DNA of 64,000 nucleotides, from NCBI RefSeq assembly GCF_009914755.1, contig NC_060935.1; one strand, written 5' to 3'. Source of the stretch: the human T2T-CHM13v2.0 reference genome, Homo sapiens. This document shows, piece after piece, positions 1-64,000 of this stretch. Position 1 is the first letter of the stretch, and each line of letters starts with the position of its first letter. Both the position numbers and the translations under genes were made by a program. The notes under the pieces are model-generated. The model made no database searches. It saw only the letters and a list, made by a program, of their open reading frames with translations, and had not been told where the DNA came from.

Positions 1-108
1 AATAACAAAAATATCATTTTAGAAAAATGTATTATGTACCAGTCAGGATGGTAAAGACTCTGTATTGATTATTTCAGCTTGTCCTCACATACACTTTCAT
101 ATATCCAT

Positions 109-452
109 TGATATGGTTTGGCTGTGTCCCCACCCAAATCTCATCCTGAATTCCCATGTCTTGTGGGAGGGGACCCAGTGGGAGGTAATTGAATCATGGG
201 AGCAGGTCTTTCCTATGCTGTTCTCATGAGAGTGAATAAGTCTCATGAAATCTGATGGTTTTATACAGGGGAGTTTCCCTGCACAAGTTCTCTTTTCTTG
301 CCTGCCACCATGTAAGACATCCCTTTCACCTTCTGCCATGATTGTGAGGCCTCCCCAGCCACATGGAACTGTGAGTCCATTAAACCTCTTTCTTTGTAAA
401 TTGCCCAGCCTCGGGTATGTCTTTATCAGCAGCATGAAAATGGACTAATACA
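109..452 (+). mobile_element. THE1 (THE1A/B-like) MaLR solo LTR inserted in a MIR
   Basis: Starts TGATATGGTTTGGCTGTGTCCCCACCCAAATCTCATC and ends GGACTAATACA; perfect 5-bp TSD TCCAT at 104-108 and 453-457. Confidence 0.93.
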
Positions 453-1253
453 TCCATTTTATAGATGAAGAAAACTAAAATTCAAAAGAGAGTAAGCAAC
501 TTACCCAATGTCATCCAGCTAGAGGAGAAAGGGCTGCGGCCCATCAAAGAATTAAGATGATGCCTTACCTGAAGCAACCTAAGCATCTGTGGTTAGGAAG
601 CATTTTCTAGGTCCCTAGAGAGGTGAAGCACACCATGAAACAGGGGGCAGGGAATCATCTGACATAACAACTTGACCCAAGTGCCCTCTGCTCTCCTCAC
701 TTTTTCAGTTATTACTCAAAGGGTAACAGACCCCACATTGACTTACCTACCATCTCTGATGAAGAAATACATAGGAAAATACAAAAACACATCTCAGTGA
801 ATATGGCAGGAGCTGCTGGGTGAAGAATGTCCTTTTTCTTGGAATTGTTTCCCTAGGAAGAAAGGACAGGTCATTCATGCTAGGAGACATGAAAACTTGG
901 AGCTTTGATATAAAGACCAGGAACTGAATGGTATACAATTAGCAGCATGTTCCCTTTATCTCTCATGGTCTAATTGTCAATATTGAACAATTTCAAGCAT
1001 CACATTTTCACTTCATGTTATCTTGTTATCTTATTCTGTGGTTTCATCTGTTGGATCTTCCCAACTGGACTGCTAACTCTTTGTAGATACAGACCATAAT
1101 CCTGCTTCTTATACATCATCCCCCACATCCCAGCACTATGCTGGTCATAGTGTGGGTGCCTAATGCATGTTTGTAGTCTGATTTCTGGAGTCACCTCCAT
1201 TGCAGTCAGATTCAGCTACTGAGGACTCTGCTGGACATTAAGATGTCAGAACC

Positions 1254-1553
<300 letters not shown>

Positions 1554-1825
1554 AGATGTCAGGACCATGAGAACCCAGAGAGTTTGCAGAGTTACCTGGC
1601 CTCGCACTGAGAACAAAACTGACCCTCTTTATCGTTTTCTGGGACACCAGGCAAGCTTTGGCAAGATTTGGTATCTGTAGCAGACTCCAGATACTTTTTC
1701 AGGGGTGGATTGATCTCAGTATGAACAATAACCCAATGTTGCCACTGCCAGAGTTCAGGGAGTGGGGAGGGAGGGCTACCTGAAATTATGCTTATAAAAT
1801 GTACATGCTCACATTCTTCATAAAG

Positions 1826-2065
1826 AGGAAGTATAGCGTGGCAGTTAGCACAAACTCAAAGCCTGATTTCAAATGTCGACTATGCTACTTGCTAGCTGTG
1901 TGACTTTGGACAATCTACTGAACCTCTCTGTGCCTTAGTTTTTTCACTTGTAAAATAAATGATAGTACTTATCCTATAAGATTGTTGTGAGGATTAAATA
2001 TGTGTAAAACACTTAGAAGAGTTTCTGGCATATAGCAAGTGCTGTATAGAGATTAGATATTATTA
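1826..2065 (+). mobile_element. MIR
   Basis: MIR core ctagctgtgtgactttggacaa...ctctgtgccttagttt...gtaaaat...gttgtgaggattaaat. Confidence 0.85.
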
Positions 2066-2286
2066 TTACTAACATCCTTACTTAATAATAATTATTACAG
2101 CATTCTGCAGATATAACATATCTTTACTGCTCTTTGCAATGTATATGCTTTATTTTCTCCCAACAAATCTGTGTAACAGGTTTTATTACTGCCCTTACTT
2201 CAGAGAAGATGCAATTTAAGATTAGAAGACATAAGTGACTTGCTAAAAATCAACAATCATATGCCCATTTCAATACACACTAATGT

Positions 2287-2396
2287 TCTTTTGTTTTTAT
2301 TTTAGAGACAGAGTCTCTAAACTGGGCTCAAGTGATCATTCTCCCATGTCAGCCTCTTGAGTAGCTGAGACTACAGGCACACGCCACTGTGCTGGC
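2287..2396 (-). mobile_element. FLAM/FAM-type Alu monomer with internal deletion
   Basis: Reverse Alu-monomer sequence flanked by 13-bp TSD TACACACTAATGT (2274-2286, 2397-2409). Confidence 0.85.
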
Positions 2397-3019
2397 TACA
2401 CACTAATGTGTTTTGATGATGATGACCTTCAGGTGACTGTCAGCTTCTGCATGCCTGGAGTCGGGGATGAGTGGATGGCTCAGCAGGGCCCTGCTGGCCC
2501 ACTGGATAGGATACAGAGCACCATCTCTCTTTGCTGGCTGACCACCACATAGCTGAGTTCATGCTTGTGCCCAGTGTCTTGCCTCTGCTCACTTTTCAAG
2601 AAGAATCCCTTGGAAAATGAGACCCAATTTTTCTTACTTTAATCATCTTTGTCATCATTTTTTCCCATCACAGTATGACTTGTACACTATAGGCACTATT
2701 CCCTGGGGGAAAAAACATCTCCTGACTGCTGCCAGTTTCAGATATAGCCCATTTAGTTGGACCAGAAATGAGCAGGAGGCCAGGGTTTTGGGAAGTAGGC
2801 ACTGGGAAGCTGGCATCCTCCCTCCTGGGGCTATTAGCCACTGAAGAGCTAGTACATTCTGCTGATGGCATCTCCTTTGTACAGGCATTCCACAAATATC
2901 TGCAGACCTGAAGCAAGGCGTTGGTGGGATTACAAGGATGAATCAGACCCAGGCAGTGCACCTCATAAAACTCACAGCCCAGGGGTGGGTAGCAAAGCCC
3001 ATGTACAACAATCTGTAAT

Positions 3020-3235
3020 GCTGGAGCCTGCCTACCTCATTTCACATCCTACTCTTGCTCTTACTACAGATCACTAGGCAAGTTACCTACTTTCTCTGTG
3101 CCTTAGTTGCTTATCTAGAAAATTTGGATAACAATCACACTTACCTTGAAAGGATTAAGTGAATTAATGCATATAAAGCTCATAAAACAGTGTCTGGCAC
3201 ATGGTAAGCATTTAATAAAAGTTATTCCTATTATT
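3020..3235 (+). mobile_element. MIR
   Basis: ggcaagttacc...ctgtgccttagtt...ggattaagtgaattaat...cagtgtctggcacatggtaagc. Confidence 0.8.
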
Positions 3236-3400
3236 ATCATATACTATATATTATTATATACTATCAATTATATAGTATATGCTATAATACTATGTAGTAT
3301 ATATACTATAGTTATACATATAAGTATATAGTATATATATATAATATATACCATGTATGTGTCATATAACATATCTAACATATATTATATATACTATTAT
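3236..3400. repeat. TA-rich low-complexity repeat
   Basis: Degenerate (TA)n/(TATAC)n tract. Confidence 0.85.
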
Positions 3401-3491
3401 GAAAATGATTAGATATTAATACAAAGTTCTGTAATAACACCATAGAAAGGGAATTATTTCTGACAAGGCAGGTTAGAGAAAGATGTAGTTA

Positions 3492-3799
<308 letters not shown>

Positions 3800-5357
3800 G
3801 CATAATAGTCACTATTTGTCAAAAGCTCAAAAGCCAGCTCATAAGCATTATTTAATACAGTCCTCCCAAAACACTACGAGCAGATACTTGCCACCTTTTG
3901 ACTGCAAAAGCTCATCCTCAGAGAGGGTAAGTAACTTGCAGGGCAGTTCCATGGTGGAGCCCATTTGCACCCAGGTGGGGCTGTCTCCAGAGTCCAAGTT
4001 CCTAACCACTGTACCTTATTCCTCAGGATATGTGACTTCCAATGAGAATCAGAAGGGCAGGAAAAGTGTGGAGTGTCAGGGTTAGGATGGAGAGGGCACA
4101 GAGGCCTCCATGGCCACAGCCCAGTGCCAGGGCAAAGGGGCTCCATCAGTGCAAGTGAAAGAACACTAAGACCCCTCCACTCTGCACAGGCTTACCTCAG
4201 CCAGGCCCTTGGAACATGTAGCCTTCCCTGTCCTAAGCCTCCAAGCCCATGTCATAGATGCAAGTCCCAGAGGACAGGTGGAGATGGTTGTGCTGAGTCA
4301 CTGGAGCTGAGGCCACACTTGATGGGGCAGGAGAAGCAGGAAGCCATCCCCTCTCCTTCTCATTTATTTCCCTTACGTCCTCCCACTTCCTTTTGTCTCC
4401 TGTTTGGTGAGATCCCCATTACTACAATCTGCTTAGAGCCCCCTGGGCCTGGCTTACTGCTCCTGGGGAAGAGATGCAGGGGACCTCAAGAAAGGTTCCC
4501 AGAAGCAGGTGAGGCTGCTCGGGAATGAGTGGACGAGCAGACTCACTGCAGGGAAAACCAAGAGCTTATAGCTATATGGCTATTGGCCCAGGACCACCTG
4601 CCTCCTCCAGCAGCCATCCCTGACATCAGTGTCCTCACCTGCACCATTCAAGAGAGGGTTTCAGACAAACAGGGGACCAGGTGTACAGCTGGAGCAAAGT
4701 AGTCAAAACAGAGCACCTTTGCTTTCATTCATTTCTACCTGAAGGTGAGAGGTGCAAAGAGAGATCCTGGATGACCTGAAGACTCTTCTCTCACCAGGAA
4801 ATTCAGACCCATGAGAGATGGCAACATAAGCTAATGAAGTCATCTTCAGGGCAACCCAAGTGAGCATCGTGCACCTATTCACCTATACAAAGACATTTGT
4901 CAAGAACATACTGTGTGCCAGGCACCAGGTAGGTGGGATGACAAATAGAATCCCTACCTTCTAATGAGGGAGGCTTTTGAGTAAGCAAATATTATAAGAC
5001 AATGGGATTCGTGCTGTGATCAAGGAGACACAAGGTGCTGTGGGAGGAAACAAGATGGCAGCCAATCTGCTAATGGGAGGGTGGATGTGGGCAGGATGCA
5101 GTGGACTCTGAGTCGAGTTGAAAAGAAGAAGTGGGAATTGCAGTTAGCCAAGGGAAAAAGTGGGATAACGCCATTTCAGAAGGAGGAAGAGATGGGAATG
5201 GGTGTTTATGCAGATGTTTGTGGTTACAGAAAATCAAAGAAGCTCCCATCTGACTGCATATATTTCCTCTGAGAGGGATAGAAGAGGTGGTAGAGGAGAA
5301 AAATTTAAAAATCACCCCTTTAGGAGATGATAGGAGCTGGAAAAGGAGCTGGCTAGG

Positions 5358-5813
5358 TGCTGTGGTTTAGATATAATTTGACTCCACTGAAACACATGTT
5401 GAAATTTCATCCCCACTGTGGTGGTGTTGAAGGCAGGGCCTAATAGGAGCTGGTGAGTCATAGGGGGATCGCTTGTGGTGCGATGGCTTGGTGCCATTCT
5501 CAAGGCAATGGGTGAGTTCTTGCTCTTGAGAAATGGATTGGTTCTTGGGAAAATGGATTAGTTCCCATGAGAGTGGGTTCTTATAAAGCCAGGATGTCCC
5601 TGAGGTTTGGTCTGTCTTCCCATGTGCCCACTTCCTCTTTGACCTTCTCTGCCTGTCTTGATGCAGCACTAAAGCCCTCACCAGAAGCCAAGCAGACGCC
5701 AGCACCATGCTTCTTTTACAGCCTGCAGAACCATGAGCCAAAGAAAATTCTTGTCTTTATAAACTACCTAATCTCAAGGTATTCCTTTATAGCAACACAA
5801 ACAGACTAAGACA
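5358..5813 (+). mobile_element. MSTB-family MaLR solo LTR
   Basis: TGCTGTGGTTT...GACTAAGACA termini, 456 bp; perfect TSD CTAGG (5353-5357, 5814-5818). Confidence 0.9.
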
Positions 5814-6303
5814 CTAGGGATATAAGTCATGCGCACAGGACTCTCCCATGTCAGTATCCTCTTCCTAATGAAGGGTTCAATTGGGATTTCCTATCTTTTG
5901 GATGGTTTTGGCATATGAAATGCTGTGTGCTATGGTAGGAAAAAAAAGCAATTTCCTGAAACATTTTATGTAAGTTATCTCATTTGATTAACTCTGCTTT
6001 ACAAATGAATAAGCTAATGTATTGGAGTGATAAGTAACTTGCATAGTGTCACATACTTGGGGAAGTGAAAACCTAAAGAAGGTGAAGGACTCATTCTTCC
6101 TGCTTTAGGTGCACGGAAATGATGGAAGTTGAAGACAGATCTCCCTACTCCAAGTCCTAAGTTTTGCACTGTTAAGTCAGAAGACATAGTTCCAGTCTCA
6201 GGTCTGTTACTAACCTGCAATAGGCTCTTGAATTAGTCATTTAACTGCTCTAAGCCTCAACTTCCTCATTTGTAAAATGAGTCTATGGGCCTTTCTGAAA
6301 CTC

Positions 6304-6472
6304 TTTTTTTTTTTATACAGGGTTTTGGCTCTGTCACCTCAGACTCCCATGTAGCTGGGACTACAGGTGCACAGCATCACACCCAGCTAATTTTTTAATT
6401 TTTTGTAGAGACAGGGATCTTACAATGTTGCCCATGCTGGTCTCAAATTACTGGGCTCAAGCAATCCTCCTG
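6304..6472 (-). mobile_element. AluJ fragment with internal deletion
   Basis: poly-T followed by gtagctgggactacaggtg...tttttgtagagacaggg...ctgggctcaagcaatcctcc. Confidence 0.85.
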
Positions 6473-6839
6473 ATATAACTAGAGATTCAAGAATGGCCCC
6501 TAGAATCCAACCCATGAGCCCTCTAGCCTAGGAATGAGGCTTTGGCAGGAAATATCAAAGATGGGTTTTCTTTCATTTCCACAACCCTATAAGGTTTGGG
6601 AATTCCAAATAAACAAATTTACCTTAATAATTTGTTGACCTAATTTGTTGCTGTCTCTCCATGCACGGAGAGATAGCATGCAATCAGTACAAAAGACCAA
6701 AAGTAAGCACTATGACCAACTCATTGTGTGCCCTTGGTCAAGGCCACCTCACCTCACTCAGACTCAGTTTATTCAGCTGTGAGATGAAGTAGAAGATCCT
6801 TAAAGTCCATCCTACTTTAAATGTCTCCCACAAACCTTA

Positions 6840-8020
6840 ACTCATATAAGCAAATGCATCCTCAACCTGTCCACTGATTTTCCAGTAAGCATTTCTAACT
6901 TAACATGTCTAAAACAAAATCCACAATTTTCCCCATCAAATCAGCTCCTCTTGCAAATGGCAATCATATCTAAGTTTCTCGGACAAAAAACTTGGGGTCG
7001 TCCTTGGCTTCCCTCCTTTTTTCATCCTCTGCACCCAGCCTGTCAGAAAATCCTATTAATTTTACCTTCAAAATATGTCTAATATACTACTACTTCTCAG
7101 CATCTCCGCCGACATTACCACACTAGCCTAAGCTATCATCATTTCTACCCTAGATTAACGTGATCCTTCTCTACCTGGTCTTGTTGCCTCTAATTTTGTC
7201 CTTCCACAGTAACAGCAGCCAGAGTGATCCTTTTAAGGCATAACTATGCCCCTGCTTTGTTTAAAACCCTCCAATGGTTTCCCATCCCACTTGGGCGGAG
7301 TCTCAGGTTCTCATTCTGACCCACACCCTAATGATCTGGCATCCTCCTGCTCCTTTCTCCTTCTACTCTCCTCCTGTTCATCCTGCTCCTGTCTCCTTCT
7401 ACTCTCCTCCTGTTCACTCTGCTCCAGGCACACTGACCCCCTTGCCGCCCCTTGAACAGGCCAACCATGGTCCTGCTTAGAGGATTTTGCACTCACTGTC
7501 TCCTCTGCTGGGAAAAGATTTACCTGGCATGCTCCTCCTTTCTTCGGGTCACTGAGCAGATGTTGTCTTACCAAGGCAGCCTTCCCTGGCCATCCTATTG
7601 GAAATAGCACTCATGCACATTCCACCCCACCTCCACTTTCTAATCCCTTAACCTGCTTTCTTTTCCTTCATATCATGGACACACTATCTTGTACAAGCAG
7701 CATGTCTCAAATTGTAATGTGCACACAAATCAACCAAGGATCTTGTTACCTGCAGTTTCTGACTGTATAGGGTTGGGTTCTGCACTTGTAACAAGCTTTC
7801 AGATGATACCATTGCTGCTGGCCCATGGATCACACTTTAAGAATATAGAGTATACAGCATTTATTGATTTGTTTATGTCTGTCTCCTCCAACAAAAAAAG
7901 TAAGCTCCATGGTAGCCAAAATTTTGTCTGATTTTTGTTGGTCTTTTTTTATTTCTATATTCCTTAGCCTTTATATCAGTGTTTGGCACAGAATAGACAT
8001 AAAATAAATTCATTGAGGGA
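6840..8020 (+). mobile_element. L2 3' region, interrupted by MER5A (~7690-7848)
   Basis: L2 motifs aacttaacatgtctaaaacaaa, cagccagagtgatcctttt, cagtgtttggcacagaatag; MER5A-like ttgtaacaagc...gatgat...ccatggatcacacttt. Confidence 0.8.
7345..7416 (+). repeat. 36-bp tandem duplication
   Basis: TCCTGCTCCT(T/G)TCTCCTTCTACTCTCCTCCTGTTCA twice, 1 mismatch. Confidence 0.95.
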
Positions 8021-8663
8021 ATCATGAAGGTATGAGGCAGATACATGAGAACCCCAGAAGGTCATCCAGTAAAGTCCTAGGAGCTAGAGCAAAATCCAGT
8101 GGAATGGTGTCCTGAAGCAGACAGAAATATGATAAGTCAGAGAAGGCAACGGTGTCAAATCAGGTCAGCTGAATCCAGTGATTAGGTTTAAGAAATTAAT
8201 TGGACCAGAAATGAGAGACAAGGCCCAAGAGTCCAGGGCTACAATAGACCAGAAAGCTAGAACAGGGTAGAAAAGAAGTGAGCAGTTTCAAAAGAATTGT
8301 TTCAATCAAGACTACAATGCTCAAAGCCCACTTTGTGATGTGGAGATGTTATGGCCTATCAGTAGGCTGCTGTGGTTCAAAGGCACAGAGGTGGGTAGGA
8401 CAAATTCTATTTCATTTCAATCCATCTTGGAACTACTTGATTTTAGGATACAAGAAATGAGTTTCTTAAAGTTTACTATCTGTATTTGATTTAATTTGTC
8501 CTAAATTTCTTTCTTTCTAGCTTAAAAGATGTCCCATAACTTATGTATTTCAGGGTAATACAATAATTTCATGGTGTATTGCATACCACTTTGATGCTGA
8601 CACGGCTTTTCTGATGATGATGATTCCATTTTCACTTTCAAAAGGGTTTGAGGCCGTTTATAG

Positions 8664-8870
8664 AATAATAATAACAACAATGAATAACATTCATATGGTG
8701 CTTACTATGTGCCAAAAACTGTTCTAAGGACTTTACAGATATTCACTCATCTAATCCTTCCAACAGTCTTACGAGGTTGGTACCTTCATTATCCCCACTT
8801 TATAGGAAAGAAAACAGAATCCCAAAGAGGTTAAGTGACTTGACCAAGATCACTCAGCTAGCAAATAGCA
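8664..8870 (-). mobile_element. MIR
   Basis: gcttactatgtgcc...ccccactttatag...aggttaagtgacttgaccaagatcac. Confidence 0.85.
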
Positions 8871-9369
8871 ACACCTACAATAAGACAAAAAAATAAAATC
8901 TGTAAGAACCAAGTCATAACGGAAGAATGGCGAGTGGGAAGAAACTAATTTTATCATAAAACTTGGGGAGAGAATGTTATAACTCAACACAAAACTTCAT
9001 TGTAAGCTTCCTGGAAGCCCAGGGGAGAAGGAAAATGGGTTGGGCTTTATCCAAAGGTTACCTCAGGCAAATTTTAAGAGAGTCTTGTGACACTAGACCA
9101 GAAGCATTAAAGACGGGTGGTCGGTGTGAGCAATGCCACTCTAGAAGGCAGAGTCGGAGAGAAGTGCAGAGTCAGAGGCCACTGGGGTAAGTAGATTGAG
9201 GTGCCAAAAAGGCCAGCAACAGAGGTGGAGTGAGATAGAGACTAGAAGGAGGTGGAAAAGGTTCCAAACACAGAGAAGGCAAGAGTCAGCGTAAACCATC
9301 AATGCAGGGGAGGGTCAGCACTCGAGTGAGTCATGGAAATGCAGAATTCCGATCACAAAGTCCTTTTAT

Positions 9370-9525
9370 ACCTTGCTACTTAAAGTGTGATCCTTGAACC
9401 AGCTCAGGAACTTACTAGAAATATAGAATTTCAGGCCCCATCCAGTTCCACTGAATCAGAATCCACATGTTTCACAAGCTCCTCAGGTGATCGGAATGCA
9501 CACGCCGGTTTGAGAAGCACTGCTT
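9370..9525. mobile_element. MER5A-like DNA transposon
   Basis: cttgctacttaaagtgtg...actgaatcagaatc...tttgagaagcactgct. Confidence 0.75.
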
Positions 9526-11877
9526 TGGCATGGGCCTTGGTGAATGCCCACATAGCAGTAGACTCTGAACACACACCCAGTGCTGTGATAGGTGCCCTCA
9601 CATTCATTATCTCCTGGGATCCTCATAACAATCATACAATAAAGATATCCTTTTTGTACTCATTTTACAGATGAGGAAATTGAGGCTTACAGTCATACCT
9701 AGTGAGAAACAGAGCTGAGACTTGCCCAAACCAATTACCTTCCATTCCATTCAATTCATTTCTATTGGCATTTCAGTTAGAATTTATCCTGGCCAAGGCA
9801 ATAGCAGACAAGCTGCTGCTGGCATCATTCTGAAGGGTAGAAGCAGGGGACCTATATCAGAGTGTGTTACAGCAAGCAATGGAGGAAGGCTCAGCAGTAG
9901 GTTCTGATCGAAGAGAAGGGGACAGATGAGAGCAGGTAGGATGGATGTCTTCCAAGAAGGTACAACCAGAGCCTTCCGGGAACATGGCAAATTTGGCCCT
10001 GAATCCATCCAGAAAACAAGTCCTTCATATTACAACTGGGGTAGCTCCAGCCAGGCCACACTGCCCTATCTAAGACCCTCCCCTTCCCGCCCCCACCTCA
10101 GCTAGCTGCAGTGGTGTGTTACCCTTCTGACTGTTCCGTTCATTCAGCGAAATGTCAGTGTAGGAGCAAACTGAGAGTGAATGTGTCTTTCATTTGCCAA
10201 TTAGTCATGTACCACCTAACTGCTCATGTGTGTGATTTGAGCACGTGTGTTACATGTTACTTAATTTTTCCTTTATTGGTGATTGGTTTAATGAAGTTGC
10301 ACATGGGCCAGGATGGTCTTGTATCTAATTGGCTTCCACAGAGTACAAGGTGGACACAGAGTGCATGTTTAATAGATTTTTAATGATGGATCACCTCTTC
10401 TAGAGAACAAAACCAGAGCCCTCAGTCCCTCAATGCCCCACCAGGGAGAGCGGTCCAGGTGGAGGAGATGAGTCCTGAGAGCTGAGTGGGTCCACCTACG
10501 TGGGTTGGCCTGATGGTCCCTTCCTCGCCCAGTTGAACCCTCCTATCAGGGCTCAGGGAATCCCTGACACGCCTCTCCCCTCCTCTTTCATCTTCATGGG
10601 AAACAGAAACCACCAAATGTGGGTGTGTTGTGTGAAGACACTAGATGGTGTTCTCGTCCGGGCAGCTGTTTTGCTGTGTTGTTTTCCTGCCCCTTCCTGA
10701 GAAGATAAGATCTGGACAGGCTTGTGATTCTCTCCCACAGACCCTCAAAGGCAACAAGCAAGCCAAGTTCATTTCTCAGGCACCTTCTCAGAAGCACACC
10801 CCACATCAGTATGTTTAATGAGATCCGGGTCACTTGAAAGCAGCAGCGAAAGCAGCTTCCCTAAAACACAGGGCAAGATCAGTGCCTCCTCTGAGCTTCC
10901 CTTTCTTCTCCCAAGATCCCCAGGCAAAACTGATTTGCATGGGCAGCCAACTTGTACCTCCTAGAAGGAAACTTGAAGCCTGAAGTCGCTGGAGATACCA
11001 ACACCTTCCCCAGCTGTAGGGGGGTCGGGGGAGATGAGCACTTAACAGAAAACAAAATTTGCAGGTCTTTGGGGAGGCTGGGGAGAGGGAAGAAGACTGC
11101 TCTGGAAAACACAGAAGGAGAATAAAAGACAGAAACAGTTAAAAAGAATAAATGACTATGAGCACAAACTCTGCTACCTGGCTTCAAAATGGGATTGCAG
11201 TTGCAAGATGGCCCCAAGATATGAACTAACTCCTCTGGGACCCAGATCGAAGCCCAGGTGGCAACTGCACCTGCCTCACCCAGTGCAGAACACAGAATTA
11301 GTCCTGCTCTGCAAAGCCCTGTTATTGGCTTACTGTTACCAGTGACACCCCCTCCCCTGCAACCCAAAAGGACGGAAACCTAATTTTGATCACTTTTCCC
11401 TCCTCCAAAGCTGCTTCTCCTTCATTCCTCTACAGACCCCCTTATATTGTAAACTGGCAGCTGATAATACCATTCACTTTCAAACCAATGTTTACTGAGA
11501 AGTCAGAGGAAGTGAATATAAAAGATAGGGCTTGCAAAGACAGAGGGCAAAAGAATTGGAGATTTCTTCTTCTATTTGAAAGCATCATGCCCTCCTGACC
11601 TAGGTCCCAGAGACCAGGCTAGAGAGAGAAAGAGAGACACTGAGGTTCCTGGTGTATCTCCTGATGTGCAAAATGGCAGGAGGAGGAGGCTGGTATTGCT
11701 TATGGCCCCACGTGACCTAAGGATGACCTTTCCCAATGGTGAGCCCAACAGCCTCCCAGAGAATCAGGCCTCCAGAGCAGAGCTGGGAGGGGAAGACATG
11801 GCAGCCCTGGAGGCTGGGCCTACGGGGTGGGGGAAAATTAGAGGAGCCAGAGACCCACAGTTTAGAAATACAGTGGA

Positions 11878-12230
<353 letters not shown>

Positions 12231-14956
12231 TCATTCTGGGCAGCCTAGGGTGTCTTTAGCTGTTAAGGAGAAAGAGCTTGGAGGATGTGGGGAAGGGAAA
12301 GCTGGGGTACTACTGAGGGTTGAGCCTGGTAGGGGGATGGAGTTGCCTGGACTGAATTTTCAGGGCCTTCATCAGTTCCTTTTCTGTCCCCTGGAAAACA
12401 AACTGGGCCTCTCTTCCTCTCTCTCCCTCTCTTTCTCTCTCTCTCCCTCTCTCGTTTTCTCACTCTGGCTCACACACACACACCTTTTCTTGATTAGATC
12501 GTTACATTCAATCCTAGGTAGGTGTGCCTCTAATTTCGGGTCCCCAAGCACACACACCCCAGACCTCAGGGGACTTTGGCTTCCTGAGGTCAGGTCGGAG
12601 CACAAACAGATCTGAAACGCCGTTAGTCACATCATGGAAGGGAGTGAGTTGGGTGCTTCAGGTAGATCCAGAGTACACCTTGGCTCTCACTCGTTATTAT
12701 TTCTTAACAGTGTGAAACCCCCAGGACATCCCGACAGCATCTGTCCTGGGTGGGCAATGTGAGCAGAGAGCACGGGCTTTGAGGCTGGAGCCCCTGCATT
12801 TGTATTCTGACTCCACCGCCTACCCTGTCACCGTGAGAAAGCGGTTTGACTTCTCTCAATCTCCTTTTCCCCTAGGTAGGAAAGGGACAGTAATGGTCCT
12901 TAGTAGGACTGAATGAGATACTGTGTAGGCCCAGCATGGTGCCTGAGCAGATGAAAAACTCAATAACTCATAGTCATTCTTACTTTTAACAGCACTTCCA
13001 TTATCATTGTTATCCTCCAGGTCAGGAGCCACGCTGGGCCTGCGGTGAATTTTCTTAGAGTAGATTTTTAAGGGAGCCGGTCCCCAGCTCTTTCCAGAAT
13101 CCCCAGAAGCTATTAAGGATGTCTGTGTACATCCAGTTTGCCATGTTTAGTTAAACTTTGAGGGACTCACGCCCCAGTGCAGCCCACGGGGTTTTTGCAG
13201 AGCTGATGACTAATATTTTGTAGAGAGTCTGATGACTCCAATACACCTGCCTTATGTCCCTGGGTCTGAAACAGCTTTCTTAATAGACTGAGAGATTCAC
13301 TACAAGGACTCTCCTTTGTCAACATTTTACCAGCCCTGATGAAGGATTAAAAATTATGTTAACCAGCAGTTCTGACTTGGCTTCTGTCAGTCACAGCTTC
13401 GCATGGCTGCACTTGCTTCTCTCTTCCTCTTCCTCTTCCTGTCCCCTCTTTGCTGATCTGGACTCAGCCTGGTATTCTTGTCACAAGGTCATCGCCTAGG
13501 TGAGCTCAGCTCAGCGTGAAACAAAACAGCTCATCTGAAGGCACCACACAGTCCGTACTGGGAGGAGGGGACCCTCCTCAATCCCCTGCCTTCTCACAAG
13601 TGGGCTCTTTTGGTTCCATCTTGCAAAAGCTGGGCAGAAAGAATTTTAATCTGAGCTCTCGGAGCCCTTGGACACAGGGACAGCATGAACTGCCCCTAAT
13701 TCCTTGGGTGCTGGGTGGTCTGCAATCACTCCCTCATAGCACTGTCTGAGGGCTGACCACTCAGCTTGCAAAGATATCTAGGCACAATTTGTTTTCAAAA
13801 GGCTTGCATGTTTGTTATTTTTTGAACTTTGGCTTTAGATCAGTTTGGGTGTTCTCCAGAGAACAGCCACTCTGCTTCGGCATTGAAGCGTTCTCTCACT
13901 CACGCTCTCCTCCCTACTCCCAAGTGTCTTGAATCACTGCTGCATTGCAGGTTCATGCATCTGGACTGTTTTCATGTTCTTGGGGCATGGCGTCTATTTT
14001 ATAAACACACGGTCAGTTTACACTGCCTGGGAACTTAGGGGATTTCCTCTCTGTGGGAAACAGCTGTGAGGAGCTTGACCAAACTTGGCTTTGTGGAGAG
14101 TAAGACGTCGCCTCTGATCATCCACGTGGGGCAGCTGCACTGGCTGTGTTCCTGTTGTTATGCCTGAGGATTCTCCTAGAAATCTAAGCTAAGAAGGGAA
14201 GCTCATTATGCTCTCCTCCCTGGTTTCCAGTTTAGTTGTTCATGAGTGATTTTGCATATCATAAAACCCCATGTCTGTTCACCTTCACGCCGTCTGCCAG
14301 CAGCACCTTAAGCCATCTGACTGCTGTGGGACCTCTGAGGCCACAGAATTATGGCATCATGAAGCTGGAAGGGACTTTAAGAGAGCCATTCGCCCAACAC
14401 ATTAGATGAGCACTTATTATGTGCAAAGTGCTGTGCTAGATGCCATGGGTGAAGGAAGGTGAGAAAGACCCAGCCTCTGTCCTCAAAGAACTGACAGACT
14501 TTAGGCTTGGCCATCATCATCACAAAGCATTCTGTGACCTTCTTCTTCAGGTGGGCTCAAGGTGTCCTCCTTAGTTCATGCCCCCTGCTGAGCACTATCA
14601 CAGCACCTCCTATGCTGCAGTGAAGTGATCCTCATGTCTGTCTTCCGCATAGAATGTGAGCTTCCAGAGGGCGGGACCAACGATGCTGGGTGACATGGAG
14701 ATTCTGCAGCGCCTATCATAAGGTTTTCATAAAGGGGAAATAAGATTAAGAGTAGAAACACTCTATTTACTAGCTACTTAGGCTAACCACCAAAACCAGA
14801 GGAGGTTGGTAGCTCCCTGAAGCAGAAAGAACTAGAGAAGCCAAAGGGATACCACCAACCTTGAGAGTCCATGAAGAAGCTGGGAAAACCGGAAGCATCT
14901 AAGCCACCGTTCTCTTGGCCCTTCTGCAAACCCTCTCTGCCACGTCTGCAGGAGTT

Positions 14957-15352
14957 TGTTTTAGTTCACTAGGGCTGCCAAAACAAAGTACTGACTGGAT
15001 GGCTTAAAGAACAGAAATTTACTTCCTCACCATTGTGGAGACTGCAAGTCCAAGGTCAAGGTGTCAGCGGGGTTGTTTCTTCTGGGAGCTCCTCTCCTTG
15101 GCTTCCAGATGGCCGCCTTCTCTCTTTGTCTTCATATGGTCTTCCCTCTATACCTATCTGTGTCCTAATCTCTTCTCATAAGGACACCAGTCATATTGGA
15201 TTAGGGCCTACTCATATGACCTCATTTTACCTAAATAACCTCCTTAAAGACCTTATCTCCAAATAGAGTCATATCCTGAGGTACTGGGGATTAGGAAGTC
15301 AACCTATAAACTTGGAGGAGAAGAAGGAGGCTGCACAATTCAGCCCATGACA
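14957..15352 (-). mobile_element. MLT1B-like MaLR LTR
   Basis: ttagtt..agggctgcc..aacaaagtac..ggcttaaa..aacagaaattt; ends cacaattcagcccatgaca. Confidence 0.85.
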
Positions 15353-16829
15353 GAAGTTAACACTGATGCTCAGAGAAGTGCCAGTGAGTCCCTGATAAAA
15401 GCTACAGCCAATCAGTTCAGGAACCAAGAATTAGGCCTGTAACTGCCTTCCTTCTTGGCTGACTGACAACCCTAGAGATACAAAGCTTCATCCAGCACTG
15501 GTAACCGAACTTAACTCTATTTTGCCACCACCACTTCCTGTACGTGCCCCTCGCCCCTTGGCCTCCCCACAGCACTGGTGCTACCTGAGGTGTCTGTATT
15601 TGAGCCAAAGGCAAGAGAAGGTGTCAATACGGAAGAGAGAAAGAAACATGTCTCCCTTGGGACTAGGGTGGGAAATGACAAGGATGGAGGCAACTTCCAA
15701 GGAGAACCACTGGCTCGCTTCCCAAGCTCATAAGCAGAACATAGAAAAAAGGTCCAAATGCCCTGGCTAGATGGAAGAGAGCCAAGCCACCAGCAAGTAC
15801 CAGCAGCGGGTCTCTGACTGCCAGCCAAGGCCATGGCGCTGCCAGACAGGAACTGACATGGAGCAGAGAGAGAGGCCTGGCAGCGGGATGGCTTCACCCT
15901 CCACACAGCTTTTGCTGTTGGCTTCTGCAGGGTCATGAGTCCTCAGCAGCCTCAGTTCCCAGAGTCACTCTTCACTATTGGGTGCCAGTTGGCTAAGTGC
16001 CATATTGGAAAAAGAGTACGGGATGTGAGCTTCTAGATGAACCAACCCATTATAATCAGACTTGGCTTAGTTTGGCCACACATTGCCAAGACAGCAGGGA
16101 GGTGTTGCTGACTCAGCACCAGGCACCCAAGGACAGGCAGGTCCAGAAGTGGCTTGAGGTAAAGGAATCTACAATGGACAACTGTAGTGTCCTAGAGATG
16201 CCTAGGGTCCAGCCATTAAGCTGTAGTCCAGTTCTCTAGGCAAAGGAGAGTTCACAGTCTATCTTCTCAGCTGCCCCTGAATCCAAGTCTCAAGGTGCAA
16301 AGTCCTGGAGGACTTGCAGACACCAGCTGCTGGCTTGTCCAGGAGATATTAAAGTTTCCTTTAAAATCATCCCAGCAGTCCAGATGACCTGCTCTTCAAC
16401 CTCATCCTGAAATTGCATCCACAGCAGGGTAGACCAATCTGAGCAGCCAGCTCTGGAAGTGAAACTGAGGAGATCATAGCCAACAATCCTCCTTGGACCA
16501 GGTGGCATTCTGGGCTTTGCCTGGAGAAAGCCACATTTTTTACACAAAGACCAAAAGACCAAGGATCAGGAGGAAGAAGGCAGTGGGCATGGTAGGGTGT
16601 GGACTCTGCCTTAGCAGAGACTCTGGGGGAGATAAAACAGGGGGAGATGAGACCATGATCATCTCACAAGAGTTAAGCCTCAAAAGTCACAGGAGCTGTA
16701 TGTAGAGCTACTTTGCCCACCTGTGGTTCTCCCCTGTAATGGGTAAGAACAAGAAACAGCATTCAACAGTTTGAGACACAGTTTGTCTAGTAGAATGCCA
16801 GAGGGATTGCAGTAGCAACCTGGTGACCC

Positions 16830-17350
16830 CGTTCATTCATGCATTCATTCAACACATTTTTATTGAGCACCTAATTTGTGCCAAGCATTATGCTGAGTGG
16901 TTGACAGGATAAAAAAATAAACTAACAGGCCTTACCCTCATGAAGCTTACATTCTAGCAGAGAAAAATGAATCAATTATACAATTCAAAACACTAATAAT
17001 TGTAATAAGTGCTACCAAGGACTTTGAGAGTACATGATGGAACACAATCTTGGAGGTCCCAGAAGGCTCCTTTGGGAAAGGGACACCTAGGCTAGTCCCT
17101 AAAAGGTGAGAGTAAATTACCTAGAAAAAAGGATGGGATAGGGATGGGAAAGAACATGCCAGGAAAAAGGAGTAACTTATGCAAAGGCCTTAAGGCTGGA
17201 GAGAGCGTGACAGAATCAAGGAACCAAGGTCCCAAGTGGCTGGAGTCCAGAGATTGGTGTGCAATGGATCTCAAGAGCCTAGCTCTCAGAGAGGGCACCT
17301 CATATAGGGCCTCGTAGACTATCTAAAGGGTTTTTATCTCTAAGAGCAGC
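16830..17350 (-). mobile_element. L2
   Basis: cattcattcaacacattttattgagcacc...ccctcatgaagcttacattctag...atgcaaaggccttaaggc. Confidence 0.85.
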
Positions 17351-17750
17351 CAGAGCCATAGAAGGGCTTGGGGGAGGATGAGATGGCATAATTAGCTATG
17401 CTGACCTGAGCATTCAGCCCTCCCCTTTACCTAATGTTGCCTCCATACAAAGGAGGAGACCTGGCTTTGTGTCTGAGTTCATCATGATCTGAAAAACTCC
17501 AAACTGGATAATTCATGAGAGCTACTTTGCTTCTAGCAAGCACAGCTAGTCAACCGATTTGCAAAGACAAAATTTAGGTTTGCACGTGTGTTTCCCGAAG
17601 GGCAGGATGTCCCTGTGGGCTCCCATCTGGCTACCAATTAACTGATGTCTGCACCTTAGAGGCATAGACCTGCCCAGCTTGCAGGAAAGAGAAAATGGGG
17701 CTAACTTCCCCAGCAACACTATAAACTAAGGCTTACAAAAAGTAGAAGGC

Positions 17751-18147
<397 letters not shown>

Positions 18148-20792
18148 CTATCTCTGAAACTCAGGAAAACAGTCCCTTCTCTATGCACCAAGAGAGAATC
18201 TCTAATCTATCATTCCAATAGGATTCTCCTAAACTGCTTCAAGCCAGTCTGTTTTTTTATCCCAAAACAAAAGGATGCAGGGGAGGGTCTTCTGGTCTCA
18301 GCGACCTTCACAAGGGAGCCCCAGCAAATCGTTCCTCCAGCTCTGAGCCAACCGTGCACCAAGCTCAATCTCAACCTAAATATTCAAGGCACAAAAATTG
18401 ATCATAGAGGTCCCCAGTAAGGGCAGAGTGGTTCTGAAAAAGACCACACTGACACACTTCTGCTGGACTTCCTCTCATGCTCATGAGAAATGGCTGCTGT
18501 ACGTGGCCTCTGAGACCACCCAGGTGCCCTCCTGCTGGACACTCAAGATGGACATTCACAGTGCTCACCCCACCCTGCCACCCCAAGAGTCCTGGAAATG
18601 CATGTGCACACAGGCCTTCATCGCCCTAATGCTCACATGGCCACCAAGCGCAGGCTGGAATAGAAGGATGTGTCCTTTGACCTTTTTGTCCTCTCTTCCC
18701 AGACCGAGCCTGGGCATCAAGTGCACAGGAAGACAGTTAACCTGAATCACCACGTGGAAACACTCCTATATAGAACCTTTGTGCCTCAGGTGCAGAGGAT
18801 CAGCCAGGGACAGGACAGGGTGACTCCCGAGGCCAGAAACAGGACAAGGTCCCTCCCCTGCTCAATAAGAATGGACACGAGACACCCATAGGACACACTC
18901 AGGAACTCCAAGTTCTGTCTTGGCCTCCCCCATCCCCAGCTGGCAGCCAATCCCCAAAAGCAGCTGTGGGTGGAGAGGGAGGGCAGTTTTGGATTCTATA
19001 GACTATAAAGCAGGTGCTGTGGCAGCTTTGGTCTTAGTAAGGCTGCACACCTCTCTGTTTTCCCCCACCTTAGTGAGACTCCCTGTGTCAGGACATTGGT
19101 GCATTTTCTCCCCCATGCACTGGACACAGTGCATTTCCATTTCTTTTCCAGGTGGGGACCCTGTAGCCAGTGACTCCTGACCTGGCTGCTCCTCAGCAGA
19201 CACCTCAGGTTCCTCCTGCAGAAGAGACCCCTGTTGGCCACTCCTAAGCCTTCCTCAGGTGCCTAGATAGCCCCTCCACCCCGAGTCAGCAAGAAGGGCC
19301 ACCGCAGTGACAGAGCTCCCCCTACTGAGAGCTCGCTGTGGTGGCGGGCCCGGGAGACCGAATGAGGCACTCTCTCCCCTAGAAATTAGATTCTGGGAAC
19401 ATCTTCCAACTCTCCCCCAATCCACTGCTCCCAAATAAGGGCAGCATTATCTGGAAGATCCTAAGAATCAAATCCTTTTACATCAGTGCCATATCTCCAT
19501 TGTCAAAACTTGAAATAACTCCCAGGACAGGCCCTTAGCCCAGCCTGGGCCAGACTAATGGCATGTGTTCCAAGGTCCCCACTGCACCGATCTCAAAGCA
19601 TCATGTGCACCAAACCATTCAGTTAAGCATTCCTACTAACTACCTCCCAGAGAGCTGGCCTACCCCTCCCCAAAGGAATTCTTAGACACCTTGCCCACCC
19701 TTACACCACAGGCAGCTGAGCCCAAGCTGACAACTTCCAAAGGACCTGTCGATATCAATGACAATAAATAATAATATAACATGCTTGTTCTCAAAGTATA
19801 TGACATTCATTTAATACACAAAAACAATGCCACCACCCTCAAAAAATAGATATCACCATCAGATGAGGAAATTAAGGCATAGAAAGATGAGAGACATGCC
19901 AGGATGAAAACTCAGCTCCTTACACATAAAGACCACTTTCTGGAGGAGCTGTGAGCTGAGGACTGTTAAGACGAAAGGACATTGGAACCAGGAAATCTCC
20001 GAGGCCTGAGCTCCTTTCAGGGCCCTGCCAGAAGAGGAGGCCGAGAAAGCCAGACCTCTCCCTCCCCAGGTGCTAAGTCACCACAGAGACCCTCCCCAGG
20101 TCACCACAGCCTTAGAACCACCACCACCAGTGGTGACAGAAGCCTCATGGAGGAGCAAAATAGGTGAAGGGAAATGAGCACAGGCTCAGAGGCTTGACCA
20201 GCCTCTCCCATCCTGCCCATCGCAAGAAACATGTTCTTCAGAGAGCTCTTAGCTAGAGAAACACTAAAGGCCCTCACAGGTTCATCTTTAGGGCATCTCC
20301 CATCCACAGCCCAAGTCGATACAATCCAGTGCCCCAGGATACTGAGAGTGACACGGATAGATGATGCTCAATTTGGGAAGCAGCAAGGGCAAGGAAAGCA
20401 AGGAAACTAGCCTGGGCTCTAGAGCTGGATGACTTACAAAATGTTGGTGTCACTATCTAAAAACAAAGGAGTCAAGAGGAACACCATGGGGTGAGAAAGG
20501 AGATGATGAGTTAACGCGAAAATGCTGGGCGTCCTGCCCCACAACTTGGCATGGAATTCACCTCAATATAATTTTTGCTGTAAGATGACAGTGCTAATTT
20601 GTTCACATTTATTACAGTTGGTTAATCCACCCAAATAATTCATTTATTTGAGGCCAATAAACTGAATGCTAACTGGCCTCAAAGTCATTCATCATCATTA
20701 AGTGGTAAGGTTATGTGGTTATTAATAAACCAAGCCTGCAGATAAAAGATTTACGGTCACTTAAGCATTTGTTTATTAATTCAATAAAATTA

Positions 20793-21026
20793 GGCCGGAT
20801 GTAGTGGCTGACGCCTGTAATCCCAACACTTTGAGAGCCCGAGGTGGGTAGATCACCTGAGGTCAAGAGTTCGAGACCAGCCTGACCAATATGGTGAAAC
20901 CCCGTCTCTACTGAAAATACAAAAATTAGCCAGGCGTGGTGGCAGGTGCCTGTAATCCCAGCTTACTCAAGAGGCTGATGCAGGAGAATCACTGCAACCT
21001 GGGAGATAGAGATTGCAGTGAGCCAG
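20793..21026 (+). mobile_element. AluS, 3'-truncated
   Basis: Alu stops at gcagtgagccag with no poly(A) and abuts L2 sequence. Confidence 0.9.
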
Positions 21027-21867
21027 GCTGTATTAGGTACTTTAAAAGATTAATAAAAACAAGCCCGGTCCCCAAGTAGCTCAAACCTTACTAGAGAAGA
21101 GATGTGATGTCAAGGGCCATGAGAGGGGACAAACTGCCATGGCAGTTTAGAAAGCGGATGAGCAGGTCCTTCTGTACAATCATAGAGGGCTACATGAAGG
21201 AAGGCGCCATTTGGGCTGGACCTGGGAAAATGGGTAGGCGTGGAACAAACTTTTATCATGGGGCATGCATTCCAGGCAGAACGTGTGCAAAGGAGGAGGT
21301 AGGAAAAATGAAGGGTATTTTTTAGAAGCAGTAAGGATTCCTGGAAGACAGTGGCAGCATTTCTGGGTAGGGGGTTCACAGGTGTTGTTGAGGCCCTGCT
21401 GCATGCCAGGCACTCTGTACCATAGGCAGGCTCCATGCTGATCATGGAGATAAACACATACACAAAAGACACAGGAGCCCTGGCCTCATGGAGCTCATAG
21501 TCCCTCCAAGGATACAGTCGAAAAAGAAGACTGGAGAGCCCCCAGTGCTGACCATTTAAGGAGCCTGGGGACTTGGGGGTTAGCAATGGAGAGTTAATGA
21601 CAGTTTTTAATGCTGCAAGGTTATGATCAGCGCCTTTTAGAAGATTTATCTGGCCCGATAGTAGAAGAAAAACTTAAGAAGAAAGACGGGAAATATTGAA
21701 ATTTCAGTTAAGAAACTACTGTAGTAACCCAGATGAGAGATAATTACCAAAATCAGAGCAGTAGGTAGGAAGAAAAATAGGGTATGAATGCAAGAGATAC
21801 TAACCAAGCAGACTACACTCAATCTGGGAACTAGCAAGGGCAAGAAAAGCATCGAAATGGATCTGAG

Positions 21868-22163
21868 GGCGGGCACAGTGGCTGACGCCTATAATCGCAG
21901 CTCTTTGGGAGGCCAAGGTGGGAAGATCGCTTGAGCTCAACAGTTTGAGACTAGCCTGGGTAACATAGTGACACCCCATCTCTACAAAAAATTTAAAAAT
22001 AGCTGGGCATGGTGGCACACACCTGCAGTCCCAGCTACTCGGGAGGCTGAGGTGGGAGGATCACGTGAGCCCTGGAAGTTGAGGATTCAGTGAGCCGAGA
22101 TTGCGCCACTGCACTGCAGCCTGGATGACAGAGCCAGACCTCGTCTCAAAGAAAGAAAAAAAA
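21868..22163 (+). mobile_element. AluJ
   Basis: Diverged full Alu with J diagnostics. Confidence 0.92.
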
Positions 22164-25156
22164 GGAGAAACTGACCTGGGCTCTAGTGCCTAGGTGATTT
22201 ACAGAATGTTGGCATCATTATCCAAAAACCAGGGTGTCAAGAGGAGCACAGCGGGACAAGGAGGAGGGTGATGAGTTCATGTGGGGTATGCTCAGTGTCT
22301 TCCCACAATGAGAAAGTGGGTGGTCCAGCCAGAGAGAGGTGAGAATTGCCAAGAAACCATGAAAGCAGTGACAGAGGAAGGGAAGGGAAATGAAAAAAAA
22401 AATGGAAAGGAGGACTGGATTGAGAGTGGTTGTATCTACACATTGTATAGATCCTCCTGGCAGAAGACTCTAGCACCCATGGTTCTCTCTCCGTGTCTCC
22501 AAAGCTCTTTGGAAAGACACTTTCTTTGGCAAAAGAAAAGGAGAACACACAATAGAGAGAATGTACTGCAGAAATATGCATGGCAAATATGGCAGGGATA
22601 GGGAAAGGGGTTTGCATTGTAGCGGTGGTGGGTGGACAAGGTGTTTCAATCTGTAGTGTTCCCTTATAGTTCTAGCACACCTTGGGCTCTCCTCTCACAG
22701 TGACTCTCCCTCCATGCTCCAGAGATCCTGACTCCTCAGTTTTCCCATTGCTACCAGAGCCCAGGCCGGCCTGAATTCCAGATGATGACCACCACTAGAT
22801 GAGAAAGACCAGATCAGAAGTCACCCTCTTCACCAGCACCCAAGGCTTCTTCACCTACACTCCCCTTACCACGCCCCTGTATCACACTGCATCAGAGGCA
22901 GGCAGGCCCGGGCAGGTTTGGCACAGCCAGCTCCCAGGCCGGTGTGGGAAAGTTAATATCACCCCGGAGTTTACTCAAAGTGTATGTGCCTTAGCAGAGC
23001 ATGTTTTCTGGAGCTTCCCTGGGAGCTCACCAGCGCCATCAGAACATTTCTCAGTCTTTGCAAACACAATTGATTTACAATCCCACCACTGAAGTCACAA
23101 AGACAGAATGAAAATCAACTCCCCACAAGGATATTATTTCCTTGAAGAGACCTAGAATGATCTCAGTGACAGAGTTTCTTCATAAGTGGGTAAGAAAAAG
23201 TCCCTGCCTGCCTCCATTTTCTATTGGAACATCTCTTTTCTCTCATAATGCTGTTAAATATACCCCAGCAAAGTGGAGCTACTAAATTGAAATCATTAAG
23301 AAAGGATCAGTTCTCTACCCATCTCAGCTCTAGAGACTAGAGGAAAGGTGAGATCCATTCACAATAAGATGCTCTTCTTTCTGGAAAAAGGCAGCCACAT
23401 CACAGACCTCTCTGAGCTGTGAAATTGAGCAGGACCCTTTGGTAGAGGCCTAGAGAGAGGGGCCCATGGCGGTCAAGAATAATCATGGCCGCTCACCCAG
23501 CACTGCCGAACACCCAGACATGGGACCTCTGCTCACAGCTCTCAAAGGACCGCTCTGATCTCACCCAGGCAATATGTGGCCAACTCCATATAAAACAACA
23601 GAAGAATAAAAAGAGATTTTTTTTCCTAATAAATATTCTTCTGCCGCTAATCCACCCTTTATAACTGTCAGGCTTCATGGGGCTGGCAGAGAGCCCATCA
23701 GATAACAAGGCAGCTGTGACCTGAGAAACGTGAGAAGAGGAGCAGATTAATAAAGATGAAAAACATGTTTGGTAACTGTGTCTGAGGGGAGGTCTCAGGG
23801 GAGTCTTTAGAGGGATACTCTGGCAGCCCGGGGACCCCAAAACCAATGCCACCCAGAAGCTGCAGCTACCCCAAGGGGAGGGGTCAGTCAAATGTGGTCC
23901 CTGAAAGCAAGCAGCTGACTTCCCTGACTTTCTGCACAGGCATTTGCTACCTGAGCCTTCCTGGGTTGACTTCATAGAATATGACAATAGAGTGACAGAG
24001 GCGTCACATCACAAGGCACAGGCTTTTGGTTCCCCCCACCCGGAACATTAGACTGAGGACACATACAGCTCTGTGGGGAGGCAGCCCAAGGCGGTGGCAT
24101 TCTCCCCTCCTGCTCGCCGACAAGCCCCCGGCAAGCAGCTGTGACAAAGCAAGGATGAAGTTATAGGGAGGAGGATTTGACTAATGGCCGTATTTTCCTT
24201 GCCAAGAGCTAGGATAAATGGTCCAAAAAGTGCATAGGTAAGTATGGAGACGTCAGGACAGAAAATTTCTGAGTTAGGCCTGTCCTGAAATATCTGGGAT
24301 TTGGTAGAGTATAGAATGGAAATACTGGTCTTCTAGACTGTGAGATGACAAGGATTATCACAAAGATGGAAGGGGAAGAGGAAGAAGATGAAGGAATTGA
24401 GTTCCCTTTTAAGACCCTACACCTTTCTCCATCATCATCTATGATGACGTCACAAAGAAAAGTCCACCAATTCAGTCCCTCCAGATTTCTTCAAACCCCA
24501 CTGTATTGTTTCTGCTGCTTTTCCTTGCATCTCTGTCCTGCAATCCTCAGCAAGCCCTGCTGACCTACAGAGTTGTGCAGAGCCTCCAGTCAGGGACCTC
24601 TTCCTTTTGCCAATGCCTGGGGACTATGGCATTGGGCCACACAGTCATCTCCCCAGGGGAGCAGACTGACAGCGGACCTGGGGAGAAAAACAATCAGGTA
24701 TCAACAGGTTCTTCCTGATCCAAATTAAATTCTAGCCCAGGGGACCTGAGCCCTAGGACACAAAGCTCAATGTTAGGTCCTATCTCTGAACTTCTCTACG
24801 CAGAGTTACTCAGCCCCTGACTATCTGCTGTTTGGAGCCATTCAGGGGAAGTGGGGGTGCAGGCATTCATTCCACTCCCACTCCTGGAACAGGCTACCAG
24901 GGTCTACCAGTGTGAGAGGCAGGAATTTCTGCAAGGCTCTTCAGCTTCATGGCTGCCTCAGGTTCGTGGTAACCAGGAATACAGTGTGAGGGTCTCATTA
25001 GCTCCAGGAAAAGGAAGGCCAGTGATAGACCGCTAGCTAAATAATTAAGCGAATGTGCAATCACCCGTAATATTTACAGACCACTCACTATGTATGTTCC
25101 AAACATCGTTCTGAGCTCTCCCCATTCACGAATTTGTCCCATCCTCACAACTTACT

Positions 25157-25320
25157 TTTCTTAAATTGAGGTAAAAATCTATATGACTTAAAATTTGCCA
25201 TTTTAGCCATTTTAAAGTGTACAAGTGAGTGACTTCCAGGATAGTTCCAATGTTGTGCAACCATCACCACTATCTAATTCCGGGACATTTCAAAATACCC
25301 AGTACCCAAGAAACAGTTAC
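25157..25320 (-). mobile_element. L1M (L1MB-like) 3' fragment
   Basis: attgaggtaaaa...ccattttaaagtgtacaa...gttgtgcaaccatcaccactatctaattcc. Confidence 0.8.
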
Positions 25321-26204
25321 TCACAAAAACCTACTTTTGAGGGAGGCGCCCCCTACTGACAAAGCTTAACATCACGCTCTCTCGGTAGAAAGGAGACATC
25401 TTGAGAGACCAGTCAGTATTGCAGGGCAGGTCCCAAAAGATGAACTTGGAACTGAGAGGCAATAAATGGGTAACTGGCACGTTACTCAAATTTTACACAT
25501 GAGGAAATGGAACAAGGGAGGTTAAGCAACCTGCTCAAGGTCACGTAGCAACTGATGAAATCAGGCTGATTCCAAAATGAGACAGACATTTGTACCTAGA
25601 AGGTAAAGGTAAAAGCCAAGAAGAAAGATGCTTTGTATCTTCTCAGGCATAAACAGGGGTTTATAATTGGTAAACAGATAAGGTATCCCTGGACTTGTTG
25701 AGCAGATCTAAAACTAATAGGAAAAGGGACATTTCTGGAGCTTTGAATCAGATAGTTTTAGGAAATTCAGTGAAGAATACAAAAAGGTAGTAAACTCCCA
25801 AAACTCATTAGCTATAAGAGAAACGGGGCCACACAATTAGGCCAAGAAGTTCTGTAGCAACTGCTAAGCATTTGTTGAGCAAAGCACACTCCTAGACAAA
25901 ATGGAGAACGTAAAGGGGCAACTCCCCAACTTCAATTCTTCTGCTGCTGATCCCACCTGCTTTCTCATATCTTCCAAGGTTATACACTTTCTTCAAGTCC
26001 TGCTGTACATCCCACCATCCTTAACACTCCAGAGGCTTTCCTGAGTCTGTGTTATTGTTGTTGGTGTTTTTTGTTTTGTTTTTCCCTTGTCTTAGTGTAC
26101 TTAAATCCTATCTCTTCTGATTAGTACAGGCCTCAGTGAGCTCTTTCTGCTGAACACAGCAGGCACATCATAATAGTAAACGCTTATGGTGCATTGTCAT
26201 GTGT

Positions 26205-26804
26205 TGTTAACCCAAAATATCGGAGATAGGTCACAGTCAATTCAGAAAGTTTATTTTGCCAAGGTTAAGAAACAACCATGATACAGCCTCAGGAAGTCCT
26301 GACGACACGTGCCCAAGGTTGCCAGGGTACAGCTTGCTTTTATACATTTTAGAGAGACATGAGACATCAATTGATATATGTAAGCTGTACATTGGTTTGG
26401 TCCAGTAAGGCGGGACAACTCAAAAGTGGAGCCTACCAGGTTAGAAGTAGATAAAAGACAAAAGGTTGCATTCTTTTGAATCCTTGACTAGCCTTCCACT
26501 GAATACACAATTTAGTTTGGCTTAGTGAATCTGCATTTTTATGTAAACACTAGGGCAGAGGAAGTAATCAGATATGCATTTGTCTCAGGCAAGCCTCAGA
26601 GGGATGACTGAATTCTGTCTGTCCTTTGTCCACAAGCAATTTCCTTGTAGGCAAATTGTAAGGAGGGTAAGTATCTTCTTACCTTTTAGCTACCTTATTT
26701 AGGAATAAAATGGGAGGTAGGTTAGCCTGACCACACGGACACCATTACCATCTTGACTTTTCCCTTGGCTTAGGGATTTGGGGGGTCCCAAGATTTATTT
26801 TCCT
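26205..26804 (-). mobile_element. MER4A-like ERV1 solo LTR inserted in a MIR
   Basis: gaaagtttattttgccaaggttaag...ggtcccaagatttattttcct; 4-bp TSD GTGT; MIR halves on both sides. Confidence 0.85.
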
Positions 26805-28447
26805 GTGTCAAACAATTGTTAGCATATGACTTCATTTTGTCCTCACCAAAAGAACCCAGATGAGGAAACTGAGACCCAGAAAGGTTGAATAACTTCCTCA
26901 AAGTCACACAGCCACTAAATGGCAGAATCAACATTAGAATCTTGGTTGTTTTGATGCCAAAACCTCTTAACCCCAGATTAAAGTGCCTCTCAATTGAGTT
27001 TTCACATCACAATGCAACCCTTCACATACGGAGCTAATATTGCCTCTAATTCATTTATACATACCAGCCTTTTCTTTTTACCAGATTAAAAGAAGGCAGT
27101 CACCACGTATACAAAAGCAGCTTAGCATGGTCTCACATACAGTGACTAATTTTGTTCTCTTCTATGCCCCCATAGTGCCTCAGTCAGTGATGAAGGGTTT
27201 GATATTCAAAAGCAGAAATTAAAGGACTTATCTGAAGGCAGAACATATTTGTGTACCTTAACCCAGGCAGTAAAGGAGGGCTATATTGTTCAGTATTGTA
27301 TTGAGAGGTGAATTGAAGGATGGGGGTTCAGGTCAACACATTGCTTTGTGGCTGGTCTAGAACCCCAGGCTCAGTATTAATATTAGCCTAATAAACATAA
27401 TGATAACTCCCATTTTTGGAGCCCTTGATGTGTCAGGCACTGTTCTAAGCACTGAATTTACAGTATCTCATGAATCTTCATAGCAAGCCTATGATGTAGG
27501 CACTGCCATTATTACCGCTTCATAGATCAGGGAATTGAGACTCAGAGAAGTAACTTTCCTAAAGGGGCATAGCCAGTAAATGATAGAATTGGAATTTGAA
27601 CACAGAGCATTTTGATTCCAACCAAGAGGCCCCTCCAAAACCTACTTAGGGAATAATACCTCCCACCTAAGTTCAATATTCAAGCTTTTCATATTCTCAA
27701 ATATTCACTGTTTAATCAACAGAAGTTAACTGATTCACGTAATATACGGCCCATCCTGTGCAGAGGCTTAGCATCTAGACAAGAGGAGGGATGGAGGACA
27801 ACCCCCGGGGCTGGACCACAGTGAAATGGGCTGTCCTGTGTAGGAAATGACCAGAGTGGAGGACAAGCATGGGAAGTTTAGCTAAGGGATCTAATTAGAT
27901 GACCTCTACGTTTTCTTCCAGCACCCAATCAGAGATGTAAGAACTGAACTCTAGCAACTTGCAGAGCTGGGGACACATACTTGACAGCCTCCAGAATGAA
28001 AGTAGTAGATGCTGTCACGACGCTTGGTTGGGATTCCCAGTGGAGGATACAGACATGGAATCAGGGTAGAAGCCAGAGAACTAAATATCAGGAAACACAG
28101 CTAGAGCCAAAGAGACTGTCAGGAAGGTCAGAATTACAAAAAAATAGAGCACACCAGCACATCAGTGCAAATCAGTAAGCACTTATGAGTACCTACTATT
28201 GATTCCTTTGACATTTGATTCATTCAACAAACATTTACTGAGTCTTAATGTGTGTTCCTGGAGCTAGAGAGAAAGGAGAAAGCACAGCTAGAGCCCTGCC
28301 CTCAGGTAGCTGACACTCTCAGAGAATGCTGATAGGCAGGGTATTTCGCTGTGGAGCCACGTGAAGGAGTTGGATCCTGGTCCCTGCCTCCCAGATCACT
28401 TAAACATGGGCTATGGGTACCAAACAAACACACAGCAAGCAGAATTA

Positions 28448-28925
<478 letters not shown>

Positions 28926-28979
28926 TCATCTTCCTCAGAAACCAGATCTTACTATTTCTACTTCTTAAGTAATATATCT

Positions 28980-29114
28980 TTTTTTTTTCTTTTTTGTAGA
29001 GACAAGGTCTCAGTATGTTGCCCAGGCTGGTCTCAAACTCCTGAGCTCAAGCAATCCTTCCACCTCCACCTCCCAAAGTGCTGGTATTACAGGCATAAGC
29101 CACCATGCCTGGCC
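28980..29114 (-). mobile_element. FLAM_C Alu monomer
   Basis: Left-monomer-only Alu; TSD AAGTAATATATCT. Confidence 0.9.
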
Positions 29115-29392
29115 TCAAGTAATATATCTGTCTCCCCTGGAAGTAGTTGTAGAAGCCCTTGTCATCTTAACTGGGCCAAGCCAGGCAGACTCTGACTTGG
29201 AGGTAAGACAAGAAGGAGATAGTGGCCAGAATTCATTAGTAAACCAGCATCTATTGTTTGCAACGGGCGCAATATAAAATACACTAAACAGTCATAAAAT
29301 GTACAACAAAGATGGAAGAGACCTTAAAGATCATCCAATCTGATTTTCTGATCTTACAAATGAAGCAACTGTGGTGTGGGGGCATGAAATAG

Positions 29393-30714
29393 TTTGTCCA
29401 AACCTGACAAAAACAAGCAACAGGGAAAGGATTCCCTATTTAATAAATGGTGCTGGGAAAACTGGCTAGCCATATGTAGAAAGCTGAAACTGGATCCCTT
29501 CCTTACACCTTACAAAAAAATTAACTCAAGATGGATTAAAGACTTAAATGTAAGACTTAAAACCATAAAAACCCTAGAAGAAAACCTAGGCAACACCATT
29601 CAGGACATAGGCATAGGCAAAGACTTCATGACTAAAACACCAAAAGCAATGACAACAAAAGCCAAAATAGACAAATGGGATCTAATTAAACTAAAGAGCT
29701 TCTTCACAGCAAAAGAAACTATCATTAGAGTGAACAGGCAACCTACAGAATGGGAGAAAATTTTTGCAATCTATCCATCTGACAAAAGGACTAATATCCA
29801 GAATTTACAAAGAACTTAAACAAATTTACAAGAAAAAAACAAACAACCCCATCAAAAAGTGGGCAAAGGATATGAACAGACATGTCTCAAAAGAAGACAT
29901 TTATGTAGCCAACAGGCATATGAAAAAAATGCTCATCACTGGTCATCAGAGAAATGCAAATCAAAACCACAGGGAGATACCATCCCATGCCAGTTAGAAT
30001 GGTGATCATTAAAAAGTCAGGAAACAACAGATGCTGGAGAGGATGTGGAAAAATAGGAATGCTTTTACACTGTTGGTGGGAGTGTAAATTAGTTCAACCA
30101 TTGTGGAAGACAATGTAGCGATTCCTCAGGGATCTAGAACTAGAAATACCATTTGACCCAGCAATCCCATTACTGGGTATATACCCAAAGGATTATAAAT
30201 CATGCTACTATAAAGACACATGCACACGTATGTTTATTGTGTCACTATTCACAATAGCAAAGACTTGGAACCAACCCAAATGTCCATCAATGATAGACTG
30301 GATAAAGAAAATGTGGCACATATACACCATTGAATACTATGCAGCCATAAAAAAAGGATGAACTCATGCCCTTTGCAGGGACATGGATGAAGCTGGAAAT
30401 CATCATTCTCAGCAAACTGTCACAAGGACAGAAAACCAAACATCACATGTTCTCACTCATAAGTGGGAGTTGAACAATAAGAACACATGGACACAGGGAG
30501 GGGAACATCCCACACTGGGGCCTGTTGTGGGAGGGCTCGGGGAGGGATAGCGTTGGGAGAAATACTTAATGTAAATGATGAGTTGATGGGTGCAGCAAAC
30601 CAACATGGCACATGTATACCTATGTAACAAACCTGCACGTTGTGCACATGTACCCTAGAACTTAAAGTATAATAATAATTTTAAAAATAATAATAAATTT
30701 TAAAAAAAAATAAA
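29393..30714 (+). mobile_element. 5'-truncated L1PA (about L1PA5-7): ORF2 C-terminus plus 3'UTR, inactive
   Basis: ORF 29394-29819 is L1 ORF2 ([29 protein letters not shown]), frameshifted; 3'UTR ends gtaccctagaacttaaagtataat followed by an A-rich tail. Confidence 0.97.
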
Positions 30715-32462
30715 AGCCACTATACTTTAAAAAAAAAGAGTTGGTGTGATAAATAAGTGAGATAATACATATCAAGTACTCCATGTAAATATACCCATCT
30801 ATGGTAAACAATAAATAGTATTATAATTGTTTAAAAAAAAAAAAAAGTTTGTCCGTAGTGAATTAGTAGCATTGGCAGACTCAAATCCAAGTTTCCTGGC
30901 AATCCCTCTTCCTATAGATAGAAAGAGGACCACCCATCCAGGAAGAAATAAGGAGGGCAGGGAATCTCAGAGGTCCTTCCCAGCCCAAGCCCTGAACAAT
31001 GCCTTCATTGACACCTCTCACCTTTCACTCATCCTGCCTGACCCTTATTCCATCAGCCATCCCAGCGCTGGCTGCAGAATAAGATCTCACCTGACAAGCC
31101 TCTAAAGTTCAGACCTCACCTGGCCCTGGGACTCTCCAGCAAGACACAACTCGGAAGGGCCGGCCCAGCACTGGTGCAGGCTTCCCCAGGGCTGCCCGGT
31201 TCTGGCCAGAACTCTGAAGTGTAGCAGTACGTGCCCTGGAGGATCTAAAATCCATCTCAAGTTCTCAAAGCAAACAGAAGATGTGTTTGGTGGTTCTGTT
31301 GGCCAGAGTACACTAGCACCAGCTGGAACTGAGACAGACACCCAGCAACCCTGTCCCGTTCTCCACTGGGCCAAGGGAAGCCACAAGCCCTGCCCCACTC
31401 TCAAGGGCTCAGACCTGGATATGGAAAGCACTCGGGGGTAGTGACAGAGAATCCAAGGTCTCTTGAGGGTAAGTGGGGACACCACCGCCACCACCGCCAC
31501 GGGTGGGAAGGAGAAAGAAGGGCTGCTGTTTCCCCAGGAGGCTGCACCCTGCCCTGGGGAGGAGGCAGCTCCCCAGAGATGACACTTGAGGACTTGGCTT
31601 GGCACCACGAAAGCATACCGCTCAGGGTTTTGTTTCCCCTTTATAAATGGAGGCAGGCGAGGAAAGGAATTCTTTGGCTGAGTAACATAATACTTCTGGG
31701 TCCAGCCCACCAGGCTTGGCCCTGGGAAGAGCAAACAAGCTGCCTACCCTGTCCCAACAGGTTTGTGGACACTCGTGCCCACTGCCACTCACTGTGGATT
31801 CTGGGGAAAGGGGGAAACGTAGATCCCCAAGGGGAGCAGAGATGTTGGGGAAGATCTATAGCCCAGCCCTCAACCCCCCAGGGTGAGGCGACAGCCAGAT
31901 ATTTAGTGTTACCATGCAATCAAACACAACTCCACCCCACCCGCCCTAAGCCATCTCAGCTCCCACTTTCCTCACTGACCTGGGCCTCAGAGCCCAGCTG
32001 TAAGTCCAAGGTTTATGCTCACAAGCCCCACAAGCTGCACGATTTCCCAAATGCTCTTCACCCAGGCTGAGGACCTCCCCCGCAGAAGAGTTCTGCATGT
32101 CACAAAGCCAGAAGCAAATACCCAGAGCCACAAAGAAAATGTTAATAACCACCAGATATATTTTTGCAAAGTACTTTTGAAAGATATTATTTCCATTCTC
32201 ATAACAACTTCCCAGGTTAGCCATTATTATCACCCCATTTTAAACATAAGGAAGCAAGGGGCTCACAGAAGTGTCTACAGAAATGGCTAAGTCAGGTCTT
32301 GAGCCCAATCCGTCTTACTCTTCATTTCACCCTCGATCAGTAGCTGCAAATCCAGCACCCTGATTATCTGAATTTGGTGATCAATAGAACTGGTGACGAC
32401 CACCTCCAGCTTTGTAACTCCTGGCTTTTTAGACCTGGCAACTGGATAAATGGGGGACTTTT

Positions 32463-32783
32463 GGACAGGCACAGTGGCTCACGCCTGTAATCCCAGCACT
32501 CCCAGCACTTTGGGAAGCTGAGATGGGTGGATCACCTGAGGTCAGGAGTTCAAGACTAGCCTGGCAAACATGGCAAAACCCCATCTCTACTAAAAATACA
32601 AAAATTAGCTGGGCGTGGTAGTGGGCGCCTGTAATTCCAGCTACTCAGGGGGCTGAGGCAGAGAGAATCGCTTGAATCTGGGAGACGGAGATGGCAGTGA
32701 GCCGAGATCTCACCATTGCACTCCAGCCTGGGCAACGAGAGCAAAACTCCGTCTCAAAAAAAGAAAAAAAAAAAAACAAAAGA
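32463..32783 (+). mobile_element. AluS
   Basis: Full Alu with a short internal duplication tcccagcactcccagcac. Confidence 0.95.
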
Positions 32784-32859
32784 AGGGCTTTCACCTAACA
32801 GGCCTGAGGGGTCCAGGCAGACATGGGTGCAGACCGTACCTGACCTTGCTGGCCCAGGG

Positions 32860-33065
32860 GCAGGCGGCTAGCCCAGCCCCTCCCCCGGCAGGTGCCCCTT
32901 CACCTTCCCGCGCCTGCCCCTCCAGTCCACACACCCAGGCAAGGCGCCCTCGAGCGAGCGCCGTTTGTTTTGCTGAGAGTTTCCGTTGGCTCGCGTGTGG
33001 GTGTTTGTTGTATTTCTCCGGCAGATGGCAGACAGCATGCCCTCCCCACCATCACCCCGCCCCAC
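32860..33065. promoter_or_regulatory. Small CpG-rich, GC-rich patch; candidate promoter/enhancer
   Basis: Local CpG cluster (cccgcgcc, ggcgccctcgagcgagcgccg, ctcgcgtg) in otherwise CpG-depleted DNA; GC-box-like ccccgccc at ~33055; Forkhead-like TGTTTG/TGTTTT. Confidence 0.45.
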
Positions 33066-36057
33066 CATCACCCTGCCCTGGGGCTGTGTGGCAAGCAGAT
33101 GCTGCAGGGCAGAACAAAAGCCTAGCAGGTGAACAGCCCTGTCTGCGGAGACTTTTATCCAACCCAAGTCGCAGACAATATCTTTATAAAATTCCTTTCA
33201 ACTCCCTCATCATCTGGAACTCTTCCTGCCTGGCTCCCAACCTGCTGCAGCCCCCAGCAGCCCCCACCCTCAGAAGAACATCTGCTCCTCTGACAGGGCA
33301 CAGGACACGGTGTTCCAAAGAGCAATTTTTTCTTTGGCTTCCATCCACTACACCCCCTCAGAGCCCAGAGACCCCCTGCTCCCAGAAGCTTCCTGCAAAA
33401 CGGGAGGAGTGTATTGATCTGTGGAATGGAGGAGATCATTCTCCTCCTCCAGTGCTCAGAACTCCTCAGCAAAAATGACCCTCAGTTTTTACCACCCCTG
33501 AAAAACCCCAGATGAGTCCAGGGACTCCTGCCAGGAACTGGGTTGGGGGATGAGGGGGATGCTGGAAAGGGATGGAGTTTCTCAATTTCTAAAGCTATTG
33601 TTTCTCATTCCCAAATCACCATGCTCCAATCTGGGCCCAAGAGCTGTGCTCAACTTGAGGACTGGTGTGGCTCCCTCTGCAAGAAGGTTAGGCCAATGCC
33701 AGTGAACCAGCCACTGAAGGCTGGAGGGGCCGGAGAGCCTCTGAGCATCCTCACCGCCTTGCCTGAGGCTAGAGCTACAACAGCGAGTGCCTAGACCCCC
33801 ACCTGTATCCCCATTGCATCCCCACCACTACCCAGCAGCTCAGGAGCAGGCTCTTCCCTCCACTCCTAGGCGACACTCTGCAGTTTCCATCCTGGGGTCT
33901 CTTACTTGCTTCTGCTACTCTGCCCAGTTTCTCGTGTTGATAGCTTAGCTACTCAGCCTTCCTGGGTTTTCTTTTCAGCCCTGGTCATATCTTTAATGAT
34001 CTCTATCCTCAACATGTCTAATAGCCCAAGGACCAAGCTCATTCCACTCTCATCCTCAACCCAGATCTGCAGGACCCCAGCCAGGCCCATAGCCCCCCAA
34101 GCAGAGGGGAACTGACAGCTATGACTCTGACTATACTAGACAACATTCTACACCCACCAGGAAGTAGAGCCTTGGAGATGTCCAAGCTGACCCTGTTATT
34201 AAGGGCTGAGAAGCAGTTGTAGATGCTGCTTAAAGGAAGAGGGGAAGGGGGCTGCCAGGGCAGCCACAGAGGCATCAACAGACGGGACACAGAGGTCTCT
34301 GGTGTCACCCTGATGGCAGTTCTGCAAGTGCTGACACGGGGTCCCAGAGTCCCTAGACCTAACTTTGTGGGTTAGACATCTGACTCCAATTTGTGTGGGC
34401 CAAATTCTAGCCTGGAACTTGGGCCCCAATATGCACAATCTGTCTTCCCCACAGCCCCTGAGACACCATGTGAGCCAGGGCACACAGCCAGCCTGCACCC
34501 TGCCCTTCTCAACAGGAATTCCTTGGCTCATGCAGCCTCCACCTCTGGCCTGACTCTGTTCTTTCTCTGTGAAACCTTCCTCGACCCCTTCAGTTAGCCT
34601 CTGTCCAAAGCCAGGCACTCTCATGGGCCATTTCCCCCAGCGCTTACCAAATGTTGCCAGGTATTTTAGTTATCTGGGTAAACATCTTCTCTGTAAACTC
34701 CTCAACAACAGAGACATTTTATTCATCTCCATTCTCACCCACCACCGCCAGCACCTAGCTCTGCACCTTGCCAAGAGTAAACATTAAACATTTTCTGGAT
34801 CAATAAACTCAGGATAATCCTCCCAAGTCCTTATTCTGAATGGCCACAGGAAAACCAAAACATTTCCTCATCTCCTTGGTGACCCCATACATTACCCTAA
34901 GCTTCAAAAGAGAGGATGCTAAAGAAGGCGTGATGTGGTCAGGGGGTCCCTGGATATGTGAACCTCCCCCGTCCTAACTGGACACTGTCTTAGGTTTCCA
35001 TTTATACCTTCCCGGTGGCACCTCTGTCCCTGCTGTCCTATCCATCCACCAGAAATCTCTGGCCAACACATTAAACATATTTTCAAATCCCCAATTCCCT
35101 GAACTTAAGGGAAAGCAGGCTGCCCCGGCCTGGGTACTGGGTGTTACCTGACTAGCACGTGGGCTGCCCCCTGTCCCGCACACCCACCCGCTGGGCAGCT
35201 AAGCCTCTGCGGTTGGGACCCCAGGGAGGCTTCCTGGTGATTTGCATATAATCACACAATGCCAGGCACAACAAAGCCACTCAAACAGCAGAGCCTTCTC
35301 AGCTGAGTTTAAAGTTTAATCTCCTTAATACAAAAGTTTCTGCTTTGCTTTTGATGGGTTCTGGAACTCTTGCTGATGATGCTAAACAAATAGTCACCCT
35401 TTCTCCCCCTCTGGAGGCTTTGCCCAGCGCATTGTGGCAGCACAGGCCCCAGTTGTTGTGGTTTACGGGCCAGACCTGCACCTGCACTGTTTGTGTGAGC
35501 TCATCTGGATGCCCAGAAGGGCTCTTTAAAGAGAGCCCAGCACAGCCGCAGATGGAGCAGGAGAAGACACCAGCCCAAGGACTGCTACAACCCTTGGCCA
35601 GACACCAGCTCAAGGCTGCCTGTACTCTCGGTGCCCCCCACCGCCCTCTACTTCCCTTACAGAAACATTCATCCCCAAGTCCTCCTCCCAGAACCCAGCT
35701 CCCTCCTATGTGTCTCTCAGGACCTTCCTCTTCCAGATGCCGTCCAGCCCCCTCGTACTTCCCCTCCCAGACTCACACCCCCTCTCAGTTTCTGCACACT
35801 TTGCCTCATCATCTGGAGGCCATTCCTAGGTCAGTTTTCCTATTTACTTCAGCACTTCACCTATAGGAGTCATAGAGCCATCCCAAGCAAAGAGCCTCTA
35901 GAAGACCCTTTCAAAGACATGCTCAGCACTTTACGTTTTGGCTCCAGCTCCTCCGCCCGGTCGTTTTGAGAATGAGCCATGATCCTCCATCTCTCATATT
36001 GATGCGGGAATTGGAAGTTGGTCATTGAACTGGTGGCCTGAATAGGGGTGCCCCGGC

Positions 36058-36494
36058 CATCTTGGTTATCTGTTTTTGTGTAGCAAACAATCTCAAAACT
36101 TAGCAGCCTAAGACAACGGTTGTTTTATTTTATCTCACAGTGCTGTAGTTCAGAAACCTGTTCAGGGCTCAGCTGGGTAAGTCTGCTCTGTTGGCATTGG
36201 CTGGGGTTACTCTGTGATCTGGGATCTAAGATGGTTTCATTTTCATGGCTGGTGACTTAGTGAGTATGGCTAAAAGGCTTGGCTCAGCTGGGACTGTTGA
36301 GCAAAGGGCCTGCACATGGCCTCTCCAGCCTAGCAGATCAAGGCTCCCAGAGAGAGTGTCCCAAAAGAACTCTGCAGAAGCTTCAAGCCTTCACATGACC
36401 TAGGCTCTAAAATCCCAGAATCTCACTTCTGCTACATTCTATTAGTCAAGCAGATTCAAAAGAAAAGAAATTGCAACATCTTTAATCTGTCACA
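36058..36494 (-). mobile_element. MLT1 (G/H-like) MaLR LTR
   Basis: ggttatctg...caaaacttagcagcctaa...ggctcagctggg...cacttctgctacattctattagtcaa. Confidence 0.8.
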
Positions 36495-37904
36495 CCAGCT
36501 AAAGAGGTCTTTTCAGAAGCCACCAGCCCCTGTAACTAGTTCAGAGACAGAGTTTCCTGGTCCCAATGTCTAAATAACCTATCCTTGCAAATAGAACATC
36601 ACAGTTACCAGCCTGCATGTACTAGGAGCTGACATCCTTTCCATTCTTTCCCCAGAGACTCAAACCAACATCCTACCCCTGGGCGGTGTCCCCATTTGAC
36701 CCCGTTTGGCCTGCCTCTTACCTACCTTGGCTGTTGGCAGGAACTTTGGTTTTTCTCAGTTGCTGCCAGACCTAGATCTGCCCTTTTCAGATTTTTGTTC
36801 ACAGATAGCTTTAGATGGGAGATAAGGAAGCTTGAGTCAGGTCAGTGCTGAGGCGAAGATGCTGCCCCAAGACAGGGGGAATGCCCCAGACTTGTCCCAT
36901 CCAGCCCTTGCAGAATGGCACCAGCAACAAGCACCTGCTGTAGAGAAGGGTTGTCACTATGTTGCAGCTCTGAGACTCTACAGAAGTCAGAGGTGGGTCA
37001 TGGAGATGAGGGGACAAGGAGAGTGAGGAGGGGATAGGTGACTATCTGCCACACCACTTAGGTACTGAGTCACATCAACATGTATGCAATACCTGGTCAG
37101 ACAGGCACCCGCAGACCCATCTGGCCCAGACCAGCTGCACTTTCCCAGGCTTAGGCTGGGAGTGGCAGTCATCTGGCAGAGTCTTGGTTCCTGGAGTGAG
37201 GGCACAAGGTCACACAGGCCAGGGCCAGAGACCGCTCTCTTTTCTTTTTTTTTTTTTCACAAATACATTTCAAATGTTATTATGAAATATGCAAGCCATA
37301 CAAAAAGGAATGAAGAATACAATAATAAACACCCATGTACCCACAACCTAACTTAAGAAATAAAATATTAGCAAAGAAAATCTCATAATGTAATATCTCA
37401 GGGCTCTGGGGAGTAGGGGAGAGAACAGGGTCTGCTCATGTTCCCACAGGAAGGAAGGAGTATTGAGAAGGAAGAGAGAAGCAAACTAGAGCATCAGCAG
37501 CGGCTCCTCCGAGAGAGAGATGGCTCCTTGAGCACCAGAGTCAAGGGAGATTTTATGGGCTTGGGAACAGACCACAGAGAATACACCACCCTTCTTCTTT
37601 CAACTCTCAGCTCAGAGACTTCCCAGATCCCACAGTCTGAATTAGTCATGAGTTCCTTAGAGATGCCTTACGGATTGACTTCTCTGTCCTTGTCTGCTCT
37701 TGGGCTGTTTATAATATATCCATGCCTCTCCCACGCCTGACTATAAACTCCGTGACTGTGCCTCGCTTTTGATCTCATGAAGTTCTTGTACAGGGTAAGA
37801 ACTCCTTGTTATTGACTTGAATGTGTGACTAATCCTGGGAAACCCCCATGGTTGACGGGCAGGGGACAGAAGCATTAACAGAAAGGGAAAAGCAAAGCGA
37901 GTTG

Positions 37905-38208
<304 letters not shown>

Positions 38209-38239
38209 AGTGAGTTGAACATAAGAGACCAGAGCATAG

Positions 38240-38636
38240 CTAACACCCAGACTTTGGTTTCTAATAACATTCTCCAATAAAAAGGAACCAGAACTCCTTG
38301 GGGATATGGCCAATTCTAGGACGGGGACAGGAAATATACGAGATGAGATCAGGTGCGGTGGCTCACGTCTGTAATCCCAGCAATTTGGGAGGTCGAGGCA
38401 GGTGGATCACTTGAGGTCAGGAGTTTGAGACCAGCCTGGCCAACATGGTGAAACCCCATTTCTATAAAAATACAAAAAATTAGCCAGGCATGGTGGTGCA
38501 CAGCTGTAGTCCCAGCTACTCAGGAGGTCGAGGCAAGAGAATCACTTGAGCCAGGGAGGTGGAGGTTGCAGTGAGCCAAGATCGAGTCACTGCACTCCAG
38601 TCTGCATGACAGAGTAAGATTGTTTCAAAAAAAATG

Positions 38637-38681
<45 letters not shown>

Positions 38682-39680
38682 GATGAGCCTGGGGCATCTT
38701 ATAGTGCCAAAAATATAAGGAAGTACTCGAAAAACAACAACAACAACAACAACAACCCACAATCATGAGGTATGTCAAAAGGACCCAGTAGCCAACTGGC
38801 AGAGCTCACAACAACCAGCACTGGATCATTTTGAAAGACAGGGAAAAAAAAAACTCTCTATCTAAATCTAAAGTATGAAATGAATACCTATAAGTCCATA
38901 TTGATATAAATAAATGTTCACGTGAATAAATAAAAATGAAGAAGCAACAAATCTCACATGCAGAAGAATCTCAAATAACTTGCATTCGATTAACTTACGT
39001 TAATTTCAAATAACTTAATTCCACCCTCGGGGAGGGATAAGGCAACTGCCCACTCCTTAAGTGTGGGCTGTACATAGTGATTTTCTTCCAATGAGCATAG
39101 TGTGGAAAGGGAAAAAGAGTAACCTCTACAGTGGAGGAAACCTGGCCAACGCTACCTCAGCCAGGTGATCAAGGTCAACACCAACAGTGATACATCATGT
39201 TGATTGCATGTACCCTTCATACAACGTGATGAAAATGGCACCTTGCCTCTGTGGTCTTCCTCTCAAAAACCCACACCTCCAGTCCAAGCGTTAGAAAAAC
39301 ATCAGATAAATCCTAACTGAGGAACATTCTACAAAATATCTGACCAACATTCCTCAAAACTGTCAAGGTCATCAAAAACAAGGAAAATTTGAGAAATTCT
39401 CTCAACTGAGAGTAGGCAAAGCAGACATGATGACTGGATGTCATATGTGGTCCTGGAACAGAAAAAGACAATAGGTAAAACTAAGGAAATCAGAACAAAG
39501 TATGGGTTTCAGTTAATAATAATGTATTGGTTCATTAATTATAACAAATGTACCATATTAATGTAAGCAGTTAATAAGAGAAGAAGCTGGGTGTGAGGTA
39601 TATGAGAACACTGTACTATCTTTTGAAATTTTTCTGTAAATCTAAAACTGTTCTTAAAAAATAAAGTTTTTCAAAAAAAT
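38240..39680 (+). mobile_element. L1MC-like 3' end, interrupted by AluS (38345-38635) and (CA)n (38641-38679)
   Basis: ttggtttctaataacattctccaataaaaggaaccag...aaactgtcaaggtcatcaaaaacaagg...ttctgtaaatctaaaactgttct. Confidence 0.8.
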
Positions 39681-40314
39681 ATCAGCACATTCTAGGAAAA
39701 ACTTACATAACTTAAAAACAGAGGGAAAAAAAAGAGAGACAAAAGGGACTTTGGGATCATGGAAATTAAGTCGTCCCCCACCTGTCAGACCAGTGGAAAG
39801 TCAGGTAAAATCAGAACTGAAAGTGACATCCCGGGGGCACTGCCAGGGTCCTGAGAGAAGGCAGTTTGGGGATACAGTGAAAGTCAGACAGCTGGGGGCA
39901 ACAGGACGAGGACCTGGGTGCAACAAGTGTAGGGCAGCAATCAGAAAGCGTGGTCTTTAGGTATGGGCATAGATGAAGCAGGAAGCCTCACTTAGAAGCC
40001 TCCAGCTCGAGGACGCTTAGCAACACAGGTGAGTATTTAAAACAGTGCAGAGTGGGGAGTAAGAAACCAGGGTGAGACAGCACAACCACCTCTGCAAGCA
40101 TTTAAAACGGACATGTGCCTAAACGATGCCTGCTTTGCAGGAACTCACAGACACACATTTGGTTTAACAGAATTATTTTTTATGGGGAGATGGAAATAAG
40201 AATAAATGGAGAAAAATAAATGAACAAAATAGGAGAAGTTTCCTGCCCAAACCACACCAGCAATGACAATGTTCCATGAACTGAGTGTAATTAATTCAAA
40301 CCACTACCCTGAGG

Positions 40315-40480
40315 GGTGTGTGTGTGTGTGTGTATGTGTGTGTAGAGACAGTGTGTGTATGTATGTGTGACTGAGAGACAGAGAGAGAGGAGAGGAGAGG
40401 GAGGGAAGAGGAGAGAAGGGGAGGGGAAGGCAGGGGAGGGGAGGGGAGAGAAGACATAGGAGAGAAAGGAAAAGAAACAG
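40315..40480. repeat. (TG)n followed by GA-rich purine tract
   Basis: Direct reading of the sequence. Confidence 0.9.
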
Positions 40481-40494
40481 GAGAGTCCTAAGAG

Positions 40495-40860
40495 GCAATG
40501 TCTCACTTATTTGTGGAATCTAAAGATCAAAACAATTGAATTCATGGACATAGAGAGTAGAAGGATGGTTACCCGATGCTGGGAAGAGTAGTGGGGGGCT
40601 GGGAGGGAAGGTGGGGATGGTTAATGGGTACCAAAACAAATAGAAAGAATGAATAAGACCTACTATTTGATAGCACAACAGGGTGACTATAGTCGATAAT
40701 AACTTCATTGCACATTTTAAACTAACTTAAAGATTGTTATTGAATTGTTGGTAACTCAAAGGATATGTTTTTTGACACATGAGATGTTTTAATACATAAT
40801 ACCCCATAAATATATACACCTACTATGTACCTACAAAAATTTAAAAAATAAAAATTAAAA
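40495..40860 (+). mobile_element. L1MA 3' end
   Basis: ctcacttatttgtggaatctaaa...gatagcacaacagggtgactatagtc...tacacctactatgtacc followed by an A-rich tail. Confidence 0.88.
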
Positions 40861-42755
40861 AGTAGAAGAAGAGGTAAGGGAATCAAATGAGATTTTTTTC
40901 AGAACTGGATGAAAGGCAACAGAAAAAGGAATGGTGGAAAGAGGGTGGCTGAAGACGTTAGGAAAGAAAGGCAGGAGAGCGCAGCAGTAAAAGCTGGCGT
41001 GGGGGATTCCTCTGTGAGAGGCAGGGGAGTGGTCAGGCTCTCTCCAAGGCAACGGTCAACCAAGAAAGTTTGTTTTTGAAAACCATAACCTTCTCTGTCA
41101 AACGGGACAAATAGGACATAAGCCTTAGAGGACAAAGACAATAGATATTGGTGAGGGGATAGAAGAAGCAGTGGCGAAGAAGAGAGATGGGGAGCCCAAC
41201 GGCTACCCTCATGGTACCGTGCTAAGGTTAAGGTTGCCCTCGTGGTACAGTACTGTGAGGAAATTACTGATGGGTATTGGGGACTTGCCCTCATTCTGCC
41301 ATCAACCAGTTATGTGACCTTGTGAAAATCCCAAACCTCTCTGAGCCTCAGTTTCCTCATCTTTAAAATGAGATGTTGGAATGAACACGCTCCCTTCCCT
41401 AATCCAGCAGTTAATGCAGTCTGGGAGTTCATGCAGGAAGGAAGACTAGTGGCATTACCTCCTTGAGGCTGGATTCACAGCAAAGCCTCCAGCATCTATA
41501 CCTCCACTCCTATTGTGTATCGTGCCAACAGGGTCCGGGGATCCTCTGAGCCTTTTCAGCCTGTGTGGGCTGTCACACAGCTCAGTTCCACATCTTTCAT
41601 CGTGCCCTCCTTTGTTATATACGTGGCCCTATAAGGGCAGTCCTCTGTATTCCCACAGGACTGAGCCTAGGAAAGAGGTTCATTAAGTATTTTGCCACAT
41701 TCTAGGCCCAACATATCCCCAATTGCTAAAGGCTCTGAGGCAAGACATTTCAAAGCAGAGAACAATTGTTCTCTAATTAGGATCTGATTTTTAATTTAAA
41801 CTTCAACCTGAAAAGCAACCTGAACTCTATTTTAGTCTTTTCCGGTTTGCCATTCCTAGAAATCCTGTCCAGTGACCTGACCTTGTGGGAATTTTCCATC
41901 TTGTCTTGTGTTGACTCAGGACAAGACACTTCCTCCCTCTGGGTCTGAGTTTCTTCATCCACAAAATAAAAGAGCTGAAGGACACAGCCCCTAGGATCCC
42001 TTCCAGCTCTACTACTCTCGCCAGTTGGAGTAATCTGAACCTACTTAGGCCCCCAGGACCTTTCACCAGCCAAGTACAACCTCCTTGTCCCACTCACCAG
42101 GTAAGAAGTTACCTTTGAGATGGATTTCACAGAAGGGAGGAGAAGTGCAGAGAGCTAATGGCCATGATTATAATAGAAACAGGATAGAGAGACCACAAGG
42201 TTACAGAACATCCCTTAAGACCTCAGAGCAGTAGGAAGCTTTCCCACCTACCTACCCAGAGCAGAAGGAAGGTTGACAACGTGAACCTACTTTCTACTAC
42301 CTGGGAAATGTATGTGATTGATATGGAGCGAACAGCCTTCAGAGCAAGAATACCTGGGCTCTACCCTGGCCTCACCTCCTATTACTGGTATGATCTTAGG
42401 CAAGTGATTTCATCTTTTTGTTTCTCCATTTCTTAACACAATAAGTGGGGTTCATTACAATGTCAATCTCACAAGGTAGTTGTGAGTACCAAAAAGCGTG
42501 GTGCATATCAAAGTTCCTCGCAAAACTTTGATACTGAAAGCATGGTCCAATGAGGTCAGCCTTCACTGAGAGCTTCTTAGAAAGGCAGAATCTTGGGCCC
42601 CACCCCAGATCACCCATACTGTTGAATCAGAATCTCTGTCTTTAAAAGATCCTCAGGTGATTGGCAGGGACAGGAACGTTTTGGAATTGTTGCAAAACAT
42701 TACACAGATGCTAATCTTACTTCCTATAAAAAATAATTAAGATCATGACACCAAT

Positions 42756-42757
<2 letters not shown>

Positions 42758-42786
<29 letters not shown>
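42758..42786. repeat. (CA)n microsatellite
   Basis: Direct reading of the sequence. Confidence 0.95.
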
Positions 42787-42977
42787 TCCTCCCCTGCAAC
42801 AGCATTTCCTCTTCTCCTTCCACTGGACTCCTCCACGCCCTGCTCACCACTTCCTGCAAGCTCACAGTGCCACCATCTGGACAAACAAAGGCAAAGCAGA
42901 TGACTGAGATGTGCAGGGAAGGACACTCAAGGGCCTGGAACACCCAGAAGAGAAGTGGCTTTGTGGGAGGAAGTCAG

Positions 42978-43113
42978 CCTGTGCTGAACATTATGGTAAC
43001 CACCAGCCACCTATGGCTACTGAGCACTTGAAATGGGGCTACTACAAGCTGAGATATGCTGCATATCCAAATGCACTCTGGATTTGAAAGACTTACTACA
43101 AAAAAAGAATGTA
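42978..43113. mobile_element. MER33-like hAT DNA transposon fragment, abruptly truncated
   Basis: ctgtgctg..tggtaaccaccagccac..gagcacttgaaatg..ggatttgaaagactta..aaaaaagaatgta; stops exactly where the duplicated segment begins. Confidence 0.75.
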
Positions 43114-43264
43114 GCTCCTGGAAGCTAAGTCTTAGTCCTAATTACTGCGTGGCTGTCCCCCCACAGGTAGTCTCTGTCACAACTCACCACCTGCTCCCTG
43201 TGCCCCGGGAACTTTCCTCTCTGGAGCAGGACCCTACAACGCCTCCTTCTGCCACCTCTGCCCT
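43114..43264 (+). repeat. 151-bp direct duplicate of 44528-44678 (intron end plus 5' part of pseudo-exon 2)
   Basis: Ungapped alignment with 9 mismatches (~94% identity). Confidence 0.97.
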
Positions 43265-44191
43265 TTTGAAAAGTAATTAATGACAAGGCCAGGACCTGAG
43301 CCTTTCTCTCCACCACCTGCTGAATGCTTTATCCGATACATCATGTGGTTATCCAAGGATTCACTGGCAGTTTTACAGTTTCCAGTTTTTCTGGGTATGC
43401 ATATTCTTTAAGAGCACTTGACTGGTTGCCTGAATTTTCAGTCTTTCTGGACCGCAGTCTTCTTTATAAACTGGGAGAAGAGAACTAAATAATCTCCAAC
43501 ATCCTTTCTAAAGCTAAAACCATATGGGTCTCTGAAACCTGGCTGTACACGCACCAAAGGCAGAAGCCTCGGGTTTTATTTCCTTTGCATCTCTCCTGCA
43601 GCATTTCACACACGGAGAGTACTTAAAGGAATCTGGCTGGCTTTGCCTTGCAGAAGAAGGGAACTGAGATGTCCCTTGCCCTCACTAAGCCCAGTTATGC
43701 ACACGCATGCACACACACCCCACCAGCTTCTCTAGGAAGGAAAAGGAGATAGGAGATAGAGAAGAACCGTGGAGAGCAGAGGCGGCAGATGGAGGCATTC
43801 CTCCGGAGAGGAAGGTTCCCGGAAGACAGGGAGGTAGGAAAAAGAGAGTGGAGACACTTAAGTTGTCTGGGCCAAAGCTGCTCAGAGGATCCATATCTTA
43901 GATTTCATCCTCATGAAATATTCAGTGAGTGCATCCCGGAGCTCCCATGGGTGGCAGAGGCTGCCCTTCCTGGGCATTTCTCTCTGAGTTGGGATCCTGG
44001 GTCCACTTGTCCCTGTGCCTCTCCTGTACCGCCACCCTCATCTTGTTTTCTCATAGTGTTGCTGGCACTGGGCCTCTGTGCTTTGCTGCCTTCTAACTCT
44101 CCATCTGCCTCCCCAGCGGTCTTTCTCAGCATCTGTCCACCCTCTTACTTCTATGCCTACCTCTCTCTCTGCCACTGTCACCCCACCCAAG

Positions 44192-44358
44192 GGTGAGGAT
44201 GCTCCCCTTTGAGGGCACCCCAGTGACATGGGCTTCCATAGCTGTCTTCTGCCATGCCCTCCAGAGTGCCACATGCCTGAGCACAGAGAACCCTCAGGAC
44301 TGCGGGAATGAGACGCCTCGTGCAAAAGAAGAGCGAGACCCACCAGGATGCAGAGAGG
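44192..44358 (+). pseudogene. Pseudo-exon 1 (5' boundary uncertain), Cys-rich
   Basis: ...GFHSCLLPCPPECHMPEH [frameshift] NPQDC...DPPGCRE-g|gtagga; phase 1 joins the next exon to give CREGSLCP. Confidence 0.5.
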
Positions 44359-44580
44359 GTAGGAGCTGGGGGTATAGTTGAGGAGTGGGGAACAGAAAAA
44401 CAGCTCTGGGGGAAGATGCTGGCTTTATGAGACACCTGGGCTGGGCTAGGGCTCAGAAGCCCCCTAATGGGAGAAGAGCACTGTCAGGGGTCCACTTGTG
44501 CCCCTGTGGGATCGTGGGTGACCCACCGCTCCTGGAAGCTAAGTCTTAGTCCTAATTACTGCATGGCTGTCCCCCTACAG

Positions 44581-44798
44581 GTAGTCTCTGTCCTAACTCA
44601 CCACCTGCTCCCTGTCCCCCGGGAACTTTCCTGTCCGGAGCAGGACCCCACAATGCCTCCTTCTGCCACCTCTGCCCTCCCAGGTTCTTCAACCCCTGGC
44701 CCGGCCAGGATGCCTGTTTCCCCTGTGGCTCAGAGGCCACCCAGCCAGAGAAGGGCAAGGACACGTGTGTCTGCCGGGGGCCTGGGCGAGTGTTCCAA
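44581..44798 (+). pseudogene. Pseudo-exon 2, ephrin-receptor-like Cys repeat
   Basis: tacag|...caa|gtatgt; open: SLCPNSPPAPCPPGTFLSGAGPHNASFCHLCPPRFFNPWPGQDACFPCGSEATQPEKGKDTCVCRGPGRVFQ. Confidence 0.9.
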
Positions 44799-44921
44799 GT
44801 ATGTCCTCTGGCAGGGGGGCCCAAGGACAGGCTGCGTTTCCAGGACTGTTTTGGTCTCAAGTCAAACTCGGCTCAGGTGTAACTTGACCAGGGTTGGCTC
44901 AGGTTTCCAAGTGACTTGGGG

Positions 44922-45090
44922 ATAGGGTTGCCAGATAAAATACAGGGTACCCAGTTAAACTTGAATTTCAGATAAATAACAAACTTTTTTTTAGTCTTGC
45001 ATGGGACATAGTTATACCAAAAAAAAAAATTGTCTAAAATTCAAATTTAACTGGGTGACCTGTGTTTTCATTTGCTAAATCTGGCTCGCC
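44922..45090. mobile_element. MER53-like palindromic DNA transposon (intronic)
   Basis: agggttgccagataaaatacagg..cccagttaaa..gaatttcag / aaattcaaatttaactggg..cctgt..atctggc inverted arms. Confidence 0.8.
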
Positions 45091-45463
45091 TTCTCCAAGA
45101 AAATGACAGACTTTATGTTGCTTTTTGCCACGATCACTTCCAAAACACATCCTAGCCCAAGCCCTTCCAACTTGAACGTTCTCTGCAAGCCAACAAATGT
45201 GCATGTGAATTCTTCCTTTGCTGAATGTCTCAAGTCTCTTTTTTTATTGAAATGATAGCACCAGCCAGACCCTTACCAGAACAGGCTGGTCTCCCCCTGA
45301 CTCCTCCCCTGCCCTGTTTATTGCTCATTTCCCCGCCCCTGCCCTTGTCTTCTGGCCCATTTCCAAAAGGGTCACAGCCAAAAACCTGGGCATGGTTCAC
45401 CACAACGAAGTATTAACCAACCAACATGAACCAGCACTCCTCCCTCCCCCTCCCCGCCCCCAG

Positions 45464-45624
45464 CCCAGTGACAGTCGGTACCCCTGCCTCCCGGGCCACC
45501 GAGACTTTGGAGAGCCAATGGGCTGTGTCCAGTGGGAACACAGGAGCTGCAAGGACGGAGCCACTGGAATCAGGAGGGGCTATGTTTGACCAAGGCTCAG
45601 TGGAATGACCACTGTGCCCACGAG
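45464..45624 (+). pseudogene. Pseudo-exon 3 (-1 frameshift ~45563)
   Basis: cccag|PSDSRYPCLPGHRDFGEPMGCVQWEHRSCKDGA[fs]WNQEGLCLTKAQWNDHCAHE|gtagga; 161 nt. Confidence 0.85.
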
Positions 45625-45843
45625 GTAGGAGAATGCCCATCTATTATGTCCTTGGCCTTCCTGCCCCTCCACCCTCCCATTCAAATGTCCACCATTCCAG
45701 CCACTGGGCTCATTCCATTGCCCCTCTCTGGAAATATAGAGGTCAGTACTTTGCACTCTCAGGCAGTTCCTAGAAGCAGCTGGAGAGAATGAGGAAGAGC
45801 TTCCCCAGGGAGGTGTCCCCAAGAAGTTTGAGTCTTTGTGCAG

Positions 45844-46027
45844 GTGTGTGCCACACCAGGAGATGCCCATGGACATGACCCAAGCCCTGGGGCTCTGCCT
45901 GTGCTGGGGACAACAGTCAAGCAGAATGTGCAGCCCTCTGTGCCCAGAGAGACAGAGACACATCTTGCAGCTCAGCTGCCCTGATGGCATCCCACAGATT
46001 TCTGTCACTGAAGGCATGGGGAGTCAG
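45844..46027 (+). pseudogene. Pseudo-exon 4 (+1 frameshift ~45880)
   Basis: tgcag|VCATPGDAHGHD[fs]QALGLCLCWGQQSSRMCSPLCPERQRHILQLSCPDGIPQISVTEGMGSQ|gtacag; 184 nt. Confidence 0.8.
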
Positions 46028-46470
46028 GTACAGTACTCTGAGGTCCTACCTCATGCAGAGCCAGGGCCTGTGACTTCTGCCTCCAAAGAGGGAGCATGCA
46101 GGACATGCCTATGTGCAGGGTCCAGAGGCTGCTGCTGCCTGGCCCACATCACTGGCACCTCACCAACATCAGAGGCTCAGAACCAGAGCAAGGCCCCTTT
46201 GTTGATTTTATTTCATCCTACAAAACTCCTTGAATAAGAGGTCATTGTGTTCATGAAAGAAGAGGGACACTGTCCAAGAGGTCATGACTCCAGGCTGCCC
46301 CTGCCCCATGGAGTTCTTGGAACTATTCCCACCCCCACCTCCCTTGTGTCCTTTCAGGACACTCAGACACAGCTCAGGGAAGGGGCTGTGTTCGCCCTCC
46401 CTTCCTACTGGGCAAGTGTGTGACTCCGTGTCTTGAGGGAAGATCTGACACTGCCTCTTTTCGTTTCCAG

Positions 46471-46576
46471 GATTTTTACCTTCTGGACCAGCCTTCCCCA
46501 CCACGTGCTGTGGGCCATCCCTGCAACTTGGACTTAGGGCAGAAGTCTGTCCCCCTCTATGTGGTCAAGATGGATG
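46471..46576 (+). pseudogene. Pseudo-exon 5
   Basis: ttccag|DFYLLDQPSPPRAVGHPCNLDLGQKSVPLYVVKMD-g|gtaaga. Confidence 0.85.
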
Positions 46577-46882
46577 GTAAGAGAGCTGGACAGATGGAGG
46601 CCACAGGGAGGCCTGTGGCTCGGGACCACACACATGCAAGCCTTGTCCTTACCAGGGCGTGTGCTCTGTCCCATGACCAGAAGCTGAGGTTTGACAGGGC
46701 AACCACTCCCCTAGGGAGGGCTCCCTGAGAACTGCATGCAAATTCTGACCCCCCTCAATGTTTCAGAAAGTTGAAGCTACCACGTGCAAACCAGGCTGAA
46801 CAGCTGCTGATTATATACATGCTCTTGGGAAAACTCTTACCCCGGTCCCTGCAGGGTCAGAGGGAATCCCTGCTTGTTCTAG

Positions 46883-47265
46883 CGCTTGGCTTCCTGGGCC
46901 TGACCAGACCAGATGGTGAGCTACTACACTCCCTAGGCCTTCCCCTCGGGGATCCCAGGTGTCCAGACCAGGATCCAGGTGGGCATCGCAGCTCACCTGT
47001 TGCCCCTCCTATCCCTCCCCTACCCTTCCCAGGTCCCAGCACAAACCCATCTGAAGAGTGGCAGCTCTCCCTCATTCTCTGAATCTTACCTAGGAAAGTC
47101 TAGGGAAGGACATCTGGACTCTTCTTGGTCACTGAGCCTCAACTCCACACATCTTGGGGATCTGCTGCCCCCAGAGCCAGGCATCCGAAACCCCACAGTC
47201 TGCCTCCAAGTCAATGATACCCTGGCCTTCCTGGTGACTCATGAGCATTACCCAGAGTATGACCT
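46883..47265 (+). pseudogene. Pseudo-exon 6 (one frameshifted exon, or two exons)
   Basis: ttctag|ALGFLGLTRPDGELLHSLGL...[frame change]...PEPGIRNPTVCLQVNDTLAFLVTHEHYPEYD-ct|gtgagt. Confidence 0.7.
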
Positions 47266-47377
47266 GTGAGTGTCCAGAGACCACAGCCCCATCATCATGG
47301 AGGCCCTAGAGAGGAAATGCCCCTGCATCAGCCACCACTCCCAAAGGCAACGTATTCCCTCCTTTCTCTCTCCTCAG

Positions 47378-47540
47378 GGGCCACTTCTATAACACACTGG
47401 AGCAATATGACTGGCGGCGCTTCCGGGCCCTGGCTGAGGAGTCCCAGCTCTATGAGCAAAGCCTCAGCCTCTTTCTGCAGCAGTTCCAAAAGCCGGGCAT
47501 TTATGTCTTTCGTCTGAGCAGCAACCGACATCGGAAGATG
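47378..47540 (+). pseudogene. Pseudo-exon 7
   Basis: cctcag|GHFYNTLEQYDWRRFRALAEESQLYEQSLSLFLQQFQKPGIYVFRLSSNRHRKM|gtttgt; phase 2 matches the upstream donor. Confidence 0.88.
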
Positions 47541-47614
47541 GTTTGTCTACGATAATTTGCCTCATTTAAGACATTATCCCATTATTTCCCCTCTCTTTAA
47601 AAAATACTGCTGCA

Positions 47615-47927
<313 letters not shown>

Positions 47928-48539
47928 TCAGACAGATCTGCAGGGAAGGAGATGCCCTGATGTCCCTATCAGTTTCAGGGTCCCACAATGCTAACAGATG
48001 GTCCTGGGATGCCAAAGTTCATTTCACAGCAACCCAGCATGTGCTGTGCAAGGAGGGGAAGGTTGAGAGGATGGGAACACAAGTATGTATTCAGGGACAT
48101 CAATGGCATTGAGCGGCTTAGGACCTCTGGCTATCTCTCCCAATCCTCCACTTTGTCTCCCCCCGACCCCCATCTGCCAAGCCCACCTATGCATGGTTTT
48201 ATCTGTGTGACCTGCACATTGCACCACCACACTGATCCAGGTGTGCTGTTAGTGCCACACACAGCATTTAGTATCTCCCTGTCAGCACAACATCCAAGAG
48301 GTTTTACTGGCTTAGTCCCAGAACATGCACACAGCTCCCTCATACAGATAGTCATCTGATTTGAGTCATCTGATGTGAACAAGTTTCCCAGGAAAACTCT
48401 GATTCTGCCTCCCAGTCCCCAGGTTTACACAGTCATCCAACTATTTGGTCGATGTTGGCCGGCGTGGGTCCCACTCTGTCTTGTGGCCAGTCTCTGGCAG
48501 ACAGTGGGACAAAGACTGAACAGACTTCTTTCCATCCAT

Positions 48540-48707
48540 TATGTCCGGGCCCTCCCGCCAGGGGGCCAGTGCTGTGGGGAAGGGCCCTTTGCCTCCACAA
48601 CTCCCAGGTATCTCATCCAGACTGGCATCGCCAGGATCCCCCAGGCCCTGAAGAGGTCTGGCTGGCCAGGACTCCTGGGGGAGATTGTGCTGCTCCTGGG
48701 GCTTTGA
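48540..48707 (+). pseudogene. Pseudo-exon 8 (acceptor AG>AT; TGA within the presumptive transmembrane segment)
   Basis: cttctttccatccAT|YVRALPPGGQCCGEGPFASTTPRYLIQTGIARIPQALKRSGWPGLLGEIVLLLGL*|gtaaag. Confidence 0.8.
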
Positions 48708-49539
48708 GTAAAGCCAGACAAGCGACATCTTAACCACTCCACAAGACCACCTCTCCAATCCCCTATAAGTGGGTCTTCCATTCCTGTTTATGATAAGCAT
48801 TCTAATAGTTGCTAAGATGCAAAGGTGACAAAGGTGCAGTTTCAAGCCTCCAGGGCTTGAAACAAATACATGTCAGCAAATATAATGGAGCTAGCTAAAG
48901 CATGTCCAGGGTGCACACCAAGGCAGGAGTTGACTGTTCTCCCTGGAGAGGGTGGAGGTCAGGACAGACTTTCCAGAAGAGTTGATCCCTGAATGAGGTT
49001 TGAAACAGGAGAATTATTAATATAATGTGGTCCCTGTACTACCAGAGGGTTGGTAAGTTGAGGAGGGGGTACGCAGTGGGGAGGAGGAACAGAGATGAGA
49101 AGGGGAGTATTGTGAGCACAGCAAGCACATAGGCATGAAACAACACACATCTCCTCTGGTGACCAAACGGGGTTTCCCATGACTGGAGCTGAGGTGTGAG
49201 GACAAGGATAAGGCTGGAACTGGGAGGGAGACTAAAATGGGATGGCCTCCAGGCCCTGCTAAGAAGTTTGGACTCTAACCCCTAGGCAAGGAATAAGAAC
49301 TTTCAGCAAGTGAGAAAACCTGGTCCAACTTTTATTTGTACTCTAGCAGTAGGGTGGAGGACAGAGATGGATCAGAGGGGGAAAAACGACAGAGACCTAA
49401 ACAATTAGTCCAAGCAAGAGAGGATGAGGTGCTCCCTAACCACGGTGAAGTGCGACCTGTTTCCTTTCAGAGTCTTCAGGAAGGATGCTGCTCCCTCAGC
49501 TCGCCCTTCCCTTCCCACTCCCCATTATGTACTCTGTAG

Positions 49540-49714
49540 ATGCAGTGTCACAGCCTGAGCTGGGCTCGGAAGGCTGCTCCCCACCCCACCTTCAGGAGAC
49601 ATCAGCAAGAATGCAACCTCGATGCCTACACTTCCCCAAGAACTGGGATAATGTCAATAAGGAGAGGCCGATCTCACCAAGACTCTGACGCCCCCAGGGT
49701 TGAGGGGGGTCCTG
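49540..49714 (+). pseudogene. Pseudo-exon 9
   Basis: ctgtag|MQCHSLSWARKAAPHPTFRRHQQECNLDAYTSPRTGIMSIRRGRSHQDSDAPRVEGGP-g|gtgagt. Confidence 0.85.
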
Positions 49715-50366
49715 GTGAGTGACAGGTGGGCTAGAATCCCAGAGGCACCCCCAAATCCAACTAGCCAGCTCCTGCTTCTTTTTTCCATCTTCCAAGATTG
49801 CTCAATTCTCAATTCCTCTTCATTCATCCACTGATTTGCTCAAAAAATCTTTTCTGAGTGGTACTGTATGTCATAACACTGCCGGGCACTAGGCATAGGC
49901 AATATAGAGCAGGAAAGAGACATCTAAACACACTTTCCAAAAGAAACATAGTATAACCGTGTACAAAGCAGCCAAGTTACACAGTGACCAGTACTATCTA
50001 GAGGAGCAAGTTGCAGAAGGTATTTATTGTATGTCACGCTGAAGGGTTCCCCTTCTATCCTTGCTACTCACAGCATGGTCCTCAGACAGCCACACTGGGA
50101 TTTGTTTGTGCTCCTAGAACTTTAATGTAGATATGAATTTCCTGGGGATCTTCTGCTTCAGTAGGTCTTGGATGAGGCCTGAGATTCTGCATTTCTAACA
50201 AATTCCTCAGTAGCACTGATGCTCCTTACCCAAGAACTACACTTTCAGTAGCAAGACTGTGCCTGGACTGTTGAGGCTCTATAGGAAGAAGATGCATGGA
50301 AGATCTGTAGGGAAGCTCATATTTGCATTTCAGGAGGATAATCCTTCTTCCCTCCGACCCCCACAG

Positions 50367-50488
50367 GTGGGAGCTGGGAGGCTGAGGAGCAGGTAGATCT
50401 GGAGTGGTTTGATACAGAGGCCTTCTTTGGAGACTGCCTCAGGCAGTCTCTGTCAGTGACAGCCAAACTCAGCCACACGAAGGAAGAG
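50367..50488 (+). pseudogene. Pseudo-exon 10
   Basis: ccacag|GSWEAEEQVDLEWFDTEAFFGDCLRQSLSVTAKLSHTKEE|gtaact. Confidence 0.88.
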
Positions 50489-51093
50489 GTAACTGGCAGC
50501 TCCAGGCAACACTTCTACCCAAGACTGGAGGAACATGTGGGGCTAGAAAGAGTCTCCTCTTCAGGAGAGTTGGTTATAGGACATAGAGTCCAAAGAATAT
50601 GGAACATAGAGTCCTAAAGGAATCAGAATAAAGGAGAGTATATGGGAAGGGGAGATAGAGGATTTCAGATTAAAATTAGAACTGATTTCATGAAACCTAG
50701 GGCTTCGGACCAGTAATAGGGATTCTACCAAGGCCACCATTGGAGTTCCTTCTCAGATCTCCATCCCTAGTCCTCGGTAGCCCAACTAGGTGAGCAAATT
50801 TATGCCAGTAGATGGCAGGCATTAGAAGCAAAAAGAATACATTAGAAGTCCAAGTACCAAAACTGGGCCAGGGCTTCCCCAGCAGAATGTGCATGCTGAG
50901 ACTGGCTGGGACGAGCCAGTGTCTGTCCTCATTCACTCTTTCCAAGTGTCTGGGTTGGGGGTTGGGGGTTGGGGGGTGGGGTTCTGGAGTCTCTCCAGCT
51001 GTTGGCAGCAGGGGGCGCTGCAATCACAACAGTGAGAGGCTGGGTGGCTCCGGGAACAGAGTTCACACACACTCAATCCACCCTCTCTCACAG

Positions 51094-51219
51094 CTCAAAC
51101 TCCTCTACCTTAAACTTCTGGGTGAAGCCCGTTCTCTCCAGCAGCTGTGGGGAACAAGGCGCTGCCTCCCAGCCTCCGCTAACCGGCTTCTGAGGAGCGT
51201 GCAGAGGGAGCAGCAGCAG
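51094..51219 (+). pseudogene. Pseudo-exon 11
   Basis: tcacag|LKLLYLKLLGEARSLQQLWGTRRCLPASANRLLRSVQREQQQ|gtgggc. Confidence 0.85.
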
Positions 51220-51515
51220 GTGGGCTTGGTTCACGCCTTCCTCTCTGGTCTCTGTGCCCAAACACAACTCCCTCCCCTCACTGAGGTCCAGGCTCCCTCC
51301 CTTAGCACCTCCCCAACCTGTTCCATCTCCCTGGCCCTAAAGCTCTTACCTACAGTTCCCACCATCTCTGGGAATTTCTCATCCCCTTTGCCGCTGCTGC
51401 CATGCCTGTCCAGAATAACTCTGGAGTTCCCAAGGTGAGTGGGGTGTCCCCGAGCTTGCTGTCCCTGGTGGCTGTAGCGCCTGCAGGTGAGCAGGCAGGG
51501 TTGTCTCTGACCCAG

Positions 51516-51712
51516 GCTGCTGAGGCAGCTGCCTGGGCTGCAGAAGAGAAGGCCAGCCGGAGGAGGCACCTGGCAGGCGAGTACGCAGCCAGCCTTCGTC
51601 ACCAACTCAAGCTCCTTCGCCAAAACCTCCTCGGGAGGCAGGAGCAGTGGGCCTCTTTCTGCTCCACGCTGAGGGAGGTTCAGCAGCAGCTGAAAGCACA
51701 GATGGGCTCCAG
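51516..51712 (+). pseudogene. Pseudo-exon 12, coiled coil (alternative same-phase end at 51751)
   Basis: acccag|AAEAAAWAAEEKASRRRHLAGEYAASLRHQLKLLRQNLLGRQEQWASFCSTLREVQQQLKAQMGS-ag|gtcaga. Confidence 0.8.
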
Positions 51713-51887
51713 GTCAGAGAAATCCTCTCCGGCTGGGCAGAACCCAGAAAAGTGTGGATCTGGCCAACCTGGATCAGACTTAGGGAGACATGAAATGGGG
51801 AGGAGAGAATGTGGCTGCAGGGGGTCCCGGAACTGGCCAAAACAAAACGTCCTTTTCCCACCCCTGATTGCTCCTGTGCCCCTGCAG

Positions 51888-52009
51888 GGCAGTTCCCCAG
51901 CTGGACACGGTGCTGGGCCACCTGTCCCAGGTCGTGCTGCAGGAGGGCCACCGCCTGAAGGCCTGGGGCATTCTGGGCACCGGCACTGGGGCGGAGCTAC
52001 TGAGGCCAG
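51888..52009 (+). pseudogene. Pseudo-exon 13
   Basis: ctgcag|AVPQLDTVLGHLSQVVLQEGHRLKAWGILGTGTGAELLRP-g|gtgagc. Confidence 0.88.
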
Positions 52010-52645
52010 GTGAGCTTTGCTTGGGCCTCAGCCAGGGCCCCCCAGGAAACCTGGCCCTGAATCAGGGCAACTAGCCCTGTAGAAACTCCAGTTCCACCCC
52101 CAGACACCCAGCAGGGGAGGAGAGGTAGAAGAGGGCAAAACAGAGCGGACACCCCAAGGTCGGGAGGGGCTTCCCATGCAATGCCTGCCCAAAAGAAGAA
52201 GGAGCCTCGAAAGTGGGAAGAACCAAGGAAGAAACAAAGCCATGGCAAGTCATAGCTTTATAGATCCGGAGGCACTTCCTGAAAATAAAAGCCTGGCAGA
52301 TGAAGGCAAACGGCCAAGTTTGGTAAATGATGAACCTGTCTTGGGGTCTCGCAGGCCTGCTGAGTCCTGGGAATCCCGTAGCCCCCCTGTAGGCTGTTGC
52401 CACCATTTCCCGAGGCTTTTCCAGTCTCTGCCGGCCTGCGCAATGATATCACAATGGCACGTGGAATACTGCTCTGGAGTTAGCAAAGATGAGACCCCTG
52501 CCCCCTCAGGAGCACAATGTCTGTGGAGGCTGGGGAGGAGTTCTCACCAGCTCCTTCCAGTCACCAGCCAAGGGAGTCCCCGCATGTTCCCTCTCCCACC
52601 GGCCCCCAGCCCAGGGCTAAGCAGGCAATGATTGCTTTCCTGCAG

Positions 52646-52870
52646 CCCCAGCAGGCCCTCCTGGTGCTGATGACATCAGTGTGAACCCCGTCACCAAGTT
52701 GATGGTCCCTGGCCCCAACTCCTTGATGCTTCCAGCCAGCGGCCACGCAGGCTCCATACCCCCTGGCTACTTCATCCACCCTGACACTGGGAGGGTGCTG
52801 CCCGAGGCTGGACACCTGGGATATGATCTGCTGAGAGCTACCCTGGTGCCCACTATGGACACCAATGCCG
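52646..52870 (+). pseudogene. Pseudo-exon 14
   Basis: ctgcag|PAGPPGADDISVNPVTKLMVPGPNSLMLPASGHAGSIPPGYFIHPDTGRVLPEAGHLGYDLLRATLVPTMDTNA-g|gtgagc. Confidence 0.9.
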
Positions 52871-53194
52871 GTGAGCCCCTGGCCCACTGACTATCCCCAA
52901 CTCAGCTCTGGGCTTCAGAGATGAGGCAGGGCTTGCTGGGACTCTCAGGAATGAGCTCCCAGGGAGCACAGCACAGGACGCAGGGCTCTCTCCTTGGACA
53001 GTGGGGCTTGGTGACCAGCAGAGTAGTAAATACTTCCTTCCCCTCCTCATCTTGACATTCTTGCTGGATCCAGAAGGTGCCATGAGCTGCATGGTAAAAG
53101 GAGGCAGGTCCCAAGGCCCCTCTGTCCTGCTCTGCAGGGCTGAAGGAGGCTGGTGCATTAAAGGGTACCAACAGCTCCCTGTATCCCTGTCCAG

Positions 53195-53529
53195 GTGGTG
53201 TCCGAACATCAGAAGCTGCCATCCTGCCCTATGTGCCCTACCCAACCAGTCCCACCACAGGTTCCCCTCCAGCCACGCACCTGCCCATCCTGCAGCCAAG
53301 AAGGACGTCCCCGCTGGGGGCTCTCATGACAGACCCCGTCACAGGCATCAGGGTGCCCGTGCTGGCTGTGAATCTGCACCCCCAAACAAGGCAGTGGCTC
53401 ACTCTTGGGAGGACATACTGCAATCCTCTCACCAAGACCTTGGCCCCTCTGGAGATGGGGGGCCCATGGAGGATCCAGTCACAGGAGGCATCTCGCCCAT
53501 CCTGGGAGTCGGGTTGGATGAAAACACAG
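53195..53529 (+). pseudogene. Pseudo-exon 15 (-1 frameshift ~53463)
   Basis: gtccag|GVRTSEAAILPYVPYPTSPTTG...MTDPVTGIRVPVLAVNLHPQTRQWLTLGRTYCNPLTKTLAPLEMGG[fs]MEDPVTGGISPILGVGLDENT-g|gtctcc. Confidence 0.88.
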
Positions 53530-53975
53530 GTCTCCCGGCAGCCCTCAGCATTGTCCTCCCTCGCCCTCCTCCATGCCTGGCCTGGCCTCCCAGTCCCCTT
53601 CCTCTCAGCCCCCTACACCCTCCATGTTCTGATCTGAGCCACAAACTCCACCCACGACCCTCTTTCCACCCTTCATCCTCTCAGCCTCTTACCCCCAACC
53701 TTCCCTCTCCCCTTCCCCATCTCTACTCCAGTGCCCCTGGGGAGGGGAAGAGAAGCAAGGTACTTCTATAAAGTTAATGGACACTTTTCAACCAAAAAGG
53801 ACCATTTCTCCACCTGCCACCACCATGCTCTACCCCCTGCCCCCTCCCTCTCCCCCTCCTCCTTCCCTCCCACAGCTCACTTCCACCCTTGTGCCCTAGT
53901 TCCCCTTATGCCACACCTGCCTACATCCCTGCTGGTTCCCTCTCCCACCTTGCCCCCTTGGTTTCTTTCTTCCAG

Positions 53976-54356
53976 CTCAGCTACTTGTACTGGGAGGGCT
54001 GCGAGATGCTTCGGGGAACCTCTTGCTGCCTGGTGACAGCTTTGTGGAGCCACTGAGCAGGAAGACAGTCCGGCTCCAGGGGGCTTCCTGACGAGAGGGC
54101 CAGACATTGCCCCATATGGGAGGGCCACAGGCCCTGCTGGACACCAATGTGCTAGTGGCCCAGAGGCAAGTGATTGCAGTGCTTCAGCCGTGCCAGGAGA
54201 GTCCAGAGTCGGGTGTACAGGAAACTCTGGAGGCTGCCATTAAGGACATGAGACAGCCACTGGCCTTGACTCTGCACCATGTCCTGCAGCAGGCTCAGAG
54301 GCTGGAGAGGCAGCTGGTGACAGCAGATGACATTGAAGCCAGTGGTGGCAGGATAG
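53976..54356 (+). pseudogene. Pseudo-exon 16 (in-frame TGA at 54089-54091)
   Basis: ttccag|QLLVLGGLRDASGNLLLPGDSFVEPLSRKTVRLQGAS*REGQTLPHMGGPQALLDTNVLVAQRQV...IEASGGRI-g|gtatgg. Confidence 0.9.
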
Positions 54357-55032
54357 GTATGGATGAATCTGGGCCAGAGGCTCTCAGGCCCCGATATCTC
54401 GGGCCCAGAATGACCTGGTGCTTTGATGCTCCTAGGCCCATAAGCTCAGGGACAGGGCTGCAGCCCTACTGGCCATGCACATGCGTGACCAAGGGAAGAG
54501 AGAAGGAACTCCATGACTTCATACCCCGACCCCATGAGTGCTTGACTGCCTCCCTGTCTTAATTTCTTGCCAATGCCATTGAGTTATGTTATGGAGCATA
54601 CATTCTCTTGTTACTTCATGGCTCATGAAACACCACCAACAGGTGCTATGATACCCATTTTAGAGTGGGAAACCTGACATTCAGAGAGTTAAATGAGTTG
54701 CCCAGCTGGGGTCCTCTAGCTGCAAAGCCTGAATCTCCTGAGTCCTCAATCCCTTCTCACCTTCATTCTGCAGCAGTCTTCCACTTCCCACGAATAAACG
54801 CAAGAAAGGAGTTCATCCCAAAACTCCACCTCCCACCGACAGCCCTGATACAAGGAAAGGCAAGGAGAAGTAGGAGTGGCATCTTCCTGGAGTTAATCTC
54901 ACTCATTCTAGAAATTACCCTCTTCCCACAAATAACAACAAAACAAAAAGAACCAGGTCAGAATTGACTTGAGTTTGAAGACCTGCCCCACAATTTATTA
55001 ACTCTTTGACCTTGGGCAAGTTATTAAAACTA

Positions 55033-55384
<352 letters not shown>

Positions 55385-55752
55385 TGTGCATACTTTATAG
55401 CTTGGGTTGTAGGACTGAGTGAAATATAACTTCTACAGAGTCCTGAGTTCAGATTCTGAGGAATGGCAGGTGCTCAAGAACACAAGCCCCCTTCTTTTAG
55501 AAGTTGTTCTCAGCTTCTCAAAAGGTCTGATGCCACTCAATTCCCACTTGCTTCTTCCAAAACAGGCCATTAGGGCATTGTCCTTTCTTCCTTTCTGAAT
55601 TCAGAATGCTAAGTTGAGCCTAAAGAAAACAAATGTAGTGTTTGCAGGGAAGCCTCTCTGGTCAGGGACGTAGTACTTTGAACCTGGAAAGACTTCAGGG
55701 TGATGCTTAACCCGCAACTCCTCCTCTTCACTCCCTCTCCCCCTGGTGTTGG

Positions 55753-55923
55753 GAATGATGCGCTATCCTGGGACAGAGCTGTGGGCCCCAGCCCTGTATG
55801 GAATGGAGATCCCAGATCCTGAGGGCTCGGGGCTCATGGTGCCTATCCTGGGCATGGAGCATGATGAGAATTCTGGCGATGCCACACCGCTGGCAGGCTC
55901 AATGGAAGACGCTGATGGCAAAG
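55753..55923 (+). pseudogene. Pseudo-exon 17 (acceptor AG>GG at 55751-55752)
   Basis: Polypyrimidine tract then gttGG|MMRYPGTELWAPALYGMEIPDPEGSGLMVPILGMEHDENSGDATPLAGSMEDADGK-g|gtagga. Confidence 0.85.
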
Positions 55924-56342
55924 GTAGGAGAGAACTTTGGACCTCTGAGAGCTCAGGAATGTGACTTAGCTCTGGGAGAGAAAACCCCCTAAAGCTCAGG
56001 AGGGGTACCCATGTGCCAAGGGAAGGGGTCATTCTGGTCTTCTGCTAGGGCTGCTGAGACCCAAAATTAAAGGTGCCCAAAGATTCCAAAACCCCAGGAC
56101 CATAAATCATGTATGTCTCCCCTAGATTATTGGGTCCTTTCAAAGACCAGCACTTCAGAAACTCACCACCCACCCCCACGCCAGGGCTGTGGCCACCAGG
56201 AGCCCTATAATCCAGCTTAGAGCCCTTTGAAGGGCAAAAGGAGGTCAGGGGCTCTTCTGGCTTCCTTTTTGCCAGAAAAAGGACCTGCCTTCCTTCCCCA
56301 TCTCTGGTTTCTAAAGCCAGTGGTGGGCTTGGCATCCCACAG

Positions 56343-56500
56343 GTCTAATCCCAATCTCGATTGGGGCTCAAGCCATAGACCCCTGGACTAGGAAGCCTGG
56401 TCCTGTCATTGGAGCTCAAACGGATCTCTCTGCCAGAGTGGTGGTGCCCGTTGTCCAGGTGCTGGAGGCTTTACCTCGGGGAGTGAGAGACCCTGGTCTG
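56343..56500 (+). pseudogene. Pseudo-exon 18
   Basis: ccacag|LIPISIGAQAIDPWTRKPGPVIGAQTDLSARVVVPVVQVLEALPRGVRDPGL|gtatgt. Confidence 0.87.
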
Positions 56501-57607
56501 GTATGTAGGGGGGTTTATTGTATTCATTTATTCATTCATTCATTCACTCAGCAACTACATATTGAGAGCTGTGTTCCAGGCAACATGTTAGGCATTGAGA
56601 TACAAGGACAACTAGATAGGGCTCCCAAGGAACTGGCTGGCCATGGGTCCCAAACAGTGGGTGGTTCACAAGGGTGTTAAGAAAGCTCAGGGGAGGGCAT
56701 CTCAACACACACAGGAGAGCTCAAGGCTTCCCAAATGAGGTAATGCACGCAGCAGAGAGACAGCAGAGAAAGTCACTCCAGCCTCGGGGAAAGCAAATGC
56801 AAAGGCAGCAAGTATGAGAAATGTATCTTCTATCATGAAAGCCACGGGGAGCTGCTGAAGGGTTCTCAGACATGGGATATAATCAAATATAAATGCAAGA
56901 CTTTAAATTTTTGAAAATATGAAACAATACAAAACATAAGTTACTCATACAATTTTAAAGTATGTCAATGAAGAAGCAAAAGCTTTCCTGCCCATTCCTC
57001 TCCCTCCACCCACAGTCAACACCCCCATGGCATCCCCATCCAGGCACTCTTTACCTCTCCCCCTGTCTCTCCCACCAAACCCAGCCACTTCACAAGTTGG
57101 CACACCTCCTCCCATTTATTTTTATGTTTATGTATGTGTAGGTACAGTCAGCGTTCTAGAAAGCTCTCCCTGGCAGCTGTGCGGAGGATGGATGGGAGTG
57201 GGGCCAGACTAGCAGAGGAAGCCCCGTCAGGAGGTTATTGCGGTAATTCAGCCATTGGCAGATCTCCACCACAATGAAAATGATTTAGGGCCCCCATACA
57301 TTCTCAGTCTGGTTACGTTTCAGAAACTGTGATAAAAGGTATGTGATAAATAAAAGGTTCTTGTTAGAAGCCAAGAAATTTCAATTCTAGCCCTGACACC
57401 ACTGTTTCACAGGTCAGTATGTCTTCACGATATGAGGAGGGTGAGAACAATTTCCTGCCGCCACGTGCCTGTCTCCTCTGGACTTCCCAAGAGAGGAGTG
57501 GGGGCAGGAGGCATGGGGGACTCTGGAGCAGGTGTCACCAGGAGGGAGGGAGGAACCAGGGAGCTTGAAGAAAATGTATGGTTATTTTTCTAGCTAAAAC
57601 CACGTTG

Positions 57608-57870
<263 letters not shown>

Positions 57871-58023
57871 TAAAACCAAGTTGATGGCCTCACCAAGTTT
57901 AGTCATAGATACCCAAGGTCAGGGAGGGCCATTACCCTGTGAAACTTTGGGGATCTACGGCTGGACCACGTGGGGCCATGAGCAGAAAAAGCCAGTAAGC
58001 CCTAAACAGGCTGGATATTGTAG

Positions 58024-58164
58024 CTGGACATCCTGGAGCAGGAGTTGAGAGCCCAGGAGCAGTACTGGTGCCACCAGGAACAGGAGGAGGAGCAGCTACT
58101 GGAACAGCTGGGGCACCTCAGCCAGGAGCTCCACTCCACGGCAGAAAGTGGCGCTGAGCAGCAG
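58024..58164 (+). pseudogene. Pseudo-exon 19, coiled coil
   Basis: ttgtag|LDILEQELRAQEQYWCHQEQEEEQLLEQLGHLSQELHSTAESGAEQQ|gtgagg. Confidence 0.85.
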
Positions 58165-58446
58165 GTGAGGCCCAGAGGCACCACCTCACAGTCCCCACCC
58201 ATCTGCCAAGATTGCACAGTTTTCTCTTTGAAAGTTTGGAGTCCTTTTCTCCCTCAACCATGGGAATGAAATCCATCTCAGAAAAGACACAGTCCCAAGA
58301 TTCCCCAGCCCCAGGCCCAAGATTTCAGTCACCCCTAAGTATCTAAGCAGGACAGAGGTAGGGGAGGAAAAGCAAACAGGAGCCCCACCCAGAGCTCCTG
58401 CCTTCCCCTCCGAGGCCCATTCCTTTGTCCCTTCTGTCCTACATAG

Positions 58447-58564
58447 CTGAAGGCTGAAGAGGAGGCCTGCCAGGCCCTTGAGTCCCGCTACCTGCAGGAG
58501 ATGGAGAGAAGAGCCAGGGCTCTGAGCACACACAGCAGCCCAGAGCGGGGCCTGCTCTCTCAAG
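58447..58564 (+). pseudogene. Pseudo-exon 20
   Basis: acatag|LKAEEEACQALESRYLQEMERRARALSTHSSPERGLLSQ-g|gtggga. Confidence 0.85.
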
Positions 58565-58807
58565 GTGGGAAAGCATCTCCTAGGCTCAGATCCCCACAGC
58601 AGAAATCTCCAGGGAGTGCATCACCACAGATAGCTGCCCCGTGGGGAGCCCCTCCTGCCCTCTGAATGTGCTCAGCTCTCCCAGGCTCAGCCAGGCCCTG
58701 GCTCTTACCTGCAGGTTCCCCTGACTCCGATAATCTATTGTCTTTTCTTCTCCTCCCTACCCCTGGTGGTGGTCGCTGCCATGTGGCCTTTTCTCTGCCA
58801 TTTGCAG

Positions 58808-58986
58808 CAGAGAGGAGTGGGAACAGGAGGCACAGGTGGTGCTAGGTATGCAGAAGGTCCTGCAGTTTAGGGCAGGCAGCAGAAAAGCTTAGGCAAGCAG
58901 CTGGCCGGCTGCAGGGCCAGGAGGAGGAGATGCGGCTGCAGCAAAGCAGGAATCAGAGCCCACAGGTCTGGAACCGCCCCAGGAAG
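58808..58986 (+). pseudogene. Pseudo-exon 21 (two indels)
   Basis: ttgcag|[fs]EWEQEAQVVLGMQKVLQ[fs ~58866]LGQAAEKLRQAAGRLQGQEEEMRLQQSRNQSPQVWNRPRK|gtgacg; TAG at 58843 in the spliced frame. Confidence 0.8.
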
Positions 58987-59175
58987 GTGACGCTCTGAGG
59001 CTGACAAGGGTCCCCACATGTGATGAGCACATCCTCCCACATCATCAGATGTGGCTCTTCAGGGCAATGTAATATTCAGGGGTAGGTGGGCTCAAGGAAC
59101 CTTGGATGTGCCAGAAGGGGAGTGAGAAGAAAGAAGGCTCATCTTAACTTGGCCATTACGTTCCCTGTGTTGTAG

Positions 59176-59301
59176 GTGGTTCAGCGTCCCTCTGATGAGT
59201 TTCAGTGGGTGGTGAGGGAGAGACAGAACTTCCTGGCTAAGGCCCTGGGTCAGCTGCAGTACCGACGGGAGTGGAGCTGCCTCCAGCTGTTGCACACCCA
59301 G
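59176..59301 (+). pseudogene. Pseudo-exon 22
   Basis: ttgtag|VVQRPSDEFQWVVRERQNFLAKALGQLQYRREWSCLQLLHTQ|gtgctg. Confidence 0.83.
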
Positions 59302-59439
59302 GTGCTGATCCCTGGACTGGACTTGGCTGAGGAGATCTGTATTTCCATCTTTGATAGGGGGCCTCAGAAAGAGACTCCCAAGGCAACCACGTGGGACAGG
59401 TGGGGACCAAGCATGGAACTCTGTGCTATTTCATCCTAG

Positions 59440-59620
59440 ATGATTGCCTCAAGAACCCCTGTGTGTTTGGAGAATTACCCTGGAGACATATTCTATGGAA
59501 CAGTCACCACTTCTCTCAGGGACCGGGCTGCTACCTGCCCCCTGTTGATCCCATTCCTGAAGCAGCTCACTGCAGCGCTAGTAGGAGCTCCAGGGCTGGA
59601 GGATCAGAGGCCAGAAACAG
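59440..59620 (+). pseudogene. Pseudo-exon 23
   Basis: tcctag|MIASRTPVCLENYPGDIFYGTVTTSLRDRAATCPLLIPFLKQLTAALVGAPGLEDQRPET-g|gtcagg. Confidence 0.8.
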
Positions 59621-59763
59621 GTCAGGCTGGTCCCTATTCCAGCGTTGTCTTCTGCAGCCAATCCTGGCCATTTCAATAGGTCCTAATGCTACACTTAGAA
59701 TTCCCAGCACCATAGGCGTGTGTCCCCAGTAGGTTCTTTAGGAAGAACATTAGAGGAACCAAA

Positions 59764-60599
<836 letters not shown>

Positions 60600-60689
60600 T
60601 CCAATGCTACAGCTGGCTCCTTTTGGCTTTGGCCACAACCCTAGGCCCTCACCTCAATAACTATTTTATTCCCCTCTGTTTGGATACAG

Positions 60690-60806
60690 ATAAAGCTGAC
60701 ATCATCTGGACTTCACCATTCTTCTCCATCCTGAAGAAAACAGACATCTGGTCCCAAGCCCACAAGGAAGAAGCTGAATTGCAAAAATAAGTGTATCACA
60801 AACCAG
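60690..60806 (+). pseudogene. Pseudo-exon 24 (in-frame TAA at 60788-60790)
   Basis: atacag|KADIIWTSPFFSILKKTDIWSQAHKEEAELQK*VYHKP-g|gtaacc; phase 1-1 fits its neighbours. Confidence 0.7.
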
Positions 60807-62724
60807 GTAACCTTTTCCCTTGTAGCTCCTGTTTGGGATTCTCATGGGGGGCACTGAAGGTATGTGATGGGGTAACCCCTGGGATCTAGGAATGTTAGAA
60901 TCCTGCCTTGCCAAACATCTCTTTCTCTCTACCCCCACACTAAAGTTCCCCAAGTGATTTTCCCATATAAGGAATAACAAATAGGAATCAAAGTACCCTT
61001 ATAACTATAACTGAGCAAATTTCCAAAAGGGAATTTCCAAAGGCCCCCTGCCTTCCCCATCAAACATGAATCTAAATCTTGGGACTTCACCCCATACCAG
61101 CCAGCCACATGTTAGAAGGAGCTAATGTAAAGGTGTGAGGCAGGAAAGGGAAAAAATGAAAAGGGAAAAAAACAGAAGAAATGAACGAAGAGAAGACCTT
61201 GCTCCCCAAAGGGACCCCAGATCACTTTACCAATACCACTCCTTGGAATTGGAAGTCAAGAGAGCACGTGGCTTTCCTAACCTGAAGAGCCAGGTCCGTT
61301 TCAACTCACACACATCCCAAGTGGAAGAGAAGTAACAGAAAATGCATGTGTGCCTTTCAGTAGACCACAGTGCAGGGCTCCAGGTAAGCACAGCACCATG
61401 AACACCCCTGAACTTGAGCAGGGAAGTGCAAACTATGGCCCACTCCATACCTCCAACTCCAACCTGCTACCTGTTTTTGCATGGCCCACAAGCTAAGAAA
61501 GATTTTACATTTTAAAATGATTAGAGAAAAAATGACAAAAGAAGAATAAAAATTTTATGGAGTGCTTTATAATATGCCACATACTATTCTAACTCTTTAG
61601 ATGTATTAACTCATTTACTTTTTACAACAACCCAGTAAACTATGTACTATTACTCATCTTATAGATGAGGGAACTGAAGCTCCTGGATAGGTCAAGAAAG
61701 TATTCAAAGATCATATTGCTAGTGAGTAGTTCAGCTGGAATTCAATCCCCAAGAGTCTTTCCCCAGACCCTGTGCTCCTCACGTGCTTCCTCAAATGAAA
61801 AGTTGTTCAACACTATGAAGGCAGTGCCAAAAGAAGATGCAGGTAACACATTTTGGTGAGTTCCCAGGAGGGCAGATCACTTGCTTTTCTGGACCAGAGA
61901 AGCAAGAGAAGGCTTTGTAGGAGAATGAGGCCATGCTTCTACCGTGAGGAAAGGGAACACTAACTTTGAACCCTAATTTTGGCTTTTGGCTAACAAAGCC
62001 TAAAATACTTACTATCTGGCCCTTTCCAGAAAAAAAAAGTTTACTGACTCCAGAGAACTTGACCAATCTCATTATTAATTCCTCCTTTCTTTGGGTGAAA
62101 CTAGGAAGGGAATGGCAGAGAAATGAGCTCTCCTTTAAGGGTTCCCAGCCCCACTTCAACCTTCGTCTTGCCATTATACTGGCCTTGTAATTTTGAGAGT
62201 AATTTTATATACATTATCTTGTTTATATCTTCTAGTTCTAGAAGATAGTAGAAGGTTATTAATTACTTTTTAATAGATGAGAACTGATGCTCAAAGAAGT
62301 TCAGTGACTTTCTTGGGGTCTTATAGAACCTGGGCCAGAACACAGGTCTTCTGACTGCTACTTCAGCAGTCTTCCCTAAACTTTGCTACCAATCCATTCT
62401 TTATTGTTCTCTCAAAAACAATTAAAAAAATAGAAATTTTAAATACTCAAGGCCATTACAGACATTCCGTACAGATATTGTAGGGAAGTAAGATTCTTAA
62501 ATATATTTAACATTTGCTGAATGCTTTCTATGTACTAGACACTGTTCTGAGTATATTACATTTAATGCTCCAAGCAACTCAAGGAAATAGAAGAAGAAAA
62601 TCTGTTGCCATCTTCTGTGGACCCTCATTCTGTCCTAGCCCCTCTGTTCCTATTGACTGAAAATCATTTTTTCCATAAAGGTGGACAGAAGACCATGTAG
62701 CATGATGCATATATAGCACAGGAG

Positions 62725-62768
62725 GATGGATGGGTGGGTGGATGGATGGATGGATGGATGATAGATGG
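62725..62768. repeat. (TGGA)n microsatellite
   Basis: Direct reading of the sequence. Confidence 0.9.
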
Positions 62769-62868
62769 TTGCAATAAACCTTTTCCTAAATTGAGTTGTG
62801 TTGTTAACATATCATTATTGTACAGAAAAGTTAGTGAAATTATTACTGGTTTCTCCTGATCTCTGTAG

Positions 62869-63020
62869 ACCCAAAGAGCTCTCTGCAGGATCTTCTAAAA
62901 CCTCAGACACTGCAGAAGGAAGAGTTGATAACTGTGCAACCCACTGACCTTTCTGCCAGGGAGTTTGTGGTTTACCAGTATGGCCTCTCCATCCTGCACC
63001 TCCTTATCCCCCAGCTTCAT
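62869..63020 (+). pseudogene. Pseudo-exon 25
   Basis: ctgtag|PKSSLQDLLKPQTLQKEELITVQPTDLSAREFVVYQYGLSILHLLIPQLH|gtaagt. Confidence 0.88.
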
Positions 63021-63687
63021 GTAAGTCTTGTTTCTGGCCTCTCTATGGAGCAGTTACTCATGGAGCCTAGAAGGTCAGGGTAGCCAGGAAGAAGCCTTTG
63101 AGATGGCAGATATTCCCTAGGATTAAGCACCTGGAACAGCAAACTTTCTAGTCTCTCCTTTAAGGGGATTTATGGGAGTTATTTTACCAATCCAAAGTCT
63201 AATCTCTCGAATGATATTAATCACAGGTAGAATGAATTAGTCACTTTCTACATGCCAGAAAATATTCTAATAACTTCCATTAATTAACTCATGTAATCCT
63301 CAAAAAACCCTATGAGACAGATACTATTATTTTTCCTATTTTAAAATTGAGCAGAAGAGACACAGTGGTTACATAAACTTACCCAAGATCACACAGCCAA
63401 AAAGGCAGAGCCAAGGTTAAAATCTAGGCATCATGGCTCAAATCTCTCTAGTCTAGTCAAGTTCTATTTAGAAAAGTAGTAAATTGATTGTCATATTTAG
63501 CATAAATATTAAATATGCAGTTACTCTTTCCATTTTCCTGTATACTAAGCCTACTTACCCTGTTGCAATTTAAATTAATGCCCCAATGCATTTACTTCTC
63601 ATCAATTTGGCTGATGCCACGTAGCTGAGATGCATGAGAATTTTTTAGCAAAAGGATAGGTTTGGTTTTGTTTTTTATTCTTTTCAG

Positions 63688-63774
63688 GCTCCAGAAATCA
63701 CCCTGAAGATTTCTTCTCATCTTCCTGCCATGGAAGCCCAAGGCAGTGCCTTCCAAGGTGCCTTCTTCTACCAG
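63688..63774 (+). pseudogene. Pseudo-exon 26 (last in window)
   Basis: tttcag|APEITLKISSHLPAMEAQGSAFQGAFFYQ|gtgctg; no stop, so the gene continues. Confidence 0.85.
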
Positions 63775-64000
63775 GTGCTGCAAATTCATTCCCAGATGTG
63801 GGTTATAAAATTCTGGGGTCCAGTATAGATAAATGAAAGCAAAAAGAACAAATTTTATAATTTTTTCCTAAAATCCTGACATACTTTATTCCCTCCTGGA
63901 AATAAGTCATTTAGCTAAGGCATAATAAATGTCACAGTGTAAGAGCTTTCTCTAATCAGTAAAATGAATATGTTCTGGCTTGTGCCCAGAGAAGCATAAT

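What the first reader, a model, noticed from the sequence alone, without database searches (positions are those of the whole stretch)
44192..46027. N-terminal Cys-rich ephrin-receptor-like (GCC2/GCC3) repeats
Seen: CREGSLCP..PAPCPPGTF......C.LCPP.FFNPWPGQDACFPCGSEATQPEKGKDTCVC, followed by further Cys-spaced exons (CLPG, CKDG, GLCLC, CSPLC). Established: CP.G.[FY] and C.PC patterns define Pfam Ephrin_rec_like (PF07699) modules found in extracellular regions of SCUBE, SVEP1, Eph-type and many invertebrate/protist surface proteins. Inference: this is the membrane-proximal part of an extracellular domain.
Basis: partly seen in the sequence, partly recalled or inferred. Interest (0 to 1): 0.7.

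Follow-up and report, generated by a model that had tools for sequence, protein, structure and literature searches.

The report
Dead human gene for membrane receptor
The cysteine-rich coding-looking exons are real, but they are the start of a large, ancient membrane-protein gene that is intact in mice, bats and fish and has decayed into a transcribed pseudogene in humans.

Summary
The peptide is in the sequence as described: exon 1 (44199-44358) splices to exon 2 (44581-44798) to read ...CREG|SLCP.... It is exon 2 of a 30-exon, ~25 kb gene relic on the + strand (44199 to ~69560, past the window end).

Intact orthologs are uncharacterised ~1,600-1,700 aa proteins ("Gm32742", "RGD1562811", zebrafish-type "si:dkey-103g5.4"). 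They occur from a sea slug and fishes to non-primate mammals, one copy per species.

The human copy has about 11 disabling lesions: three in-exon stop codons, five in-exon frameshifts, one out-of-phase junction and two non-AG acceptors. The first is a 1-nt deletion in exon 3, which leads to a TGA. No paralog was found in the human genome. RefSeq lncRNAs LOC107984386 and LOC644277 reuse its splice sites.

The Ephrin_rec_like call is essentially right but divergent. The human exon scores 18.0 bits against a cut-off of 23.1, while 7 of 35 relatives pass. The modelled fold matches Eph, CaSR, Elapor1 and TNFR Cys-rich domains (Z 5-7).

This is the N-terminal, membrane-distal part. A cupredoxin-like domain lies next to the membrane.

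Verdict: a unitary pseudogene of an unstudied ancient receptor-like family. Moderate interest.

The parts
44199..44358 (+). Relic exon 1: ATG, hydrophobic signal-peptide-like segment and the first cysteines. A weakly conserved Cys (5 of 8 orthologs) is Arg in human.
   Evidence: GT donor at 44359. RefSeq lncRNA LOC107984386 exon 44265-44358 uses the same donor.
44581..44798 (+). Relic exon 2 (218 nt, open): two tandem GCC2/GCC3-like Cys-rich modules (CPPGTF...CHLC and CPPRFF...CFPC...CVC). All 9 cysteines are kept. The Gly of the second CPxG motif is Arg in human.
   Evidence: (Ephrin_rec_like 18.0 bits, E 0.0026, 2 stretches)
45464..45624 (+). Relic exon 3: 161 nt, where 14 of 16 orthologs have 54 codons (the other two rows are partial or empty). 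There is a 1-nt deletion at about 45563-45567 (after KDGAT), and the shifted frame stops at TGA 45587-45589. Conserved Cys144 is Tyr.
   Evidence: The orangutan model P0003 reads this exon in one frame.
45844..46027 (+). Relic exon 4: 184 nt against 61 codons (183 nt) in the bat protein, with a 1-nt insertion within 45877-45895. Encodes GLCLCWGQ...MCSPLC.
46471..47540 (+). Relic exons 5-8 (46471-46576, 46883-46978, 47094-47265, 47378-47540), all open with GT-AG sites. They encode the linker and most of the cupredoxin-like beta-sandwich.
   Evidence: fold. lncRNA LOC644277 uses exons 5 and 8 exactly.
48540..48707 (+). Relic exon 9: end of the ectodomain and start of the transmembrane helix. The acceptor dinucleotide reads AT, not AG. 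TGA at 48705-48707 stands where 30 of 37 filled family rows have Cys.
49537..49714 (+). Relic exon 10 (49540-49714), with TAG at 49537-49539 directly upstream. Five or six hydrophobic residues of the transmembrane helix (CLLLLI in bat) have no intact human counterpart.
   Evidence: lncRNA LOC644277 exon starts at 49540.
50367..53529 (+). Relic exons 11-16 (cytoplasmic tail, first DPxTG repeat block). Frameshift in the G6C3 run at 53457-53465 in exon 16.
   Evidence: Marmoset and macaque models read through this site.
53976..54356 (+). Relic exon 17, with an in-frame TGA at 54089-54091 followed by CGA. Every filled row of the 51-sequence alignment A2 has a sense residue at this position.
55753..58564 (+). 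Relic exons 18-21. The acceptor before exon 18 reads GG (55751-55752), not AG.
58808..58986 (+). Relic exon 22: two indels, one at about 58808-58811 and one at about 58862-58866. The conserved peptide between them is out of the spliced frame, which contains a TAG.
59176..63774 (+). Relic exons 23-27 (59176-59301, 59440-59620, 60690-60806, 62869-63020, 63688-63774). TAA at 60788-60790 in exon 25, where the commonest residue in A2 is Gln (16 of 36 filled rows). Exons 28-30 lie outside the window (65331-65475, 65918-66115, 69432-~69560), and the exon 27/28 junction is out of phase.
43114..43264 (+). Partial duplicate (94% identical, 151 nt) of the intron 1 / exon 2 boundary, 1,414 bp upstream. 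It reads GSLCHNSPPAPCAPGTF...CHLCPFEK followed by a stop.

Best explanation
**What it is.** The finding is the 5' end of a unitary pseudogene: the decayed human ortholog of a large single-copy gene (rodent 'Gm32742' / 'RGD1562811', fish 'si:dkey-103g5.4').

**The intact protein.** In species where the gene is intact it encodes a ~1,600-1,700 aa single-pass membrane protein with these parts:
- a signal-peptide-like N-terminus;
- a Cys-rich domain of the Ephrin_rec_like / TNFR type (exons 2-3);
- a mixed linker (exons 3-5);
- a copper-less cupredoxin-like beta-sandwich next to the membrane (exons 6-9);
- one transmembrane helix (exons 9/10);
- a ~1,200 aa cytoplasmic tail with two blocks of ~15-residue [D/H/N]PxTG beta repeats, a long helical bundle and a C-terminal alpha/beta domain carrying a nearly invariant H-C-x-[A/S]-H string.

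**The human copy.** All 30 coding exons are still recognisable, in order and with introns, but no long protein can be made. A 1-nt deletion in exon 3 leads to a TGA after about 165 codons. About ten more stops, frameshifts and lost acceptors follow. The locus is still transcribed, since two RefSeq lncRNAs reuse the ancestral splice sites.

**Shown:** the exon structure, the lesions, the orthology, the absence of a detectable paralog and the domain folds of the models.

**Inferred:** the ancestral bases at the splice sites, the signal peptide and type I topology, and the idea that the intact protein acts as a receptor or adhesion-type scaffold that binds a partner through its Cys-rich ectodomain.
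For: **Orthology**
- The exon-2 peptide hits 22 proteins.
- Bat P0008 (1,706 aa) and fox P0010 map colinearly on the + strand from 44166 to 63774 and on to about 69557.
- All 30 genome matches lie at this one locus.

**Exon model**
- 30 coding exons, 5,052 nt; 29 of 29 donors are GT and 27 of 29 acceptors are AG.

**Lesions**
- Exon 3 is 161 nt, where 14 of 16 orthologs have 54 codons.
- Exon 4 carries +1 nt.
- TGA at 48705-07, TAG at 49537-39, frameshift at 53457-65, TGA at 54089-91, two indels in exon 22, TAA at 60788-90, and acceptors reading AT and GG.
- The family has sense residues at the three stop positions.

**Relaxed constraint**
- The human reading differs at 14 of 160 positions that are at least 90% conserved in 51 family members. 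Each of 11 intact mammals differs at 1-4 of 138-162.

**Family**
- 98 long relatives, from mammals to a ray, teleosts and a sea slug.
- The tree follows the species tree with one copy per species.
- Full-length members have a single strong hydrophobic segment between ectodomain and tail.

**Paralog search**
- The ectodomain query finds only this locus, its small duplicate and two weak (27-bit) chr2 matches.

**Folds**
-.
Against: - Only one human haplotype (T2T-CHM13) was examined, so polymorphism of individual lesions was not tested.
- No orthologous genomic DNA from other mammals was available. The two 'lost acceptors', the exact nature of the exon 9/10 damage and the two junction-phase problems rest on protein alignments and on the human sequence alone.
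- Exons 1-2 are fully open and keep all their cysteines, and the locus is transcribed. A short N-terminal product is therefore not formally excluded.
- Many non-primate database models are also short (for example dog 244 aa), so short primate models by themselves do not prove decay in those species.
Confidence: 0.93

Rival explanations
1. The locus still makes a short secreted Cys-rich protein from exons 1-3: signal peptide plus about one and a half Cys-rich modules, ending at the TGA in exon 3.
For: Exons 1 and 2 are open, start with an ATG, keep canonical splice sites and all nine exon-2 cysteines. The region is transcribed (RefSeq lncRNAs in the hub annotation).
Against: - The annotated transcripts do not keep the coding structure. 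LOC107984386 starts its second exon at 44265, downstream of the ATG, and uses an internal piece of exon 2 (44684-44775).
- Conserved residues are already lost in this part: Cys144 to Tyr, and Gly of CPxG to Arg.
- A stop this early in a multi-exon transcript would normally trigger nonsense-mediated decay (established knowledge, not tested here).
Confidence: 0.04
2. It is an intact human protein-coding gene that annotation has missed.
For: High residual similarity to orthologs: 1,289 of 1,661 aligned residues (77.6%) are identical to bat. Most splice sites are preserved.
Against: - Three in-exon stop codons, five in-exon frameshifts, an out-of-phase junction and two non-AG acceptors.
- No human protein appears among the hits of three database searches.
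Confidence: 0.01
3. It is a duplicated or processed pseudogene of a functional human parent gene, or a chance Cys-rich open frame.
For: A small local duplicate of the exon-2 start exists at 43114-43264.
Against: - Introns are retained in all 29 positions.
- All 30 matches of the full protein fall at this locus.
- The ectodomain query finds no second copy.
- E-values down to 5e-41 exclude chance.
Confidence: 0.01
4. The relic has been kept as a functional non-coding RNA locus (LOC644277 / LOC107984386), or as regulatory or antisense sequence for BTG4. This is compatible with the pseudogene reading.
For: - The lncRNA exons coincide with relic exons 3, 5, 8 and 10 (hub annotation).
- A BTG4 alternative exon (63559-63812, minus strand) overlaps relic exon 27.
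Against: No evidence of RNA-level function was obtained. Rfam finds nothing in the window. Transcription of young pseudogenes is common.
Confidence: 0.12

Closest known systems
Uncharacterised vertebrate orthologs: mouse-type 'predicted gene 32742' (Gm32742), rat RGD1562811, fish si:dkey-103g5.4, e.g. bat P0008 (1,706 aa)
   Same: Same gene: colinear exon-by-exon match over residues 1-1706, 77.6% identity to bat, and the same domain order.
   Different: The human copy carries about 11 disabling lesions and is annotated only as lncRNAs. The orthologs are open. None has a described function: the two papers found only list the gene in expression tables.
Ephrin_rec_like / GCC2-GCC3 Cys-rich modules (Pfam PF07699), as in the Eph receptor Cys-rich domain, ELAPOR1 and Chlamydomonas mastigoneme Mst1
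   Same: - The C-x2-C-P-x-G-x-[F/Y] ... C-x2-C spacing.
- Model residues 118-209 superpose on EphB2 7s7k (Z 7.1, rmsd 2.3 over 67 residues, 27% id), EphA2, Elapor1 9vql (Z 6.1, rmsd 1.5 over 54, 33% id) and Mst1 8tx1 (Z 5.7).
- The family profile hits Mst1 at E 1.8e-5 and EphB2 at E 0.005.
   Different: - The human exon and all vertebrate orthologs scanned score below Pfam's cut-off (16-21 vs 23.1 bits).
- No kinase, ephrin-binding or fibronectin domains.
- The modules here are followed by a cupredoxin-like domain.
TNF-receptor and CaSR/TAS1R Cys-rich domains
   Same: Disulfide-laddered elongated fold. 4-1BB is the Foldseek top hit (E 9.7e-4). CaSR 5k5s gives Z 7.1, rmsd 2.0 over 52 residues.
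   Different: Pfam TNFR_c6 gives only E 0.07. The rest of the architecture is unrelated.
Cupredoxins (plastocyanin, pseudoazurin, amicyanin)
   Same: Model residues 321-479 cover whole cupredoxins: plastocyanin 7zqe_M, Z 7.0, rmsd 2.4, 89 of 98 residues. 22 of the 50 listed rows are cupredoxin-type.
   Different: No conserved Cys at the expected copper-ligand position, which is R/K/Q/S/G. Sequence identity is 8-14%. Z around 7 is only middling.
Human unitary pseudogenes in general (for example GULOP; recalled, not from a call)
   Same: An ancient single-copy gene disabled in place, with introns kept, no parent copy, and residual transcription.

Membership tests
Pfam Ephrin_rec_like (PF07699, GCC2/GCC3) | Score at or above the curated gathering cut-off (23.1 bits) | tested here: not met
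   The human exon-2 frame scores 18.0 bits, E 0.0026. Close orthologs and primate models score 16.2-21.0 bits in 7 of 9 and give no hit in 2 of 9. Homologs do pass: 1 of 16 (P0102, 35.1 bits) and 6 of 10 (P0104 31.2, P0142 52.2, P0184 167.1, and three at 23.3-24.0). That makes 7 of 35 relatives. The sequence is therefore filed as a divergent relative, not a threshold-level member.
Pfam Ephrin_rec_like (PF07699, GCC2/GCC3) | Cysteine spacing with the CPxGx[F/Y] motif and paired CxxC | tested here: met
   Module 1 reads CPPGTF...CHLC. Module 2 reads CPPRFF...CFPC...CVC in human and CPRGFF / CPPGFF in bat, colobus and orangutan. All nine exon-2 cysteines are conserved in 11-16 of 11-16 orthologs and kept in human.
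Pfam Ephrin_rec_like (PF07699, GCC2/GCC3) | Fold of the Eph-receptor Cys-rich domain | tested here: inconclusive
   The marsupial ortholog model has pLDDT 82-96 over this part. It matches EphB2 7s7k at Z 7.1 (rmsd 2.3, 67 residues), EphA2 8trs at Z 5.9 and Elapor1 at Z 6.1. Foldseek gives probability 1.00 to EphA2 8tv1 and to Elapor1. The result is consistent, but Z below 8 is in the range the tool calls common.
Unitary pseudogene | Intact orthologs in other lineages | tested here: met
   98 long relatives at E no higher than 0.001. Full-length open proteins occur in bats, carnivores, ruminants, rodents, birds, reptiles, frogs and fishes. The tree follows the species tree.
Unitary pseudogene | Disabling lesions in the coding sequence | tested here: met
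   Three in-exon stops, five in-exon frameshifts, one out-of-phase junction and two non-AG acceptors.
Unitary pseudogene | No functional parent or paralog in the same genome; introns retained | tested here: met
   All 30 matches of P0008 lie at this locus, although that search used a stricter first look. With P0017 as query, the only matches are this locus, its small duplicate and two 27-bit chr2 matches. There are 29 introns.
Unitary pseudogene | Conserved gene neighbourhood with the intact orthologs | not tested
   No non-human vertebrate genomes could be read. The only hint is that one bird gene model of this family is named 'OCA domain-containing protein', i.e. fused to a POU2AF-type neighbour.
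Cupredoxin (type-1 copper protein) | Greek-key beta-sandwich fold | tested here: inconclusive
   Z 7.0 to plastocyanin over 89 of 98 residues, and 22 of 50 rows are cupredoxin-type. Foldseek matches 7pcy with probability 0.96 and TM 0.56. Z is middling.
Cupredoxin (type-1 copper protein) | His/Cys/His/Met copper ligands | tested here: not met
   The position before the conserved LSSNxHxxM string, where the ligand Cys would be expected, is R/K/Q/S/G in the 36-sequence alignment. Cys occurs there in only 1 of 16 mammal-type rows. The equivalence of positions was judged from sequence, not from a superposition.
Zincin-type metallopeptidase (minigluzincins: selecase, jannalysin, abylysin) | HEXXH zinc-binding and catalytic motif | tested here: not met
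   The family has H-C-x-[A/S]-H (His 42 of 46, Cys 43 of 47, His 42 of 44 filled rows; the sea slug has HSLAH). No row has Glu. In human the first His is Arg.
Zincin-type metallopeptidase (minigluzincins: selecase, jannalysin, abylysin) | Fold similarity of the C-terminal tail domain | tested here: inconclusive
   Foldseek gives probability 1.00 but E 0.026-0.12, with TM 0.57-0.61 relative to the ~105-residue targets. The output does not give the aligned range in the model, so the assignment to the C-terminal domain is my inference. These entries are not among the 50 rows VIA listed, which helical bundles fill.

The most novel reading that the evidence does not exclude
The relic records the loss, somewhere on the primate lineage leading to humans, of an ancient single-copy bilaterian membrane-protein family that nobody has studied.

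The family combines an Eph-receptor-like Cys-rich domain and a copper-less cupredoxin-like domain outside the cell. In unnamed giant proteins this ~370-residue pair recurs, with up to 32 matched stretches in one protein. Inside the cell it has a ~1,200-residue tail with [D/H/N]PxTG beta repeats and an H-C-x-x-H zincin-like end domain.

Humans have no detectable paralog. A receptor-type function that mouse, bat, chicken and fish still have would therefore be absent in humans.
Probability: 0.55. Interest if true: 0.6.

Novelty: new member of a known kind. Interest (0 to 1): 0.45.

Why it matters
- **Annotation.** It turns two anonymous lncRNA loci at 11q23.1 into one explained object: the transcribed remains of a 30-exon gene.
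- **Gene loss.** It adds a clear, many-lesion gene loss on the human lineage, with no paralog detected in the genome to back it up. This matters when mouse or rat results for Gm32742 / RGD1562811 are carried over to humans.
- **An unstudied family.** It points to a widely conserved family whose ectodomain and tail have no Pfam family beyond one weak Cys-rich module. Function can be tested in mouse or zebrafish, where the gene is intact.

Tried and rejected
**Searches that gave nothing**
- ESM Atlas look-alike searches of the bat ectodomain (1-500) and tail (760-1180): no usable hit.
- phmmer of the whole bat protein against PDB sequences: only a chance-level hit, E 0.37.
- Profile of the tail-bearing alignment against PDB: only the EphB2 and thyroglobulin Cys-rich regions, nothing for the tail.
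- Rfam over the window: 0 matches.

**Structure searches of the tail**
- VIA search of the tail model: only generic four-helix bundles on residues 487-688 (Z up to 14.2, which the tool says is ordinary for helical models). The beta-repeat blocks were barely tested.
- Foldseek rows for beta-propellers had probability 0.05-0.11, so no fold is claimed for the DPxTG repeats.

**Literature**
- 'LOC644277': 0 papers.
- 'dkey-103g5.4': 0 papers.
- 'Gm32742' / 'RGD1562811': 2 papers, table mentions only.
- 'unitary pseudogene' / '11q23.1' / 'human-specific gene loss': 1 irrelevant plant paper.

**Rejected or corrected**
- A copper-binding cupredoxin (no ligand Cys) and an active zincin protease (no HEXXH) were considered and rejected.
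- A first count of 19 human differences at conserved positions included HSP-edge artefacts in introns. Restricted to exon codons the count is 14 of 160.

**Could not be settled**
- Dating the loss from primate protein models. All 8 primate models are short and patchy, but so are some carnivore models.
Full report
**1. Observation.** Frame +3 is open from 44556 to 44882 and reads ...GSLCPNSPPAPCPPGTFLSGAGPHNASFCHLCPPRFFNPWPGQDACFPCGSEATQPEKGKDTCVC.... An ATG at 44199 opens an upstream exon. Its GT donor follows 44358, and the AG acceptor before 44581 joins it in phase 1, giving ...CREG|SLCP... exactly as written. CLPG and CKDG are in the next exon (45464-45624); GLCLC and CSPLC are in the one after (45844-46027).

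**2. What it belongs to.** The exon-2 peptide finds 22 proteins (E 5e-41 to 5e-3) when longer proteins are allowed. The long hits are uncharacterised proteins of ~1,500-1,700 aa named 'predicted gene 32742', 'RGD1562811' or 'LOC...', from bats, fox, hyena, ibex and many rodents.
- Bat P0008 (1,706 aa) and fox P0010 map colinearly on the + strand from 44166 to 63774, covering residues 1-1552.
- A search of the window's own genome puts all 30 matches at chr11:111458166-111483557, which is window 44166-69557.
- I fetched the 7 kb beyond the window and built a splice-aware model: 30 coding exons, 5,052 nt, 29 of 29 donors GT, 27 of 29 acceptors AG.

**3. The human copy is broken.**
- Exon 3 has 161 nt, whereas 14 of 16 orthologs have exactly 54 codons; the other two rows are partial or empty. 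One base is missing after KDGAT (~45563-45567), and the shifted frame ends at TGA 45587-45589.
- Exon 4 has 184 nt against 61 codons in bat: a 1-nt insertion within 45877-45895.
- The dinucleotide before exon 9 is AT, and before exon 18 it is GG.
- TGA 48705-48707 stands where 30 of 37 filled family rows have Cys. TAG 49537-49539 lies directly before exon 10. Five or six residues of the transmembrane helix have no human counterpart.
- Exon 16 changes frame in a G6C3 run (53457-53465).
- Exon 17 has TGA at 54089-54091.
- Exon 22 has two indels with a TAG between them in the spliced frame.
- Exon 25 has TAA at 60788-60790.
- The exon 27/28 junction is out of phase.
- The family has sense residues at all three stop positions.

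The human reading is still 77.6% identical to bat (1,289 of 1,661 residues). It nevertheless differs at 14 of 160 positions that are at least 90% conserved in a 51-sequence family alignment, against 1-4 of 138-162 in each of 11 intact mammals. The ancestral state of the two acceptors and of the two awkward junctions is inferred, because no other vertebrate genome could be read here.

**4. It is a unitary pseudogene.** Introns are retained. The full protein matches nowhere else in the genome (which used a stricter first look). The shorter ectodomain query finds only this locus, its small duplicate at 43142-43267 and two 27-bit matches on chr2. No human protein appears in any of the three protein searches. 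The RefSeq lncRNA LOC644277 uses relic exons 3, 5, 8 and 10, and LOC107984386 shares the exon-1 donor (hub annotation). The relic is therefore still transcribed and spliced at ancestral sites.

**5. The family.**
- The conserved tail region finds 98 long relatives: mammals, turtles, crocodilians, birds, squamates, frogs, a ray, bichir, gar, coelacanth, teleosts ('si:dkey-103g5.4'), a sea slug and unnamed records.
- A maximum-likelihood tree of 51 members follows the vertebrate species tree with one copy per species, and has a long mammalian stem branch of 0.95.
- Full-length members have one strong hydrophobic segment between ectodomain and tail. The distant P0102 aligns to bat residues 61-1375 in a single piece.
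- An exhaustive phmmer search with the marsupial ectodomain gives 590 hits at E no higher than 1e-3 and 227 at no higher than 1e-10. The whole ~370-residue unit recurs in giant proteins of 3,000-7,500 aa, with up to 32 matched stretches in one protein.

**6. The domain question.**
- Pfam Ephrin_rec_like is the only family that ever appears. The human exon scores 18.0 bits against a cut-off of 23.1.
- It scores 16-21 bits in 7 of 9 close relatives. It passes in 1 of 16 and 6 of 10 more distant relatives, including P0104. P0104 is the closest relative of the marsupial ectodomain in the representative library (E 6e-90) and scores 31.2 bits at the equivalent module.
- The family profile hits the Ephrin_rec_like protein Mst1 at E 1.8e-5 and EphB2 at E 0.005.
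- An AlphaFold model of the marsupial ectodomain (pLDDT 72, pTM 0.70; residues ~120-480 mostly above 85) was searched against PDB by two methods.
- All 50 rows that VIA listed fall into two classes. 28 rows are Cys-rich domains on model residues 118-209: CaSR Z 7.1, EphB2 Z 7.1, Elapor1 Z 6.1, Mst1 Z 5.7, TNFR family about 5. 22 rows are cupredoxins on residues 321-479: plastocyanin Z 7.0, rmsd 2.4, 89 of 98 residues.
- Foldseek agrees.
- The expected copper-ligand Cys is not conserved.

The part in question is N-terminal and membrane-distal, and the membrane-proximal domain is the cupredoxin-like one.

**7. The tail (outside the finding, for context).** The model of a tail-only bat protein (P0023, which equals bat residues 686-1706; pLDDT 76, pTM 0.62) shows:
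- two beta-rich blocks built from a ~15-residue [D/H/N]PxTG motif that is conserved from the sea slug to mammals;
- long helices that give only generic bundle matches;
- a C-terminal alpha/beta domain.

Foldseek lists small archaeal zincins (selecase, jannalysin, abylysin) at probability 1.00 but E 0.026-0.12. The family keeps H-C-x-[A/S]-H, never HEXXH. I treat this as a lead only.

**8. Timing of the loss.** All eight primate models recovered are short (246-796 aa) and patchy. The marmoset and macaque models read through the exon-16 frameshift site and the exon-17 TGA. The orangutan model reads exon 3 as 54 codons in one frame, though it has lost a different conserved cysteine. At least these three human lesions are therefore younger than the respective splits. 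When the gene first died cannot be told from protein models.

**9. Literature.**
- 'LOC644277': 0 papers.
- 'dkey-103g5.4': 0 papers.
- 'Gm32742' / 'RGD1562811': 2 papers. I saw only the passages, both lines in expression tables: PMC10531624 and PMC5068731.
- A search on unitary pseudogene terms gave one unrelated plant paper, seen as a listing only.

The library does not cover most subscription journals, so 'not in print' holds only for these searches.

**10. Verdict.** The object is the transcribed relic of a 30-exon gene for an ancient, unstudied single-pass membrane protein. Confidence in the pseudogene reading is 0.93. Novelty: a new member of known kinds, namely a unitary pseudogene and an Ephrin_rec_like-type ectodomain. 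Interest is moderate (0.45), mainly for the gene loss without a detectable paralog and for the uncharacterised family it points to.

Noticed in passing
window 43114-43264: A 151-nt copy (94% identical) of the last 53 nt of intron 1 plus the first 98 nt of relic exon 2, lying 1,414 bp upstream of the original. It is open for 44 codons and then stops. Its age and origin are unknown.
   Followed up: partly
window 63559-63812 (minus strand) vs 63688-63774 (plus strand): An alternative upstream exon of BTG4 transcripts overlaps relic exon 27 on the opposite strand. Another BTG4 alternative exon (55395-55619) lies in relic intron 17, next to a masked repeat.
   Followed up: no
window 45469-49676 and 41997-44775: RefSeq lncRNAs LOC644277 and LOC107984386 are built from the relic's own exons and splice sites: relic exons 3, 5, 8 and 10, plus the exon-1 donor.
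   Followed up: yes
L010 (G000:C2:110770900-110771800), positions 180-617; its twin is at G000:C2:110444806-110445018, minus strand: A duplicated pair on chromosome 2 holds a 145-codon open frame with a GCC2/GCC3-like cysteine pattern. Pfam Ephrin_rec_like scores 21.9 bits, just under the cut-off, and the frame is 42% identical to the marsupial Cys-rich part over 70 residues. Possibly another Cys-rich exon or relic.
   Followed up: partly
family alignment A2, bat residues 1577-1581 (human codons near 65401, outside the window): A nearly invariant H-C-x-[A/S]-H string in the C-terminal tail domain, together with weak Foldseek matches to minimal archaeal zinc peptidases. This suggests a zincin-like domain without the catalytic Glu. 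In human the first His is Arg.
   Followed up: partly
proteins P0130, P0140, P0184 and others: Unnamed giant proteins (3,000-7,500 aa) repeat the whole Cys-rich plus cupredoxin-like unit, with up to 32 matched stretches. Pfam recognises only Ephrin_rec_like in them.
   Followed up: partly
window 47588-47917: Alu-type repeats (GGCTCACACCTGTAATCCCAGCACTTTGGGAGGC...) sit in relic intron 8.
   Followed up: no

What the first reader, a model, noticed from the sequence alone, without database searches (positions are those of the whole stretch)
44192..63774. Hidden 26-exon fossil gene: probable unitary pseudogene of a large uncharacterised membrane receptor-like protein
Seen: 26 segments bounded almost entirely by AG/GT, with splice phases that chain across ~19.6 kb and translate to ~1,550 codons of ordered, protein-like sequence. 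None of this appears as a long ORF in the track. Introns are retained and all recognised Alus lie in introns, so it is not a retrocopy. Inference: a single-copy gene lost in this primate lineage and possibly intact in other mammals or fish. I do not recognise an intact human paralogue it could have been duplicated from.
Basis: partly seen in the sequence, partly recalled or inferred. Interest (0 to 1): 0.92.

Follow-up and report, generated by a model that had tools for sequence, protein, structure and literature searches.

The report
Dead human copy of Gm32742 gene
This stretch of human chromosome 11 holds the broken, intron-containing remains of a large membrane-protein gene that is intact from fish to mouse but has never been studied, so it is a real ancient gene lost on the human line.

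Summary
On the + strand, 27 colinear exon remnants lie between window 44199 and 63774. Three more lie just beyond the window, to about 69578.

They align to residues 4-1706 of full-length (about 1550-1700 aa) mammalian proteins named only "Predicted gene 32742" (mouse Gm32742), rat RGD1562811 and zebrafish-type si:dkey-103g5.4. The spliced-alignment score is 5498, against 240 and 273 for reversed and shuffled controls.

All 27 donors are GT and 24 of 26 acceptors are AG. All 4 masked repeats in the span are intronic.

The human copy carries ten disabling lesions in the window:
- five frameshifts, in exons 3, 4, 16 and 22 (two in exon 22);
- three in-frame stops, in exons 9, 17 and 25;
- two lost acceptors, at exons 9 and 18.

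A literal splice from the ATG stops after 167 codons.

A six-frame search of the whole human assembly finds the protein at this locus only. No Homo protein, and no primate protein longer than 710 aa, appears among the homologues. It is therefore a unitary, unprocessed pseudogene. RefSeq labels its transcribed pieces as two lncRNAs.

The ancestral product reads as a type I membrane protein. Only a weak ephrin-receptor-like cysteine-rich domain is recognised. Function and time of death remain open.

The parts
44199..44358 (+). Exon 1, coding part. ATG at 44199, signal-peptide-like hydrophobic N-terminus. Homology to Laurasiatherian N-termini starts at 44166.
   Evidence: The Colobus model P0098 starts at the same Met. 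Donor GT at 44359 is shared with RefSeq lncRNA LOC107984386 exon 44265-44358.
44581..44798 (+). Exon 2, cysteine-rich ephrin-receptor-like domain.
   Evidence: 56 of 73 identical to bat. Pfam PF07699 E 0.0026, 18 bits, below the 23.1 cut-off.
45464..45624 (+). Exon 3, with a 1-nt deletion in a Thr codon at about 45563. This is the first lesion met; it leads to a stop after 167 codons.
   Evidence: Intact in the Pongo abelii P0124 and Macaca P0002 models. The donor is shared with LOC644277 exon 1.
45844..46027 (+). Exon 4, with a 1-nt insertion at about 45883-45886.
   Evidence: Macaca P0002 reads through in frame.
46471..46576 (+). Exon 5.
   Evidence: Identical in both boundaries to a LOC644277 exon.
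46883..46978 (+). Exon 6, a variable linker of the ectodomain.
   Evidence: (19 of 32 identical), GT..AG.
47094..47265 (+). Exon 7.
   Evidence: 50 of 57 identical. The Colobus and Cercocebus models splice into the same start.
47378..47540 (+). Exon 8, the conserved membrane-proximal ectodomain.
   Evidence: Identical in both boundaries to a LOC644277 exon.
48540..48707 (+). Exon 9, start of the transmembrane helix. Acceptor is AT instead of AG (48538-48539). In-frame TGA at 48705-48707 where other species have Cys. The exon end is 4 codons shorter than in monkey models.
   Evidence: The Saimiri and Cercocebus models use the exon and read CL[LF]LM there. The human lncRNA skips it.
49540..49714 (+). 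Exon 10, end of the transmembrane helix and the juxtamembrane segment.
   Evidence: The start is shared with a LOC644277 exon. The TAG at 49537-49539 is part of the acceptor, not a coding stop.
50367..50488 (+). Exon 11.
   Evidence: 33 of 41 identical.
51094..51219 (+). Exon 12, a helical segment.
51516..51751 (+). Exon 13, a helical, coiled-coil-like segment.
   Evidence: 52 of 78 identical.
51888..52009 (+). Exon 14.
   Evidence: 34 of 41 identical.
52646..52870 (+). Exon 15, first copy of the ~30-aa DPxTG-type repeat.
53195..53529 (+). Exon 16, two repeat copies. 1-nt deletion in a C run at about 53455-53462.
   Evidence: Papio, Macaca and Callithrix models are in frame.
53976..54356 (+). 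Exon 17, with an in-frame TGA at 54089-54091. The change is CGA to TGA at a CpG.
   Evidence: Macaca has Arg and Callithrix has Gln at this place.
55753..55923 (+). Exon 18, a repeat copy. Acceptor is GG instead of AG (55751-55752).
   Evidence: The Saimiri model splices into this exon.
56343..56500 (+). Exon 19, a repeat copy.
58024..58164 (+). Exon 20, a helical segment.
58447..58564 (+). Exon 21.
58808..58986 (+). Exon 22. 4 nt are missing at its start, and there is a 2-nt deletion in a Ser codon at about 58863-58866.
   Evidence: Macaca P0002 reads both places in frame.
59176..59301 (+). Exon 23.
59440..59629 (+). Exon 24.
60690..60806 (+). Exon 25, with an in-frame TAA at 60788-60790 where other species have Gln.
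   Evidence: Pongo pygmaeus, Macaca and Cebus models have Gln.
62869..63020 (+). Exon 26.
   Evidence: 44 of 51 identical.
63688..63774 (+). Exon 27, the last exon inside the window. Exons 28-30 follow at window-equivalent 65331-65475, 65918-66115 and 69432-69557.
   Evidence: By the supplied gene table, a minus-strand alternative BTG4 exon at 63559-63812 overlaps it.
43114..43264 (+). Stray 151-bp copy (94% identical) of the intron 1 / exon 2 boundary (44528-44678).
   Evidence: These are the only two copies in the genome.

Best explanation
This is the human orthologue of the vertebrate gene known only as mouse Gm32742, rat RGD1562811 and zebrafish-type si:dkey-103g5.4. It is preserved as an unprocessed, single-copy (unitary) pseudogene of 30 exons over about 25.4 kb. 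Shown: the exon order, splice phases and sequence are kept, but the reading frame is destroyed at ten places in the window, and translation from the conserved ATG ends after 167 codons. Shown: pieces of it are still transcribed and spliced at the old sites, and RefSeq files them as lncRNAs LOC107984386 and LOC644277. Inferred from the orthologues' sequence: the ancestral product was a type I membrane protein. It had a signal peptide, a disulfide-rich ectodomain of about 440 aa with one ephrin-receptor-like cysteine-rich module, and a single transmembrane helix encoded by exons 9-10. Its cytoplasmic part of about 1200 aa was built of helical stretches, at least five copies of a ~30-residue DPxTG-type repeat (exons 15-19), and a conserved C-terminal region. 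Inferred and weak: such a build suggests a receptor or adhesion-type protein whose tail acts as a scaffold. Its biochemical function is unknown. None of the ten lesions is seen in the monkey or orang-utan gene models that cover the same place, so the visible damage is young. Yet no primate in the database has a model longer than 710 aa, so constraint was probably already relaxed earlier in primates.
For: Homology: the ORF at 53098-53634 found 55 mammalian proteins (E down to 2.7e-49) among 1478 candidates, including full-length forms of 1546-1706 aa.

Colinearity: the spliced alignment scores 5498, against 240 and 273 for controls. The same four DP-called frameshift sites (exons 3, 4, 16, 22) recur with five mammalian orthologues (P0028, P0013, P0031, P0035, P0012), with P0035 showing two extra. 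The same non-canonical junctions recur too: exons 8/9 and 17/18 in all five, exons 9/10 and 21/22 in four of five each.

Lesions were read base by base.

Orthology: in a 24-row tree, human and macaque are sisters (support 100) inside the rodent-containing clade (99), apart from the bat/carnivore/ungulate clade and the armadillo.

Single copy: 30 of 30 genome matches of the bat protein are at this locus. The DNA of exons 16-17 matches once.

Synteny hint: a Scotinomys model (P0023) fuses this protein with a HOATZ-like domain (PF17664, E 1e-41). By the supplied gene table, HOATZ is the next + strand protein-coding gene downstream in human.

Distribution: 0 of 56 named rows of 938-2986 aa is a primate. 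The 11 primate rows are 210-710 aa.

Transcription: 7 of the 8 listed lncRNA exon intervals overlap pseudogene exons. Exons 5 and 8 share both boundaries exactly, exon 10 shares its start, and exons 1 and 3 share their donors.

Relaxed constraint: human differs at 9 of 160 positions that are invariant in the bat plus 11 or more other vertebrates, including a conserved Cys. Most other mammals differ at 0-5.
Against: The protein-level divergence of the human copy is not clearly raised. At sites nearly invariant in 8 non-primate mammals, human differs at 92 of 997 (9.2%), inside the 4.2-14.2% range of presumably working lineages. In one search one supposedly working mammal (Hyaena) shows 13 changes, more than human.

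Synteny in other species was not checked on DNA.

Only one human haplotype (T2T-CHM13) was read, so fixation of each lesion is assumed.

The whole-genome protein searches ran with a stricter first look, so matches under about 60 bits could be missed. A very divergent paralogue is therefore not excluded.

The primate proteins are automatic gene models. Several read into introns or skip exons, so 'lesion absent in monkey' rests on models, not on their DNA.
Confidence: 0.93

Rival explanations
1. The locus still makes something useful. One candidate is a short product: a C-terminal isoform from an internal start, as gene models in many mammals and in macaque and Cebus suggest. The other is a functional lncRNA that reuses the old exons.
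For: Separate C-terminal models recur: Macaca P0096 (389 aa, residues 1326-1706), Cebus P0102 (383 aa), and buffalo, dingo, tiger, camel, narwhal and seal models starting between residues 1201 and 1279. Human exons 28-30 are open. RefSeq lncRNAs use the old splice sites.
Against: In human the TAA in exon 25 lies inside that C-terminal frame. The exon 27/28 junction is 2 nt out of phase with canonical sites. The lncRNA models skip exons and have no conserved frame. No expression or conservation data were available.
Confidence: 0.05
2. It is a duplicated pseudogene whose working parent sits elsewhere in the human genome.
For: Two weak matches on chromosome 2 to residues 32-96 of the fish protein.
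Against: Those matches cover only the generic cysteine-rich module, at 37% identity, and belong to ORFs full of CxxCPxG-type repeats. 30 of 30 matches of the bat protein are at this locus. No Homo protein appears in 60 + 88 homologue rows. The gene tree follows the species tree.
Confidence: 0.01
3. It is a polymorphic pseudogene, or an artefact of this assembly: the gene works in most people.
For: Only one haplotype was read.
Against: There are ten independent lesions of four kinds. RefSeq finds no coding model here. Orang-utan models are also fragmentary and have lost conserved cysteines.
Confidence: 0.01

Closest known systems
Mouse Gm32742 / rat RGD1562811 / zebrafish-type si:dkey-103g5.4 (uncharacterised vertebrate protein family)
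   Same: Same gene. The human conceptual translation is 78% identical to the bat orthologue over 1454 tree-alignment columns. The exon-by-exon order is the same, and the domain order is the same (signal, Cys-rich ectodomain, TM, repeat-bearing tail).
   Different: The human copy cannot be translated beyond codon 167. Non-mammalian members are 400-700 aa longer.
Classical human unitary pseudogenes such as GULOP, the urate oxidase pseudogene and CMAHP (named from memory, not from a call)
   Same: Intron-containing remnant with no working copy in the genome (tested here). At the ancestral locus, inferred from the gene tree and a single HOATZ-fusion model, not checked on DNA. Still partly transcribed.
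   Different: The lost function is unknown here. RefSeq labels the remnant as lncRNAs, not as a pseudogene.
Ephrin-receptor-like cysteine-rich domain, Pfam PF07699
   Same: Exon 2 and its orthologues match the model in 12 of 18 family members scanned. A profile of the family finds EphB2 in the PDB at E 0.0041.
   Different: Only 1 of 18 members (Naja P0068, 28.5 bits) passes the 23.1-bit cut-off. There is no kinase, and nothing else of an Eph receptor is present.
Plakin (plectin) repeats
   Same: Superficial only: a recurring [ILVM]-D-P-x-T-G core.
   Different: No Pfam Plectin hit at E up to 1 in 18 members. No PDB sequence match for the repeat-bearing fragment P0121 at E up to 10. The lead is rejected as unsupported.

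Membership tests
Unitary (unprocessed, single-copy) pseudogene | Clear homology to a protein-coding gene that is intact in other species | tested here: met
   full-length orthologues in 35 named mammal rows and 21 named non-mammal rows; DP score 5498 against 240/273 for controls.
Unitary (unprocessed, single-copy) pseudogene | Disabling mutations in the reading frame or splice sites | tested here: met
   5 frameshifts, 3 in-frame stops and 2 lost acceptors. Literal splice stops at codon 168.
Unitary (unprocessed, single-copy) pseudogene | Introns retained (not a retrocopy) | tested here: met
   26 introns in the window; 27 of 27 donors GT and 24 of 26 acceptors AG.
Unitary (unprocessed, single-copy) pseudogene | No functional paralogue in the same genome | tested here: met
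   all matches outside the generic Cys-rich module are at this locus. Caveat: the first look was strict, so matches under about 60 bits may be missed.
Unitary (unprocessed, single-copy) pseudogene | Lies at the orthologous (syntenic) position | tested here: inconclusive
   The gene tree follows the species tree, and a rodent model fuses it to HOATZ. No non-human vertebrate genome is held, so gene order was not read directly.
Unitary (unprocessed, single-copy) pseudogene | Lesions fixed in the species | not testable with these tools
   Only T2T-CHM13 is available.
Ephrin_rec_like domain (PF07699) | Score at or above Pfam's gathering cut-off (23.1 bits) | tested here: not met
   Human exon 2 ORF scores 18 bits and bat 17.7 bits. 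1 of 18 family members passes. It resembles the domain, but membership is not shown for the human sequence.
Type I single-pass membrane protein (ancestral product) | N-terminal signal-like segment, one internal hydrophobic helix, cysteines concentrated on the N-terminal side | tested here: met
   Kyte-Doolittle windows above 1.6 start at residues 15-17 and 472-483. 30 of 45 Cys lie before residue 444. Weaker hydrophobic stretches at 1397-1399 and 1558-1568 are unexplained. No dedicated predictor was run.

The most novel reading that the evidence does not exclude
An ancient gene family, uncharacterised in the searchable literature, encodes a vertebrate single-pass membrane protein with a new ~30-residue cytoplasmic repeat. 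It was lost stepwise in primates. The full-length form decayed first, while a C-terminal isoform of about 390 aa stayed open in monkeys. That isoform was closed only on the great-ape/human line, by the exon 25 TAA (Gln in orang-utan) and the exon 27/28 phase defect. The last step would then be a hominid-age loss of a gene kept for more than 400 million years.
Probability: 0.2. Interest if true: 0.7.

Novelty: new member of a known kind. Interest (0 to 1): 0.55.

Why it matters
Human unitary pseudogenes mark functions that our lineage gave up, and the known list is short. This one is large (30 exons) and old: orthologues reach coelacanth, paddlefish and teleosts. RefSeq annotates it only as two lncRNAs. 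Its parent family has no paper about it in the searchable library. For mouse work on Gm32742, the finding means there is no human counterpart. For human genetics, LOC644277 and LOC107984386 are transcribed relics rather than new lncRNA genes. It also gives a clean case for dating relaxed constraint across primates.

Tried and rejected
No fold or fold search was therefore obtained. My idea that the membrane-proximal ectodomain (exons 7-8) is cupredoxin/ephrin-like stays untested.

The protein atlas returned only the family's own clusters for the whole protein. It returned nothing usable for the repeat region.

The plakin-repeat lead is not supported.

PDB sequence searches gave only EphB2 at E 0.0041 for the family profile. 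They gave nothing meaningful for P0121 and P0104.

A test for long neutral drift at near-invariant mammalian sites was inconclusive.

I tried to see whether the unnamed 1830-aa protein P0035 is a primate form. The tree leaves it unresolved among primates and rodents, and pairwise identities do not help.

Rfam found nothing in 41000-64000.

Pfam on 102 + strand ORFs of the window gave sub-threshold hits in 6 of 102. Only the Ephrin_rec_like hit recurs in the orthologues.

Literature: LOC644277, 0 papers. dkey-103g5.4, 0 papers. LOC107984386, LOC102553270 and LOC101037121, 0 papers. Gm32742 or RGD1562811, 2 papers; I saw only the matching passages, and both are rows in differential-expression tables. 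The search on unitary pseudogene, POU2AF1 and BTG4 listed nothing relevant (listing only). Supplementary tables of gene-loss screens were not searched and may list this locus.

Full report
**What is in the sequence**

Between 44000 and 64000 there is no long ORF. There are 220 stop-to-stop ORFs of 50 aa or more, and the longest on the + strand is 298 aa. Several short + strand frames nevertheless read like protein. Pfam on 102 of them gave sub-threshold hits in 6. Only one proved meaningful: Ephrin_rec_like, E 0.0026 and 18 bits against a cut-off of 23.1, at 44556-44879.

**Homologues**

The ORF at 53098-53634 was searched against longer proteins. It found 55 mammalian proteins among 1478 candidates, with E down to 2.7e-49. 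Sources name them only 'Predicted gene 32742' (Mus and other rodents), 'RGD1562811' (rat) or 'uncharacterized protein LOC...'. Full-length forms have 1546-1706 aa.

With the 1706-aa Rhinolophus protein P0028 as query, proteins of 938-2986 aa gave 60 rows:
- 35 named non-primate mammals plus 2 unnamed;
- 21 named turtles, crocodilians, birds, a gecko, a snake, frogs, paddlefish, teleosts ('si:dkey-103g5.4') and coelacanth, plus 2 unnamed.

None of the 56 named rows is a primate and none is Homo.

Proteins under 938 aa gave 88 rows. Eleven are primate models of 210-710 aa: Saimiri, Cebus, Callithrix, Macaca (two), Cercocebus, Colobus, Papio, Pongo (two) and Propithecus. Again none is Homo.

**Exon map**

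tblastn and a spliced aligner written for this purpose lay residues 4-1552 of P0028 on 27 colinear + strand exons. The aligner uses BLOSUM62 and allows phase-aware GT/GC..AG introns, frameshift states and a costly free jump. The score is 5498. The reversed and shuffled protein score 240 and 273.

Marmota, Glossophaga, the unnamed P0035 and Mus spicilegus give largely the same introns and the same four DP-called frameshift sites. P0035 adds two more. The junctions at exons 8/9 and 17/18 are non-canonical in all five. Those at exons 9/10 and 21/22 are non-canonical in four of five each.

A turtle scores 2261 and a killifish 1495, and they still share many intron positions. These six were chosen from the 79 proteins then held.

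After reading the four non-canonical junctions base by base, 27 of 27 donors are GT and 24 of 26 acceptors are AG. Exons total 4589 nt from the ATG at 44199, which is also where the Colobus model starts. GC is 0.59 in exons against 0.49 in introns. All 4 masked repeats in the span are intronic.

The whole-genome search and the fetched flank L009 add three exons at window-equivalent positions:
- exon 28, 65331-65475;
- exon 29, 65918-66115;
- exon 30, 69432-69557, ending at a stop a few codons later.

These three are open. However, exon 27 (phase 0, donor GT at 63775) meets the exon 28 acceptor (AG at 65329-65330) 2 nt out of phase. The only in-frame junction needs a GC donor two bases further on. 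The Pongo pygmaeus model reads through this donor.

**Lesions in the window**

- Exon 3: 1 nt missing in a Thr codon, about 45563.
- Exon 4: 1 extra C, about 45883-45886.
- Exon 9: acceptor AT instead of AG (48538-48539).
- Exon 9: TGA at 48705-48707 at a Cys codon, with the exon end four codons shorter than in monkeys.
- Exon 16: 1 nt missing in a C run, about 53455-53462.
- Exon 17: TGA at 54089-54091, from CGA to TGA at a CpG.
- Exon 18: acceptor GG instead of AG (55751-55752).
- Exon 22: 4 nt missing at its start.
- Exon 22: 2 nt missing in a Ser codon, about 58863-58866.
- Exon 25: TAA at 60788-60790 at a Gln codon.

The TAG at 49537-49539 is only the acceptor of exon 10. A literal splice from the ATG stops at codon 168.

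**Orthologue, not duplicate**

In a 24-row tree (23 of the 79 proteins then held, plus the human read-through with X at breaks), human and macaque are sisters (support 100). They sit inside a clade with the rodents (99), apart from bats, carnivores and ungulates (99) and from the armadillo.

A six-frame search of the 3.117-Gb assembly with P0028 gave 30 matches, all at C11:111458166-111483557. The killifish orthologue gave 8 of 10 matches here. The other 2 are an inverted pair on chromosome 2, covering residues 32-96 only. Their ORFs are full of generic CxxCPxG repeats. Both protein searches ran with a stricter first look, so weak matches could be missed.

The DNA of exons 16-17 is single copy.

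One rodent model (Scotinomys, P0023) runs from this protein into a HOATZ-like domain (PF17664, E 1e-41). By the supplied gene table, HOATZ is the next + strand protein-coding gene downstream in human. That is a hint of conserved gene order, not a test.

**Age of the damage**

For every one of the ten lesions, at least one other primate model is in frame or uses the exon:
- exon 3: Pongo abelii, Macaca;
- exon 4: Macaca;
- exon 9 acceptor and exon 9 end: Saimiri, Cercocebus;
- exon 16: Papio, Macaca, Callithrix;
- exon 17: Macaca (Arg), Callithrix (Gln);
- exon 18: Saimiri;
- exon 22, both lesions: Macaca;
- exon 25: Pongo pygmaeus, Macaca, Cebus.

So none of the lesions is seen to be shared with monkeys, and two are younger than the orang-utan split. 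These are automatic models, and some read into introns or skip exons. No primate model exceeds 710 aa. Orang-utan models have lost conserved cysteines and splice like the human lncRNA.

Constraint tests are mixed. At sites nearly invariant in 8 non-primate mammals, human differs at 92 of 997 (9.2%), within the 4.2-14.2% seen in 15 other mammals (alignment pieces under 55% identity were dropped). At 160 covered positions invariant in the bat and 11 or more other vertebrates, human differs at 9, mostly radical changes that include a conserved Cys. Other mammals show 0-5, except Hyaena at 13. One of the nine human changes is shared with Macaca, Cebus and Pongo.

The time of death is therefore open, somewhere between early anthropoids and great apes.

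**Transcription**

7 of the 8 listed exon intervals of LOC107984386 and LOC644277 overlap pseudogene exons. Exons 5 and 8 match on both boundaries, exon 10 on its start, and exons 1 and 3 on their donors. Exon 9, whose acceptor is lost, is skipped.

**The ancestral protein**

In P0028, strongly hydrophobic 19-residue windows start at residues 15-17 and 472-483. 30 of 45 cysteines lie before residue 444. This reads as a signal peptide, a disulfide-rich ectodomain, one membrane helix and a tail of about 1200 aa.

Pfam sees only Ephrin_rec_like, in 12 of 18 members scanned, and only 1 is above the cut-off. A family profile finds only EphB2 in the PDB, at E 0.0041.

Profile-profile comparison of exon-sized pieces of the 38-row alignment shows a ~30-residue repeat:
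- exon 16a against 16b, probability 97.7;
- 16b against 19, 96.6;
- 16b against 18, 93.3;
- 15 against 16b, 91.1.

Seven of the 15 pairs compared scored below 20.

A 1024-position profile of the tail finds 911 cluster representatives at E up to 0.001, 495 at up to 1e-10 and 130 at up to 1e-30. Some are proteins of 2.4-7.5 thousand residues. Of 14 such hits scanned, 4 show a sub-threshold or borderline Ephrin_rec_like match, 1 reaches the cut-off, and the other 9 show nothing. The family is therefore wide and unknown to Pfam.

**Literature**

No paper in the searchable library names LOC644277, LOC107984386 or dkey-103g5.4. Gm32742 and RGD1562811 each occur once, as rows in expression tables; I saw only those passages.

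**Verdict**

This is a real, unprocessed, single-copy pseudogene of an ancient and unstudied vertebrate membrane-protein gene. As a kind it is ordinary, a unitary pseudogene. As an instance it appears undescribed and is annotated as lncRNA.

Noticed in passing
window 43114-43264: A 151-bp copy, 94% identical, of the intron 1 / exon 2 boundary (44528-44678). It lies 1.4 kb upstream of the original, and these are the only two copies in the genome. It keeps the acceptor and an open frame for 38 codons.
   Followed up: partly
G000:C2:110463608-110463805 (-) and C2:110752395-110752592 (+); locus L010: An inverted pair on chromosome 2 matches only the cysteine-rich module of the fish orthologue (37% identity, TAA inside). 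Neighbouring ORFs carry more CxxCPxG-type repeats. This is probably another gene's or pseudogene's ephrin-receptor-like repeats.
   Followed up: partly
window 63559-63812 (-) against exon 27 at 63688-63774 (+); also 55395-55619 (-): By the supplied gene table, alternative 5' exons of long BTG4 transcripts lie antisense inside the pseudogene. One of them overlaps exon 27.
   Followed up: no
proteins P0018, P0026, P0024, P0029, P0016, P0041 (start at residue 686 of P0028) and P0085-P0090, P0094, P0096, P0102 (start between residues 1201 and 1326): Many mammals have separate gene models that begin at the same internal points. This suggests internal promoters or recurrent short isoforms of the family.
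   Followed up: partly
proteins P0023, P0065, P0077: Some gene models fuse this family with neighbouring genes. P0023 (Scotinomys) fuses it with a HOATZ-like domain. The unnamed P0065 and P0077 (Limosa, named NF-kappa-B inhibitor zeta-like) fuse it with ankyrin repeats.
   Followed up: partly
proteins P0058-P0063, P0076: Bird, crocodilian, gecko and frog orthologues are 2049-2442 aa, 400-700 aa longer than mammalian ones. Where the extra length sits was not examined.
   Followed up: no
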